Virus record (IMG/VR): IMGVR_UViG_3300033150_001973
Coordinates: 1-52,314 of that record
DNA from: a virus
Taxonomy: Duplodnaviria; Caudoviricetes
DNA length: 52,314 nucleotides
Strand: one strand, 5' to 3'
Below, piece by piece: positions 1 through 52,314 of this stretch. Numbering within the stretch: the stretch's first letter is position 1; each line of letters begins with the position of its first letter. The position numbers and the translations under genes were made by a program. The notes beneath the pieces were generated by a model. The model worked only from the letters and a program-made list of their open reading frames with translations. It was not told where the DNA came from and made no database searches.

Positions 1-114
1 AAAATGGCAGTAGGTAAAATAAGGCATTATTTTACACCCACAATTTACGCAAAGGTGAAGACAACTACTGAAATAATAAAGGCAATGTTAAATTCAGGAG
101 AAATTTTAAAAAAG
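1..114. repeat. Terminal direct repeat, identical to 52201-52314; circular genome overlap
   Basis: Exact 114-nt match; the RBS for ORF 4..216 (AAAGAGGGA) lies just before the second copy. Confidence 0.97.
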
Positions 115-216
115 GAAAAGGATTATATTGTATTAAAATGGGAAAGGAAAGTTTATGTATTGGTTAATGAAAAAGGGAGTAAAAGATTATTTAAAAGTAT
201 AGTTAAAACAATTTAA
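4..216 (+). CDS. Hypothetical early protein
   Basis: ORF with RBS across the circular junction. Confidence 0.7.
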   Translation: MAVGKIRHYFTPTIYAKVKTTTEIIKAMLNSGEILKKEKDYIVLKWERKVYVLVNEKGSKRLFKSIVKTI

Positions 217-233
217 AAAGGAGGGAATAAAAA

Positions 234-476
234 ATGAAAGTAAAACAAGATACTTTTTTAAAACAGCAAAAAAAACAACTAAAAGAACTATTTAAAACAA
301 TGGAAAATTCAAAAGATTTTGAAGAAATTGTTTTAAGATTAAAAGAAACTTATTGGGCAGAAGATTACGGCATAACAAAACTTGCTTTTATAGAACTTGC
401 TATAAGATTATTTTCACCTCCGTCATATTCTCCTTATTATAAGGAGTTTAAAAGGATAATTAAAAATGCTCTATAA
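234..476 (+). CDS. Hypothetical protein
   Basis: AGGAGGG RBS. Confidence 0.7.
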   Translation: MKVKQDTFLKQQKKQLKELFKTMENSKDFEEIVLRLKETYWAEDYGITKLAFIELAIRLFSPPSYSPYYKEFKRIIKNAL

Positions 477-493
477 AAAAGGGGTGATAAAAA

Positions 494-706
494 ATGAAAT
501 GTAAATATTGTGGAAGTGATTTGAAAAAAACTTTAAGGTATGTAGAGGTAGGAGAGATTGTAAATAATATTATATTTAAAGATGGAAAAGTAAAATTAAA
601 ACCTCAAACAGTCAAAGTTGATAAAACTTTTTTGTATTGTGCGGGATGTGGAAATGAGTTAGATATTACATTACAAGATTTAGAAGCAGTGGCGGAGTAT
701 TTATAA
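494..706 (+). CDS. Small zinc-ribbon protein
   Basis: CKYC...CAGC; GGGGTG RBS. Confidence 0.7.
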   Translation: MKCKYCGSDLKKTLRYVEVGEIVNNIIFKDGKVKLKPQTVKVDKTFLYCAGCGNELDITLQDLEAVAEYL

Positions 707-731
707 TTTTTAAAAAACAAAGGAGGGAAAA

Positions 732-887
732 ATGTTAAAAGTTAAATGTGGTCATTGTAAAAAGAAGTTTGAGATAACAGACCATCAATTTGGATTATTG
801 CTTACTGGACGGTTAACAATTGAGTGTCCGCATTGTAAAAAAAAATTAAGTAAAATTGAAGATAAAAAAAATAAAAAAGGAGGTTGA
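732..887 (+). CDS. Small zinc-ribbon protein (51 aa, not in ORF track)
   Basis: MLKVKCGHC...ECPHC; AGGAGGG RBS. Confidence 0.7.
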   Translation: MLKVKCGHCKKKFEITDHQFGLLLTGRLTIECPHCKKKLSKIEDKKNKKGG

Positions 888-888
888 A

Positions 889-1056
889 ATGGAAAGATAT
901 ACTACAATAAATATTTCAGGCATAAAAGTTTTATATGATAGAAAGAAAGGAAATTATGTAAAGGAAGGAGATATTTGGAATAAGGAATTGATTAAGAAAG
1001 TAAAAGAATTAAAAGGGAAAAATTTTGTTATAGGTGTTTTAGCAGAAAGGAGGTGA
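889..1056 (+). CDS. Hypothetical protein
   Basis: ATG 889 after AGGAGG. Confidence 0.6.
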   Translation: MERYTTINISGIKVLYDRKKGNYVKEGDIWNKELIKKVKELKGKNFVIGVLAERR

Positions 1057-1062
1057 TAAGAA

Positions 1063-1317
1063 ATGGGAGAGAAATTATTAGAAGAAAGGAAAGAAGGTTG
1101 GGATTTTGTAGCAAAGAACAGAAAAACTGGGAATTGGAGACAATTGTATAGATTTCACTATTTCAAAGATGGGATTTCTCTGTGCGGGAAATATGAAATA
1201 GATAAAAACAATACAAGTTTACTATCTTCAAGTGCTTTATCAGTAGAGGATTGTTGTAAAATATGTTTAAGAAATAAGAAAATTGAAAGAGGAGAGAATA
1301 ATAAACAAAATAAATGA
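1063..1317 (+). CDS. Hypothetical His/Cys metal-binding protein
   Basis: HYF...SLCG...CKIC pattern; AGGAGGTG RBS. Confidence 0.6.
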   Translation: MGEKLLEERKEGWDFVAKNRKTGNWRQLYRFHYFKDGISLCGKYEIDKNNTSLLSSSALSVEDCCKICLRNKKIERGENNKQNK

Positions 1318-1329
1318 AAGGAGGGAAAA

Positions 1330-2016
1330 ATGAAAATTATAAGGATAAGTTTGAATAAGGCAAAAGTAGAAAAATTGTTAGATAAGAGTGATGAAAAGAG
1401 GTGGCAGGGTATTTTAATTGAAGAAGGAGTTTTTTACATTACAGATGGAAGAGTTTTAATAAAAATGAAAATAGACCAAAACATCCCACAGCAAATATTA
1501 TCAGATATAAAACCCAAAGAAGATATAATTTTACCTATATGGATTGATATTGAAAAAATCCGAACAGCATTAAAGAATATACCAAAGAAAACAGATTACG
1601 ATTACCAACATCTTTACATACACCAAGACAATCAAAATATAATCATCTCTGTATATGATAAAAATCTCAATAGAATAGACATAAAACAAAAATGGGAAGA
1701 AAATGGAAAGGGATTAAGATATTACCCAAGTAAAGAAAACATAGATGATAAACTCTCCTTTAAAGGTGTAAAAGCAACATTTTCATTGACTATAACTGAA
1801 CTTAAAAAAATGATGAATGTTATAGAGAAAATAGCAAAATATGGAAACAACGGAATAACATTCTTTCTGGACGAAGAAGGGATAGTTTTAAAATTTGCTT
1901 TCTCAATAAATACGAAAGAGATAGGTATAGGGGCTACAAGCATACTTCATCCTGAACACAATATAACAGAGGATAAGTATAATAAGTTTTTAAAGGAAGA
2001 TAAAAAAAGGGGGTGA
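1330..2016 (+). CDS. Possible DNA polymerase III beta-clamp-like protein
   Basis: YITDGRVL resembles the ATDGHRL clamp motif; alpha/beta pattern; size of about two clamp domains. Confidence 0.35.
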   Translation: MKIIRISLNKAKVEKLLDKSDEKRWQGILIEEGVFYITDGRVLIKMKIDQNIPQQILSDIKPKEDIILPIWIDIEKIRTALKNIPKKTDYDYQHLYIHQDNQNIIISVYDKNLNRIDIKQKWEENGKGLRYYPSKENIDDKLSFKGVKATFSLTITELKKMMNVIEKIAKYGNNGITFFLDEEGIVLKFAFSINTKEIGIGATSILHPEHNITEDKYNKFLKEDKKRG

Positions 2017-2022
2017 GAAAAA

Positions 2023-2280
2023 ATGGCTAATATTTATAGAGACCATCAGACGGGGAAATTTATTTCTAAACAGCAATGGGAGGATAAATATTATTTTAAA
2101 GAGGGTGATATTGTATTTTCCCCTCTTATAAAAGAAGAGAAGTATAAAGTAATTTTTGTAGGAGCGTCTTTTATAGATGTGAAACAATTAAGCACTGGAC
2201 TTATAGAAAGAATAGATTTTGATATAGTAGAAGCATTAGATTTACAAAAAGTAAAGCAGAAAGGAGAAAAAAATGGATAG
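2023..2280 (+). CDS. Hypothetical protein (SH3-like beta domain)
   Basis: FKEGDIV...YKVI pattern; RBS. Confidence 0.5.
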   Translation: MANIYRDHQTGKFISKQQWEDKYYFKEGDIVFSPLIKEEKYKVIFVGASFIDVKQLSTGLIERIDFDIVEALDLQKVKQKGEKNG

Positions 2281-2584
2281 AGAGACAAAGAAAAAAGAAG
2301 TAAGAGAATTTTTAGAGAAGAATAATTTAAAACTGCATTGGGTTTACAAGGGAGAAGCGGGGTTAGAAAAATTCATTGACTTACTTGAAAGACACAACTG
2401 GTTATGTCCCTGCAATCACTCTCGGGGAGAATGTCCTAAAAATCCAAAATGTCTGGAAACCATAAAAAAGACAGGTGTATGCGGATGTAGTATATTCTAT
2501 ACTCCTGAAAGGTGGGAATGGGAGCAAGAGGTAATAGCAGAAGCGAAAAAGAGAAAGAAGAAAAAAAACTTGATAAAAAAGTAA
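2273..2584 (+). CDS. Ferredoxin-thioredoxin reductase catalytic (beta) chain-like Fe-S protein
   Basis: CPC...CPxxxxC...GxCGCxIF arrangement and ~100 aa size. Confidence 0.65.
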   Translation: MDRETKKKEVREFLEKNNLKLHWVYKGEAGLEKFIDLLERHNWLCPCNHSRGECPKNPKCLETIKKTGVCGCSIFYTPERWEWEQEVIAEAKKRKKKKNLIKK

Positions 2585-2598
2585 AAATGTGATATAAT
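2570..2598 (+). promoter_or_regulatory. Sigma70-type promoter
   Basis: TTGATA-17 bp-TATAAT with extended TG. Confidence 0.7.
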
Positions 2599-2646
2599 AA
2601 GAGCGTAATTATATAGATGTATAATATAGAAAAAGGGGTGATAGAA

Positions 2647-2892
2647 ATGACAGAGACAAAAGGATTAGTCCCACCAGCAGATAAAAGATGTATGTTGTGT
2701 GGAAATCCAGATATTAAACTTTATCCAGTTGAGCAGAAATACGATACAAGATGGGGAAAGAAGGGCAAAGTGTGGTGGCTATGTCAACTATGCTACAACA
2801 ACAGGTGGCGTGAAGATTTAGGGATACCACAGAAGTTAGGGATACATTGGGAAAGGAAAGGAGAATACAAAAGAGAAAGAGAAGAGGAATAA
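2647..2892 (+). CDS. Zinc-finger protein
   Basis: CMLC...CQLC; ATG 2647 after GGGGTG. Confidence 0.6.
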   Translation: MTETKGLVPPADKRCMLCGNPDIKLYPVEQKYDTRWGKKGKVWWLCQLCYNNRWREDLGIPQKLGIHWERKGEYKREREEE

Positions 2893-2895
2893 GGG

Positions 2896-3339
2896 ATGGA
2901 AAGAGAAAAAAGAAATAAAGAAATAATACAACTTATCAAAGAAGGAAAAACATACCAAGAAATCGGGGAAAAATTTGGGATAACAAGACAACGGGTTCAA
3001 CAGATAGCAAAAAGAGAGAGAATTAAGAAAAAGAGGGAGAAGAAATATAGGTGTATTATTTGCGGAAAGCCCATAAAAGCACAAAGAAAGTATTGCGATG
3101 AATGCCGAGAAAATATTAAAAAACCTGTTTTTATTTGTCTTAACTGTGGAAAACCTTTCAGAAGATACCTGTCGCAAGCAAAAGTAAAAAATATAAGATT
3201 TTGTTCCGATAGTTGTAGATTAGAATATATAACAAAGCATAACATTTTACATAAAAAACTTGACAAAAAAGAAAAAGTGCGATTAAATGAAAAAATAGAC
3301 AGGGCAAGGGATAGATTAAATAATACCTTGACAAAATAA
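2896..3339 (+). CDS. HTH (sigma70 region-4-like) transcriptional regulator with Zn fingers
   Basis: KTYQEIGEKFGITRQRVQQI HTH; CxxC..CxxC and CxxC..FCSxxC. Confidence 0.75.
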   Translation: MEREKRNKEIIQLIKEGKTYQEIGEKFGITRQRVQQIAKRERIKKKREKKYRCIICGKPIKAQRKYCDECRENIKKPVFICLNCGKPFRRYLSQAKVKNIRFCSDSCRLEYITKHNILHKKLDKKEKVRLNEKIDRARDRLNNTLTK

Positions 3340-3389
3340 AGAAATTGTGATTAAATAAACTTGACAAAAAAGAGAAAATATGATATAAT
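3260..3389 (+). promoter_or_regulatory. Three tandem sigma70 promoters
   Basis: TTGACA at 3260, 3328, 3361, each 17 bp before TTAAAT, TTAAAT, TATAAT. Confidence 0.75.
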
Positions 3390-3397
3390 ATAGAAAA

Positions 3398-3757
3398 ATG
3401 AAAAAACAAAACAATGACAAACAACTAAATAAAATGACAAGGAAAGAGGCATTTAGGAAATTTCTAAAAATTAAAGGGAGATATTCCTTTCTATATGCCA
3501 CTTGTAGTGGTAAATTTGAAACAATATTTCCTGATACACCCCATCCCTTTAAAAAAATAATTGATTGGATGATAGAAAGTAAATCCTTTTTAGTGTGTGT
3601 AGCATTTCCTTTTGATGTGAAACGAGAATGGGGGGTTTTACCATTGTTAAAAGAAAAAATTTTTGAATTTAATAATAATGTATTTTCATTGATAGATGAA
3701 CATTATCTTTTAGATGGAACAGAGTATAAACACTTTAAAGAAGTTGATTGGTTCTAA
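3398..3757 (+). CDS. Hypothetical protein (probably leaderless)
   Basis: ATG 8 nt after the -10 box, no SD. Confidence 0.6.
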   Translation: MKKQNNDKQLNKMTRKEAFRKFLKIKGRYSFLYATCSGKFETIFPDTPHPFKKIIDWMIESKSFLVCVAFPFDVKREWGVLPLLKEKIFEFNNNVFSLIDEHYLLDGTEYKHFKEVDWF

Positions 3758-3775
3758 TAAGAAGGATGTGATAAA

Positions 3776-4222
3776 ATGGTAGGGGTTGTTCAAAAAGAAA
3801 TAAAAATATTCAATCTTTCAAATGGAATAGAAGAAACGATTGACTTTGCTACCGAATATCCCATTATAAAACCGTTATCTGTGCTTATAAATACATTCAG
3901 TGAAGGTGTTTTATCAGATAAAGTTATAGACAAAATAGAATGTTATTGCTCCCTTCCTATTTGTCTTGTTTTCAGTTTTGAATGGGATAAAAGAGATATA
4001 TTTTTTGCTTCTATTACAAGATGTGCTATTCCACCTACTCAAAAAGAAGGAGTTATTTACATTCCTTTTTATGTTTCAACTTTTCAAAAAACTTTTGAGG
4101 AATATTTTAATGGATTTAGACGGCTTATTTTTAGAATATATCCAAAAAATATAGGAGAAGTCCATCTTTACCTCACTTATGAAAAGGATGTAATAAGGGA
4201 GATAGGAATAAAAAATGACTGA
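3776..4222 (+). CDS. Hypothetical protein
   Basis: ORF with RBS, coupled to the next gene. Confidence 0.6.
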   Translation: MVGVVQKEIKIFNLSNGIEETIDFATEYPIIKPLSVLINTFSEGVLSDKVIDKIECYCSLPICLVFSFEWDKRDIFFASITRCAIPPTQKEGVIYIPFYVSTFQKTFEEYFNGFRRLIFRIYPKNIGEVHLYLTYEKDVIREIGIKND

Positions 4223-4415
4223 AAGCAACTATAATGATAAAATAACAATTTTGTGTAAATATTGCGGACATCTCTTTAAAATTTTTCGTGGAGAACTTTC
4301 AGGAAAATTAAAATACGGAATTCTCAAATGTCCTAATTGTAAAAATACACTTTACAAAATCAGTGAAGCGTGTATAGGTGGAGGAGATATTGAAGAAGGA
4401 TATGCGTTTTATTAA
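4215..4415 (+). CDS. Zinc-ribbon protein
   Basis: CKYC...CPNC. Confidence 0.6.
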   Translation: MTESNYNDKITILCKYCGHLFKIFRGELSGKLKYGILKCPNCKNTLYKISEACIGGGDIEEGYAFY

Positions 4416-4435
4416 CAAATAAAAAGGAGGATTAA

Positions 4436-5065
4436 ATGACCTGGCTACACTTCATAGGAAAGCAATATTACTCAACCTCACAATTCATTGAAGAAGCAAA
4501 AAAATATGGAGTTTCAAGAAGAATATCATTTCAAAACTTAAAAAATATGAGGTTTGGAGATAAGATTTACTTGTTTCAATGGAATGGTAAATCTTCTGAA
4601 CTATTTGGTTATTTTGTTTTTGAAAGAATTTTAGGGATAAATCACAATATTTTAGAGGAAGCAAGAGAAAAAGGGATAATAAGAAGAGTAGCAGATTTAG
4701 GAGATGAGGTAATTAAGCGGGGATGTGGAAATTATATTTTACGAGCAAGTTATACCACTGAAAATCCAGAAGCGATGTTAGATTTGTTAGAAGAAAAATA
4801 TAAGGCAAAAGAGGATTTAGGAAAATTGATGATAGGCGGAGCGTTTTATGAAATCAATCCTCATATAAAATCCTCAATTCCTTTTCAAATGGGGTTTAGG
4901 AGTTTTGATATAACTTCTTTTATGGAAGAATATGAAAGAATAAAAAACAATAAGAGAAAAAAAGTAAAGGGTTCTTTCTTTTTAGAAAAACTTAAAAATC
5001 CTGAATGGATAGTAATAGAAGGTGGAATAATTGAAATACAAAGATATAAAAGGAGGGAGAAATGA
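4436..5065 (+). CDS. Hypothetical protein, possible PUA/EVE-like fold
   Basis: MRFGDKIYLF...FGYFVF pattern; AGGAGG RBS. Confidence 0.4.
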   Translation: MTWLHFIGKQYYSTSQFIEEAKKYGVSRRISFQNLKNMRFGDKIYLFQWNGKSSELFGYFVFERILGINHNILEEAREKGIIRRVADLGDEVIKRGCGNYILRASYTTENPEAMLDLLEEKYKAKEDLGKLMIGGAFYEINPHIKSSIPFQMGFRSFDITSFMEEYERIKNNKRKKVKGSFFLEKLKNPEWIVIEGGIIEIQRYKRREK

Positions 5066-5487
5066 TAAGGATGGAATATATAAAGAAAAAAGTAGATACT
5101 ATACAAGAATGGATAAAGAAAGTTGAAAATCAAATATTTCCTAAACATAGTAGGTATTTTGAAAGATATTTAAAAATTAAGACAGCATTTGAAAAAGAAT
5201 ACCCCGTTTCTCCAGAAGGAATAGAATGTTATAGTGGGCTTTTGGTAGCCGAAAGGAGTTATGAACCAAAACCAAAAGAAGATTTATTTTTCAAGGGAAG
5301 AAAAATAAGAGAAATTTGGTTTAAAGTAAGTGAAAGACCAAAGATAAAATCCATTTTTTCATATAGAGAACCTGATTGGAAAATTACAAAACCAGAAGGA
5401 GAATTATTAACTATATATAATACAAGTGTGGTTTTGCATAAGAAAGATAGGAATTTTGAATATGAGGTGACTATTTTAATAGATTAA
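5062..5487 (+). CDS. Hypothetical protein
   Basis: ATGA overlap and RBS. Confidence 0.6.
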   Translation: MIRMEYIKKKVDTIQEWIKKVENQIFPKHSRYFERYLKIKTAFEKEYPVSPEGIECYSGLLVAERSYEPKPKEDLFFKGRKIREIWFKVSERPKIKSIFSYREPDWKITKPEGELLTIYNTSVVLHKKDRNFEYEVTILID

Positions 5488-5497
5488 GGAGGAAAAA

Positions 5498-5674
5498 ATG
5501 ACAGAAAAAGAAAACATATTTAAGAAAGAAGAAGAATTGAATAAAAATAATGTGGAAAAATATATACAGAAGGCAATTGATAAATATTTTGAAAAGGGGT
5601 TTTTAATAGATGGTTTCTTTTGGAGAAAAGCAATGCAGGTGTTAGAAGACAAACATAAAATAAAAATTTTATGA
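5498..5674 (+). CDS. Hypothetical protein (58 aa, not in ORF track)
   Basis: AGGAGG RBS, ATG 5498, MTEKENIF...KIKIL. Confidence 0.6.
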   Translation: MTEKENIFKKEEELNKNNVEKYIQKAIDKYFEKGFLIDGFFWRKAMQVLEDKHKIKIL

Positions 5675-5688
5675 ATATGAGGGTAAAA

Positions 5689-5874
5689 ATGAAAGCACTA
5701 TCCAAAGCACCGAAAGAGGTAATTTATCAGATTTGTAAATTTGCCTGGGAAAGATATGGACACGACGATAAATGGGTTGAGCAGATGTTTTACCTCTCAC
5801 CTCTTGGAGTAGCACAGAGATATTTCAGAGAGTTTGTTAATTGGGAGGATTATAGGATTACAAAAAAGATTTGA
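5689..5874 (+). CDS. Hypothetical protein
   Basis: GAGGG RBS. Confidence 0.55.
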   Translation: MKALSKAPKEVIYQICKFAWERYGHDDKWVEQMFYLSPLGVAQRYFREFVNWEDYRITKKI

Positions 5875-5899
5875 CAAAAAAATAAAAATATGGTATAAT
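5871..5899 (+). promoter_or_regulatory. Sigma70 promoter of the replication operon
   Basis: TTGACA-17-TATAAT with TG extension. Confidence 0.8.
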
Positions 5900-5911
5900 G
5901 GGCGAGAAAAA

Positions 5912-6184
5912 ATGGAAAAACAAAATAAAATAAAAACAACAAATATATGGCTCGCAAGTTTCCTCAAAGCAAAAGGGTATGAACCTGAATTAGAAAAAAA
6001 CCCAAAATATAAAAATCTCATAAACTTCTGTTTTGAAAACTCTGATGATATTACTTTTCTCATTTCCCAATTTCCTATAACAACAGAACCCGACCCATTG
6101 TTTCAGATAGATGTTAGAACTTATATTAAAGCATTTAAGGAATTGAAGGATAAAGTATTTTTATTTAAAGAAAACGGAAGGTAA
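5912..6184 (+). CDS. DUF5659-like protein
   Basis: TTNIWLASFLKAKG...FCF pattern; lies directly upstream of the initiator gene. Confidence 0.55.
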   Translation: MEKQNKIKTTNIWLASFLKAKGYEPELEKNPKYKNLINFCFENSDDITFLISQFPITTEPDPLFQIDVRTYIKAFKELKDKVFLFKENGR

Positions 6185-6187
6185 AGA

Positions 6188-7069
6188 ATGGCTGAATATC
6201 GGTATATAAAAGTTAAGTTCTGGGATGACCCATATATTTTAGAACTTCCACCTGAATTTAGATTACTTTTTATTTATTTATTTACCAATCCACACACTAC
6301 CCAATCTGGTTTATATGTAATTTCAAAAAAGATTATACAAGTAGAAACAGGACTATCAGAAGAAACAATTGAAAAAGGACTACAAAAATTTGAGGAAGAT
6401 GGAAAAATAAAAAGAGATGGAGAGGTTATATGGGTAATAAACTTTTTAAAATACCAGCCGAACAAATCTGAAAAGGTTTTAAAGAAAATAGCAGATGATT
6501 TATCACAACTAAATTCTAACTGCTCGTTAATCAAAGAGTTATTAGAATATTATAATACCCTATCTATACCCTATCAATACCCTATTGATAGGAAACCCCT
6601 AAAGGAAAAAGAAAAGGAAAAAGAAAAAGAAAAGGAAATAGGAAAGAAGAAAAAGAAAAAGAATAAGAATAAAAATAATAGAGTTACCACTGGTAGTGGT
6701 AACTCTTTAGCAAAAAAATCAGAAAAAAAAGAAAAAAAGAAAACAAAAATACAACTTTTAGTAGAATTTTATAAATCGTTTAAAGGCATTCCAATAGATG
6801 ACAAAAACTGGAATAAAATCTATTTTCCTCGTTTTTCCAGACCTGCAAAGGAAATATTACTATTAACAAATGATGATTTAGAAAAAGCAAAAGAGTATAT
6901 AGAGAAAATAGGCAATTATCTTAATAAGGGAGAATTAACTTGGACTTTGGAAACGATTGTGAAATTACTACCTGAATATCTATCAGGAAAGTTAAAAAAG
7001 AAAGATATAACAGAACATAACCTTGAATTATTGGAAAATTTTAAAAAGAGGGAAAATGAAGATACTTGA
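6188..7069 (+). CDS. Phage replication initiator (replisome organiser, wHTH N-terminus)
   Basis: IKVKFWDDP...LLFIYLFTN...G.Y N-terminal domain, NFLKYQ, K/E-rich linker, internal iterons. Confidence 0.8.
   Translation: MAEYRYIKVKFWDDPYILELPPEFRLLFIYLFTNPHTTQSGLYVISKKIIQVETGLSEETIEKGLQKFEEDGKIKRDGEVIWVINFLKYQPNKSEKVLKKIADDLSQLNSNCSLIKELLEYYNTLSIPYQYPIDRKPLKEKEKEKEKEKEIGKKKKKKNKNKNNRVTTGSGNSLAKKSEKKEKKKTKIQLLVEFYKSFKGIPIDDKNWNKIYFPRFSRPAKEILLLTNDDLEKAKEYIEKIGNYLNKGELTWTLETIVKLLPEYLSGKLKKKDITEHNLELLENFKKRENEDT
6555..6680. repeat. Putative replication origin: iterons plus A-rich tract
   Basis: 3x 11-bp ATACCCTAT(CT/CA/TG) at 6555, 6566, 6577; 10-bp inverted repeat 6570-6579/6583-6592; purine/A-rich run 6601-6680. 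Confidence 0.7.
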
Positions 7070-7655
7070 TTTATTTTGTGGGTTGGGTGGTTGGTCAATA
7101 CCTTTTGTAGAAGACGGTGATGAAGTAATTGGTATTGATATAGTTAATTTTAAAGAATATCCAGGGAAACTAATTATAAAGGATATAAGAGAAATACAAG
7201 GGAGGGACTTTTATAATTATGATTTAATTATAGGTAGTCCGCCTTGCAATGAATTTAGTGTTGTAAAAGAAATATGGAAAGGAACTAAAAATGAAAGGAA
7301 TGTTGAGAAAGGATTAGAACTAATAAAAGAATTTATAAGAGTTATTAAAGAGGCGAAACCAAAAATATGGTTAATGGAGAATGTAAAAAACCTTTATGAT
7401 AAAGGTTGGTATAGAAAAGTAAAGGGGCTTGGTGAACCGATAGATTTTTTCAGAATTTCAAAAAGAGGGTATAGATGTCTCTGGGGAAATATAAAAATTC
7501 ATATACCAGAAGAGTTATACCCTGAGACAGATATATGGAGAAGATATGGTTGGAAAACAAGACCTTATAGGGCAAAAATTCCTTATCCAATAGCAAGATA
7601 TATTGCTAATGAAGTAAAAAAAATTCTTTCTAAAAAAGGAGACAAAAGATGGTGA
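7056..7655 (+). CDS. Short C5-cytosine DNA methyltransferase
   Basis: Motifs I (DLFCGLGG), IV (GSPPC), VI (ENV). Confidence 0.85.
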   Translation: MKILDLFCGLGGWSIPFVEDGDEVIGIDIVNFKEYPGKLIIKDIREIQGRDFYNYDLIIGSPPCNEFSVVKEIWKGTKNERNVEKGLELIKEFIRVIKEAKPKIWLMENVKNLYDKGWYRKVKGLGEPIDFFRISKRGYRCLWGNIKIHIPEELYPETDIWRRYGWKTRPYRAKIPYPIARYIANEVKKILSKKGDKRW

Positions 7656-8407
7656 TAAGTAGAACTAAAATAGACTGGTGCGATTATGTATGGAATTGTG
7701 TTTGGGGTTGTTTAAATAATTGTGAGTATTGCTATGCAAAAAAGTTAGCAAGAAGATTTTGGAAAAAGATGTATGAGAAAGAGTGGGAGTATTTGGATAA
7801 ACAAGACCTACTTGAAAATAATACACAACTTTTGATTTTGGAAGAGCATTTAAAAAATTTTAAACCTATTTTCCTTGAAAGTAGTTTCAATAAACCTTTT
7901 CCTAAGAGACCTGCCAGAATTTTTAGTAATTCTATGAGTGAATGTGCTTTCTGGAAAGAGGAATGGTGGAAAAAAATATTAAAAAAAATATATAAAAACA
8001 GTCAGCATACTTTTATTTTTTTAACAAAATTTCCTATTAAAATACCATTAAACGAGATACCAAGAAATATATGGGTAGGAGTATCAATAGACAATACTAC
8101 AAAATGGAAAATGTGGCAGGATTTAGTAAAAACAATTCCTTATGGTAAAGGAAAATTATTTATCTCTTTTGAACCTCTATTAAATTTTGATGAAAGCGAT
8201 TTATCAAATTTATTCAATCCTAAACCTGACTGGATTATTATAGGAAGTCAGACAAATCCTTTAAGATTGCCATCAAAGAAATGGGTTGAAGATATTATAA
8301 AAGAAGCAAGAAGAAATAAAATACCTGTTTTTATTAAAGAAAACTTATGGAAATGTTTTCCAGAATTTAAGATACAAGAGTTTCCAGATAGAACAAATGG
8401 AGTTTGA
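7649..8407 (+). CDS. DUF5131 / phage Gp37-Gp68 radical-SAM-like protein
   Basis: TKIDWCD.WN..GC...CEYCYA, FLTK, WVGVS, FISFEPLL, WIIIG, PVFIK. Confidence 0.9.
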   Translation: MVISRTKIDWCDYVWNCVWGCLNNCEYCYAKKLARRFWKKMYEKEWEYLDKQDLLENNTQLLILEEHLKNFKPIFLESSFNKPFPKRPARIFSNSMSECAFWKEEWWKKILKKIYKNSQHTFIFLTKFPIKIPLNEIPRNIWVGVSIDNTTKWKMWQDLVKTIPYGKGKLFISFEPLLNFDESDLSNLFNPKPDWIIIGSQTNPLRLPSKKWVEDIIKEARRNKIPVFIKENLWKCFPEFKIQEFPDRTNGV

Positions 8408-8585
8408 AATGTTAATTAAATTACTTAAATTTTTCTATGCTCCATATTTATTGATAACTATATTGCTAATTTGGAGATATTTATTGAGTGTTTGGTATAG
8501 TTGTTATGTAATAATGGAAGATATTTGTATGGCTATATGGACTATTTTTATCTTGGGATTAGTAGTTATTATTATTCTATTATAA
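8397..8585 (+). CDS. Small membrane protein
   Basis: Two hydrophobic stretches. Confidence 0.45.
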   Translation: MEFEMLIKLLKFFYAPYLLITILLIWRYLLSVWYSCYVIMEDICMAIWTIFILGLVVIIILL

Positions 8586-8596
8586 AGGGAATTAAG

Positions 8597-8806
8597 ATGA
8601 AATATTTTTTTGTATTATCAGCATTATTTTCTTATATATCGGCAGTGTTTGTAGATTGTTTAAAAATAGAAACAAGGTTGCTACTTTACTTTAATTGTGT
8701 GATATGCTTACTTGGATTGATAAATTGGAGATTAGAAAACATAATAAGGGAAAAAATGAGTAAGTATAAAATAATAAAAAGGAGAAAAAATGACAGAAAA
8801 AGATAA
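8597..8806 (+). CDS. Small membrane protein
   Basis: ATG 8597 after AAGGGA; hydrophobic N-terminal half. Confidence 0.5.
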   Translation: MKYFFVLSALFSYISAVFVDCLKIETRLLLYFNCVICLLGLINWRLENIIREKMSKYKIIKRRKNDRKR

Positions 8807-9389
8807 AGAAAAATTTGTAAAAATACTTATAGCAGTGGCAGAAATATACAGAATTAAGTTATCTAAACCTATGATTGAACTATATTTTACAACTTTGAAA
8901 GAATATCCAATAGAAAAGATACAGCAAGCATTTGAATTTCATATAAAGAATACAGAAAACGGAGAGTTTTTCCCTAAACCTGCGGATATTATCAAACAGA
9001 TAATAGGGGATGAGAAGGAAAGAGGGCTTGTGGCTTGGGAAAAACTTATGAGAGCAATAAGAAAATATGGATATTATCATTCAGTTATTTTTGATGACCC
9101 TGTGATAGCAATGGTAGTAAATCAACTTGGAGGGTGGTTAAAAGTATCAGAAGTTAAGGTAAGTGAAATAGATAAGTTAAAAAGGGAATTTTTACAGTGG
9201 TATTCATTTTTTGAAAAGCACCCGAGAAAAGTGAACCAAAAATTAGTTGGGTATATAGAAAGTGAGAATTTAAGTAAAGGGTTTAAAGATTTTTTACCAG
9301 AGCCGTTTTTGATAACTGAAATAGAAGAAAAAAGATTAAAAGAAGCAGAAGTGAAAATGTTAATAGGAGGTGAGAGGAATGACAAATAA
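8790..9389 (+). CDS. DUF6475-like / helicase-loader-inhibitor-like protein
   Basis: FFPKPADI, AWEKL..AIRKYG, FDDPVI..VV..LGGW. Confidence 0.75.
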   Translation: MTEKDKEKFVKILIAVAEIYRIKLSKPMIELYFTTLKEYPIEKIQQAFEFHIKNTENGEFFPKPADIIKQIIGDEKERGLVAWEKLMRAIRKYGYYHSVIFDDPVIAMVVNQLGGWLKVSEVKVSEIDKLKREFLQWYSFFEKHPRKVNQKLVGYIESENLSKGFKDFLPEPFLITEIEEKRLKEAEVKMLIGGERNDK

Positions 9390-9576
9390 AAAATTAACAA
9401 TTGAAACAGTAAAAGCAAAGAAAGAAGAGATAGAAGAAAAAATATACAGATGGATAAAAGAATTTGAGGGACAGACACAGTTAGAAGTTGAAAAAATAGA
9501 AATAAAAAGAATATACGATTTGAGTAAAGATAAACGAGTAATAGATAAAATAAATGTAAAATTGGTTATACAATAA
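9379..9576 (+). CDS. Hypothetical protein
   Basis: RBS, overlap coupling. Confidence 0.55.
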   Translation: MTNKKLTIETVKAKKEEIEEKIYRWIKEFEGQTQLEVEKIEIKRIYDLSKDKRVIDKINVKLVIQ

Positions 9577-9599
9577 TGCAATAGTAATAGGAGTGAAAA

Positions 9600-9836
9600 A
9601 TGACAGAAAAAGATATTGAAAAAATAGAAAAAATAATAGACAGTGTCCCAAATCCATATCCAGAAGATTTATTTTCCCCCATTGATAAAAAACTTTTTCC
9701 TCATATTGATAATTATCTACAAAAGCAATTTTCAGTTTCTCTTGCTCGTTTGTCTGGGAATATTGGTCGGTTTGTATTTGAAAATACAAAAAAAGATATT
9801 ATAAAAAAATTAAAAGAAAAATTGGAAGAAGAATAA
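9600..9836 (+). CDS. Hypothetical protein
   Basis: AGGAGTG RBS; NPYPEDLF motif. Confidence 0.6.
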   Translation: MTEKDIEKIEKIIDSVPNPYPEDLFSPIDKKLFPHIDNYLQKQFSVSLARLSGNIGRFVFENTKKDIIKKLKEKLEEE

Positions 9837-9842
9837 AAGGAG

Positions 9843-10121
9843 GTGAGAAAAATGAGAAAAAAGATAAATATTTGTGATTGTTGTGGAAAAGAGACGAAAG
9901 ATTATATGGCAGAGAAAGGATGGATACATATAGATAATTGTGGGCTTATGATTACTGATGGAAGAAAGAGAAACAAAGAAGCAAAATATAAATTTTATTC
10001 ACCTTACATAAAAAGTGACAGTAGTAAAGAATTTGATTTTTGCAGTGAAGAATGTTTTTTAGGATTTCTCAAACTACATTTACAAAAAAGAAGTAAAGAA
10101 AATAAAGGGAGAAAAAGATGA
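9843..10121 (+). CDS. Zinc-finger protein (start 9843 or 9852)
   Basis: CDCCG...DFCSEEC. Confidence 0.6.
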   Translation: MRKMRKKINICDCCGKETKDYMAEKGWIHIDNCGLMITDGRKRNKEAKYKFYSPYIKSDSSKEFDFCSEECFLGFLKLHLQKRSKENKGRKR

Positions 10122-10609
10122 AAGCAGTGATAACAAAAGTAGAAAAGAAATCTTCTCTTTACGGCGGAAATTGCTATCTCATAACCTTTAAATCAGATGA
10201 GGGAAAGAGTTATAGAACCTGGATATATGAAAACTGTGGTAATTACAAAAGATGGGCAAAAATTATTGAGTTAGGAGTAGGGACAGTTGTAAAAGGGCTT
10301 GTAGTAAAGGGGAAAAGGTTAATAGATGGAGATAGTTTTGTAGAGATAGTTGAAAAAGTAGAAAAACCTATACCACTTGAAAAACTTAAACCAAATTGGA
10401 AAGTTTTGAAAATTAAGAGTTTGCTTTTTGATGATTACTTTTATATTGTGAGAGAAAAATTGAATAGACACTTTTCTTACCCTATTTATACTTTGAGAGA
10501 AGTCAAAACAATAGTGAAAATTTTTTCAAAAGAGGAGTTGATAAGTTACCATAAAATCAAAAAAGAGTTCAATGGTGAATTTTTACAAGGAGGGAAAAAT
10601 GGCAACTGA
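10118..10609 (+). CDS. Hypothetical two-domain protein (possible OB-fold N-terminus)
   Basis: Beta-rich N-terminal half; ATGA overlap. Confidence 0.5.
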   Translation: MKAVITKVEKKSSLYGGNCYLITFKSDEGKSYRTWIYENCGNYKRWAKIIELGVGTVVKGLVVKGKRLIDGDSFVEIVEKVEKPIPLEKLKPNWKVLKIKSLLFDDYFYIVREKLNRHFSYPIYTLREVKTIVKIFSKEELISYHKIKKEFNGEFLQGGKNGN

Positions 10610-11057
10610 ATTTAAAACAGTTGTAGATAAAAAACCTGAAGCAGAATTTAAAACTGAATTAAGAAAATTTACTGATTGTTTAAGTTTTTCTCATTATATT
10701 TTTTATGACAGAGAACTAACGAGAGATAATATAACTGATACAATTTTTGATGTTGTGAAATTACTTTTAAAAGAATACTCAATAAAAATATCAGATGTGA
10801 ACTTTTTAATAACTTATGAAGGGGAAGTTTCTATATGTGAAATATCAGGAAGGTTTGACCCGTTTGAATGGATTACCAAGAAGTCAATAGGTCAAGATTA
10901 TGATGAGTATTGGAAGAGATTATTTTTACTTATTTACGAATATGCTGTGAGTGTAGAAGTATTGAAAAGAGTATTCCCAGAGAAAAAAGAAGTATATAGT
11001 GCTTCTACGATAACTTTTTATAAAATAATAGAAAGAGGAGAAACAAATGGCAACTAA
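10599..11057 (+). CDS. Hypothetical protein
   Basis: AGGAGGG RBS before ATG 10599. Confidence 0.6.
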   Translation: MATEFKTVVDKKPEAEFKTELRKFTDCLSFSHYIFYDRELTRDNITDTIFDVVKLLLKEYSIKISDVNFLITYEGEVSICEISGRFDPFEWITKKSIGQDYDEYWKRLFLLIYEYAVSVEVLKRVFPEKKEVYSASTITFYKIIERGETNGN

Positions 11058-11220
11058 AACAATTCGTTGTCTTGTGTGTGAAAGACCAATGGAAGTTGAT
11101 GAAAAGAAGAAATACGGGATGTGTTGGAAGTGTGTAGAAGAAGGAAGATTTGATGAATATAGGGAAAAGAAAAGAATGATAAAAAGAAAAAGGAGGAGTA
11201 AAAGTGTTGACACTACATAA
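11047..11220 (+). CDS. Small zinc-finger protein (57 aa, not in ORF track)
   Basis: CLVC...CWKC; GAGGAG RBS. Confidence 0.65.
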   Translation: MATKTIRCLVCERPMEVDEKKKYGMCWKCVEEGRFDEYREKKRMIKRKRRSKSVDTT

Positions 11221-11234
11221 AAGAAAGGTATAAT
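11207..11234 (+). promoter_or_regulatory. Sigma70 promoter for RHH-tnpB
   Basis: TTGACA-16-TATAAT. Confidence 0.65.
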
Positions 11235-11257
11235 ATATATAAAAAAGAGGTAGAGAA

Positions 11258-11407
11258 ATGGAAAAAATAAAACTAAATTTCTTTATCAGTAAAGAGTTAA
11301 AAGATAAATTGAAGGAAAAGGCAGAAAAAGAAGGCAGAACTGTAAGTGATTTAATTAGACAGGCAATAATAGAGTTTTTAAGAAAAGAAAAAGATGAGAA
11401 CTTATAA
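11258..11407 (+). CDS. Ribbon-helix-helix (CopG-like) regulator (49 aa, not in ORF track)
   Basis: KLNFFISKELKDKLKEKAEKEGRTVSDLIRQAIIEFL. Confidence 0.85.
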   Translation: MEKIKLNFFISKELKDKLKEKAEKEGRTVSDLIRQAIIEFLRKEKDENL

Positions 11408-12530
11408 ACTCAGATTATATCCAAGTAAGAAAGTAGAGGAGATATTAAATAAGCATTTAGAATTGTGCAGATTTACTTATAATAAATTGTTAGAAATTTT
11501 GAAGGAAGAAAAAGATAAAAAGTTAAAACCAAAGGATACTTCTGCACTTTTACCAGAACTTAAAAAACAATATCCAGAATTAAAACAAGTTTATGCAAAA
11601 GTATTACAAGAAGTAAATCAACAATTATGGGGAAATATACTTGGACTTTATAAAAGGAAGAAAAATGGAGCAAGGATAGGGAAGTTGAGATATAAAGGAG
11701 AAAACAGGTGGAAAATACTAAATTATAACCAAGAAGGATTTAAAATAATAAGAACAGGGAAAAGATTGGACTTGTTGAGATTATCAAAAATAGGAGAAAT
11801 ACCAATAAGAATACACAGAGAAATAGATGGAAAAATAAAAGGGATAATTATAAAAAGGTATTCTTCTGGTAGATGGTATGCATTAGTTCAAATAGAGAAT
11901 ACACTACAACCACTACTCAAAACAGGAAAAGCAATAGGAATAGATGTAGGAATTAAACACTTCCTAACTGATAGTGAAGGAAGACAAATAGAAAATCCTG
12001 AATTCTACCAAAAAACTTTGGATAGAATAAAGGTAATGCATAAATCACTATCAAGAAAAAAGAAGGGGTCTAATAACTGGGAGAAATGGAAAAAGAAATT
12101 AGCAAAACTATATGAAAAACTAACCAATCAAAGAGACGATTTTCTACATAAACTTTCAAGGTTCTATGTAAATAACTATGACACAATAGCAGTAGAGAAA
12201 TTAACAATAGAAAATATGGTAAGAAATCATCATCTTGCTGGAAAAATATTAGACGCTTCCTGGGATAAATTCTTTCAGTATTTATCTTACAAAGCGGAGG
12301 ATGCTGGTAGAGAAATACTGGAAGTAAACCCAAGAGGCACAAGTGAAGGATTAACCTGGCAACAGGAAGACAGAGATTACATTTCAGCAAACAGAATACT
12401 ATATCGGGGGCTGGGACAGTCCTGTCTGCTTGTGGAGAGGAAGCCACTATCCCTGATTACTGCTTATGCAGTAATTAGCGGACAAGTTTCCTCAATGAAG
12501 CAGGAAGCCACTTCCGAGAGGGAGTGGTAG
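11394..12530 (+). CDS. tnpB: RNA-guided endonuclease TnpB lacking the Zn ribbon
   Basis: YKLRLYP, GIDVG (RuvC-I), VEKL (RuvC-II), DRD (RuvC-III). Confidence 0.93.
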   Translation: MRTYKLRLYPSKKVEEILNKHLELCRFTYNKLLEILKEEKDKKLKPKDTSALLPELKKQYPELKQVYAKVLQEVNQQLWGNILGLYKRKKNGARIGKLRYKGENRWKILNYNQEGFKIIRTGKRLDLLRLSKIGEIPIRIHREIDGKIKGIIIKRYSSGRWYALVQIENTLQPLLKTGKAIGIDVGIKHFLTDSEGRQIENPEFYQKTLDRIKVMHKSLSRKKKGSNNWEKWKKKLAKLYEKLTNQRDDFLHKLSRFYVNNYDTIAVEKLTIENMVRNHHLAGKILDASWDKFFQYLSYKAEDAGREILEVNPRGTSEGLTWQQEDRDYISANRILYRGLGQSCLLVERKPLSLITAYAVISGQVSSMKQEATSEREW

Positions 12531-12555
12531 TTCAAGGGGTGAATATTATAAATGT
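12405..12555 (+). ncRNA. Putative TnpB omegaRNA (scaffold plus ~20-nt guide)
   Basis: GC-richer structured 3' end of tnpB (e.g. ATTACTGC-TTAT-GCAGTAAT hairpin and right-end hairpin); guide inferred from about 12536. Confidence 0.7.
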
Positions 12556-12690
12556 GAGGAAGGAGAAATTATTGTTTTGACAGATGACTTAAAAGTGGTT
12601 ATAGAAATCATTAGAGAAGACACAATTAAGGAGATAAAGAGGATTGGTGTAGGTTTTTGTTTGCCCTCAGATAAAAAAGGTAAAAAATAA
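12536..12690 (+). pseudogene. Startless 3' remnant of a gene, probably interrupted by the tnpB element
   Basis: Open frame GEYYKCEEGEII...KKGKK* with no in-frame start upstream. Confidence 0.45.
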
Positions 12691-12693
12691 AAA

Positions 12694-13491
12694 ATGGATT
12701 GGAAAGATAAGTTTCCAAAAGAGAATAGATATTATGAAGAAGATGATGGAATTTTATATTGTGGAGATTGTTTAGATATTTTACCTAAATTTCCAAATGA
12801 AAGTGTAAATTTAATTTTGATAGACCCACCATATATGATAAGTCAAGAAGGAAATAAAATTGTAAGAAATTTTAAACACTATAAATGGAATAGACAAAGT
12901 GATATTGGTTTAGATTTTGGAGATTGGGATAGAAAGTGGAATGATTTAAAAGATTATTTTGGTTGGGTAGAGAACTGGTTTGGAAATTTAGTAAGAATAG
13001 CAGGTAGAGGCAGTTGGTTTTATATCTTTTTTGATAAACAGAAAATAGGGATTTTTGACTTATACCTTGCTCCAAAATATAATTTGAAATCCAGAACAAT
13101 TTATGTATGGATAAAAAGTAATCCAGTCCCATCTTTTAGAAAAGTTAATTGGAATTCTGGAACAGAATTTATTTGGGTTGGTAGTAAAGGCAAAAGTAAA
13201 TTAAAAAACTTCTTAGAACAGAAGTATATGTCAAACTATATGATAACTTCAAATGCAAGTATTTATAAAGAAACAGAACATTCAACTGAAAAATCATTAA
13301 AATTGATTGAACATCTAATATTAGTAAACTCTTATGAGAATGAAATAGTATTAGATTGTTTTTCAGGTTCAGGGACTACATTAGTTGCTTGTGAGAAATT
13401 GAATAGAAGATGGATAGGAATTGAGAAGGAAGAAGATTATTGTAAAATAGCGAAAAAAAGATTAACAAATACCCCAGAACCTTTATTGTAG
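12694..13491 (+). CDS. N4/N6 DNA methyltransferase (beta class)
   Basis: DPPY, HSTEK, VLDCFSGSGTT, WIGIE. Confidence 0.93.
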   Translation: MDWKDKFPKENRYYEEDDGILYCGDCLDILPKFPNESVNLILIDPPYMISQEGNKIVRNFKHYKWNRQSDIGLDFGDWDRKWNDLKDYFGWVENWFGNLVRIAGRGSWFYIFFDKQKIGIFDLYLAPKYNLKSRTIYVWIKSNPVPSFRKVNWNSGTEFIWVGSKGKSKLKNFLEQKYMSNYMITSNASIYKETEHSTEKSLKLIEHLILVNSYENEIVLDCFSGSGTTLVACEKLNRRWIGIEKEEDYCKIAKKRLTNTPEPLL

Positions 13492-13500
13492 GATAAAAAA

Positions 13501-14334
13501 ATGAGTTGGAAAGATAATTTACCAAAAGAAAACATATATTACAAAGAGGAAAGTGGTATTTTGTATTGTGCTGACTGTGTAAAATTATTGAAAAAATTTC
13601 CAGACGATACAATAGATTTAGTAATCACCTCTCCCCCGTATAATCTTGGAATTAAATACGACACAAAGTTTAATGTAGGAGAGATGGATGGAGAGGAAAT
13701 TTGTGATTATATGGATTGGGATGACTATTACAACTGGTGTTCTAGATGGTTAAAAGAGATATATAGAATATTAAAGCCAGATGGAAGATTTTGCTTAAAC
13801 CATTATTTCTCTTGTGGCGGTGGAAGAAGAAAAATAAGGGTCTCTCCCTTAATGGATTTAAACTGGATTGCAACAAGAGAGATAGGATTTAAACATCACG
13901 GAGTTGCCTTTTGGTTAGATAGGACATTGAAAAAAAGAACTGCCTGGGGTTCTTGGTTAAATCCTCGCTCTTTATATATTAACTCTCCTTTAGAAGGCAT
14001 ACTCATTCTATATAAAGAAAAATGGGAAAAAGAAAGAGAAGGAGTAACAACAATAACAAAAGAAGATTTTATGATGGGCTGTTCTGGACTTTGGGAAATG
14101 CAACCAGAAAATAGGAAACTTAATCCTGCTCCTTTTCCAGAAAAATTACCAGAGTTATGTGTAAATTTATTTAGTTTTAAAGAAGATATTGTTTTAGACC
14201 CATTTCTAGGGAGTGGAACAACTGCTGTGGTTTGTAAAAAGTTAGAAAGAAGGTGGGTTGGAGTAGAAATCAGTGAAAATTACTGTAGAATAGCAAAGGA
14301 AAGAATAGGACAGATAAATGAATTACCTTTTTAA
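13501..14334 (+). CDS. N4-cytosine-type DNA methyltransferase (beta class)
   Basis: SPPY, PAPFP, VLDPFLGSGTT; N-terminus paralogous to the upstream MTase. Confidence 0.93.
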   Translation: MSWKDNLPKENIYYKEESGILYCADCVKLLKKFPDDTIDLVITSPPYNLGIKYDTKFNVGEMDGEEICDYMDWDDYYNWCSRWLKEIYRILKPDGRFCLNHYFSCGGGRRKIRVSPLMDLNWIATREIGFKHHGVAFWLDRTLKKRTAWGSWLNPRSLYINSPLEGILILYKEKWEKEREGVTTITKEDFMMGCSGLWEMQPENRKLNPAPFPEKLPELCVNLFSFKEDIVLDPFLGSGTTAVVCKKLERRWVGVEISENYCRIAKERIGQINELPF

Positions 14335-14349
14335 AAAAAGGAGGTGAAA

Positions 14350-14469
14350 GTGGATACTTTAATTTTATTCTTTTTGTTGATAATCTATGGGGTCTGCTGG
14401 ATGCTGGGAGGATACTACATAGGAGAAGGACAGTGGCTAAAAGAAAATGAGAAAAAGGAGGAAGAATGA
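14350..14469 (+). CDS. Small membrane peptide (39 aa)
   Basis: GGAGGTG RBS, GTG start, one TM segment. Confidence 0.5.
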   Translation: MDTLILFFLLIIYGVCWMLGGYYIGEGQWLKENEKKEEE

Positions 14470-16631
14470 AAATATTATTATTTTCTCCTATCTATCATAA
14501 ACGAAAAGAAGAGGGGATTACTCATATCAAAAAAATATATAATCAAATTACTAAAAATCTATCTAATGTTAAAGTAGATATTTTTTATATTACAGATGAC
14601 CCTTATGATAATATTTTCCTCAATCTTGCTTACAAATGGAATTTAGTGAAAGAGAAAGTAAGTAGAGAAAATTATGATTATGTTTTATGTATAGAGGAAG
14701 ATGTTTATCCCCCAAAAGATATTTTAAAGAAAATGCTTTCTGCTGTTAAGAAATATAATTACGAAATTATCTCTGGTTTATACAAATTCAGAGATGGGGA
14801 ATGGAAAGATGAGTATATGATTTTTAAAAACAATGTTCCTATAAAAGAGGGTATTCACTTTAAAAAAGGTGATATTATAGAAGTTGATAGAATACCTTTT
14901 GGTTGTTTATTTTTACATAGAGAAGTAGTTGAAAAAATTATGGGAAATTTAGATATTGGTGGAGACGCTACTTTTAATAATCTGGCTAAACTTCATAATT
15001 ACACTTTATATGCTCATACAGGAATAATATGTGAACATTATAAAACTTCTACTGTTCAAAAAGAAAATAAACCACCTAAAATAAAAAAGAAAGAATTATT
15101 TAATTACTCATTGACAATATCAGTTGCAACTTATAATTTCCCAAAGATAGAGCAGTTAATAAATGATATAATAAAACATACAAAATCAAAGTGGCAGTTA
15201 ATTATTACTGATAACAATTCTGATAAAAAATATCAAAGAACATTAAAGAAAATACAACACAAATATAAAAAAAGAGCAAATATAATTTTTAAGTTTAATA
15301 AATCAAATAAAGGGTATCTTTCTGTGCATAATAAAATTGCTGAAAAGGTTAAAACTGATTTTTTATGTATAATCAATGATGATATAGAAATAAAAGAAGA
15401 TGGATGGGATATTAAATGTATTGAAAAATTTTTGGAAAATGAAAATCTTGCTCAAGTTGGAATACAAGGTATGTGTAATTATATTAGCAAAGATGGAATA
15501 GGAGTGATACATAACGGAGAACCAGAATACATAGAAGGAGCATTTATATTTATGCCTGTCCGAATTGTAAAAGATTTTATAAAGATAAATGGAAGTTTAT
15601 TTGACAAGAATTTAAAGTTTATGTATTATGAAGATAGTATATTATCATTGAAATTACGAAGACAAGGATATAAGATTATGTCTATACCATTAGAAATTTA
15701 CCATAAGAGAATACAAAGAGAAGTAAAACCAGAATTAGAAGATATCATAGAAACAGCAAAAGCATTTAATAAATTGGTATTCTTAAAGGAATTTGACTAC
15801 TATCTTAAAACACGTCAACTATATAGAAAGATATTATTTATAAGAGATGAGGGATATGGAGATGTTCTTTTTCTTACACCTTTTATTAAAGCATTAAAAC
15901 AGAAAAACCCATATTTTAACATTTTTGTTAAAACCAAATGTGGAGAAATTCTACAAAATAACCCGTTTATAGAAAGAATAATTAAACCAGAAGAAAGTAT
16001 TGATTATAATGATTTTGACTTTATTTATGATTTTAATCTTGCCTATGAATTGTCTCCTAAAAGAAATATTTTAGAAGCATATAACAAAGTTTTACCTATA
16101 GAAATTGAGCCAAAACTTGAGTTTTACCCTTCTAAAAACACAAATTGTGTGTGGAATACTTCAAAAATAAAACTTTTACTTGATGATACACCAACTTGGA
16201 ATATAAGAAGTTGGAAAAAGTTTGATGAATTAGAGAATTTAATAAATAAGAAAAAATATGATGTAGTTAGAGTGAGAAGTTTACCACGAAATTTTGATGT
16301 TATTGCTCATTATATTTTAGAAAGTGATATGTTTATTACTTGTGATAAAGTATATTTTCATATTTCACAAGCATTAAATAAACAATCTATTTCTATATGG
16401 GGAGGAACAAATCCTGAATATAGAATTACAAATAGAAAGAAAACAATAATTGTAAAGAAAAACCTCACTTGTTCTGGCTGTTTACACCTACACCCACCAC
16501 CAGTAAAATACGCAGATTGTTTGCTTCCTAATGGAAAAAAATATTTATGCTTAAATTCAATTACTGCTGAGGAAGTTTATGAAATAATTGAGAAATATTT
16601 TTCAAAAAAGAAAAAAAGGAGAAGAAAGTGA
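14466..16631 (+). CDS. Multidomain glycosyltransferase (GT2-GT2-GT9-like)
   Basis: CIEEDV and FGCL (GT-A 1); ITDNNS, N.G, INDD, YYED (GT-A 2); GYGDVL, LQNNP, IWGGT, CxxC..C..C (GT9-like). Confidence 0.85.
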   Translation: MKILLFSPIYHKRKEEGITHIKKIYNQITKNLSNVKVDIFYITDDPYDNIFLNLAYKWNLVKEKVSRENYDYVLCIEEDVYPPKDILKKMLSAVKKYNYEIISGLYKFRDGEWKDEYMIFKNNVPIKEGIHFKKGDIIEVDRIPFGCLFLHREVVEKIMGNLDIGGDATFNNLAKLHNYTLYAHTGIICEHYKTSTVQKENKPPKIKKKELFNYSLTISVATYNFPKIEQLINDIIKHTKSKWQLIITDNNSDKKYQRTLKKIQHKYKKRANIIFKFNKSNKGYLSVHNKIAEKVKTDFLCIINDDIEIKEDGWDIKCIEKFLENENLAQVGIQGMCNYISKDGIGVIHNGEPEYIEGAFIFMPVRIVKDFIKINGSLFDKNLKFMYYEDSILSLKLRRQGYKIMSIPLEIYHKRIQREVKPELEDIIETAKAFNKLVFLKEFDYYLKTRQLYRKILFIRDEGYGDVLFLTPFIKALKQKNPYFNIFVKTKCGEILQNNPFIERIIKPEESIDYNDFDFIYDFNLAYELSPKRNILEAYNKVLPIEIEPKLEFYPSKNTNCVWNTSKIKLLLDDTPTWNIRSWKKFDELENLINKKKYDVVRVRSLPRNFDVIAHYILESDMFITCDKVYFHISQALNKQSISIWGGTNPEYRITNRKKTIIVKKNLTCSGCLHLHPPPVKYADCLLPNGKKYLCLNSITAEEVYEIIEKYFSKKKKRRRK

Positions 16632-17782
16632 ATAAAGAGTATTTTGATGAAGAATTTTTTAGAGGGAAGACAGGTAAAAAGGGTGGTAAAAGAGTAGGAA
16701 CTCCAGACAATCTTGGAATACTTTTTGGAGTAGCACAGAATATAAGTAAAACATTTAAAAAAAATTATTCGGTATATGAGGCAGGAGCAGGTGTAGGTTG
16801 GTTATCAAAGTTCTTAAAAGATTTTGGCTTTCAAGTTGTTAGTTCTGATGTTTCAGAATGGGCAAGTCAAAATTCTAAAAGAATAACAGGAGTAGATGTT
16901 TATCAGGCGGATGTTAGAGAAATTATGAAAAAAGAACCAGAAAATAAGTATGATTTAGTAGTTGCGTGGAATGTTTTAGGATACTTAAGACCTCAATCTA
17001 TTGAAAAAGCGTTGCATAATTTAAGATGTATTTCTCGGGAATATATAGTTTTATCAATTGTTGTAAAGGAAATTTTAGATAAAAGACCACACGGGAGAAT
17101 TGGGAGAAAAACTATTAAACCAAGAAAATGGTGGTATGAAAAATTTAAAAAAGTTGGGTTAGAAGTTGATAGAGAAAAAATGGGAGAATTTTGTTTTTAT
17201 TTTAAGGAAGACCCAGAAAATACAGGTGCTTTTGTATTGAAGAAAAAGTTTTCAACAGAAATAGAAGATAGTTCAGATAATCCAATAGTTAAAAATGACA
17301 CAAATTTTTATATCAATATATTGAAGTTAAAACACGATACTGTCTTAGAAGTTGGATGTGGATATGGATATACTGTAGCAAATATGGGAAAAAGAGGGAT
17401 AAATGCTTTTGGATTAGAAATTGATAAAGACATAATAATGAATTCTCCAAACAAAGAACATATTTTTTATGGCTCAGCAAATAATATGCCTTTTTCTGAT
17501 AACTCTTTTGATTGGATAATAGCAAAAAGTGTTTTAGAACACATCTATAAAGAGGAAGAAGTTATAAAAGAGTTTTCACGAGTAGCGAAAAAAGGTGTTT
17601 ATGCTTTAATTTGTTTAGAAAAAAGGAATGACCCTACACATATAAATATAAAGACCAGAAGACAATGGATTAAAAAATTTGAAAAATACGGTTTTAAAGA
17701 AGTTTCAGATAAGTATAACTTACCAGAAATGCCTAAAAAGCAAAGAGAAGAAATTTTCATTTTTTTAAAGGATTTTTTATAA
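16628..17782 (+). CDS. Tandem class I SAM-dependent methyltransferase (two domains)
   Basis: YEAGAGVG and LEVGCGYG motifs; PFSDNSFD, VLEH, DPTH. Confidence 0.85.
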   Translation: MNKEYFDEEFFRGKTGKKGGKRVGTPDNLGILFGVAQNISKTFKKNYSVYEAGAGVGWLSKFLKDFGFQVVSSDVSEWASQNSKRITGVDVYQADVREIMKKEPENKYDLVVAWNVLGYLRPQSIEKALHNLRCISREYIVLSIVVKEILDKRPHGRIGRKTIKPRKWWYEKFKKVGLEVDREKMGEFCFYFKEDPENTGAFVLKKKFSTEIEDSSDNPIVKNDTNFYINILKLKHDTVLEVGCGYGYTVANMGKRGINAFGLEIDKDIIMNSPNKEHIFYGSANNMPFSDNSFDWIIAKSVLEHIYKEEEVIKEFSRVAKKGVYALICLEKRNDPTHINIKTRRQWIKKFEKYGFKEVSDKYNLPEMPKKQREEIFIFLKDFL

Positions 17783-17951
17783 TAAATGTTTTTCTCTGAT
17801 GTTTTGTAGGAATGTATTTGAATGCTTCGTATATTTTCCCTCTACCACCACATAAACCACATCTTACTCTTTCAGTATCCTTTTTATCCCTTACCCAACC
17901 CCGACCTCCACACGCAGGACAAGTTTGTTCTTTATATTTTATATCAGCCAT
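17757..17951 (-). CDS. DnaJ-type zinc-finger protein
   Basis: CPACGGRG...CGLCGGRG; AGGAGGGG RBS. Confidence 0.7.
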   Translation of the reverse strand: MADIKYKEQTCPACGGRGWVRDKKDTERVRCGLCGGRGKIYEAFKYIPTKHQRKTFIIKNPLKK

Positions 17952-17960
17952 TTTCCCCTC

Positions 17961-18347
17961 CTATTTTAAAGGTTCAATCTCAACTTCTATTCTTTCTTCT
18001 TTCTTATCTTTTACCATAATTCTTTGTGCGTGTATAATAGATATTTGGTTATCATTCAAATAGGCAAGTCCTTCAAGAGCATTTTCTATGCTTTTAACTA
18101 CATTAGACAAATCAGGTATTTTTGGTATTCTCTTTTTCTTTCTTGATATATCTTCCCTTTTTCCATAAACATAAACAATTATTCTTATCCATATTTCTGT
18201 TTTATATGGTCTTTCTCCTCTGTTTTGTTCTAAAAAGCACCAGGATATATTGTTCTGAAAATCTTTACTTACCTTATCTAAATATAATCTTCTACCAGCA
18301 ACTTTGTAAGTTATAGGAACTGCTTTACCTTCATAAACTATCCTCAT
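17961..18347 (-). CDS. rusA: RusA-family Holliday junction resolvase
   Basis: PDLSNVVKSIENAL...YLNDNQI (variant of PDxDNxxKxxxDAL...DDxQI). Confidence 0.8.
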   Translation of the reverse strand: MRIVYEGKAVPITYKVAGRRLYLDKVSKDFQNNISWCFLEQNRGERPYKTEIWIRIIVYVYGKREDISRKKKRIPKIPDLSNVVKSIENALEGLAYLNDNQISIIHAQRIMVKDKKEERIEVEIEPLK

Positions 18348-18375
18348 TTTTCAAATTCCTTCTTACTCATTTAAA

Positions 18376-18403
18376 ATTATAACAAAATTTTTTCTCTTGT
18401 CAA
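18376..18403 (-). promoter_or_regulatory. Leftward sigma70 promoter (rusA operon)
   Basis: Reverse-strand TTGACA-16-TATAAT with TG extension. Confidence 0.7.
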
Positions 18404-18473
18404 ATTTTTCCTAAAATTATATAATATATAATATAGACATTGACAAAAATTTTTTTAATGTATAATATAGGTG

Positions 18474-18502
18474 TTGACAAGAAAATAAAAATGTGATATA
18501 AT
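18474..18502 (+). promoter_or_regulatory. Rightward sigma70 promoter
   Basis: TTGACA-17-TATAAT with TG; a second TTGACA-15-TATAAT at 18440-18466. Confidence 0.8.
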
Positions 18503-18510
18503 ATAGGAAA

Positions 18511-18918
18511 GTGGAAATCAAAATGAAAAAATGTAAGTGGACAAATCTACTTAAATGCCCAGTTGAAAATCCAAATAATGAATATTGTTTTTGTTGTTTA
18601 AGCACTCAAGTTTATAATATATCTTTTACATTATCTAAATTGATTGATACACTTGTAGAAAGATATAGTAAATTACTTGGTAATCAAATTATAACTGAAT
18701 TACAAAAAGAGAAAGACCAAATTATACACAAGTGTAAATTTACTTCAATACTATCTTGTCCTTATTATGAAAAAGAAGGTAAATACCCAGATAATTTAGA
18801 AACCTGTCTTATTTGTATTAGTAAAAATGCACTTGAAAAAGTTTATAAACTTGATAAAGATTTTAGAGAAAGTTTAACTCGTATGGGAATACTTGTAAAG
18901 AAGGAGGTGAAAAAGTGA
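18511..18918 (+). CDS. Cys-rich protein with internal duplication
   Basis: CKWTNLLKCP..CFCC and CKFTSILSCP..CLIC. Confidence 0.65.
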   Translation: MEIKMKKCKWTNLLKCPVENPNNEYCFCCLSTQVYNISFTLSKLIDTLVERYSKLLGNQIITELQKEKDQIIHKCKFTSILSCPYYEKEGKYPDNLETCLICISKNALEKVYKLDKDFRESLTRMGILVKKEVKK

Positions 18919-19781
18919 AATATGAAGATATGTTAAAAGACATCAATAAAGCAGTTAAATTAGAAGAAAAAGCAAATAAATGGAAGAAAGAAGGTGAATT
19001 GCCACCTGTTGCTGAAATAAGTAAAGAATTAGGAATACCACCTACAAAAGTGAAACAATTTAAAAGAGATTTTGGTATTGATAACCTTAAACATAAACCA
19101 CCTGCTCATTGGAAAAATATAAAAAATAAAAGTAAAGAACATAAAGAACAAAAAAAGGAGGAAAAAATGACAGAAGAAAAAAGAAATGAAGGTGTAAATA
19201 CAAATGAAATTGCTTCTAAAGTAGCAAATGAAATTAGACAAGCACTTGAAGATAGGTTTAAACAAATTGAAGAAAGATTTAAACAAGTAGAGCAAAAGGT
19301 AGAACCAATCCATAAAAAAATTGAAGAAGAAGAGGAACAAAAGAGAAAACAACAAGAACAACAGAAAATAGAAGAAATTAAAAAACAGGGTCAAGAAGAA
19401 TATGCCAAGAAAATAATAGAGTATTGCAAACTTAATCCAGATGACCCCAAGTGTAAACCAGATGTTCTACCTGAAACTTTAAAGGATTTAATTGAGAAAA
19501 AAACAGAAACACCTGATACTGAAATTGTAATGAAATGTTTTATAGACCCTGATAATCCAGTTTGTAAAGAAGTGAAAGAGAAAGTTGATAAAGATGAAAA
19601 TATAAGAAAGCAAATTGCAACTAATCTTGGACTTAAACCATTTAGAAGTTGGGATGAGATACTTTCTTATGAGGAAAATGTTAAAACATTAACTAAAAGA
19701 TTACAAGAAGATAAAGAGTTAAGAGAGAAAATACTTAAGGATATAGATGTTGAGGAAAAGAAAAGCAGTTTTCCATTTTAA
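18915..19781 (+). CDS. Coiled-coil protein with possible N-terminal HTH
   Basis: VAEISKELGIPPTKVKQF; two CxxxPDxPxC repeats; internal AGGAGG/ATG at 19167. Confidence 0.65.
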   Translation: MKYEDMLKDINKAVKLEEKANKWKKEGELPPVAEISKELGIPPTKVKQFKRDFGIDNLKHKPPAHWKNIKNKSKEHKEQKKEEKMTEEKRNEGVNTNEIASKVANEIRQALEDRFKQIEERFKQVEQKVEPIHKKIEEEEEQKRKQQEQQKIEEIKKQGQEEYAKKIIEYCKLNPDDPKCKPDVLPETLKDLIEKKTETPDTEIVMKCFIDPDNPVCKEVKEKVDKDENIRKQIATNLGLKPFRSWDEILSYEENVKTLTKRLQEDKELREKILKDIDVEEKKSSFPF

Positions 19782-19818
19782 TTTAACTTAATTTAACTTG
19801 ATTAAATAGGGGGCAAAA

Positions 19819-20640
19819 ATGAGTTTAAGAAGTGAAAGATACAGACAATGGGTTATAAATGTTGGTAATGAACTTAAAAAAGAAAAAGGAAAAACATTTA
19901 AAGTAATGGATTTTTTAAAGAAATACGGAGCAAGTGCAAAGTGGTTAAAGTGGGTAGAAGAAGATTTTGGAATAAAATTTGAAAGAACAAGTAATAAAAA
20001 AATAGATAAACCACAAGTAAAAGAAGTAGAACAGGTGGATGAACAAGTTAAACCAGTAGAACAAGTAGAACCAACTGAAAAACAAATTGAACAAAAAGAA
20101 GTATTAGAAGTTGTAATAAACAAGTTGAAACAAGTTGAAACTATGTATAATTCACTTAAAGAAGAAGTAAATAGGGTTAAAGATATGAAAGATGAAGTAG
20201 AAAAGACAGTTGAAAACAAGTTAATGAATGAACTTAATAATATAAAAACTACTATAATTGAGAACATTAAACAAGCAGAACCAGTTGAAAATACACAACC
20301 TCAAAATCCAATAGGTCAAATAGAAGAAGAACAAACACAACCAATTGGACAAAGTCCTAATTTACAACCTGATAATACACCACAACAAGTGCAACAAAAT
20401 CAATTAGCACAAAATAATTGGTTTAATATGATACCAGTTGTAATAAAAGAACTAAAAGGAATAATAATTGATATTATGCAAATAAAACAAGCAACTCAAC
20501 CAGCACAACCTCAATCTGTTAATTCTTATGAAAAAGTATGGGAAGATTTAGAAAGAACAACAAAGTTTCTGAAAAATGGTGTAGATATGTATAGAAAATT
20601 GGGGATTGATTTCAGTAAAGTAAAGGAAAAAGAAGAATAA
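19819..20640 (+). CDS. Coiled-coil, Q/P-rich protein carrying two PIGQ motifs
   Basis: ORF with GGGGG RBS. Confidence 0.7.
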   Translation: MSLRSERYRQWVINVGNELKKEKGKTFKVMDFLKKYGASAKWLKWVEEDFGIKFERTSNKKIDKPQVKEVEQVDEQVKPVEQVEPTEKQIEQKEVLEVVINKLKQVETMYNSLKEEVNRVKDMKDEVEKTVENKLMNELNNIKTTIIENIKQAEPVENTQPQNPIGQIEEEQTQPIGQSPNLQPDNTPQQVQQNQLAQNNWFNMIPVVIKELKGIIIDIMQIKQATQPAQPQSVNSYEKVWEDLERTTKFLKNGVDMYRKLGIDFSKVKEKEE

Positions 20641-20647
20641 TTTACAC

Positions 20648-20677
20648 TTGACACCTACCAACTCTTTCAAGTAAAAT
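20648..20677 (+). promoter_or_regulatory. Putative late-class promoter
   Basis: TTGACACC-18 bp spacer-TAAAAT. Confidence 0.6.
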
Positions 20678-20683
20678 TATTGT

Positions 20684-21046
20684 ATGGAGAAATTCCAATT
20701 AAAACGGATATTAAAACAATTATTAGCAATTGAAGACCATTTAGAAGCAGGTTTAGAAGACCCAATTGATAGTCCATTATGTATTGATTGTTTACAAGAA
20801 AAACATATACCTCTTTTAGAAATATTATCATCAGAATGTATATCAGGAGTGTGTTCTACTGGTAAAGCAAGAGAGTTAATGAATGAAATATTTTCTTTTA
20901 CTCAAACTCTTAAAAGTGATATTAAAAATCCAACAGAAAAAACTCTAAAAAATCTATTAAGTCAAACAAGAAACTTAAGAAAACAAGTTTATAGTTTAAT
21001 ACAGGAAGGGAATAGTAATGACGAAACAGTTTACATTGAGCCATAA
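20684..21046 (+). CDS. Helical CxxC protein
   Basis: KQLLAIEDHL...CIDC.xKH...CxxxxC. Confidence 0.65.
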   Translation: MEKFQLKRILKQLLAIEDHLEAGLEDPIDSPLCIDCLQEKHIPLLEILSSECISGVCSTGKARELMNEIFSFTQTLKSDIKNPTEKTLKNLLSQTRNLRKQVYSLIQEGNSNDETVYIEP

Positions 21047-21530
21047 ATTACTACTTACAACTGGGGCTTTACTTGTTATATTCGGATTTACAAAACTATT
21101 ACAAGCAGAACCAATTACTACTACTCCACCTGAAAATTTACCTCAGTCAGTTAAAAGATGGTGGAACTTAATAGTTAAATATGCTAAACAATATGGAGTT
21201 GACCCAAAAGCAATAGCAACTATAATAGAAGTTGAAAGTAATGGTAATCCATCTATTACTGGTTCTTATGGTGAAATAGGACTTATGCAAGTATTACCTC
21301 AAACTGCAAATTCACTTGGATATAATTATACTTTACTTTATAATCCTGAATGGAATATAAAAATTGGAACTGAATATTTTGCTATGCAATATTATAAGTA
21401 TAAAGATTTTTATAAAGCGTTTTATTCCTATAATGCAGGCAGGTATCCTAGAACTGATAGTCCACAGGCACACAGTAACGCAACAAACTATGCAAACAGA
21501 TGTATAACAATATATTCAACACTCGTATAA
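21018..21530 (+). CDS. Membrane-anchored lytic transglycosylase (SLT)
   Basis: N-terminal TM; IEVES, GLMQV, NIKIG, SYNAG. Confidence 0.92.
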   Translation: MTKQFTLSHKLLLTTGALLVIFGFTKLLQAEPITTTPPENLPQSVKRWWNLIVKYAKQYGVDPKAIATIIEVESNGNPSITGSYGEIGLMQVLPQTANSLGYNYTLLYNPEWNIKIGTEYFAMQYYKYKDFYKAFYSYNAGRYPRTDSPQAHSNATNYANRCITIYSTLV

Positions 21531-21596
21531 GTAAAAGTAAAATATTGGTTTTGTTCCTTTCCCTATTACCCTTTTTTTCCTTCCTGTTTTTATAAA

Positions 21597-21649
21597 AGAG
21601 GGATAGATGAGGTTGATTACCTTTTTCTATCCCTCTCCTTCATTTTTTT
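21597..21649 (+). terminator. Long hairpin / probable terminator
   Basis: AGAGGGATAGA...TCTATCCCTCT stem with inner AGGT/ACCT, then T-run. Confidence 0.65.
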
Positions 21650-21660
21650 AAAATTATCTC

Positions 21661-21690
21661 TTGACACCCCCTATGAGCAAAGAATAAAAT
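21661..21690 (+). promoter_or_regulatory. Putative late promoter of the capsid operon
   Basis: TTGACACCCC-18 bp spacer-TAAAAT. Confidence 0.65.
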
Positions 21691-21726
21691 GTATATAAAC
21701 TTATGAAAGGAGGTGAAAATATAAAA

Positions 21727-22200
21727 ATGATAGAGAATGCAATTAACACGCTAAACAGTTTTGAAGTAGTTGGACTTCCAATTGGTAAGGCTGTAGGGTT
21801 CAGTTTAGCAGTGGCAACAACTGGAGCAATCAATGAATTACTTGATAAAGTTCTGCCTGCAAATATCCCAAGAATGCCTATACTTACTTCTGGTTTAATT
21901 GCTTACCTTTGCACACTTCCTTTTGTTGAAAGATTTCTAGGTAAAAGCGGTTCAGTTATGCTCTCACTTGGAGCATTGTTTACAGGAATTGAACAACAGT
22001 TTGATTTAAGTGGAAAAATTAAATCTGCTGTAAGTGGACTTACAGCAAGGATTACTCCACCTGCAGTTACTACTCCTGAAACTTCAACTGTAGGATATAT
22101 ACCAACAGCATCTGGAATAGGAACAGCAGGTGAAATTGGAATAGGTCAGTCAGAAGGTATTTCTGATGTTAAGTCAAGATTAAGAATGAATATGAAATAA
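21727..22200 (+). CDS. Multi-pass membrane virion protein
   Basis: Three hydrophobic segments; AGGAGGTG RBS; directly upstream of the MCP. Confidence 0.7.
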   Translation: MIENAINTLNSFEVVGLPIGKAVGFSLAVATTGAINELLDKVLPANIPRMPILTSGLIAYLCTLPFVERFLGKSGSVMLSLGALFTGIEQQFDLSGKIKSAVSGLTARITPPAVTTPETSTVGYIPTASGIGTAGEIGIGQSEGISDVKSRLRMNMK

Positions 22201-22228
22201 AAAATAGAAAAGGAGGTGAAAAAAAACT

Positions 22229-23227
22229 ATGATAATTCATACTTATACAATGACAGACACAATAAACTTCTCATCAGGAACAACAGTAAGTAAAGATATT
22301 GCAAGACAAGGATACATAACTCACATTGACACTTTACTTAAAGTTGTTTATGATACTGCTTCATCTGTTACAGCAAACGAAGACCCCTTTGCTAGATTGA
22401 TAGATGGTATGGGTATTTCAACAGCAGGAAGATATTACTACAATGTTTCAGATGGAAGACAGGCACTCTTTCTTGGTAGATGTCAATATCAGGATAATAT
22501 CAGAGTTGATAGCATAAGCACATCTGCAAGTCAGAGTGGTATTGTAGATTATATGGCAATACCCATACATCTTGGAGTTCAGTTTTATAATTCATCAGAT
22601 GTGACTGTTGTAATACCTGCTTGGGAACTTTCATCTTTGAAATTTGAAGTTGACTGGGGAACTAATTCTAGTTTAGGAACTGGATATACAGTTAGTGATT
22701 CAACTAAAATGTTCCTTACAATAAAAGAGATACTTCTTCAGGAAGGAGAAACTATAGAGGCAATTATGCCAGCAGGTAAACTCTTACCAAGAATGACCTC
22801 ATCTGAAAAAACTGTAGATAGTGCTTTCAGTAATTTGTCTCTTGAGCAGGATTTACCTGTTGGTGATTTGCTTTCCTGGATACTGCTTGTTGTTTATGGA
22901 AACACTTCTGCTACAAGATGTAATAATCTTGTAACAGAGTTGGCTATTAAGTTCCCAAGGGAAGCAACAACAGTATTTAAGAGTGATTTCTTACCAGAAG
23001 TTACAGCAACAAGAAGAAGATGGGCATTAAACAACGATTATAAAGGGGTTGTATTTCTTCCACTTTCAGAAGTAAGTGGAGATGAACTTGGATATGATTT
23101 GTCAGGGTATCAGGTAGGAGACGCTAAAATATGTTATTCAACTTCTCTATCTGATACAACTGAAGACAGTGCTCAAGCCAATGGTGGAACAATTTACCAG
23201 TTGTTCTACAACATTGGGCTTGGTTAA
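22229..23227 (+). CDS. Double jelly-roll major capsid protein, STIV B345-like
   Basis: Colinear similarity by eye to STIV MCP as I recall it (TINFSSGTTVSKDIARQGYI ~ TYAWTAGTNIPIKIPRNNFI; IPAWELSSL ~ FPATMVQNI; LLPRM ~ VLPKV; LPVGD ~ LQPGQ); 332 aa, beta-rich, perfect RBS, downstream hairpin. Confidence 0.82.
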   Translation: MIIHTYTMTDTINFSSGTTVSKDIARQGYITHIDTLLKVVYDTASSVTANEDPFARLIDGMGISTAGRYYYNVSDGRQALFLGRCQYQDNIRVDSISTSASQSGIVDYMAIPIHLGVQFYNSSDVTVVIPAWELSSLKFEVDWGTNSSLGTGYTVSDSTKMFLTIKEILLQEGETIEAIMPAGKLLPRMTSSEKTVDSAFSNLSLEQDLPVGDLLSWILLVVYGNTSATRCNNLVTELAIKFPREATTVFKSDFLPEVTATRRRWALNNDYKGVVFLPLSEVSGDELGYDLSGYQVGDAKICYSTSLSDTTEDSAQANGGTIYQLFYNIGLG

Positions 23228-23242
23228 TAAACTACAAAAAAG

Positions 23243-23286
23243 TGGAAGGGTATGAAGGTCTTGTCCCATCCTTCCTAGCCCTTCCA
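23243..23286 (+). terminator. Hairpin after the MCP gene (attenuator or mRNA stabiliser)
   Basis: TGGAAGGG..GAAGG...CCTTC..CCCTTCCA, no long U-run. Confidence 0.55.
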
Positions 23287-23311
23287 TCCTCTTACTAAAT
23301 AGATTGGGAGG

Positions 23312-23647
23312 GTGGAAATGAAAGAAAAAGAGCAAATGGGTATAGCGATAATAGGACTTCTATTAGGAGCAGTAGTAATTTATTTTCTTACAAGACCTGG
23401 ACAATCCTGGGGTGGAACTATTACACCTGGCACTACACCAGGAGGTCAACTCCCAGAAGGAGCATTAGGAGTAGTTGAAATTAAAGGAGTTGGAAAATTC
23501 TATCCAAGAAGTAGAGAAGAATTATATGAATTGCTAAAACTTAAAGCAATATATGAAGGAGTTTCTCAACTTCCAATATTCAGGTCTAATACACCAATTG
23601 GGCAACCAGCAAGTATTAAGGAAAGATTGAGACAAAATATGAAATAG
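23312..23647 (+). CDS. Membrane-anchored virion protein
   Basis: N-terminal TM; C-terminus PIGQPASIKERLRQNMK. Confidence 0.7.
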   Translation: MEMKEKEQMGIAIIGLLLGAVVIYFLTRPGQSWGGTITPGTTPGGQLPEGALGVVEIKGVGKFYPRSREELYELLKLKAIYEGVSQLPIFRSNTPIGQPASIKERLRQNMK

Positions 23648-23663
23648 GTAGGGTGAATGTATT

Positions 23664-24758
23664 ATGAAAGAAAAAAAGGGCAGTTTACTTTTATGGATAC
23701 TAGCAGGATTGGCTGGATATATATACTTAAAAAAAAGAGGATTTGAGTTTCCAACAATCTTTGGGATAACAGAAGAACCTATAAAATTACCTCATATAGA
23801 ACCACCTGAAACTGTCTCACCACAACCGCCAGAAACTACAACTAAGCCATCAGAAACTACTACTACGACAACTACTACTACGACTGAACAACCAGAAACT
23901 CAAACTCCAATACCTACACCAGAACAAACACCTACTAAAACTTTCACTATAACTATATACTGGAAAAACGCAGAAAAATTTGAAGAATTATGTGAACAGA
24001 ATAATATCAAACACGAAGTAGCTGGTTATCCTGATAGGTCTCACATAAAATATAAAATTGAAGGTGTTGAAAAGATAATTAAGTATAAAATACTTCCAGA
24101 AGTTAAAAAATTGGAAAAACAGAGACAACCTAAAGTAGTTATTGGTTCTGGAGGAGAAATTCTACCTATAATATCTGAATCAAAAGAAGAAAATATAAGT
24201 ATAGTAAATCAGAAATTTAAAGATTTTGCAGAAGATTTAGGAAATAGTAAAGTAAAAGTATTGTTAGTTATAGATACTTCAGTATACCAAAAGTTTTTAT
24301 CAGATTTCCAAAAAACAAAAGAGACAGATAAGATACCATTAGATTATACTCCTGAAAAATCACAGGTATATTATAAAATAGAAATTGAAACAAATTCTTC
24401 TCTAGCAAATTACTTTAAAGAACTAAATTGGGAAGTTGATAGAATAAAACTTAAACAGTTGAAAATACCTGTATCAACGGAAACTGATAAGAAAAAGGAA
24501 GTAATAATCATTCCGACATATAACTGGGGTGAGGCAACAATTATATTTGCTAAATATGGAGTAAAGTGGAAAATCTTATCTGTTTTTGTATATAGACCAA
24601 TATTCTTAATAGGTGACAGGGATTATATGTTCACTTTTATAGATAATTTCATAAAAGAAAATAAAGATGAAATAATTGTCAGAAAAAGACCTTATATAGT
24701 TGGTAATAAACTTTACAATGCTATTTTAATAAGTAAAGGAGGGGCAAATGGGAAATAA
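23664..24758 (+). CDS. Membrane-anchored protein with P/T-rich linker
   Basis: N-terminal TM, poly-Thr/Pro stalk. Confidence 0.7.
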   Translation: MKEKKGSLLLWILAGLAGYIYLKKRGFEFPTIFGITEEPIKLPHIEPPETVSPQPPETTTKPSETTTTTTTTTTEQPETQTPIPTPEQTPTKTFTITIYWKNAEKFEELCEQNNIKHEVAGYPDRSHIKYKIEGVEKIIKYKILPEVKKLEKQRQPKVVIGSGGEILPIISESKEENISIVNQKFKDFAEDLGNSKVKVLLVIDTSVYQKFLSDFQKTKETDKIPLDYTPEKSQVYYKIEIETNSSLANYFKELNWEVDRIKLKQLKIPVSTETDKKKEVIIIPTYNWGEATIIFAKYGVKWKILSVFVYRPIFLIGDRDYMFTFIDNFIKENKDEIIVRKRPYIVGNKLYNAILISKGGANGK

Positions 24759-27030
24759 GACTGGAGAGGAAAAAAAGGTAATATTATTTGGGGCTTTAGG
24801 GATAGGACTTTTATTATTTAAGAATAAATTATTTGGGATAACTGTAACTGATGTAGAAAATAGAATTAAAGAAGTTAATGACAAAATAGATAAATTGATA
24901 GAAGAAGCAAAAAGAACTCTTAACGAAGAACAAGCAAAGTTCCAGAATAAAGTTGCACAATCAGAAGAAACTATTGCTAAAAAAATACAAGAATACGAAA
25001 AGGCACTTGAATTACAGAGACAACAAATAAGCGATTTAGTAAAGAAACAAGAGGAATTAGCAAGGCAAAGAGCAGAACAAAGAAGTAAAGAAGTAGAAGC
25101 GAATTATCTTGAAGTTATGGCACAACTTAAAGAGGCAAAACTTAAGGAAGGAGAATTACTTGCTAAAATAAATAAAGAAAAACTTGAAGAAGCAGAAAAC
25201 AAAGTTTTACAAGAAGCACTTGCTAATAAAATAGCAGGTATTAAAGAAGCAATAGCCAGAGAAGAAAAAAACCTTGCAGAGATAGAGAAACAAAAAAATC
25301 TTGACGCTTCAGCCATTCTACAAAAACAGGCAGAAGCAAAGAGGAGATTATCAGAATTATTACAACAGCAGTCAAAACTCAAAGGAGAAGTAGAACTTTT
25401 TGAAGTAGCAGTTAAACTTAGTGAAGATTATGCAAAGATGGCTAATGAGGCAAGAACAAAGTTGGCAGAACAGGCAAGTGAAGCAAGAAAAGCATTGGCT
25501 AAACAACTTGAAGAAGATATAGCAAAACAGGCAGAATTAGCAAGTAAAGCAAGATTGCAATTAGCAGAACAACAGAGACAATTAGCAGAAGATTTATATA
25601 AAAAATCTCTACAATATGCTTCAGATTTAGCAACTGAAGCAAGTAAAGCAAGAGAAGAACAAGCAAAAATACTAAGAGAATTTGCTATGGAATTAGCAGA
25701 GAAAGAACACGAATATTCTACAAAATTGGCTGAACAAGCAGAACAAGCAAGATTAAAACAGGCAGAGTTGAACAGACAAGCGAGAGAAAATTTAGCAAAA
25801 GCAATGCAGGATTATACAAAAGAATTATATAATAAACATCAAGAAATAATTGAAGCATTACAGAATAAGATGAAAATATATGATGAGCAAATAGTTAATT
25901 ATAGAGCAGATGTAGAAAGAATAACAGAGGAATATAGAAAAATCAGAGAATTAGAACTTGCAGAAATAAAAAGAATAAGAACGACAGTTCTATTAAGAGG
26001 TGATTTAAGTGGTGATGGTAAAATAGATGTAACAGATTTACAAATACTACAGAAAATAAATAAAGGTGAACCATTTGAAAGAAAAGGACTTACATATAAA
26101 CCACCTTATCCATCGTGGATTATAAATTTAGCAGATATGGATTTAGATGGAATTGTATCTGATAGTGATATAAATAGGTTAAAAGAAATTATATCTGGAA
26201 CAAGAAAACAAATAACCGAAACCATACAATTTACTCCATTACAAACGGGATATTTGAATTATCTATCACTTGCACAGAGACATAAATTAGATGTTTTGAA
26301 TGCTTATATTGATGGTATGTATAGAGTAGTTATTGTATTTGGTTTTGATGACGATATATTTAAGTATAAAGAAGAAGGTGGAGAATTTATAGCAGAAATA
26401 AAATATCCAGAAGGACTATATTATAAAATTGACCGACAAGGACTTTGGGGAGTTACTTATGACCATATATGTCCTTTTTGCACAGATAAATATTATGCAC
26501 AACAATATAGAGAGGAAGAATATATGCCACCTGCAAATGTAGCACCTGAATTGTATAATAATATCAAACTTTTAAATGAAATGGGATACAAAATACTTAT
26601 AGGAAAAACTGTAGGTAGACTTCCTCCATATGATTATCACGGCAGATTTTTCACTATTACTTATCTATCTCCTCTTTCCAAAGAAGCCATTATAGATGGT
26701 TTTTACTTAACAAAATATGGTCGCTCTTATAAAGAAAATGGAACGTATGTAAATTTTAATTACTACTCACTTGGTTATCATAAACTTAAAGATATTGAAC
26801 AAAAATACAAAGTTAAAGTAACCATAAGAAGAAGTGAAAGTAAAACTAGGCTATATCGTGTAAAAAGTTTTAACTCACAGTATGTAAGATTATATGGTGC
26901 AAGTGGTAAACTAACAGAGGTTTATAAATATATTCCAGAAAAGGAACTTTATATATCTGGAATAGAAGCAAATATAGATGGTTTTATAACAGAAGGAAGT
27001 TTGCCTTGCTTAACACAGGTAGTTGCATAA
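24748..27030 (+). CDS. Membrane-anchored long coiled-coil protein with dockerin domain
   Basis: TM, ~380-aa coiled coil, GDLSGDGKIDVTD...ADMDLDGIVSDSD. Confidence 0.75.
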   Translation: MGNKTGEEKKVILFGALGIGLLLFKNKLFGITVTDVENRIKEVNDKIDKLIEEAKRTLNEEQAKFQNKVAQSEETIAKKIQEYEKALELQRQQISDLVKKQEELARQRAEQRSKEVEANYLEVMAQLKEAKLKEGELLAKINKEKLEEAENKVLQEALANKIAGIKEAIAREEKNLAEIEKQKNLDASAILQKQAEAKRRLSELLQQQSKLKGEVELFEVAVKLSEDYAKMANEARTKLAEQASEARKALAKQLEEDIAKQAELASKARLQLAEQQRQLAEDLYKKSLQYASDLATEASKAREEQAKILREFAMELAEKEHEYSTKLAEQAEQARLKQAELNRQARENLAKAMQDYTKELYNKHQEIIEALQNKMKIYDEQIVNYRADVERITEEYRKIRELELAEIKRIRTTVLLRGDLSGDGKIDVTDLQILQKINKGEPFERKGLTYKPPYPSWIINLADMDLDGIVSDSDINRLKEIISGTRKQITETIQFTPLQTGYLNYLSLAQRHKLDVLNAYIDGMYRVVIVFGFDDDIFKYKEEGGEFIAEIKYPEGLYYKIDRQGLWGVTYDHICPFCTDKYYAQQYREEEYMPPANVAPELYNNIKLLNEMGYKILIGKTVGRLPPYDYHGRFFTITYLSPLSKEAIIDGFYLTKYGRSYKENGTYVNFNYYSLGYHKLKDIEQKYKVKVTIRRSESKTRLYRVKSFNSQYVRLYGASGKLTEVYKYIPEKELYISGIEANIDGFITEGSLPCLTQVVA

Positions 27031-27042
27031 AAGGAAAAGAAA

Positions 27043-27330
27043 ATGAAGGGACTAATTTTTGCTGGATTAACAATTTATGGGTTAATTTTAGCAAGGAACT
27101 GGGCAAAAACAACTCCTAAATTACAAGATGGGGATATTTTAGTTCAGATACCTCCAATACCTATAAAAACACAACAAGCAGGTGGGCAAAATTTAGCAAG
27201 AATAGCATTTGGGACAGACATAAGGTATAACAAAGAAAAAGGATATTGGGAAATGATTTTACCACCAATTGTGATTAACAGACAACAGTTATCTCAATTG
27301 CCAGAGTTTATTAGAGAAATATTAACTTAA
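27043..27330 (+). CDS. Small membrane-anchored protein
   Basis: N-terminal TM. Confidence 0.6.
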   Translation: MKGLIFAGLTIYGLILARNWAKTTPKLQDGDILVQIPPIPIKTQQAGGQNLARIAFGTDIRYNKEKGYWEMILPPIVINRQQLSQLPEFIREILT

Positions 27331-27343
27331 AAGGAGGCAAATA

Positions 27344-27832
27344 ATGCCAGGAATGAAGCCTAGAATAGGAGCAAACATAGGAACAAGAAACATAGGACAA
27401 TCAAAAAGACCTTCTCCACAAACTTCTAAACCATTAGGACAATCAATAAAACATTCTCCAAGAGTTTCAAGACCATTAGGACAATCTTCAAAAGTTGTAA
27501 AAGACGTTCAGCAGAGATTATATGAACTTGGATATAATGATGTATTAGTTTCAAGTTCAAGAAAAAAGGACGGGACTTGGGATGGAATTTTAGGACAGGG
27601 GACTATGGCAACAATTAAGAAATTTCAACAGGATAGAGGATTACAGGTTACAGGTATGCCAGATACACCTACTTTACAGGCACTTGGTATAATATCTACT
27701 CCACCTCCACCAAAACCACCTCCACCAAATAAAGAAGCAATTGTTGACTGGGTAAAGAAAAATGCTATCTGGATAGGAATTATCTTAATGCTGGTAACAG
27801 TTATAACCCTTATAAAAAAGGAGAAAAAATGA
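27344..27832 (+). CDS. Peptidoglycan-binding domain protein with C-terminal TM
   Basis: VKDVQQRLYELGY...DGILGQGT..IKKFQQDRGLQVTG. Confidence 0.85.
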   Translation: MPGMKPRIGANIGTRNIGQSKRPSPQTSKPLGQSIKHSPRVSRPLGQSSKVVKDVQQRLYELGYNDVLVSSSRKKDGTWDGILGQGTMATIKKFQQDRGLQVTGMPDTPTLQALGIISTPPPPKPPPPNKEAIVDWVKKNAIWIGIILMLVTVITLIKKEKK

Positions 27833-28359
27833 AAGCACCAAGAAATAAAAGATTAATGTCAAAAGCCATTGGACAAAGTTATTTACAACCACCAGATTTA
27901 GATTTATCTCCACCTGGTTTTAATTTCGGTAATGGAACTTATTTACAACTGCCAGATTTAAATTTTTCTCCTCCTGGTTTTGATATTCCAACTTGGAATA
28001 TTCCTGGATTTGGAACAAGTTATGTAAAATTTGACCCATCAATACTTCAGGGAATACAGAATATAGGAACTGAAGTGGCACAGCAGGGTGGAACTTGGGG
28101 AGATTGGTTTAAAAATCTTTTACAGACAGGACTTACAACTGCAACACAACTTTATTTGCTTAAACAACAAATGAGAGCAATGGGAAAAAGTGAGACAGAT
28201 AAAGTAACTCCACAAGATACTTCTGCTCTTACAACTCAATTATATGCTATGCAAGCACAACAGCAGAAAGAACAGCAAAAAATGTTTCTTATACTCGGTA
28301 TAGGAGGACTGTTTCTAGTGTTAATTATAATGATGTTTACTATGATGAGGGAAAAATGA
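27829..28359 (+). CDS. Virion membrane protein (C-terminal TM) with 20-aa tandem duplication
   Basis: YLQPPDLDLSPPGF / YLQLPDLNFSPPGF. Confidence 0.7.
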   Translation: MKAPRNKRLMSKAIGQSYLQPPDLDLSPPGFNFGNGTYLQLPDLNFSPPGFDIPTWNIPGFGTSYVKFDPSILQGIQNIGTEVAQQGGTWGDWFKNLLQTGLTTATQLYLLKQQMRAMGKSETDKVTPQDTSALTTQLYAMQAQQQKEQQKMFLILGIGGLFLVLIIMMFTMMREK

Positions 28360-28997
28360 GGAGAACTACACCAATTGGCAGACAAAAATATAAAGTGAAG
28401 GCAATAGGGCAATCAAATGTTTCATATTCAAAGGAGTTAATTGCACAAATACAGAAACGGTTATATAATCTTGGAATTGAAAGAGAAACACTTGTAAAGT
28501 CATCTTTAAAATCAGATGGGACTTGGGATGGAATACTTGGAGAGGGAACTAAAACTGCTATAAGAAAATTTCAAGAAATGAATAATTTGCCTGCTACAGG
28601 TATTCCAGATAATAAAACATTAGAATTACTTGGTTTTCCTTCTAGTAATGAAACTAATAATGAAACAGTAATTTTACCTTATTTGCCAATAGCAAGAGAA
28701 AGAGCAGAACAAGAATTTGGAAAATATGCTGGTGAACTTGAAGAAGGAGAAACCTTGTATGAGTTCCTTACAAAACTATATAAAAAGCATAAAATAGGAT
28801 TTTATGATATTGATAGATTTATAAGAGTTGCACAAAATATAGGAATAAAACCAGACGAAGAATTATCAAAGGAAAAATTACTTGCTTTATTAGCACGATA
28901 TAAAGAACTGCGTGTATTAAATTGTTTACTTTTTGCTACTATTGGTATTGGGGCTTTAGCACTAATTATTACCTTTTTACCAGAAAGAAAGGGATAA
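28356..28997 (+). CDS. Peptidoglycan-binding domain protein with C-terminal TM (paralog of 27344)
   Basis: IQKRLYNLG...DGTWDGILGEGTKTAIRKFQ..NNLPATG. Confidence 0.85.
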   Translation: MRRTTPIGRQKYKVKAIGQSNVSYSKELIAQIQKRLYNLGIERETLVKSSLKSDGTWDGILGEGTKTAIRKFQEMNNLPATGIPDNKTLELLGFPSSNETNNETVILPYLPIARERAEQEFGKYAGELEEGETLYEFLTKLYKKHKIGFYDIDRFIRVAQNIGIKPDEELSKEKLLALLARYKELRVLNCLLFATIGIGALALIITFLPERKG

Positions 28998-29000
28998 AAA

Positions 29001-29486
29001 ATGAGAGTAGGAGTAAAGGAGAAACTTGATTTATTTGAAAAAGTAGCAATTATAAAATCAGTTATTGAAAAGTGGTATAATACAAAAGTTATAGATAATG
29101 TAATTAAATTGATAAAAAAAAAGTATGGGGGACTTCCACCTTACGAAAAAGATAAAGCACTTCTACTGGCAAAATGGGTAAAAGAAAATATAAAATACAT
29201 TCCTGAACCACCACATTTTAATGACAGAGTTAAAACACCTGTTGTAATAATGAAATGTAGATTTGGGGACTGCTCGGAACACGCTATTTTGTTAGGGTGT
29301 CTTCTTAAAAGAGAAAATATACCTTTTGTTTATGCTCTTGTTTCTACATTACCAAAAGAACCTAATGTTATAAATCATATATATTTAGAAGCAAGAGTTG
29401 ATGGAGAAAAAATACCTCTTGATACAACAAGCACAACTCCTCTGGGGAAAGAGCCAGTAGAATTTGCAAAAGTATATTTTAAGTGA
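29001..29486 (+). CDS. Transglutaminase-like cysteine protease
   Basis: WVKENIKY, GDCSEHA (Cys), NHIY (His), LDTT (Asp) triad. Confidence 0.85.
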   Translation: MRVGVKEKLDLFEKVAIIKSVIEKWYNTKVIDNVIKLIKKKYGGLPPYEKDKALLLAKWVKENIKYIPEPPHFNDRVKTPVVIMKCRFGDCSEHAILLGCLLKRENIPFVYALVSTLPKEPNVINHIYLEARVDGEKIPLDTTSTTPLGKEPVEFAKVYFK

Positions 29487-29496
29487 GGTGATACAA

Positions 29497-30249
29497 ATGC
29501 CGAAATTGTTGGATAGAACAAAAATTGTCTATGACAGTATAATAAGAAAATTCCTTGATAGTGGAAAAACTGTTGAAGAATTTTTATCTTCTGTTAAAGG
29601 GTCATCAAGTTTTATAAAGTTAAATTATTATGTATTGAAGAGATATTGTTCAGAAAATAATATAGAATTTGAACTTGATTTGAAAGACCTTAATATACCT
29701 GAACCTGAAATTTCATTGTATAAAGAGCAAAAAATTAAAAAAGAAGATATTATTAAAGTTATAAAAACACTTAAAAATTCCAACTATAACATAAATAAAT
29801 TTTTCTTTGCTATTTCAACTACTTATGGAACAAGATGTGTTGAACTATCAAGAATAACCGAAAAAGATATAGATTTAACAAGAAACCTGCTTTTGATTAA
29901 AACAGCAAAAAGTGGTGAACCAAGAATTTATAGAATACCAGAGGAAATATTGCCTTATTTTCAGTATTTTAAACCTATATCTAATCAGAATGTTTTATGG
30001 ACTATTTACCATCAATCATTTAAAATGGCTGGTATAAATTCAAAAGGAACTGGATACCATACTATAAGAAAAATACTTTTTACTGAACTTATAAATTCTG
30101 GTTGTCCTTATGAATTTGTTGAGTATTTTTTCAGATGGAAATTAGGTGGTAGAGTAAGTTTTCAGCATTACTTTACTCCTGAAATAGACAGAGTATATGA
30201 AAAAATCAGACCTCATCACCCATTTATTGAGGAGTGGAAAAATGAATAA
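29497..30249 (+). CDS. Tyrosine recombinase
   Basis: GTRCVEL (R), KTAK (K), HTIRK (HxxR), RW, HY (Tyr). Confidence 0.85.
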   Translation: MPKLLDRTKIVYDSIIRKFLDSGKTVEEFLSSVKGSSSFIKLNYYVLKRYCSENNIEFELDLKDLNIPEPEISLYKEQKIKKEDIIKVIKTLKNSNYNINKFFFAISTTYGTRCVELSRITEKDIDLTRNLLLIKTAKSGEPRIYRIPEEILPYFQYFKPISNQNVLWTIYHQSFKMAGINSKGTGYHTIRKILFTELINSGCPYEFVEYFFRWKLGGRVSFQHYFTPEIDRVYEKIRPHHPFIEEWKNE

Positions 30250-30526
30250 GATAGAATATAAAACAGTAGAGTTTTTTTCCTGTCCTTTATGCGGATTTGG
30301 TAAACCTATAAACAAGAAGATTAAAGGTGGAATTAAGTTTAATATTGATTTTGAAAAAAACGGTGTTATACAAATAAGAGAAGTTAGAGGAAGAAAGGGT
30401 TTTCCAATAGTTAAGAGAATAAAAATAAAGGATATGGTAAATGATGAAAATTATAAAGAAATTCTTAAAGAGTTAACAATACAGGTTGAAAAACTTTATA
30501 ATTATCTAAAAAGGGAGTTAAAATGA
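30242..30526 (+). CDS. Hypothetical protein (CxxC)
   Basis: FSCPLCG; GAGGAG RBS. Confidence 0.6.
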   Translation: MNKIEYKTVEFFSCPLCGFGKPINKKIKGGIKFNIDFEKNGVIQIREVRGRKGFPIVKRIKIKDMVNDENYKEILKELTIQVEKLYNYLKRELK

Positions 30527-30957
30527 ATGATTTAAGTAAATACAAGGAAGTAGCAGGGCTTGTGAGTGAATTAGTTAAAATACTTCAAAATGAAAAAGCA
30601 GGTGCGAAACCATATTTCCCCAATTATAGAACAAGTATTTCTAGTAATGGGTCTGCTGTGTATAATTTTGAAGTTTCTGATACTAAAGTATGGAAATTGA
30701 AAAAGATTAAAATAGGATGTGAACCTGATGTATGCTATGTTACTATATGGATTGATGGACTTGGAGTTGTTGTTCCAAGACAGTTAATAAGAGAAAATAA
30801 TAATACAATAGAAATGCCAACTGATGTGTTTGTAAGAGAAAGAGTTAGAGTTAAAATTGAAAATTCAACTGCTACATCTCAGGATATATCAATAACTTTA
30901 TATATAACTGAGTATGAAAAGAAATTTATTGATGATTTAGCAAGAGAACTTCTTTAA
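30523..30957 (+). CDS. Beta-rich structural protein (possible single jelly-roll / penton)
   Basis: Alternating beta-strand pattern, 144 aa, precedes the spike genes. Confidence 0.4.
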   Translation: MNDLSKYKEVAGLVSELVKILQNEKAGAKPYFPNYRTSISSNGSAVYNFEVSDTKVWKLKKIKIGCEPDVCYVTIWIDGLGVVVPRQLIRENNNTIEMPTDVFVRERVRVKIENSTATSQDISITLYITEYEKKFIDDLARELL

Positions 30958-30970
30958 ATAAGGGGGAGAT

Positions 30971-31408
30971 ATGAGAAAATTTTTAAGCATAATTATAACT
31001 CTACAAATAACGATAATATCTACTATTTTGTTATTCGGAATAATTAAAGGTAATAAACCAATTGTTGAACCTATTCAAGCACAAGGATTTAATAGAGTTC
31101 TGATATATGATAAAACTGTTGTTGATACAATAATTAACTATACTTTAACAGACGCAAATACAGAATATTCAATAACTCTGCCTTCTAGAACAATTGCTTT
31201 TGAAATACAACCGAGAGATACTTCTGTTGATTTAAAAATGGCTTACTATCCAGGTGAAAGTGGAACTAATTATTGGACTATAAGAGGAAACGGTGGTTGG
31301 TATTGTTTTTACTTTCCAAATTATAATTATTCAGGAAAAACTATATATTTACAATCAGCAACAGCAGGAGCAGTAGTTGAAATACATATTGTAAGAAAGT
31401 TATATTAA
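30971..31408 (+). CDS. Signal/TM-anchored beta-sandwich structural protein
   Basis: N-terminal hydrophobic segment; YTLTDANTEYSITLP...TIYLQS...VVEI. Confidence 0.55.
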   Translation: MRKFLSIIITLQITIISTILLFGIIKGNKPIVEPIQAQGFNRVLIYDKTVVDTIINYTLTDANTEYSITLPSRTIAFEIQPRDTSVDLKMAYYPGESGTNYWTIRGNGGWYCFYFPNYNYSGKTIYLQSATAGAVVEIHIVRKLY

Positions 31409-31418
31409 AGGAGGTAGA

Positions 31419-34361
31419 ATGAAAAAAGTATTTTTTATATTAACATTTTTAGCAACTCTATTTTTCTTTTCAAAAGTATGTTATGCTCCTAGTAGAGGTG
31501 GAAGTATTGGTGGTGGAGATATGGAAAAAGCAGTTTATGATACAGATAATAATAGTATTGTAGATAAAGCAGAAGGATTGACAGAAAATGTTGTGACAGA
31601 AACAACAATTGTGGATAACACTATAACAGAAACAGATTTATCTTTTAGTCCATTGAATACAGACCAAACTTCTCCACAAGAAATTGTTAATGGTATACCA
31701 CTACTGAATACAACACCAAGTGGAAGTCCTGATATTAAATCACTTGTGAATAAACAGTATATAGATTGGGCTATATCATCTCTCGGAGCAAGTTATTATA
31801 TGTATAGAGACACAGACGCAACAGGGTATAAAACCTGCTATTTAAATCCATCTACTAATTCAGAAACTTCAATTGTGGCTTCAAGTTTATCTGATAATGA
31901 TTATATTGGTGGTTGGATTTCTGCAATAGGTGAAGCACCACAAAAATTGTTGAAAGGAGTATATAACTGGTATATTACTATGGAAAGAACTGGTGGAAAC
32001 AGAACATTAAGAGTTTATTGGAAGTTATATGAAAGAACTGCAGGTGATACAGAGATTGAAATTGCTACAAGTTCTTATTCAAATGAAATTACAAGTAGGG
32101 CTTCTTATATTGTTCCATTACAGTTAGACAGTGATTATATTCCTGCAAGTGATAGTAGAATAGTTGGAAAGTTGTATGCCGATGTAAGTGGGACTGGAAA
32201 TGCTCCAGAATTAACTATTTATTTTGAGGGTAATACTTCAAGTCGCTGGGAGATACCAGCGAATAGTGAGGTATTCCAAAATATTTTTGTCCCTTATGAT
32301 GGGGCAACTTCAAACATAGATTTAGGAAGCAAAAACCTAACTACAAATGGAACAATAAATGCTGGGACTTTACAGGTAAATTCAGTAGATGTTTTAAAAG
32401 TGAGTGATGATATATCATTATTAAATAATGATGCAGGATATATTACAGATGAGAGTGACCCTGTGTGGTCTTCAGAAAAGAGCAATTACTTTGATAAAAC
32501 TACTGATACCACTGATGATTTAAGTGAAGGAGCAACTAATAAATTTTATTCAACAAGTTTATTTAATACAGATTTTGCAAATAAAAGTATAGGCGATTTA
32601 TCAGATGTGATAATAAATTCTCCGAGTGATTGGCAAGTATTAAAATACGATAACGGAAAATGGGGAAATCAGTATGTAAATTTAAGTGAGTTAGGGGATG
32701 TATTTATAAATTTCCCTTCAAATGAAGAAGTGTTGAAATATGATAGTGGAACTGGGAAGTGGGTAAACGGAACGGTATCTGGCGGAGGACAAGAATTATA
32801 TGATTGTGTTGTTGCTTCTGATGGCAGTGGTGATTATACAACATTACACGACGCAATTCAGAATGGAGAAACTTCCATATACATTAAAGATGGGACTTAT
32901 ACAGAAACAAATATTACATTACAATTAGGAGGGACTAAACCAATTACTATCATCGGAGAAAGTCATAATGTGATAATAAATTCTGGAACTGATGGGTTAT
33001 TTTCTGTGCCATCAAAAACTATAGTTACTTATGCAGGGACTGTTAGTTTTGACTTAGGGTCAACAACAGTTACTGGAAATGGGACTTCATTTGTAAGTTC
33101 AGGAGTAAAAGCGGGAGATTATCTATATATTAATAATGGTGATGAGGCAAATGTTCCTTATGACTATCTTTTTAAAATTAAAAGTGTAGATAATGAGACA
33201 CAGTTGACTTTGTATGAACCTATAAGCTGGCCAGGGATGAATTCTATGACAAATTTCAATTATGAAATCAGAAGAATATCAAGAGCAGTAGTTATGAAAA
33301 ATTTAACATTAGAGGGAAAATTGGTAAAAGAGGAAGAAGATTATAATAGAGTAGTAGCAGGCTGGAAGATAGAAAATTGTATATTAAATAACTTCCAATT
33401 TAGACCATATAATGCGGTTGCACAGAATAATTCAGTAGTCAATTGCAGTGGTAGAAATGTCTGTATAAGATTAGGAAAAAAAGCAATCGTTAAGGGAAAT
33501 AGGTTTGTCTTAAGTGAGGTTGGAGTAGGCATTGATGTTTATTCTTATAGCGTAGTTGAGGGAAATACTTTATTTTCTCCTTGTAATAAGACCGCTATTG
33601 GAGTGTATGGTTATACTGTAGTAAATAATAATACAATTTTTTCTGGATGGGATTTTACAAATATGATTTACTCTACTGGTAGCGGTATTTATACATATAA
33701 CTCTGCTCGTAACATAATAATAAGTGGAAATACTATTGCGGGGAAAGAGTATGGAATTCAAAGTGATTATACCCCCTATGTAATAATCACAGGGAATTCA
33801 GTAAGAGGATGTAGTAAAAATGGTATAATATCCGAAGGGCAGTATGCTGTGATTTCAGGAAATATAGTGAAAGAATGCGGAGAAATGGGTTCTGCTGAAA
33901 GTGATATGGCTGGAATTTATGTTGGAGGTCTGGGTAGTAGTGTGGTAGGAAATGTTTGTGAAGATAATGCAGGAGATGGTATTTATATTGGTAATAGGTG
34001 TTCAGTAGTGGGAAATACCTGTAGAAATAATGGAGATAAAGGAATAGATGGAGATACAGGTTATAGGGGCAGTGTATTTATAGGAAACAAGGTAGATAAC
34101 AATACAAATAATTCTAACTATACGAGAAATTTGCCATCGTCAATTACAGTTGGCAGTTCTCCGTTTACTTATCAAAATAATTCAGGTTATGATTTGATTA
34201 TTCTGATAAGTGGTGGAACTGTAAGTTCTATTGAATTTAGCAGGGATAACTCAAATTGGTATGATGTGGGGCAAACAAGTGGAATGTTTATTTTACCAGA
34301 TGGGGATTATTTAAAAATTACTTATACAGAAGCACCAACAATGACAGCAATACAGAGGTAA
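31419..34361 (+). CDS. Spike / receptor-binding protein with right-handed beta-helix (pectin-lyase fold)
   Basis: VVASDGSGDYTTLHDAI..IYIKDGTYTE cap, repeated ISGN/VVGN coils, LSELGDV repeats; N-terminal signal-like peptide. Confidence 0.8.
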   Translation: MKKVFFILTFLATLFFFSKVCYAPSRGGSIGGGDMEKAVYDTDNNSIVDKAEGLTENVVTETTIVDNTITETDLSFSPLNTDQTSPQEIVNGIPLLNTTPSGSPDIKSLVNKQYIDWAISSLGASYYMYRDTDATGYKTCYLNPSTNSETSIVASSLSDNDYIGGWISAIGEAPQKLLKGVYNWYITMERTGGNRTLRVYWKLYERTAGDTEIEIATSSYSNEITSRASYIVPLQLDSDYIPASDSRIVGKLYADVSGTGNAPELTIYFEGNTSSRWEIPANSEVFQNIFVPYDGATSNIDLGSKNLTTNGTINAGTLQVNSVDVLKVSDDISLLNNDAGYITDESDPVWSSEKSNYFDKTTDTTDDLSEGATNKFYSTSLFNTDFANKSIGDLSDVIINSPSDWQVLKYDNGKWGNQYVNLSELGDVFINFPSNEEVLKYDSGTGKWVNGTVSGGGQELYDCVVASDGSGDYTTLHDAIQNGETSIYIKDGTYTETNITLQLGGTKPITIIGESHNVIINSGTDGLFSVPSKTIVTYAGTVSFDLGSTTVTGNGTSFVSSGVKAGDYLYINNGDEANVPYDYLFKIKSVDNETQLTLYEPISWPGMNSMTNFNYEIRRISRAVVMKNLTLEGKLVKEEEDYNRVVAGWKIENCILNNFQFRPYNAVAQNNSVVNCSGRNVCIRLGKKAIVKGNRFVLSEVGVGIDVYSYSVVEGNTLFSPCNKTAIGVYGYTVVNNNTIFSGWDFTNMIYSTGSGIYTYNSARNIIISGNTIAGKEYGIQSDYTPYVIITGNSVRGCSKNGIISEGQYAVISGNIVKECGEMGSAESDMAGIYVGGLGSSVVGNVCEDNAGDGIYIGNRCSVVGNTCRNNGDKGIDGDTGYRGSVFIGNKVDNNTNNSNYTRNLPSSITVGSSPFTYQNNSGYDLIILISGGTVSSIEFSRDNSNWYDVGQTSGMFILPDGDYLKITYTEAPTMTAIQR

Positions 34362-34383
34362 TTAACTAAAAAGGAGGTTGATT

Positions 34384-34782
34384 ATGAAAAAGTATTTGCT
34401 TTCAATTCTTATTTTGATTTTCTTTGCTTCTTGGGGTCTCACTCAAGCTCAAGAAAATAAGGTAAAGGCTGGACCTAGGGAATTTAGATGTGTGTATAAT
34501 TTTCTAAAAACTAAACCAGAACTTGAAGTTGTTGAGAAAGATGGCAAAACATATTTAAAACTTCTTGTTCCTTACAAAACTGAAGAAGAAATTAAGCAAG
34601 AAGAGGAAAAAGAAAAAATTGAAGAACTAAAAAAAGAAAAAAAGAAGTTGCTGGAGAAACTTAATGAAATAAATAAAAAATTAGAAGAAAAAGGAATAAT
34701 TGAAGATAACCAAATTTCTCCAAATGTTGTATATATTTTAAATTGGGAATTTAATAGGAATTCAAAAATGAAAGGAGGATAA
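34384..34782 (+). CDS. Signal-peptide-bearing coiled-coil protein
   Basis: MKKYLLSILILIFFASWGLTQA. Confidence 0.6.
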   Translation: MKKYLLSILILIFFASWGLTQAQENKVKAGPREFRCVYNFLKTKPELEVVEKDGKTYLKLLVPYKTEEEIKQEEEKEKIEELKKEKKKLLEKLNEINKKLEEKGIIEDNQISPNVVYILNWEFNRNSKMKGG

Positions 34783-34783
34783 T

Positions 34784-35080
34784 ATGACAGTAGAAACAGT
34801 TATAGGATTTTCAACTCTGATACTGGTAATAATTGGATGGTTAGTGAAACTTTCTTATCAATATGGCAAACAAAACCAATTTAATCAAGAAACTCGTGCT
34901 TCAACTGAAGAAGTTGAAAGGAAAATAGATGAATTTAAAAATCAAGATTGTCTTCCTTTCAGACACGAAATAAGCGATAAGATAGATGAAATGAATATAA
35001 AACTAACAAGAATTGAAACAGATATTGCCTGGATTAAAAGAAAGATTAACGGTAGAAATCTTATTGGAGGTGATAAGTAA
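34784..35080 (+). CDS. Holin-like / TM plus coiled-coil protein
   Basis: N-terminal TM, LTRIETDIAWIK; precedes the amidase. Confidence 0.5.
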   Translation: MTVETVIGFSTLILVIIGWLVKLSYQYGKQNQFNQETRASTEEVERKIDEFKNQDCLPFRHEISDKIDEMNIKLTRIETDIAWIKRKINGRNLIGGDK

Positions 35081-35082
35081 CA

Positions 35083-35643
35083 GTGTCAATTAAACTATGT
35101 ATAGACGCTGGGCACGGAGGTAGAGACAGTGGAGCAGTTGGAATTTTAGTGGAGAAACAAATAACTCTTGCTATTGCTTTGAAAGTTAAAAAATTAAGTT
35201 TAATGAGAGAATATAAAAACAGGATAGAAATAATTATGACAAGAGAAGAGGATAGATACATTTCATTAAAGGACAGATGTAAAATAGCAAATGAGAATAA
35301 ATGTGATTATTTTATTTCTATTCATTGCAACAGTTCAAAAAAGCCAACAGAATTTGGTGGTATAGAAGTTTTTTATTATCGTGGTTCAAAAAAAGGAAAT
35401 TATTTAGCATATCATATAATAAATAATATTCTAAAGAGAATATTTATATTAGGCAACAGAGGAACAAAAAGAGGAAATTTTTATGTTTTAAGGCATACAA
35501 TAATGCCTGCTTGTTTAGTTGAATGTGGATTTGTAAATAATGAAACGGACGCCGAAATTCTGACAACTTATCAGTATGAGTATGCAGAAGGAATTATAAA
35601 CGCTGTTATAAATGCTCACAATACCTGGAGGAACAATGAATAA
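35083..35643 (+). CDS. N-acetylmuramoyl-L-alanine amidase (Amidase_3) endolysin
   Basis: IDAGHGG.D.GA, EK, ISIHCN, LVECGF. Confidence 0.95.
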   Translation: MSIKLCIDAGHGGRDSGAVGILVEKQITLAIALKVKKLSLMREYKNRIEIIMTREEDRYISLKDRCKIANENKCDYFISIHCNSSKKPTEFGGIEVFYYRGSKKGNYLAYHIINNILKRIFILGNRGTKRGNFYVLRHTIMPACLVECGFVNNETDAEILTTYQYEYAEGIINAVINAHNTWRNNE

Positions 35644-35740
35644 AAAGAAGTTAAACGATAATTTTGTAGAATATGGAAGTATTTTTGGTATGTTATTTAC
35701 CATTTATCTTTTAATTTTGTTTTTAAGGTCTTTAAAATGA
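35636..35740 (+). CDS. Small membrane peptide (34 aa)
   Basis: GGAGG RBS, one TM. Confidence 0.45.
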   Translation: MNKKKLNDNFVEYGSIFGMLFTIYLLILFLRSLK

Positions 35741-36024
35741 AAAACATTATATTGAAACTACTGAAAAGGAGAATAGAAGCAGAACTAAAAGAGATAAAAG
35801 ATGAAGTTCTTTCAGATAAGAAGTTTTGGTTTGGACTTATATATGAAATACTAAAGTTTATAAATGAAAAATATGAGTTAAAAATCAGTTCAAGAAGTTT
35901 ATATAAAATTGCTGGTGTAATTGTAAAAAATTGGGATAGATGGGGTGATGAATTTAAGTGTATAATAAAATGTAAAAAGTTGCACAAAGCATTGGTAGAT
36001 TATTTTAAAATATGGAAGGTGTAA
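35737..36024 (+). CDS. Hypothetical protein
   Basis: ATGA overlap. Confidence 0.55.
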   Translation: MKNIILKLLKRRIEAELKEIKDEVLSDKKFWFGLIYEILKFINEKYELKISSRSLYKIAGVIVKNWDRWGDEFKCIIKCKKLHKALVDYFKIWKV

Positions 36025-36036
36025 AAGGGGGATAAA

Positions 36037-36558
36037 ATGTATTATAGAGGTGAAAAAATAAAGGAAATTATTAAAAATGATTATGGAGTTGAGTGTAAAG
36101 ATATAGTAGAAACTTATAAAAATTTATATACTGATAAAGAACTTGTAGAATTGAGGAAAAAATTAGAGGAATTGAAAAATAAAATAGCAGAAATAGAATA
36201 TGAAAGATACAGAAAAAAAGAAATAGAACTTACAGAAAAATACTGGAAAACTATCTTGAATAGAGTATTTAAAAAATACCCTGAATTATTAAAAAATGTT
36301 GAATATATTGATTTAGATGATTACCTATTAGAAGTGTTTTTTGATTGTCCAAAAGAAACAAAATTTTCTGTGATGATGCATTATGTATCAGAAAATAAAC
36401 CATATATTAGTGTTTTTATAAGAAATCTGGCGAAAAGACCTTTAGGAAAAGAAATAATGGAAAAACTGCCAGTGGAAGCAACTGTTGATGAAATAGTGAA
36501 CATTATAGGAAAATATAAAGATTATTTAACTTGTGATAAATATGCTCTTGAACCATAA
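36037..36558 (+). CDS. Hypothetical protein
   Basis: RBS, 173 aa. Confidence 0.65.
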   Translation: MYYRGEKIKEIIKNDYGVECKDIVETYKNLYTDKELVELRKKLEELKNKIAEIEYERYRKKEIELTEKYWKTILNRVFKKYPELLKNVEYIDLDDYLLEVFFDCPKETKFSVMMHYVSENKPYISVFIRNLAKRPLGKEIMEKLPVEATVDEIVNIIGKYKDYLTCDKYALEP

Positions 36559-36583
36559 GGTAAAATATAATAGGAGGTAAGTA

Positions 36584-37003
36584 ATGATAACAGGAGAAGT
36601 AATTGAAGCAGGGACACAAGCGATGAAAACAGCACAAAAAACAGCAGAAAAAGGGACAGAAGCATTGGGATATAAGGAAGTTAGATGGATTTTAGTTGGT
36701 GGAGCAATTATTATACTTTTTCCCTTCATAAGAAGATATTTAGTAAATATAATTGCTCTACCACCTGTTGATGAAGGAGGAAAACCTACAAGTTTACCAG
36801 AAGACGCTCAAATATGGAGAAAATTTTATAAACAAAGCACACTTAATACTGCATTACCATATTGGGCTAAATTGGGATACAAACTTATATATATAAGAAC
36901 AACAAGAAAAGGAAGTTGGTATAAACCAGACCCAATAGCAGTTGCTTGGTGGTCTCCAAGTAAAAGGATGTGTGTGTGGATTGAGAATATAACTTATGTG
37001 TAA
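36584..37003 (+). CDS. Single-pass membrane protein
   Basis: WILVGGAIIILFPFI. Confidence 0.65.
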   Translation: MITGEVIEAGTQAMKTAQKTAEKGTEALGYKEVRWILVGGAIIILFPFIRRYLVNIIALPPVDEGGKPTSLPEDAQIWRKFYKQSTLNTALPYWAKLGYKLIYIRTTRKGSWYKPDPIAVAWWSPSKRMCVWIENITYV

Positions 37004-37013
37004 AAGGAGGTGT

Positions 37014-37298
37014 ATGATGATTAAAGGAATTCTTTTTTTAAGTATAGCATTGGAGAGGATAGTTGAGTTTTTAAGGCAGAATACAAAAATTAAGAAAGTT
37101 CCTGCTCTTTTAATTGTATGGGTATTTTCATTTTTAAGTTTATTCTTCTGGGGTAAAGGTGGGGTTTTAGGACTTATTTCCCCAATAAATAAGATATGGG
37201 ATAGTATCTTTACAAGTTTCATAATTACAGCAGGAAGTAAAATAACTCACGATTTATTAGGATTAGTAGAAGGTAAATATAAAGAAGTGAAAAAATGA
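37014..37298 (+). CDS. Holin-like membrane protein
   Basis: Three TM segments; LSIALERIVEF...AGSKITHDLL. Confidence 0.6.
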   Translation: MMIKGILFLSIALERIVEFLRQNTKIKKVPALLIVWVFSFLSLFFWGKGGVLGLISPINKIWDSIFTSFIITAGSKITHDLLGLVEGKYKEVKK

Positions 37299-37444
37299 AG
37301 AAGTTGAGTTTAAAAGATTGGCTTGAAGTTGGTATGTATTTAGCATTGTTTGGAGCAGTGGTATTCTTTGGAACATCTATTTTTACTGAATTACAGAATA
37401 AGTTAAAAGAAAAGGTAAAAAAAGAATTAGAAGAAATAACATAA
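37295..37444 (+). CDS. Small membrane protein (49 aa)
   Basis: ATGA overlap, TM plus charged tail. Confidence 0.55.
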   Translation: MKKLSLKDWLEVGMYLALFGAVVFFGTSIFTELQNKLKEKVKKELEEIT

Positions 37445-37458
37445 AAAGGAGGTAGAAG

Positions 37459-37974
37459 ATGAGAAAATTAGAAAAGATTTTTGGTAAGGTAAGGGTTTTA
37501 CACTTGTTTATAATTTTTGTGTCTATTTTGGCGTCTCAACTGGTGTTCTCTGCTGAAAAAAAGGTAAAGGAGAAGAACTGGTGGGATGAGATAATTTCAG
37601 ATGTAAATTTTCTTAAAGAATATGATTGGAAAGGTTCTTTAGGAGGGATTGTATTACGAATGGGAAAAAAGGATTACAAGGTTGAGAGTTGCACTCAATT
37701 CCTTCAATCTCCAAAGGAATATCTCAATCTAAATGCAATCTATCCAGAGATAGTGGGAATGGCAGGAGAGTTTAATCTGAAAAAGGCACTCGGAGATTTC
37801 TGGTTTAAAGTATGTGTAAAGATAGATGAAGAAGCAAGGAAAAAACTTGAGGAAAAATTTAAGTTTTTCAAGTTCATACGGATAGATGTAGGTGGGTATT
37901 TTGGTTGGGATACTTCTGATAGTGGAGATTTCAAAGGAGGGATGGCGTTTAAGGTAGTTGAGTGGAAATTCTAA
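37459..37974 (+). CDS. Exported protein, possible outer-membrane beta protein
   Basis: Signal peptide (VFSA|), amphipathic beta C-terminus ending WKF. Confidence 0.5.
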   Translation: MRKLEKIFGKVRVLHLFIIFVSILASQLVFSAEKKVKEKNWWDEIISDVNFLKEYDWKGSLGGIVLRMGKKDYKVESCTQFLQSPKEYLNLNAIYPEIVGMAGEFNLKKALGDFWFKVCVKIDEEARKKLEEKFKFFKFIRIDVGGYFGWDTSDSGDFKGGMAFKVVEWKF

Positions 37975-37989
37975 AAAAAGGAGGACAGA

Positions 37990-38262
37990 ATGGAAAATAA
38001 AAATTTATTATTGATAGGGGGAGCAATAGCATTAATTCTATGGTTAGTAAGTCAAAGAAGGAAAAGTGAGACAACAACTGTAACAAGTTCAAGCATAGGA
38101 CAATCAGATTTACTGACAGGTATGGGTATGGGAGTAAGTGGTATTCCCAGACGAGGAAGACCAAAAACAGAAGCAGAAAGATTAGCAACTCATAAACTTC
38201 TTTATGGAAATACTAATTTACCACCACGAGGGACAGGATTATTTAAGAGGGGTATGTTATGA
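37990..38262 (+). CDS. Membrane-anchored protein with AT-hook-like tail
   Basis: N-terminal TM; SIGQS; PRRGRPK. Confidence 0.7.
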   Translation: MENKNLLLIGGAIALILWLVSQRRKSETTTVTSSSIGQSDLLTGMGMGVSGIPRRGRPKTEAERLATHKLLYGNTNLPPRGTGLFKRGML

Positions 38263-38768
38263 TTGGAGATATTTTTGTATTTTATCCTGACAAAAGTAAT
38301 TGGTTTAGTTGTTTCATAGGTGGATATATAGGTGGAGCGAGTCATTGTGGAGTAAAAATAGTAGAAATAAAAACTATACCGATAATATTTGAAGCAGTAG
38401 GAGAGCATAACAGAGTAGAGTTAAATCCACTTTTAATAAAAGAAGATAGAATATATGATATTTACAGATTAAAGAAAGAATACAGAGAAAATTTTGATTT
38501 AGATAAAGCAATAGAGTGGGCATTAAAACAGGTTGGTAAAGGATATGATTATTTGCAATTGATTGGTATTAAACTCAAAAGGGCAAGATTTGATAGTCCA
38601 TATAAATATATATGTTCTGAACTTGTATATAATTTTTTTAAAGAAGGCGGTATTGAACTTGCCGAATGGAAAAAGAAGTCGTTTATAACACCAAAAGATA
38701 TAACTGAAGACCCGAAACTTGAACTTATAAAAGGAGGGAAAGTTGAGGACAACAAAAATACAACTTGA
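38259..38768 (+). CDS. Permuted papain-like NlpC/P60 protein (YiiX/YebB family)
   Basis: GDI, SHCG, GKGYD, YICSELV, ITPKDI. Confidence 0.85.
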   Translation: MIGDIFVFYPDKSNWFSCFIGGYIGGASHCGVKIVEIKTIPIIFEAVGEHNRVELNPLLIKEDRIYDIYRLKKEYRENFDLDKAIEWALKQVGKGYDYLQLIGIKLKRARFDSPYKYICSELVYNFFKEGGIELAEWKKKSFITPKDITEDPKLELIKGGKVEDNKNTT

Positions 38769-38970
38769 AATGGAAATACCAGAAGCGTTATGGGAAAATG
38801 TTAAACCCCTCATATCAAAAAAAGGTATAACAATAAGGAAGGTAAAGGGAGTTTACAGGATAAAGATAACACAAGGACTTGGTGAACTTATAAAAATGAG
38901 ATTGTTAACACTACTATTAGAAATGTCAAAGAGATTACGGGAGATAAAAGATGGCAAAAGAAATAGATAA
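38743..38970 (+). CDS. Hypothetical protein
   Basis: AGGAGGG RBS before TTG. Confidence 0.5.
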   Translation: MRTTKIQLEMEIPEALWENVKPLISKKGITIRKVKGVYRIKITQGLGELIKMRLLTLLLEMSKRLREIKDGKRNR

Positions 38971-39223
38971 GGAAAAATTTGCTACTTTAATGGAGAAACA
39001 GAGACATAGGTTAAATGAACTTATAGATTACTTAAAGTCAAATCTTGAAGAGTTAGAAGAAGAGGAACATAAATTACAATCAAAATACAAAGAATTAAAG
39101 GAAAAGAGAGGTGATGTAAAAGAGTTTATAAATTTAAAAGATTTAATGTTTTTTGCGATAGCAGGATTTATTGGGTATATAGTGTGGAAAAACTATAAAG
39201 AACAAAAGGGAGGTGTCTTATGA
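38951..39223 (+). CDS. Coiled-coil protein with C-terminal TM
   Basis: LMFFAIAGFIGYIVW. Confidence 0.65.
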   Translation: MAKEIDKEKFATLMEKQRHRLNELIDYLKSNLEELEEEEHKLQSKYKELKEKRGDVKEFINLKDLMFFAIAGFIGYIVWKNYKEQKGGVL

Positions 39224-39555
39224 AAAGGTTTTATCCTTTAAAACAACCACCAAAGAAGTATGCAGATGTTAAGACAAGAACAAATATAGTAGATGGATGG
39301 GCTTTAATAAGGAGGTTTTCTTCAATAAGGGACTTAAATGATGAGGTATATAATTTAAGGAAGCAAGGGTATCAAGTAGAAACATTAACTTCAAAGATAC
39401 AAGGAAAACTTCCTCATCGTGTAGTTAAGTATATTTTATGGAAACATTTACTTACTGGTATTTATCTAGCAGAAACAAGAATAGAAGAAGGAACAGGCAG
39501 ACCATTACAAAAATTTCAAAAGAAAGCGTATGTTAAGGGAGTTATTTCTCAGTAA
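39220..39555 (+). CDS. Basic hypothetical protein
   Basis: GGGAGGTG RBS. Confidence 0.6.
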   Translation: MKRFYPLKQPPKKYADVKTRTNIVDGWALIRRFSSIRDLNDEVYNLRKQGYQVETLTSKIQGKLPHRVVKYILWKHLLTGIYLAETRIEEGTGRPLQKFQKKAYVKGVISQ

Positions 39556-39571
39556 GAAGGGGGTGTAGAAA

Positions 39572-39826
39572 ATGGAATATGTAGCAAAAAATATATGTCC
39601 AGAGTGTAAAGGATTAGGTCTTGTAGTAGTAAATCTTAAATATCCAGTTGCTCACAGTCCTGCCGTTCAAGTTAAGAAAGTATTTATTCCTTGTCCAAGA
39701 TGTAAAGGAACTGGTATTTTAACAGCAACAAGTATAGGACAAACATTGCAAAAACCACCAGTTATTAAAAGAAAAGAGTATAAGCCAGTAAAGATAAATA
39801 TCTACGGTAGAAAACAGGGGGTATAA
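39572..39826 (+). CDS. DnaJ-type zinc-finger protein
   Basis: CPECKGLG...CPRCKGTG; SIGQT. Confidence 0.7.
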   Translation: MEYVAKNICPECKGLGLVVVNLKYPVAHSPAVQVKKVFIPCPRCKGTGILTATSIGQTLQKPPVIKRKEYKPVKINIYGRKQGV

Positions 39827-41491
39827 ATGGAAAAAACAGAAAAAGAAAGGATGTTAGGGATATTAGGTGCAGTAGGACTTGGGCTATTTATGTTTAAGGG
39901 GAAATTATTTGGAGTAACCATAACTCCTCCTAATGACCTTGAAGAAAAAATAAAAGAATTAAGAGAGTATTATGATAAAAAAGCAAAAGAAATAGAAGCA
40001 CAGAGAAAGAAGGAAATACAACAGATAGAAGCAGAATTAGATAGACAAAAAGCAGAGATAGATAAATTAACAAAGGAAAAGATTGAATTAGAAAAACAAC
40101 TGGCTGAAAAACAATCTATAGATATAGAAGCAAAAATCAAAGAAATAGAAGCACAGATATATGAAAAAGCGAAACAACAAGCAGATGCATTAGCAGAATT
40201 AAGGAAAAAACAATTAGAAATAATAGAAGCACAGGTGAAAGCAGAAACAGCAAAAATACTTACTGCCTACGAAGCAGAAAATCAGTCAAGAGAAAACCAA
40301 AGAAAATTAGAACAGGATAAACTTATTTCACAGGCATTAGCAAATACTAAACAAGCAGAAGCAGAAGCAACTAAAGAACTACAGCGTATATTGGAAATGA
40401 AAAGCACTATTACTAGAGAAAAAGAATTATGGGAAAAAGCAAGTCAATTAAGACAACAATATATGCAACAAACAACAGAAGCAATGAATGCTATGCAACA
40501 AGCAGAAGCAAAAGCAAGAGAACTATTAGCAGAACAACAAAAAGCATATACAGACGCAAAAGTAAAAATAGAGGCAGAAGCAAGAAAAAAAGCACTAGAA
40601 GTGCAAGCACAAATAACAGACCAATTACATAAACAGGCATTAGAATATGCAAATCAGTTAGCAGAACAAGCAAGAAAAGCGAGATTAGAGCAAGCAGAAG
40701 TTTTGAGGAAATATGGAGAAGAACTGGCAAAACAACAGCAAGAATATGCTTCTAAATTATTCCAGATGGAAAGAGAAGCAAGAGCAAAAGCAGATGAGTT
40801 AGAAGCAACAATAAGACAACAGCAGATAGAGTTAAGTAAAAAATATGCAGAAGAATTGGCAAAGAAGGCAGAGGAAGCAAGTAGGCAGATGATAGAAGAG
40901 ATGAAAAGAGCAAAAGAAGAACAACAAAGAAAACTAGAAAATTATACAATACAGGCATATAACGAGTTGTGTAATATAATTAAAGATAATATATTTATGG
41001 AGAGTGGACTTCTTAAATTTGTAGATGAAGCAAAAGGACAACAAACAGCATTTGCCTGGATGGATAAATGGGGATATTTAGTTCCTATATTTTCTCCTTC
41101 AGCAGGTGGATTAGTAAGTGCAAAGAAGTGGATAGATATACAACTGATGAGGCGATTAGGAAAAGAAGTAGTATATGAAATACCAAAAGTTTATGAACTT
41201 ATAATAGGAAAACTGCCTACGATAAGCGGGGGTTTGATGAGGAATGAAATTAGGGATGCTTTTCCCAAAAATTTATTATGCTTTACTAAAAAATATCCCT
41301 GGCGAGAAAGTAAAGTCCCTTCTGTATCCTATAATGTTATATATTTATTAACAACTTTAAGTGTTCCTCCTTTTCCCTCCACTGTAAATGTTGTAATTAG
41401 AATAATAACTACTAATATAGATAAAATTTTAAAAGTATTACAGCCTATAGCAGAAAAGTATAGGAAAACGATAGAAGTAAAACAGAAGTAA
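39827..41491 (+). CDS. Membrane-anchored long coiled-coil protein (paralog of 24748 N-half and 42800 C-half)
   Basis: FKGKLFGVTIT ~ FKNKLFGITVT; FAWMDKWGYLVPIFSP shared with 42800. Confidence 0.75.
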   Translation: MEKTEKERMLGILGAVGLGLFMFKGKLFGVTITPPNDLEEKIKELREYYDKKAKEIEAQRKKEIQQIEAELDRQKAEIDKLTKEKIELEKQLAEKQSIDIEAKIKEIEAQIYEKAKQQADALAELRKKQLEIIEAQVKAETAKILTAYEAENQSRENQRKLEQDKLISQALANTKQAEAEATKELQRILEMKSTITREKELWEKASQLRQQYMQQTTEAMNAMQQAEAKARELLAEQQKAYTDAKVKIEAEARKKALEVQAQITDQLHKQALEYANQLAEQARKARLEQAEVLRKYGEELAKQQQEYASKLFQMEREARAKADELEATIRQQQIELSKKYAEELAKKAEEASRQMIEEMKRAKEEQQRKLENYTIQAYNELCNIIKDNIFMESGLLKFVDEAKGQQTAFAWMDKWGYLVPIFSPSAGGLVSAKKWIDIQLMRRLGKEVVYEIPKVYELIIGKLPTISGGLMRNEIRDAFPKNLLCFTKKYPWRESKVPSVSYNVIYLLTTLSVPPFPSTVNVVIRIITTNIDKILKVLQPIAEKYRKTIEVKQK

Positions 41492-41495
41492 GACA

Positions 41496-41804
41496 GTGAA
41501 AATGGAAAAAGAAGATGAAAAAAAGATACTCTTACTAGGTGTTGTTGCTGGAATAGGATTGTTAGGAAGTAAGTTATATGCACTTACAGAAACAGAAACA
41601 CCTACCATATCTACACAAGCACTACAAAATAAGTTAGAACAAGCAAAAAAAGTATGGAGACAAACAGGAACAAAGATATGGACAGAAACGAATGAAATTA
41701 TAGATAAAGCAAAAGTTACTTCCCCATTTAACATATACATAAAAGCCCCGATATTAAAAGACCCTACTTATAAAGAAAGATTTATTGGAGATAACAAAAG
41801 ATAG
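41496..41804 (+). CDS. Membrane-anchored protein (may be joined to the next ORF by a frameshift)
   Basis: Same family of N-terminal TM anchor. Confidence 0.55.
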   Translation: MKMEKEDEKKILLLGVVAGIGLLGSKLYALTETETPTISTQALQNKLEQAKKVWRQTGTKIWTETNEIIDKAKVTSPFNIYIKAPILKDPTYKERFIGDNKR

Positions 41805-42774
41805 AATAATACAAAGTGGTATGTTAGGTGTAGCAGGTGGAATAACACATTTACCAATGACACCTGAAGGAATATGGAAAGTAGCATCAACAGAATTAGT
41901 AGCAACAACTTTTACAGCATTAGGATTTACAAAAGCAGGTAGTTTAATAGCAGAAAAAGGGCTAACAGGAGCATTAGCGTCAATTCCAGGTGTGGGCTGG
42001 GTTCTTGCAGTAGGGACTTTTTTTATACCAACTCCAGGATTTATAAAAGCGTTGTTTAAACCAAAATTCAGAGGTGGATTTGCTATACCATTCCCAGAAG
42101 AAAGTTTAAAAATACTTAAACACATAACAGGACAAAACGCAGAGTATTTGTTTATGATGACAGATTTTAAACAAAAAGATAAAGGACTACTTGTTTTAAG
42201 AAGATTACTAAAACTTGCTGAAAAACCAGACCTTAAAATAGCAACAAACTTTCAACCTAACAAATTTTTAGAATGTTGTAGATTGAGTGGATATACAAGT
42301 TTATATGATAAACTGGTAAATATTGACAATACAATACAAATATTCAGGAATAAATTTTATGCTTCTAATATGCCTTTTGATATAACCTTTGATGATATGC
42401 CTATTTACTTAACAGATGAGCAGAAAGATAAAATTGTGATAGTTGGTAGTAAGAGATATAATGCATTATTTGAGAAAATTTTAGGTAGAAAAGTAACAGA
42501 TGAGCCACCACCAATCTTATGGGATGTAATACAGTCAAGAAAAATAGACCCAGCAACTGGTTTACCGACTTATACAGATTTGTTGTATCAGAAACCTTAT
42601 TATCCACCAGTAGCATACGAAACCTATGGGGTTAAAATAGTGGTAGTTTGTCCAACTTGTAATGGTAAAGGATATATTATAAGGACAAAGAGTGGATTTA
42701 TGGGAATACACCCGAAAGTAACAATGTCAACTTGCCCTACTTGTCAGGGATATGGATATATTTTGGTTGGATAG
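41785..42774 (+). CDS. Membrane protein with Gly-rich hydrophobic hairpin and C-terminal DnaJ-type Zn finger
   Basis: SIPGVGWVLAVG; CPTCNGKG...CPTCQGYG; weak start. Confidence 0.65.
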   Translation: MEITKDRIIQSGMLGVAGGITHLPMTPEGIWKVASTELVATTFTALGFTKAGSLIAEKGLTGALASIPGVGWVLAVGTFFIPTPGFIKALFKPKFRGGFAIPFPEESLKILKHITGQNAEYLFMMTDFKQKDKGLLVLRRLLKLAEKPDLKIATNFQPNKFLECCRLSGYTSLYDKLVNIDNTIQIFRNKFYASNMPFDITFDDMPIYLTDEQKDKIVIVGSKRYNALFEKILGRKVTDEPPPILWDVIQSRKIDPATGLPTYTDLLYQKPYYPPVAYETYGVKIVVVCPTCNGKGYIIRTKSGFMGIHPKVTMSTCPTCQGYGYILVG

Positions 42775-42799
42775 GGTATAATATAATAGGGAGTTATAA

Positions 42800-43585
42800 A
42801 TGGAAGAAAGACAAGAGAGAATAATGGGAATAATAGGACTTGGAGCAGTAGGTATTCTTTTATTTGCTTTTAAGGGCAATCTTACTTCTCCTGCTATAAC
42901 AACACAACCACCCATAACTCCACCTACACCACCTAATCCAAATACTAACCCCCCAGATGAACCACCACCTATACCAAAGCCACCTGAAGAACCAAAACCA
43001 CCTGTAGAAGAACCTAAAATACCACCACAGACACTACAGGCGTATGATGAATTATGTAAACTGATTGAAGATAACATATATGAAGAAGGTGGAGTTTTAA
43101 AGTTTATAGATAAAGCAAAAGGAGAAAAAGAAGGATTTGCCTGGATGGAGAAGTGGGGATATTTAGTTCCTATTTTTTCTCCAACTCCAACAGGTATAGT
43201 AAGTGCAAAGAAGTGGATGGATATACAACTGATGAGCAAGATGGGTAGAGGAATTTCAGAAGTCGTATCAAAAGTATATATAATCAAAATGTCTCCTTTT
43301 AACATATTTGCTACATATCCTTTTCTTACTAAACTTAAAAATAACAGAACTTTTTTATCACTTTTAGCATTTACTAAAAAATATCCATTTAAAATAGGAG
43401 TGGTTGAACTTGAATATAATAGTGGTCGTAGCACATCTGTATCACCTGGCGGTATGTATATTCCCACAGAATTTGCAGTTACTTTAAAAATAATAACTAA
43501 TAAAATAGATGAGGTTCTAAATATATTAAGGGATATATTGAAAAACTACTCAGGAACAAAGATAACATTATTAGAGGTTATATAG
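42800..43585 (+). CDS. Membrane-anchored Pro-rich stalk protein
   Basis: TM, Pro-rich linker, domain shared with 39827. Confidence 0.72.
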   Translation: MEERQERIMGIIGLGAVGILLFAFKGNLTSPAITTQPPITPPTPPNPNTNPPDEPPPIPKPPEEPKPPVEEPKIPPQTLQAYDELCKLIEDNIYEEGGVLKFIDKAKGEKEGFAWMEKWGYLVPIFSPTPTGIVSAKKWMDIQLMSKMGRGISEVVSKVYIIKMSPFNIFATYPFLTKLKNNRTFLSLLAFTKKYPFKIGVVELEYNSGRSTSVSPGGMYIPTEFAVTLKIITNKIDEVLNILRDILKNYSGTKITLLEVI

Positions 43586-43626
43586 AAAAATAGAATGTGA
43601 AAAAGGACAAAAAAAGGGAGGAATGA

Positions 43627-44040
43627 ATGAGTGCTTTTATAGTAGAGAATAGGACAATAAATGAAGTTGTATCTTTTTTATATTTGGGCTTCAAAAGTGA
43701 ATACTATAAAAATAAGTTAAAAGAAATGGGATTTGATATTACCACAGATGAAGGAAGAGAAAAGTTAGGACAAGAAATGTATTTTCTGAATGTAATGGCA
43801 GTTAGATATAGATATGAAGAAAGAGCAGATGATTTAATTCCACCAGGATATAAATATAAGTTAGAACCAACAAATATTTATCAAGCATTGAAATCTTTAA
43901 GGTGTTGGCTATACCAATGTTCAGAAGGTAATATACCAGAAACATCAGAATTATACAAACTTATGGAAGAAATTTCTTGTCAACTTGCTTTTGACATAGT
44001 TTACAAACTGAAACCATTTGAGGACGCAGAATGGAGGTAA
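43627..44040 (+). CDS. Conserved phage/plasmid hypothetical protein
   Basis: LN..AVRYRY...LKSLRCWLYQCSEG motif. Confidence 0.65.
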   Translation: MSAFIVENRTINEVVSFLYLGFKSEYYKNKLKEMGFDITTDEGREKLGQEMYFLNVMAVRYRYEERADDLIPPGYKYKLEPTNIYQALKSLRCWLYQCSEGNIPETSELYKLMEEISCQLAFDIVYKLKPFEDAEWR

Positions 44041-44060
44041 AATAATAAAAAGGAGAAAAA

Positions 44061-44294
44061 ATGAACTACGAAGAAATAGGTAGTTGCTCTTGTGAAGCAA
44101 TAGAGGATATTGTCAGAAGGGTTGTCAGTGAAGAATTGAGTAAGATAAAGACAACAAGTAGAGGGAAAAGGAAACCATCAAAGTATAATCTTTTTATGAA
44201 AGAATGTATAAAGGGTAAAGAAGGAGCAATACAGGATAGATTTAGGGCGTGTGCGTTAGAATACAAAGAAAAGAAAGAAAAAGGGGAAATATGA
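44061..44294 (+). CDS. HMG-box/YABBY-like small DNA-binding protein
   Basis: KRKPSKYNLFMKE...FRACALEYK. Confidence 0.6.
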   Translation: MNYEEIGSCSCEAIEDIVRRVVSEELSKIKTTSRGKRKPSKYNLFMKECIKGKEGAIQDRFRACALEYKEKKEKGEI

Positions 44295-44551
44295 AAGAAA
44301 AGATTAAAGTTATCTCTGCTAAGATGTGTTCAGGTTGTAATAAGGTTAAACAATTTATAAAAGAGAATAATTTGGATATAGAGGTCTTAGAACTTGATAA
44401 ATCAGAAGAAGCAAAACAACTGGTTAAAAAACTCGGAATTAAGGTTGTCCCCACTGCTATTATAGATGGAAAACCGTATGTCATTTCAGGTAAAGAAAAT
44501 TCCTGTCTGATAGTAGAAAATCAGTCAGAAAAGAAAAAAATTTGCAAATAA
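44291..44551 (+). CDS. Glutaredoxin/NrdH-like thioredoxin-fold protein
   Basis: CSGC, GIKVVPT..IDG. Confidence 0.85.
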   Translation: MKEKIKVISAKMCSGCNKVKQFIKENNLDIEVLELDKSEEAKQLVKKLGIKVVPTAIIDGKPYVISGKENSCLIVENQSEKKKICK

Positions 44552-44561
44552 AATTTATCCC

Positions 44562-44641
44562 TTGACACCCCCCTCTTAAAAAAAATAAAATAGAAGTAGA
44601 ACAATAGAAACTTGACAACTCGGAGTAAAGCAAGGTAAAAC
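44562..44641 (+). promoter_or_regulatory. Two tandem late-class promoters
   Basis: TTGACACCCC-18-TAAAAT (44562) and TTGACA-18-TAAAAC (44612). Confidence 0.6.
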
Positions 44642-44693
44642 GGAATAAAACTTATATTTATAAGTAAAAAATTTTGAAAGGAGGTGAAAAGAG

Positions 44694-44954
44694 ATGAAAC
44701 TGCCAGCAGATTTAAGGTCACTTATGGCTGACCCTAACATAAGTATTAGTTCTTCACCATTTGCTCCTGGTAAAGTTGTGGTTAAAAGAGCGTCCTTCCC
44801 AAAGGGTAAAGTTCCTGCTCATTTGAGAGGATACTTGATTAAATCAGGAGAATGCAGTGGAAGAACAGGAACAGTGGTTTACAAAGGTAAACCAGTTCCT
44901 GCAACTGCTAGATGTGTTGCTGAAAAACATAAGAGAGGTGGAATAGCAGAATAA
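44694..44954 (+). CDS. Small basic protein in its own transcription unit (candidate core / DNA-condensing protein)
   Basis: K/R/G/P-rich, AGGAGGTG RBS, upstream promoters and downstream terminator. Confidence 0.65.
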   Translation: MKLPADLRSLMADPNISISSSPFAPGKVVVKRASFPKGKVPAHLRGYLIKSGECSGRTGTVVYKGKPVPATARCVAEKHKRGGIAE

Positions 44955-44970
44955 TCTGGGTCACCGAAAC

Positions 44971-45010
44971 AGGGGAGTAATCTGATAAAGATTGCTCCCC
45001 TATTTTTTTT
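44971..45010 (+). terminator. Rho-independent terminator
   Basis: AGGGGAGTAATCT-GATAA-AGATTGCTCCCCT followed by AT8. Confidence 0.9.
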
Positions 45011-45065
45011 GCTATTGATACTTATAGATATAAGTGGTAAAATATAAACAAAAAAGGGGGCAGAA

Positions 45066-45323
45066 ATGGAATTAGAAAAGATTATATACTTTAGGGAAAA
45101 GAAACCACCTACCTTAAAACAATTCGTAATAAGAAAAGCAATAGGAGAAAGTGCGTCAAAAACAAAAAATGTTAAAGGGAAAGATGTGATATCTGGACAC
45201 CCCGCACCAAAATCAGCTAAAATAATAAGTGAGAATGTAAGAGGGAAAACAGCCGAAGATTTAATTAAAGAACATCCAGAGTGGGTGGAGGAATACAAAA
45301 AGAAATACGGAGGTGAAAGATGA
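45066..45323 (+). CDS. Basic hypothetical protein
   Basis: GGGGG RBS; AIGES variant motif. Confidence 0.65.
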   Translation: MELEKIIYFREKKPPTLKQFVIRKAIGESASKTKNVKGKDVISGHPAPKSAKIISENVRGKTAEDLIKEHPEWVEEYKKKYGGER

Positions 45324-45589
45324 AAAAAATATATTTAATCGGGGCAGATATGTGTAAACCCTGCGAAGATGTGAAAGAAAAAATAAAAGATTTGATGAAA
45401 AAAGGGATAGTTGAATACAAAGATATAAACGACCCAGAGGTAAGCAAAATAACAAATGGAGATAAAGAAGAAGTGCCTTTTGGTATGGTGGAAACAGATA
45501 AAGGGTTTAAAAAGTGTGAGATATTTGCTGATGATAAGAATGTATTGTTGAAATGTGAGGGGGAAGATGACTTAATTCCCCTAAAATAA
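45320..45589 (+). CDS. Glutaredoxin-like protein
   Basis: CKPC...EVPF; second Cys pair near the C-terminus, as in 44291. Confidence 0.75.
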   Translation: MKKIYLIGADMCKPCEDVKEKIKDLMKKGIVEYKDINDPEVSKITNGDKEEVPFGMVETDKGFKKCEIFADDKNVLLKCEGEDDLIPLK

Positions 45590-45598
45590 GGAGAGGAT

Positions 45599-46513
45599 AT
45601 GCCAGTAAGCGACATTGAATTGTTAGAATTGGCAAAAAAACTAGATAGTTTCGTTGACCTATACAGACAGGCGGGATACGGTTCAATACACGATGTAGCA
45701 GATAGATTGGAAGTGATGTTAAAACCATATAACATAAAAGTTACCCTGCCATTACAATTACCTAAAGATGTTGAAGAAGACCTTATAAAGAAATTAAAAG
45801 CAGGTATGAAAGTTACTCCACCGCCAGTATGGGAAGTTCCTCCTGATATGATGAAATTTCGTGTTGGTCAATATGTAAAGCCAAAGAGAAATATGAAAGA
45901 TGAAGGGATACTTGCAACAGATACATTCCAGGTTGTAGATATTGATTATAAAAGACAGAAAATAAAATTAAGAACCACAGATAAGGAAGGAATAGATTTG
46001 GGATATTTCAATTATAAAGATTTTGAGCCAATACAAATACATATAGAACCTATAGAAGGGAAAATTACAACGAAGAAATTGAAAGAACAGGTTGACTATT
46101 TAACAAAACTGATTTCAACACAGATGTCAAAACTTACACCTCTTTATGAAGAAGTCCAGAAGATAAAAAATAACATAGATGAATATGTAAAAGAGAGAAT
46201 TGAAAAAGGATTAGATGTAGACGAGATTAAGAAAGATATTGATAAAGTTGTTAGCAATTTAGAGAAGGAGATAGAGAAAATATATAGTAGAATGGGGGAA
46301 CTTGAAAAAATTAAAAAGGTTGCAGGGAAAGTTGAAGAGAAAGAAGAATATAAAAAAGGACAGGAATTTGTATCGGATAGTGGTATTAGTTATGAACTGG
46401 TGAAAGTTGAAGGAACTGCTCCAAACAGAATATTTTATTTAAAAGTAAAGAAAGCAGGAAATATATTAAAATTCCCTGAAGTATACTTCAAAAAACATCT
46501 GAAGGCAGTTTAA
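45599..46513 (+). CDS. Multidomain protein sharing its N-terminal domain with the MoxR ATPase; SH3-like and coiled-coil regions
   Basis: SDIELLELA..GYGSI..LPLQLP; FRVGQYV. Confidence 0.65.
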   Translation: MPVSDIELLELAKKLDSFVDLYRQAGYGSIHDVADRLEVMLKPYNIKVTLPLQLPKDVEEDLIKKLKAGMKVTPPPVWEVPPDMMKFRVGQYVKPKRNMKDEGILATDTFQVVDIDYKRQKIKLRTTDKEGIDLGYFNYKDFEPIQIHIEPIEGKITTKKLKEQVDYLTKLISTQMSKLTPLYEEVQKIKNNIDEYVKERIEKGLDVDEIKKDIDKVVSNLEKEIEKIYSRMGELEKIKKVAGKVEEKEEYKKGQEFVSDSGISYELVKVEGTAPNRIFYLKVKKAGNILKFPEVYFKKHLKAV

Positions 46514-46526
46514 ATGGGAGGACAAA

Positions 46527-47684
46527 ATGAAAAAAGCAAGCGATTTTGAACTGATACAGTTAGCAGAGACATCAAAGGATTTAAAGACCCTTCTTGAAGT
46601 ATCTGGATATTCATCAGTAGGGGAACTTATAGATAAACTAAAAAGTATTCTATCAAAGTATGGATATAAGACAATACCAAAATTGCCATTAAAATTGCCA
46701 GATGAAGTAAAAAGTATGATTTATGAAGATTTGTTGACAAAAGAAACTGCTGGTGGTGAAGTAGCAGGAATAGATATAAGGGAGCAGATATTAGGTGGGT
46801 ATGCAGAAGAAAATTTTAGTGAATTTATACCAGAAGGAGATTTTTTTGAAAGAGAAGGATATAAAGAAATAGAAGTAGCATTAAATTCTGGCTTTTCAAC
46901 ATATCTTGTAGGAGTGGCTGGAACAGGGAAAACGACATTTGCTTCCTGGTATGCTAAAAAATATAACAAACCTCTTCTTGTTATAAATTGTGATATGGGT
47001 GGATTAAGAGACCTACTTGGAGTATGGACAATCGTAACAGAAGAAAAAGCAAAAGGAGAACAGGGAGAACTGCTTAAATTCAACTTTGGATTACTGGCAA
47101 AATTTATTGTGATACCAAGTGTTATTCTTTTTGATGAGGTAAATTCGTTAGAACCAGAGGAATTATTTTTTTTACACGAATTACTAAATAATAGGAGGGT
47201 ATTTATTAAAGACGCTCCAAATTTCCCCCCAATAAATGCAAATCCAGAAACAAAATTTATACTTGCTTCAAACCCATCTTCTTATTTAGGAACTAAACCA
47301 TTAAATATAGCGTTGTTATCAAGAGTAGTGGTCTTTGAAATTGAGCCATTCACAAAAGAAGAAATAAAACAGATAATTCCAGAGGCAGATAAAGATATAC
47401 TTTCCTGTTATGAAAAAGTTAATAACTACTTAATTGAACATCAAGTAGAAACTGTCTTTTCAATAAGAGAGATACAGCAATATATTACATTGTATAAAGA
47501 ATACAAAGAAAAAGTAGAACTTACAGAAGAAGAGAAAAAGCAGGGAATAGAAACAAATGAAGTTAAGGCAAAATCCCTTGCTATAGAGACCGCTTTTTTG
47601 AATAAAGCAAAACAGAGTTGCGAGGAAGACGAATACAACGAATTAAGAGCAATTGTGTCGGAACAACTTGGAGTAGTCATCTAA
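46527..47684 (+). CDS. MoxR/CbbQ-like AAA+ ATPase
   Basis: GVAGTGKT, LFDEVN, ASNP..Y.GT..LN.ALLSR, FSIRE. Confidence 0.9.
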   Translation: MKKASDFELIQLAETSKDLKTLLEVSGYSSVGELIDKLKSILSKYGYKTIPKLPLKLPDEVKSMIYEDLLTKETAGGEVAGIDIREQILGGYAEENFSEFIPEGDFFEREGYKEIEVALNSGFSTYLVGVAGTGKTTFASWYAKKYNKPLLVINCDMGGLRDLLGVWTIVTEEKAKGEQGELLKFNFGLLAKFIVIPSVILFDEVNSLEPEELFFLHELLNNRRVFIKDAPNFPPINANPETKFILASNPSSYLGTKPLNIALLSRVVVFEIEPFTKEEIKQIIPEADKDILSCYEKVNNYLIEHQVETVFSIREIQQYITLYKEYKEKVELTEEEKKQGIETNEVKAKSLAIETAFLNKAKQSCEEDEYNELRAIVSEQLGVVI

Positions 47685-47686
47685 AA

Positions 47687-49459
47687 ATGTTTGAGCCATT
47701 TTTGAAATACATAGCGGATTTAAAAGATGTAATTGTAAAACCTGTTAAAAGTCATACTGCTTCTGCTGACATAGAGAAAAAAACAATTTTTATTCCTGAA
47801 AACTTACCAAGTGAATTTTCTTATATAATAGTTACTTTACTTCTCCACGAGGGTTCTCATATAAAATATTCAGAGAAACTCCCTGAGGAGTGTGCAAAGA
47901 TAGTTTCAGATACAACAACGGAACTACTATTAGACATAGATATAAGGAAGCACTTAATTCCACATTTAAAATACTTCATTGAAAGATGGGAAAAAAAGCA
48001 TAATGAAAAACTTAATTTTGATATACTCACTTATAAAAGAGTTTTTGATAATATAACAAGTTTTTTTGATTACAACCTTCCAGAGTTTCAACATTCTATA
48101 TGTAATATAATTGAAGACATAAAAGTTGACGCTATTGCTTTTAAACTGCACAAATATATAGAGTGGTTTTATTATCTATTAAGCAGAAAAACATTCCCTT
48201 CCTACAAAAAGAAAATAGCCCAACAAGAAGATTTATTAAAAGGTTTAAATATAGAAGATACAGTCAATATGAGAAAAGACGATTTGGTAAGATATTTATT
48301 TATTGTTTTAGATAGTTTACTTACTCAATTAAAATTACTCATAGTATATGCAAAGAAAGATGAACCACATTTTAAAAATTATTTTAAAAATTTTGAATTG
48401 TTATATAATAAAGAACTTGATAGATTAGGATTTTTTACAAAGAAGGATTTTGAAGAATTGATAGATTTTTTCTCTGAAATACATAATAAGATAAAAAGTT
48501 ATGATACCCGTTCTGATTTATTCTTTTTTGAATATACAACAACTGATTTTTATAATAAATGTATAAGAAAGATGATTGAATTATTATTTAACCCACAACT
48601 TTTTGAATTTTTAGCAGTGGCTATTCCTGAAAAGATTGCACTTGATAAAACAACCGAACCTCTTTTCTTCACTATGGAAGATGTGTTTATAGTTTCAGAG
48701 ATATTACAAGCAAGAATGACAAGGTTTAGAAGTTTTCCAGAAATAACAGAAGCATTTAAAAAAGAGTTTTTCCCTAGTGGTATTTTACTTTCAGTAGAAG
48801 ATGTATATACAGGTGAGATAGAAGCAGATAAAGATTGGGAGTATGGAGATTTGATTGACCCATATATATATTATTATAGTGATGTGAAATATAAATTAAA
48901 TTTTTTATTTAGAGTAGCGTGGAAACTGGCCAGGGCTTCTTTTATAATGGCTTTACCGAGTAAAGCAATAGACGCATTAACAAGAGCAAGAAGCAGTGAA
49001 GTTAATAAATTTATTTATGCAATTGGAAGCAACTTTTTTTCTCTACCACCGAGAGAAGAGGAAAGCATAAAAAAGTTGAATACACGTTCATTTATGATGA
49101 TAAAATATATTATTGCTTGCATAGTATTGGACATTATTCAGAAATACAATAAAAAGCAGTGGTATAAACTATATAACCAGAAAAAAGAAGTATCAGATTT
49201 TTATATAGAGAAATTAAATAAGTATATAGAGAAAATAGAACACAAAGAATTAGAAGCAAAAATAACAGATATGGCAGTAGAAAGCACACTCTTTTGTAGG
49301 ATAGGCAAAAACGTTGATGAAATTGCTAAAAAACTTATAAAGAATATGAGATATGTAGCAGATGTATTTATTGGAAAAAAGGATTATGTAAAAGCAGTAG
49401 AAAGGTTTAAGAATAAAGTTGATACGATGAAAAATATTATAAATATAGGAGGTTCATAA
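47687..49459 (+). CDS. CobT-like / VWA-associated protein with HExxH motif
   Basis: LLHEGSHIKYS and NIIED motifs; lies between MoxR and VWA genes. Confidence 0.7.
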   Translation: MFEPFLKYIADLKDVIVKPVKSHTASADIEKKTIFIPENLPSEFSYIIVTLLLHEGSHIKYSEKLPEECAKIVSDTTTELLLDIDIRKHLIPHLKYFIERWEKKHNEKLNFDILTYKRVFDNITSFFDYNLPEFQHSICNIIEDIKVDAIAFKLHKYIEWFYYLLSRKTFPSYKKKIAQQEDLLKGLNIEDTVNMRKDDLVRYLFIVLDSLLTQLKLLIVYAKKDEPHFKNYFKNFELLYNKELDRLGFFTKKDFEELIDFFSEIHNKIKSYDTRSDLFFFEYTTTDFYNKCIRKMIELLFNPQLFEFLAVAIPEKIALDKTTEPLFFTMEDVFIVSEILQARMTRFRSFPEITEAFKKEFFPSGILLSVEDVYTGEIEADKDWEYGDLIDPYIYYYSDVKYKLNFLFRVAWKLARASFIMALPSKAIDALTRARSSEVNKFIYAIGSNFFSLPPREEESIKKLNTRSFMMIKYIIACIVLDIIQKYNKKQWYKLYNQKKEVSDFYIEKLNKYIEKIEHKELEAKITDMAVESTLFCRIGKNVDEIAKKLIKNMRYVADVFIGKKDYVKAVERFKNKVDTMKNIINIGGS

Positions 49460-50421
49460 TGTTAATTGGTCTAACAAACGGATATACTACACTCTTTGGT
49501 GGTGTAGGTGAGGGCGTTGGTAAGGGGAAAGAAAAAAGCAAAAAAGAGGAAGGAAAAGAAGGGGAAGAACAAAGGAAATATAAGCAGGTAGATGAAGAGA
49601 TTGAAAAAGGAGAAAAAAAACCCTTTTTTTCTCCTGGCAAAGACCCAGTTTTAGATGATATTAACAAAGTTTTAAAAGAAATCTTTGAGGAATTGGAAAC
49701 AAGAGAAATTAAAATAGATAAAGATGTATTTTTAAAGATATTAAAGAAAGCATATATACCTACAAAAGAAAGAAGAAAAATAGACACAAGAAAATTAGCA
49801 AAGATATATACAAAGCCGACTGAGATTTTTAAAAGCGAGAAGAAAAAGAAATACAAAAACACAATCTTTACATTTATGATAGATATGTCAGGAAGTATGG
49901 CTGAAACTTTGGAGGGTTCAAATATATTAAAGATAAAGTTTGTAAGAGATATTTTAAGGGCTTTTTTAGATGCAACAAATGAAATAAAAAAAACTACAAT
50001 AAATCTATATACTTGTGTAGTGGGTTTTGAGGATATTGGATATTTAATACAGAGAGCAACATCAAGAAAAGTGAATACAGAAAAGATTTTAGAGGAAATA
50101 AGAGCAGGAGGAAACACTTATTTTGCAGATGGATTGAAGGTCTATTTTGAAGAGATAGAGAAATTTAGGAATGCAAAAAATATTTTGATAGTGCTTTCAG
50201 ATATGATGTTAGATGAAGAAGACGCAAAAGAAAGTAAAGAAATATTGAAAAAGATAAAAAAAACTTCAGTAGATTTTCAATATGTGATTTTTATTGTAAA
50301 TGAAAAAGGGGAAACAGAAGAAAAAGTAAAAAATTTATTCGGGAGATATTTAATATATGTTAGAAATGAGAGAGAATTTATAAGGGCTTTCTTATCAGAA
50401 TTTTCAAAAATGATTTTATAA
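49459..50421 (+). CDS. von Willebrand factor A domain protein
   Basis: MIDAS DMSGS, GGNT, LSD. Confidence 0.88.
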   Translation: MLIGLTNGYTTLFGGVGEGVGKGKEKSKKEEGKEGEEQRKYKQVDEEIEKGEKKPFFSPGKDPVLDDINKVLKEIFEELETREIKIDKDVFLKILKKAYIPTKERRKIDTRKLAKIYTKPTEIFKSEKKKKYKNTIFTFMIDMSGSMAETLEGSNILKIKFVRDILRAFLDATNEIKKTTINLYTCVVGFEDIGYLIQRATSRKVNTEKILEEIRAGGNTYFADGLKVYFEEIEKFRNAKNILIVLSDMMLDEEDAKESKEILKKIKKTSVDFQYVIFIVNEKGETEEKVKNLFGRYLIYVRNEREFIRAFLSEFSKMIL

Positions 50422-50640
50422 ATTTATCTTATTATTTTTATTTATTATTTTTTATTTAATTCATAACTTCATAAATTCATAAATTTATATAATTAGTATA
50501 TATAGTTATTATATCTATATATAATATAAGAGAATGATTTTTAAAGATTGATATTTATTATTATTTTTATTATAAAAATTAATATATAAATAAACTTGAC
50601 AAATTATAAATTTTATGATATAATATATTCAGAAAAATAA
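50422..50640. other. Extremely AT-rich intergenic region separating late and early genes
   Basis: Nearly devoid of G/C; TTCATAA repeated three times. Confidence 0.6.
50596..50624 (+). promoter_or_regulatory. Strong sigma70 promoter at the start of the early region
   Basis: TTGACA-17-TATAAT with TG extension and AT-rich upstream element. Confidence 0.85.
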
Positions 50641-50653
50641 AAAAGGAGGAAAA

Positions 50654-50809
50654 ATGATAAGAAAAAAATTAAAACAGATAACCTGGAAAGAAATAATTGG
50701 AGCGTGGAGAAAAATGATTGAGAATGATATAAAAAATCAAAGAAAGATAAAGAGAAAAATAAAAGATAAAGGAAGAAAAAAAGGAGGTAAGAAAAATGGG
50801 GAAAATTAA
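50654..50809 (+). CDS. Small basic protein (51 aa)
   Basis: AGGAGG RBS. Confidence 0.55.
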   Translation: MIRKKLKQITWKEIIGAWRKMIENDIKNQRKIKRKIKDKGRKKGGKKNGEN

Positions 50810-50993
50810 AGAAATTATAAAAAATATCAAAGAAGGTAAAGATAAGTATTTTGGGTATTCACATTTTTGTTTAAGCAATATGCAGGACTACACTTTAATG
50901 AGTGAGACAATCAAGGATATGGTTGCAGTTTACGATATTAACGAGGTTGAAGCAGGGGAAATAATACAGGGCTTAATTCACGAGGATGAATAA
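50796..50993 (+). CDS. Hypothetical protein
   Basis: AGGAGGT RBS. Confidence 0.6.
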   Translation: MGKIKEIIKNIKEGKDKYFGYSHFCLSNMQDYTLMSETIKDMVAVYDINEVEAGEIIQGLIHEDE

Positions 50994-51018
50994 AAAAATA
51001 AAAAAGGAGGTGAGAAAA

Positions 51019-51492
51019 ATGGCAACAAGATGTCAAATTCAGTTTCAGTTTAAAGATGGAGAATATAAAGCACAATTATATCAACACTGGGACGGATACC
51101 CGCATTCAACGGCAGGAGTTATTAAAAATTTAGTAGAGTTTAAAAAATGGCTTGATAATAACAAGGAATGGGGAAAAAGGTTTGACGCTTCATACCTGGG
51201 AGCAAACTATATCTATTTCAGAAAAAGACAGGTAGAAGGTAGAGATATAGAGATTTTAGGATATGGGATTGAGACACCAGATACATTACACGGGGACGAG
51301 GAATTTTTTTATATCATTTCTCCCAAAAAAAATAATGAGGGAAAATGGAATATAAAGGTCTATTCTCTTTCTTTTAGTGGAGAAAAAGTTTTATTATTTT
51401 CAGGAAGTTTAAAGCAAGCAGAAAAGAAGTTTGTTAATATGGAGAGTGATAAATTATATTCTTTAATTGAGGAAAAAAAGGGGGAAAAATGA
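51019..51492 (+). CDS. Conserved phage early protein
   Basis: MATR..I...YQHWDGYP motif. Confidence 0.7.
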   Translation: MATRCQIQFQFKDGEYKAQLYQHWDGYPHSTAGVIKNLVEFKKWLDNNKEWGKRFDASYLGANYIYFRKRQVEGRDIEILGYGIETPDTLHGDEEFFYIISPKKNNEGKWNIKVYSLSFSGEKVLLFSGSLKQAEKKFVNMESDKLYSLIEEKKGEK

Positions 51493-52190
51493 AAAAAGGA
51501 TATGAAAAAGTAAGTTTTGATGATTTATCTTCTTTGGAAAAAATTAACGGATTTATTAAGTTTAAAGGAGAAAGCAAAGAAAGTAGATATAGATTTAAAA
51601 GAGAAGATAAGGACACTTTATTTATATATGCTTCTGGACGGAGAAGTTATGGATATAGAATATACCGCTTTAATGGACAGGTTATATTTAATGGTAAAGA
51701 AATAGAGTATTTTCTTATTCCCATAAAGAAAAAACCCGCAGAAGTTTATATTGAGAAAGTATTAAAATACAGAAATTATTTTAATAAGTATTGCCACCCA
51801 AACTTATGGGAGAATCTAAGAAAAGAATTAAATGAGTTTACAGAAGAGAATATAAATAATTTTTTAAAAGACAATACCATAACATCTGAATATGAGGCGT
51901 GGAAAAAATCAGGATTATATAACATACCAAAAATTGAAGATTACAAAACTTTAACTTTAAAAACTTGCGGATTTAAAGACGAAATAATATCAAAAATTAA
52001 AGAATGTATTGAGAAAAAAGAGGAGTTTGATTTTTATCACGAAGGGAATTATGACTATTCTGTTAGAGGGAGATTATGTGAAGACGGAATTTACAGGGCT
52101 TGGCTTTCAGCAGAATATAGAGGTATGGGAAACGGGCATTATTATATTTTAATATCAGAAAATAATGCTTTATTTGGAGAAGATGATTAA
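51489..52190 (+). CDS. Conserved phage/plasmid hypothetical protein
   Basis: C-terminal RAWLSAEYRGMGNGHYY...EDD. Confidence 0.7.
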   Translation: MKKGYEKVSFDDLSSLEKINGFIKFKGESKESRYRFKREDKDTLFIYASGRRSYGYRIYRFNGQVIFNGKEIEYFLIPIKKKPAEVYIEKVLKYRNYFNKYCHPNLWENLRKELNEFTEENINNFLKDNTITSEYEAWKKSGLYNIPKIEDYKTLTLKTCGFKDEIISKIKECIEKKEEFDFYHEGNYDYSVRGRLCEDGIYRAWLSAEYRGMGNGHYYILISENNALFGEDD

Positions 52191-52200
52191 AAAAGAGGGA

Positions 52201-52314
52201 AAAATGGCAGTAGGTAAAATAAGGCATTATTTTACACCCACAATTTACGCAAAGGTGAAGACAACTACTGAAATAATAAAGGCAATGTTAAATTCAGGAG
52301 AAATTTTAAAAAAG
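52201..52314. repeat. Terminal direct repeat (copy of 1-114)
   Basis: Exact match. Confidence 0.97.

What the first reader, a model, noticed from the sequence alone, without database searches (positions are those of the whole stretch)
19819..39826. Shared (I/L)GQ(S) motif in eight late proteins: candidate recognition code for the transglutaminase-fold enzyme
Seen: PIGQI and PIGQS (20311, 20344), GIGQS (22141), PIGQP (23597), NIGQS/PLGQS/PLGQS (27392, 27434, 27476), AIGQS (27868), AIGQS (28404; also PIGRQ 28374), SIGQS (38095) and SIGQT (39734). Codons vary, so selection acts on the protein. Eight exact [IL]GQS copies occur in this region versus roughly under one expected genome-wide (rough estimate). 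Motifs sit in flexible termini, and in 27344, 27829 and 28356 they end short Arg/Lys-rich N-terminal leaders directly upstream of the Cys-His-Asp enzyme gene at 29001. Known: eukaryotic DJR viruses mature by Cys-protease cleavage at Gly motifs (adenain, vaccinia I7L AG|X, ASFV GG|X), and transglutaminases act on Gln. Inference: a bacterial-virus maturation system that either cleaves hydrophobic-G|Q or cross-links the Gln. A capsid-docking motif is a third option.
Basis: partly seen in the sequence, partly recalled or inferred. Interest (0 to 1): 0.92.

Follow-up and report, generated by a model that had tools for sequence, protein, structure and literature searches.

The report
Conserved IGQS tag in phage membrane proteins
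A short peptide tag (Ile/Leu-Gly-Gln, usually followed by Ser) recurs in the loose ends of eight structural-module proteins of a new membrane-containing bacterial virus and is kept in distant relatives, which makes it a likely processing or docking signal, possibly read by the cysteine enzyme encoded next to three of these genes.

Summary
All 11 sites are at the stated coordinates. [IL]GQS occurs 9 times in the proteome against 0.25 expected (0 of 5000 shuffles reach 9). IGQS is the most over-represented tetrapeptide by protein count: 6 proteins, 0.144 expected, Bonferroni 1.8e-3. Codons vary. The carrier proteins are only 20-30% identical in two related metagenome loci, yet the motif stays at the aligned position in 4 of 5 families (L003) and 3 of 3 (L004).

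The window is a complete 52.3-kb genome with 114-bp terminal repeats. Gene 22229 encodes an STIV-like double-jelly-roll capsid protein. Gene 29001 is a transglutaminase-fold protein with an invariant Cys-His-Asp triad and lies beside the motif genes in all three loci.

The enzyme-motif link rests on gene order alone. The co-fold gave no verdict. The nearest named viral relative, Salisaeta phage SSIP-1 gp34, is annotated as a structural protein, and its proteome shows no such motif.

- Best reading: maturation cleavage at [IL]-G|Q by 29001 (0.35).
- Main rival: docking signal, with 29001 a cell-wall peptidase (0.30).
- Gln cross-linking or deamidation: 0.12.

The parts
19819..20640 (+). 273-aa soluble protein with a coiled-coil middle. 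It has two motif copies in a Q/P-rich linker (PIGQI at 20311, PIGQS at 20344).
   Evidence: The L003 orthologue has NIGQP aligned to the second copy, plus a second KIGQP.
21703..22200 (+). 165-aa hydrophobic protein just upstream of the capsid gene. GIGQS (22141) lies 17 residues from the C-terminus, followed by a basic tail.
   Evidence: E-I-G-x-G-Q is invariant in the L003 and L002 orthologues.
22229..23227 (+). Major capsid protein with a double jelly-roll fold. It carries no motif.
   Evidence: Model pLDDT 79.7. Foldseek top hits are STIV MCP 2bbd_A (E 1.7e-16, TM 0.77), then PRD1 P3 and PBCV-1 Vp54. Seven homologues at 52-95% identity.
23312..23647 (+). 111-aa protein with an N-terminal transmembrane helix. 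PIGQP (23597) lies 14 residues from the C-terminus, followed by a basic tail.
   Evidence: P-I-G-Q-P is invariant in L003 and L004. P0163 has SIGQP.
27344..27832 (+). 162-aa tail-anchored protein with a PG_binding_1 domain. Its N-terminal leader carries three tandem copies (NIGQS 27392, PLGQS 27434, PLGQS 27476).
   Evidence: The 42-nt repeat units are 22-27 of 42 nt identical.
27829..28359 (+). 176-aa tail-anchored membrane protein. AIGQS (27868) ends a 15-residue basic leader.
   Evidence: The L004 orthologue has PLGQI. The L003 orthologue has ALGFGE, so the Gln is lost.
28356..28997 (+). 213-aa tail-anchored protein with a PG_binding_1 domain. AIGQS (28404) ends an 18-residue basic leader, and PIGR (28374) lies upstream of it.
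   Evidence: K-x-I-G-Q is kept in L003 (SIGQS) and L004 (AIGQT). The upstream [IL]G[RK] site is also kept.
29001..29486 (+). 161-aa transglutaminase-fold protein with a Cys91-His126-Asp141 triad. It is the candidate enzyme for the motif. It has no transmembrane helix; no signal-peptide predictor was run.
   Evidence: Pfam Transglut_core 29.7 bits (cut-off 23) and DUF553. The triad is invariant in 4 orthologues. C91 and H126 are invariant and D141 is at least 90% conserved in 43 sequences. Model pLDDT 91.2. PDB neighbours are listed.
37990..38262 (+). 90-aa protein with a hydrophobic N-terminal stretch read by eye as a membrane anchor (not flagged by the hydropathy scan). SIGQS (38095) separates it from a 53-residue basic C-terminal part.
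   Evidence: No orthologue lies in the fetched loci.
38259..38768 (+). 169-aa permuted papain-like enzyme (Peptidase_C92 / YiiX-like). It is the rival candidate enzyme.
   Evidence: Pfam PF05708, E 2.8e-8. NCBIfam YiiX hit is weak.
39572..39826 (+). 84-aa protein with a DnaJ-type CxxCxG zinc finger. SIGQT (39734) precedes a 28-residue tail of net charge +7.
   Evidence: No orthologue lies in the fetched loci.

Best explanation
The motif, best written [P/A/S/G]-[I/L]-G-Q-[S/T/P], is a short linear signal on exposed terminal or linker segments of at least eight structural-module proteins. Most of these are small proteins with one hydrophobic anchor, and the virus is a new STIV-like double-jelly-roll bacterial virus.

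The most likely mechanism is maturation cleavage. The neighbouring Cys-His-Asp enzyme 29001, a papain-superfamily transglutaminase-fold protein, would bind the Ile/Leu in its S2 pocket and cut after Gly ([I/L]-G|Q). This would trim 13-29-residue N-terminal leaders and 13-17-residue C-terminal tails. It would cut the coiled-coil protein 19819 in its linker. It would free the basic C-terminal peptides of 37990 and 39572.

Shown: the motif, its enrichment, its conservation, the capsid fold, the enzyme fold and triad, and the synteny.

Inferred: that any bond is cut, which bond, and that 29001 does it.
For: - Enrichment survives a proteome-wide multiple-testing control. A control phage proteome gives no such word.
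- The motif is kept at aligned positions in 4 of 5 families in L003, 3 of 3 in L004, 1 of 1 in L002 and 1 of 1 in P0163. The carriers are 20-30% identical, against 51-55% for the enzyme and 62% for the recombinase-like neighbour.
- Sites lie in hydrophobic-poor flanks.
- In 5 of 8 window proteins the site lies 14-18 residues from a terminus. This is the geometry of propeptide removal.
- Genes 27344, 27829, 28356 and 29001 are contiguous with overlapping or abutting ends. The block of PG-binding protein, 27829-like protein and enzyme is kept in L003 and L004.
- 29001 has an intact conserved triad. Its PDB neighbours include real or putative cysteine proteases: 3isr, 3kd4, LapG 4fgo/4u65 and CPR-C4 7ob6.
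- Pro follows Gln in 5 of the roughly 25 site instances read (window, L003, L004, P0163). Gln is replaced by R/K/F at secondary sites. This fits a cut after Gly better than chemistry on Gln. The rule that papain-like enzymes prefer a hydrophobic P2 residue is recalled, not tested.
- SSIP-1 gp34, the closest named viral relative, is annotated as a virion structural protein. A virion location for this enzyme type is therefore plausible, as for adenain (recalled).
Against: - No data show cleavage. The virus is uncultured and I saw no proteomics.
- The enzyme-motif link is gene order only.
- SSIP-1 carries a homologous virion enzyme but no recurrent tetrapeptide.
- ESM Atlas look-alikes are small stand-alone transglutaminase-like proteins, 80-97% viral, with tailed phages (Uroviricota) as the commonest assigned phylum. 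The enzyme type may therefore have a general phage role unrelated to this motif.
- PDB neighbours also include PeiW/PeiP phage cell-wall isopeptidases, PNGase and true transglutaminases.
- Three tandem sites in one leader are not needed for simple leader removal.
- Plain [IL]GQ is only weakly enriched in the relatives: L003 has 6 against 3.1 (259 of 3000 shuffles reach it) and L004 has 4 against 1.1 (70 of 3000).
- The relatives form one narrow clade, so co-occurrence of enzyme and motif has no informative negative case.
Confidence: 0.35

Rival explanations
1. The motif is a non-covalent docking or virion-incorporation signal. It would bind the inner face of the capsid protein trimer or an assembly factor and would recruit membrane and core proteins into the particle. 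In this reading 29001 is unrelated to the motif. It would be a virion-borne cell-wall endopeptidase or isopeptidase that works with the SLT transglycosylase 21018 and the PG_binding_1 proteins during entry or lysis.
For: - The motif occurs on proteins of different architecture and at either terminus. Copy numbers are 1, 2 or 3, and three copies 14 residues apart could match a capsid trimer.
- The tails beyond the motif are themselves partly conserved: RLRxNMK in two window proteins and an N-M ending kept in L003. This suggests they are functional rather than discarded.
- 29001's fold neighbours include PeiW/PeiP, the cell-wall isopeptidases of methanogen phages.
- 29001 sits between PG-binding proteins.
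- The SSIP-1 homologue gp34 is a virion protein with a C-terminal membrane anchor, and that phage has no motif.
Against: - I obtained no binding prediction for capsid protein plus tail.
- The genome already encodes SLT, Amidase_3 and a C92 enzyme.
- 29001 has no wall-binding domain of its own.
- A motif with an invariant Gly and a hydrophobic residue before it is typical of protease sites (recalled).
Confidence: 0.3
2. 29001 acts on the Gln side chain. As a transglutaminase it would cross-link the tagged tails to Lys residues of capsid or membrane proteins, stabilising the virion. As a glutamine deamidase it would convert Gln to Glu.
For: - Gln is kept at the primary site in 10 of 11 orthologue comparisons.
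- The fold and triad are shared with true transglutaminases (4xz7, 9crn).
- Substrate Gln residues of transglutaminases usually lie in flexible segments (recalled), as these sites do.
- Several sites have Lys three residues before the Ile/Leu.
- Multiple tandem Gln tags in 27344 would make sense for cross-linking.
Against: - Secondary sites have R, K or F in place of Gln.
- Pro directly after Gln in 5 instances is unfavourable for the best-studied transglutaminases (recalled, not tested).
- Most prokaryotic Transglut_core proteins are thought to be hydrolases (recalled; passages of PMC10318531 seen list both activities).
- No acceptor site is identified.
Confidence: 0.12
3. The motif is a cleavage site, but the protease is not 29001. 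It would be the permuted papain-like enzyme 38259 or a host protease.
For: 38259 matches Peptidase_C92 (E 2.8e-8) and overlaps the end of the motif gene 37990. No other protease family was found among the 40 window proteins scanned against Pfam, nor among the 20 scanned against PHROGs.
Against: - C92/NlpC-P60-type enzymes are usually amidases or wall peptidases (family description).
- 38259 is 9 kb from the main cluster of motif genes.
- Its conservation in relatives could not be tested because the fetched loci end before it.
- 54 of the 94 ORFs (mostly under 150 aa) were not scanned against Pfam.
Confidence: 0.08
4. There is no common function. The recurrence would come from paralogy, tandem duplication and low-complexity composition.
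For: 27344 and 28356 are paralogues and 27344 has a tandem triplication. Linkers rich in P, S, T and Q raise local odds.
Against: - Counting distinct proteins, IGQS is still the top word (6 proteins; 5 if the paralogues count once).
- Within-protein shuffles keep local composition and never reach the count.
- The carriers 19819, 21703, 23312, 27829, 37990 and 39572 were given different or no family assignments by Pfam and NCBIfam.
- The motif is kept at orthologous positions.
Confidence: 0.03

Closest known systems
Adenovirus protease (adenain) and its (M/I/L)XGG|X / (M/I/L)XGX|G sites; ASFV pS273R (GG|X); vaccinia I7L (AG|X). Motifs recalled.
   Same: The virus has a double-jelly-roll capsid. 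One short Gly-containing consensus with an upstream hydrophobic residue recurs in several core, membrane-lytic or scaffold-like structural proteins. Short terminal peptides would be removed. The candidate is a cysteine enzyme.
   Different: Those enzymes are clan CE (Ulp1-like), and 29001 is transglutaminase-fold with no Pfam match to them. The motif here has Gln after Gly. The host is bacterial. Passages of PMC6260650 treat the maturation protease as acquired on the eukaryotic side, and the main text of PMC5894146 has no occurrence of protease or maturation. Cleavage is not shown here.
Phage T4 capsid-targeting leaders cut by the prohead protease gp21 at (L/I)XE|, and phiKZ gp175 sites (recalled)
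   Same: A short N-terminal leader ends in a protease consensus on proteins destined for the particle. One signal could serve both targeting and cleavage.
   Different: Those are tailed phages with an HK97-fold capsid and a serine protease of the herpesvirus-assemblin type. There is no membrane and the consensus differs.
Transglutaminase-fold cysteine proteases that remove N-terminal segments: LapG (PDB 4fgo, 4u65) and lasso-peptide B2 / McjB (the latter recalled and seen only in the reference list shown)
   Same: They share the fold class and the Cys-His-Asp triad. They cut at a short motif of small residues to release an N-terminal module or leader.
   Different: 29001 gave no Pfam hit other than Transglut_core and DUF553. 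LapG matches only at Foldseek E 2e-3 to 2e-2. Substrates and motif are unrelated.
[quoted passage not shown]
   Same: It is the only SSIP-1 protein matched by any of the 94 window ORFs (28% over 78 aa, E 1.9e-9). It has a transglutaminase-like core and is annotated as a structural protein of a large tailless phage that PMC6356626 describes as membrane-containing. The top BFVD structural hit of the 29001 model is an unnamed 304-aa viral protein of the same length (TM 0.80).
   Different: gp34 is 304 aa with a C-terminal membrane anchor. The SSIP-1 proteome has no over-represented tetrapeptide. SSIP-1 is said to encode two capsid protein types (PMC6356626, passage seen), not one double-jelly-roll protein. 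The function of gp34 is unknown to me, and the original paper was not held.
PeiW / PeiP pseudomurein endoisopeptidases of methanogen phages (PDB 8jx4, 8z4f)
   Same: They are phage-encoded transglutaminase-fold Cys-His-Asp enzymes that act on cell-wall peptide links. 29001 sits among wall-binding proteins.
   Different: The structural match is weak (E 0.04-0.06). The Pei enzymes carry their own wall-binding repeats (recalled). The window's other wall enzymes (SLT, Amidase_3) point to a murein-walled bacterial host.

Membership tests
Transglutaminase-like superfamily (Pfam Transglut_core PF01841, papain-like clan), for 29001 | Profile match above the curated cut-off | tested here: met
   29.7 bits against a cut-off of 23. 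Also DUF553, 27.7 against 20.5. A profile of 4 orthologues finds 2263 library proteins at E<=1e-3. The 10 sampled all match Transglut_core at E<=0.001, 9 of them above its cut-off.
Transglutaminase-like superfamily, for 29001 | Cys-His-Asp catalytic triad in the canonical order | tested here: met
   C91, H126 and D141 are invariant in 4 orthologues. C91 and H126 are invariant and D141 is at least 90% conserved in 43 sequences.
Transglutaminase-like superfamily, for 29001 | Papain-like alpha+beta core fold | tested here: met
   Model pLDDT 91.2. Foldseek hits: 3isr (E 2e-6), 3kd4, PNGase, LapG, TGase 4xz7, CPR-C4, PeiW/PeiP.
Transglutaminase-like superfamily, for 29001 | Type of reaction (peptidase, transglutaminase, deamidase or isopeptidase) | not testable with these tools
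   The same triad serves all four reactions. It needs biochemistry.
Virus maturation protease with a consensus cleavage motif (adenain / I7L / pS273R type) | One short consensus recurring in several structural proteins | tested here: met
   11 sites in 8 proteins of the structural module.
Virus maturation protease with a consensus cleavage motif (adenain / I7L / pS273R type) | Enzyme of the clan CE Ulp1/adenain fold | tested here: not met
   29001 is transglutaminase-fold. No clan CE family was found among the 40 window proteins scanned against Pfam.
Virus maturation protease with a consensus cleavage motif (adenain / I7L / pS273R type) | Demonstrated cleavage at the motif | not testable with these tools
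   There are no proteomic or biochemical data. The co-fold gave no verdict.
Double-jelly-roll, internal-membrane viruses (PRD1-STIV-adenovirus lineage) | Major capsid protein with a double jelly-roll fold | tested here: met
   STIV MCP 2bbd_A, E 1.7e-16, TM 0.77. PRD1 P3 and PBCV-1 Vp54 follow.
Double-jelly-roll, internal-membrane viruses (PRD1-STIV-adenovirus lineage) | FtsK/HerA-type packaging ATPase | tested here: inconclusive
   The only Walker A motif in the 94 ORFs is in 46527, which matches AAA_5 / MoxR-like families. Only 40 of 94 ORFs were scanned against Pfam.
Double-jelly-roll, internal-membrane viruses (PRD1-STIV-adenovirus lineage) | Internal lipid membrane | not testable with these tools
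   It is suggested only by the many small one-helix proteins around the capsid gene.
LapG / BTLCP and lasso-peptide B2 proteases | Match to the family-specific profile | tested here: not met
   The Pfam scan at E<=0.01 lists only Transglut_core and DUF553. NCBIfam gives 0 families at E<=0.1.

The most novel reading that the evidence does not exclude
A bacterial double-jelly-roll virus encodes a true transglutaminase that covalently stitches Gln-tagged membrane and core proteins ([I/L]GQ tags, up to three per protein) to lysines of the capsid or of each other. This would be an enzyme-made isopeptide network that stabilises a membrane-containing virion, a counterpart of HK97 chainmail reached by a different route.

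Less exotic, but also new: the first maturation protease system in a prokaryotic member of this virus lineage, built on a transglutaminase-fold enzyme and convergent with adenain.
Probability: 0.1. Interest if true: 0.9.

Novelty: new variant of a known kind. Interest (0 to 1): 0.62.

Why it matters
In the papers I could see, maturation by a virus-coded protease is described for the eukaryotic double-jelly-roll viruses and treated as a eukaryote-side acquisition (PMC6260650, passages). The 2018 census of prokaryotic double-jelly-roll viruses does not contain the words protease or maturation in its main text (PMC5894146).

A conserved, statistically solid peptide signal shared by eight structural-module proteins of a bacterial member, with a conserved cysteine enzyme next door, makes the question directly testable. 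The test needs a few cloned genes and intact-mass spectrometry.

- If it is cleavage, particle maturation by proteolysis arose independently in the prokaryotic branch, on a different protease fold.
- If it is cross-linking, it is a new way to stabilise a virion.
- If it is docking, it identifies the first sorting signal for proteins of a phage internal membrane.

The virus itself is unusually large for this lineage (52.3 kb, STIV-like capsid protein, bacterial wall enzymes). I found no relative of its capsid protein in GenBank phages or in IMG/VR. Its enzyme and recombinase-like protein also found nothing in IMG/VR.

Tried and rejected
1. Co-fold of 29001 (alignment A3) with residues 1-40 of the 28356 family (A5). 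The verdict was no answer, ipSAE 0.00 in two runs, and controls were not run. This is no evidence either way.

2. More relatives.
- Capsid protein by tblastn against GenBank phages: none.
- Capsid protein single and profile against IMG/VR: none.
- Capsid profile against GTDB genomes: none.
- Metagenomes: 3 loci.
- Enzyme profile and recombinase profile against IMG/VR: none.
- A search with the 23312-family profile gave only 4 proteins from lineages already seen.

3. Host from the TnpB-like gene 11394. The best matches are 58% to an archaeal groundwater MAG contig and 33% to a Bacillus-like genome. This was uninformative and was dropped.

4. Weak PHROG hit of 45599 to 'head maturation protease' (E 1.8e-3, in a coiled-coil stretch). 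I judged it chance.

5. DNA-level explanation (a repeated nucleotide element). Rejected, because codons differ, including AGT against TCA for Ser.

6. Rfam and tRNA scans of the window: nothing.

7. Literature.
- No paper holds both 'double jelly-roll' and 'transglutaminase'.
- Two papers hold 'transglutaminase-like' + bacteriophage + virion + maturation, and neither is on this subject.
- A search on thermophile double-jelly-roll viruses gave nothing relevant.
- Papers seen as passages only: PMC6260650, PMC5894146, PMC10318531 and PMC6356626.
- The SSIP-1 paper (PMC3344969) is not held. Its virion-protein data, and any supplements, could bear on whether gp34 or other SSIP-1 proteins are processed.

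8. Depletion of the motif elsewhere. Five [IL]GQ lie outside the set against about 5 expected overall. This is not informative.

Full report
**What the window is.** The window is a whole IMG/VR virus record of 52,314 bp with an exact 114-bp direct terminal repeat. It has about 30% G+C and essentially all long ORFs are on the + strand. The left 18 kb holds replication, methylase, glycosyltransferase and TnpB-like genes. From about 18.5 kb onward there is a module of many small proteins with one hydrophobic helix. This module surrounds gene 22229.

The model of 22229 (pLDDT 79.7) matches the STIV major capsid protein (2bbd_A, E 1.7e-16, TM 0.77). PRD1 P3 and PBCV-1 Vp54 come next. An SLT transglycosylase (21018), two PG_binding_1 proteins (27344, 28356) and an Amidase_3 (35083) point to a host with a murein wall.

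**The observation.** All 11 sites are at the stated coordinates.
- In 94 + strand ORFs (16,904 aa), [IL]GQS occurs 9 times against 0.25 expected. None of 5000 within-protein shuffles exceed 3.
- Because the motif was chosen after looking, I ranked every tetrapeptide by the number of proteins that hold it. IGQS comes first: 6 proteins, 0.144 expected, P 1.1e-8, Bonferroni 1.8e-3. The runner-up has Bonferroni 1.4.
- None of 300 shuffled proteomes produce so extreme a word. The same scan on the SSIP-1 proteome finds nothing.
- Codons vary with genome usage, including AGT against TCA for Ser.
- One LGQS lies in the TnpB-like gene, which has foreign-looking codons. One ILGQG lies inside the folded PG-binding domain. 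I exclude both from the set.
- Three copies are one old 42-nt triplication, and 27344 and 28356 are paralogues. This leaves about five independent families with exact IGQS, plus 23312 (PIGQP) and 39572 (SIGQT).

**Anatomy.** The fuller consensus, from window and relatives, is [P/A/S/G]-[I/L]-G-Q-[S/T/P, rarely I/V]. There is often K/R two residues before the I/L. Flanks are poor in hydrophobic residues at all 11 sites.
- In 27344, 27829 and 28356 the site ends a 15-18-residue N-terminal leader. Each protein has its only hydrophobic helix at the extreme C-terminus.
- In 21703 and 23312, which flank the capsid gene, the site lies 17 and 14 residues from the C-terminus, before a basic tail.
- In 37990 the site separates an N-terminal hydrophobic stretch, read by eye and not flagged by the hydropathy scan, from a basic C-terminal part. 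In 39572 it separates a zinc finger from a basic C-terminal peptide.
- In 19819 two copies sit in a Q/P-rich linker after a coiled coil.

**Conservation.** Seven capsid homologues exist in the protein collection, at 52-95% identity. Three metagenome loci could be fetched. The carrier proteins are 20-30% identical between the window and L003 or L004. By comparison the enzyme is 51-55% identical and the recombinase-like neighbour 62%.

The motif nevertheless aligns in these families:
- 19819 family: I-G-Q is invariant at the second copy.
- 21703 family: E-I-G-x-G-Q.
- 23312 family: P-I-G-Q-P in three lineages plus P0163.
- PG-binding family: K-x-I-G-Q.
- 27829 family in L004.

The one miss is the 27829 orthologue of L003, which reads LGFGE. 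The PG-binding family also keeps a second, upstream [IL]G[RK] site. The most constant part is therefore hydrophobic-Gly, with Gln strongly preferred next.

Orthologues of 37990 and 39572 lie outside the fetched loci. Plain [IL]GQ counts in the relatives are only mildly raised: 6 against 3.1 (259 of 3000 shuffles reach it) and 4 against 1.1 (70 of 3000). Longer patterns are significant but were defined after the fact. The basic charge of the leaders is not conserved: +3, +5 and +6 in the window, and -1 and -1 in the PG-binding orthologues.

**The enzyme.** 29001 matches Transglut_core and DUF553. Cys91, His126 and Asp141 are invariant in four orthologues, and C91 and H126 are invariant in 43 sequences. 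A profile search shows one close cluster and then a gap to 2263 distant superfamily members.

The model (pLDDT 91.2) is closest to two putative cysteine proteases (3isr, 3kd4). After them come PNGase, LapG, a TGase, TglA, the CPR-C4 protease and the phage pseudomurein isopeptidases PeiP/PeiW. The fold therefore does not say which reaction is catalysed.

The block of PG-binding protein, 27829-like protein and enzyme is kept in L003 and L004. ESM Atlas look-alikes are small stand-alone transglutaminase-like proteins that are 80-97% viral, most commonly assigned to tailed phages.

Two small distant homologues led by tblastn to Salisaeta icosahedral phage 1 gp34. gp34 is annotated as a structural protein and has a C-terminal hydrophobic anchor. 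It is the only SSIP-1 protein matched by any window ORF (28% over 78 aa, E 1.9e-9). The top BFVD structural hit is an unnamed 304-aa viral protein, the same length as gp34 (TM 0.80). SSIP-1 shows no recurrent tetrapeptide.

**Weighing the mechanisms.** The motif is a real, selected short linear signal (about 0.9). What reads it is open.

For cleavage by 29001:
- The sites are terminal and exposed.
- The consensus spans several subsites.
- The neighbouring cysteine enzyme is conserved, and its fold class contains proteases that remove N-terminal modules.
- Pro follows Gln in five instances and R/K/F replace Gln at secondary sites. This argues for a cut after Gly rather than after Gln or chemistry on Gln.

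Against cleavage by 29001:
- There is no direct evidence.
- The SSIP-1 precedent has an enzyme without a motif.
- This enzyme type is frequent in tailed phages.
- A plausible alternative job exists as a wall peptidase, beside the SLT and PG-binding proteins.

Docking to the capsid interior would explain the variable copy number, the partly conserved tails beyond the motif, and the lack of any need for 29001. Docking and cleavage can also coexist, as in T4 capsid-targeting leaders (recalled). Cross-linking or deamidation of Gln remains possible but fits the variable secondary sites less well. The co-fold of enzyme and leader gave no verdict and counts for nothing.

**Comparison with what is known.** The system would work like adenain, I7L, pS273R or T4 gp21 with their consensus sites. 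It is not a member of those protease families, because the fold test is not met. In the literature I could see, a maturation protease is described for eukaryotic members of the lineage and treated as a eukaryote-side acquisition. The prokaryotic census has no occurrence of the words, and no paper combines the two key terms.

My verdict is a new variant of a known kind, if cleavage is confirmed. The motif itself is solid and the mechanism is unproven.

Noticed in passing
window 1-52314: This is a complete 52.3-kb genome with a 114-bp exact terminal repeat and an STIV-like double-jelly-roll capsid protein. That is far larger than the 10-20-kb bacterial viruses of this lineage that I recall. Its capsid protein found no relative in GenBank phages, IMG/VR or GTDB genomes, and its enzyme and recombinase-like protein found none in IMG/VR.
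   Followed up: partly
window 46527-47684 and 49459-50421: The only Walker A protein among the 94 ORFs is an AAA_5 / MoxR / GvpN-like ATPase, and a VWA-domain protein lies two genes downstream. I detected no FtsK/HerA-type packaging ATPase. MoxR-VWA pairs are often linked with transglutaminase-like genes in bacteria (recalled).
   Followed up: no
window 11394-12530: A TnpB / IS605 OrfB-like gene sits inside the early region. GC-rich codons were seen at its LGQS site. The best fetched relative is 58% identical, on an archaeal groundwater MAG contig.
   Followed up: partly
window 24748-27030, 39827-41491, 42800-43585: There are two long proteins (760 and 554 aa) with a hydrophobic N-terminal segment followed by a long A/E/K/Q coiled coil. 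The C-terminal domain of 39827 is clearly similar to that of 42800, so they share a paralogous domain. 24748 and its upstream neighbour 23664 are absent between the 23312-like and 27043-like genes of L003 and L004.
   Followed up: no
window 22150-22200 and 23610-23647: The two small proteins that flank the capsid gene end in the same C-terminal sequence pattern (R-L-R-x-N-M-K). The 21703 orthologue in L003 keeps an L-N-M ending.
   Followed up: partly
window 17783-18510: A gap of about 0.7 kb lies between the early and late modules. It holds only short ORFs of odd composition. It has no Rfam family and no tRNA. It may be a regulatory or origin region.
   Followed up: no
window 29464-30249: A tyrosine-recombinase-like protein (Phage_integrase, weak XerA-like match) is the best conserved gene of the block, at 62% identity to L003 and L004. 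It always follows the enzyme, separated by one small gene in the relatives.
   Followed up: no
L007 (NC_017983.1) 21296-22210: SSIP-1 gp34, annotated only as a structural protein, has a transglutaminase-like Cys-His core and a C-terminal hydrophobic anchor.
   Followed up: partly
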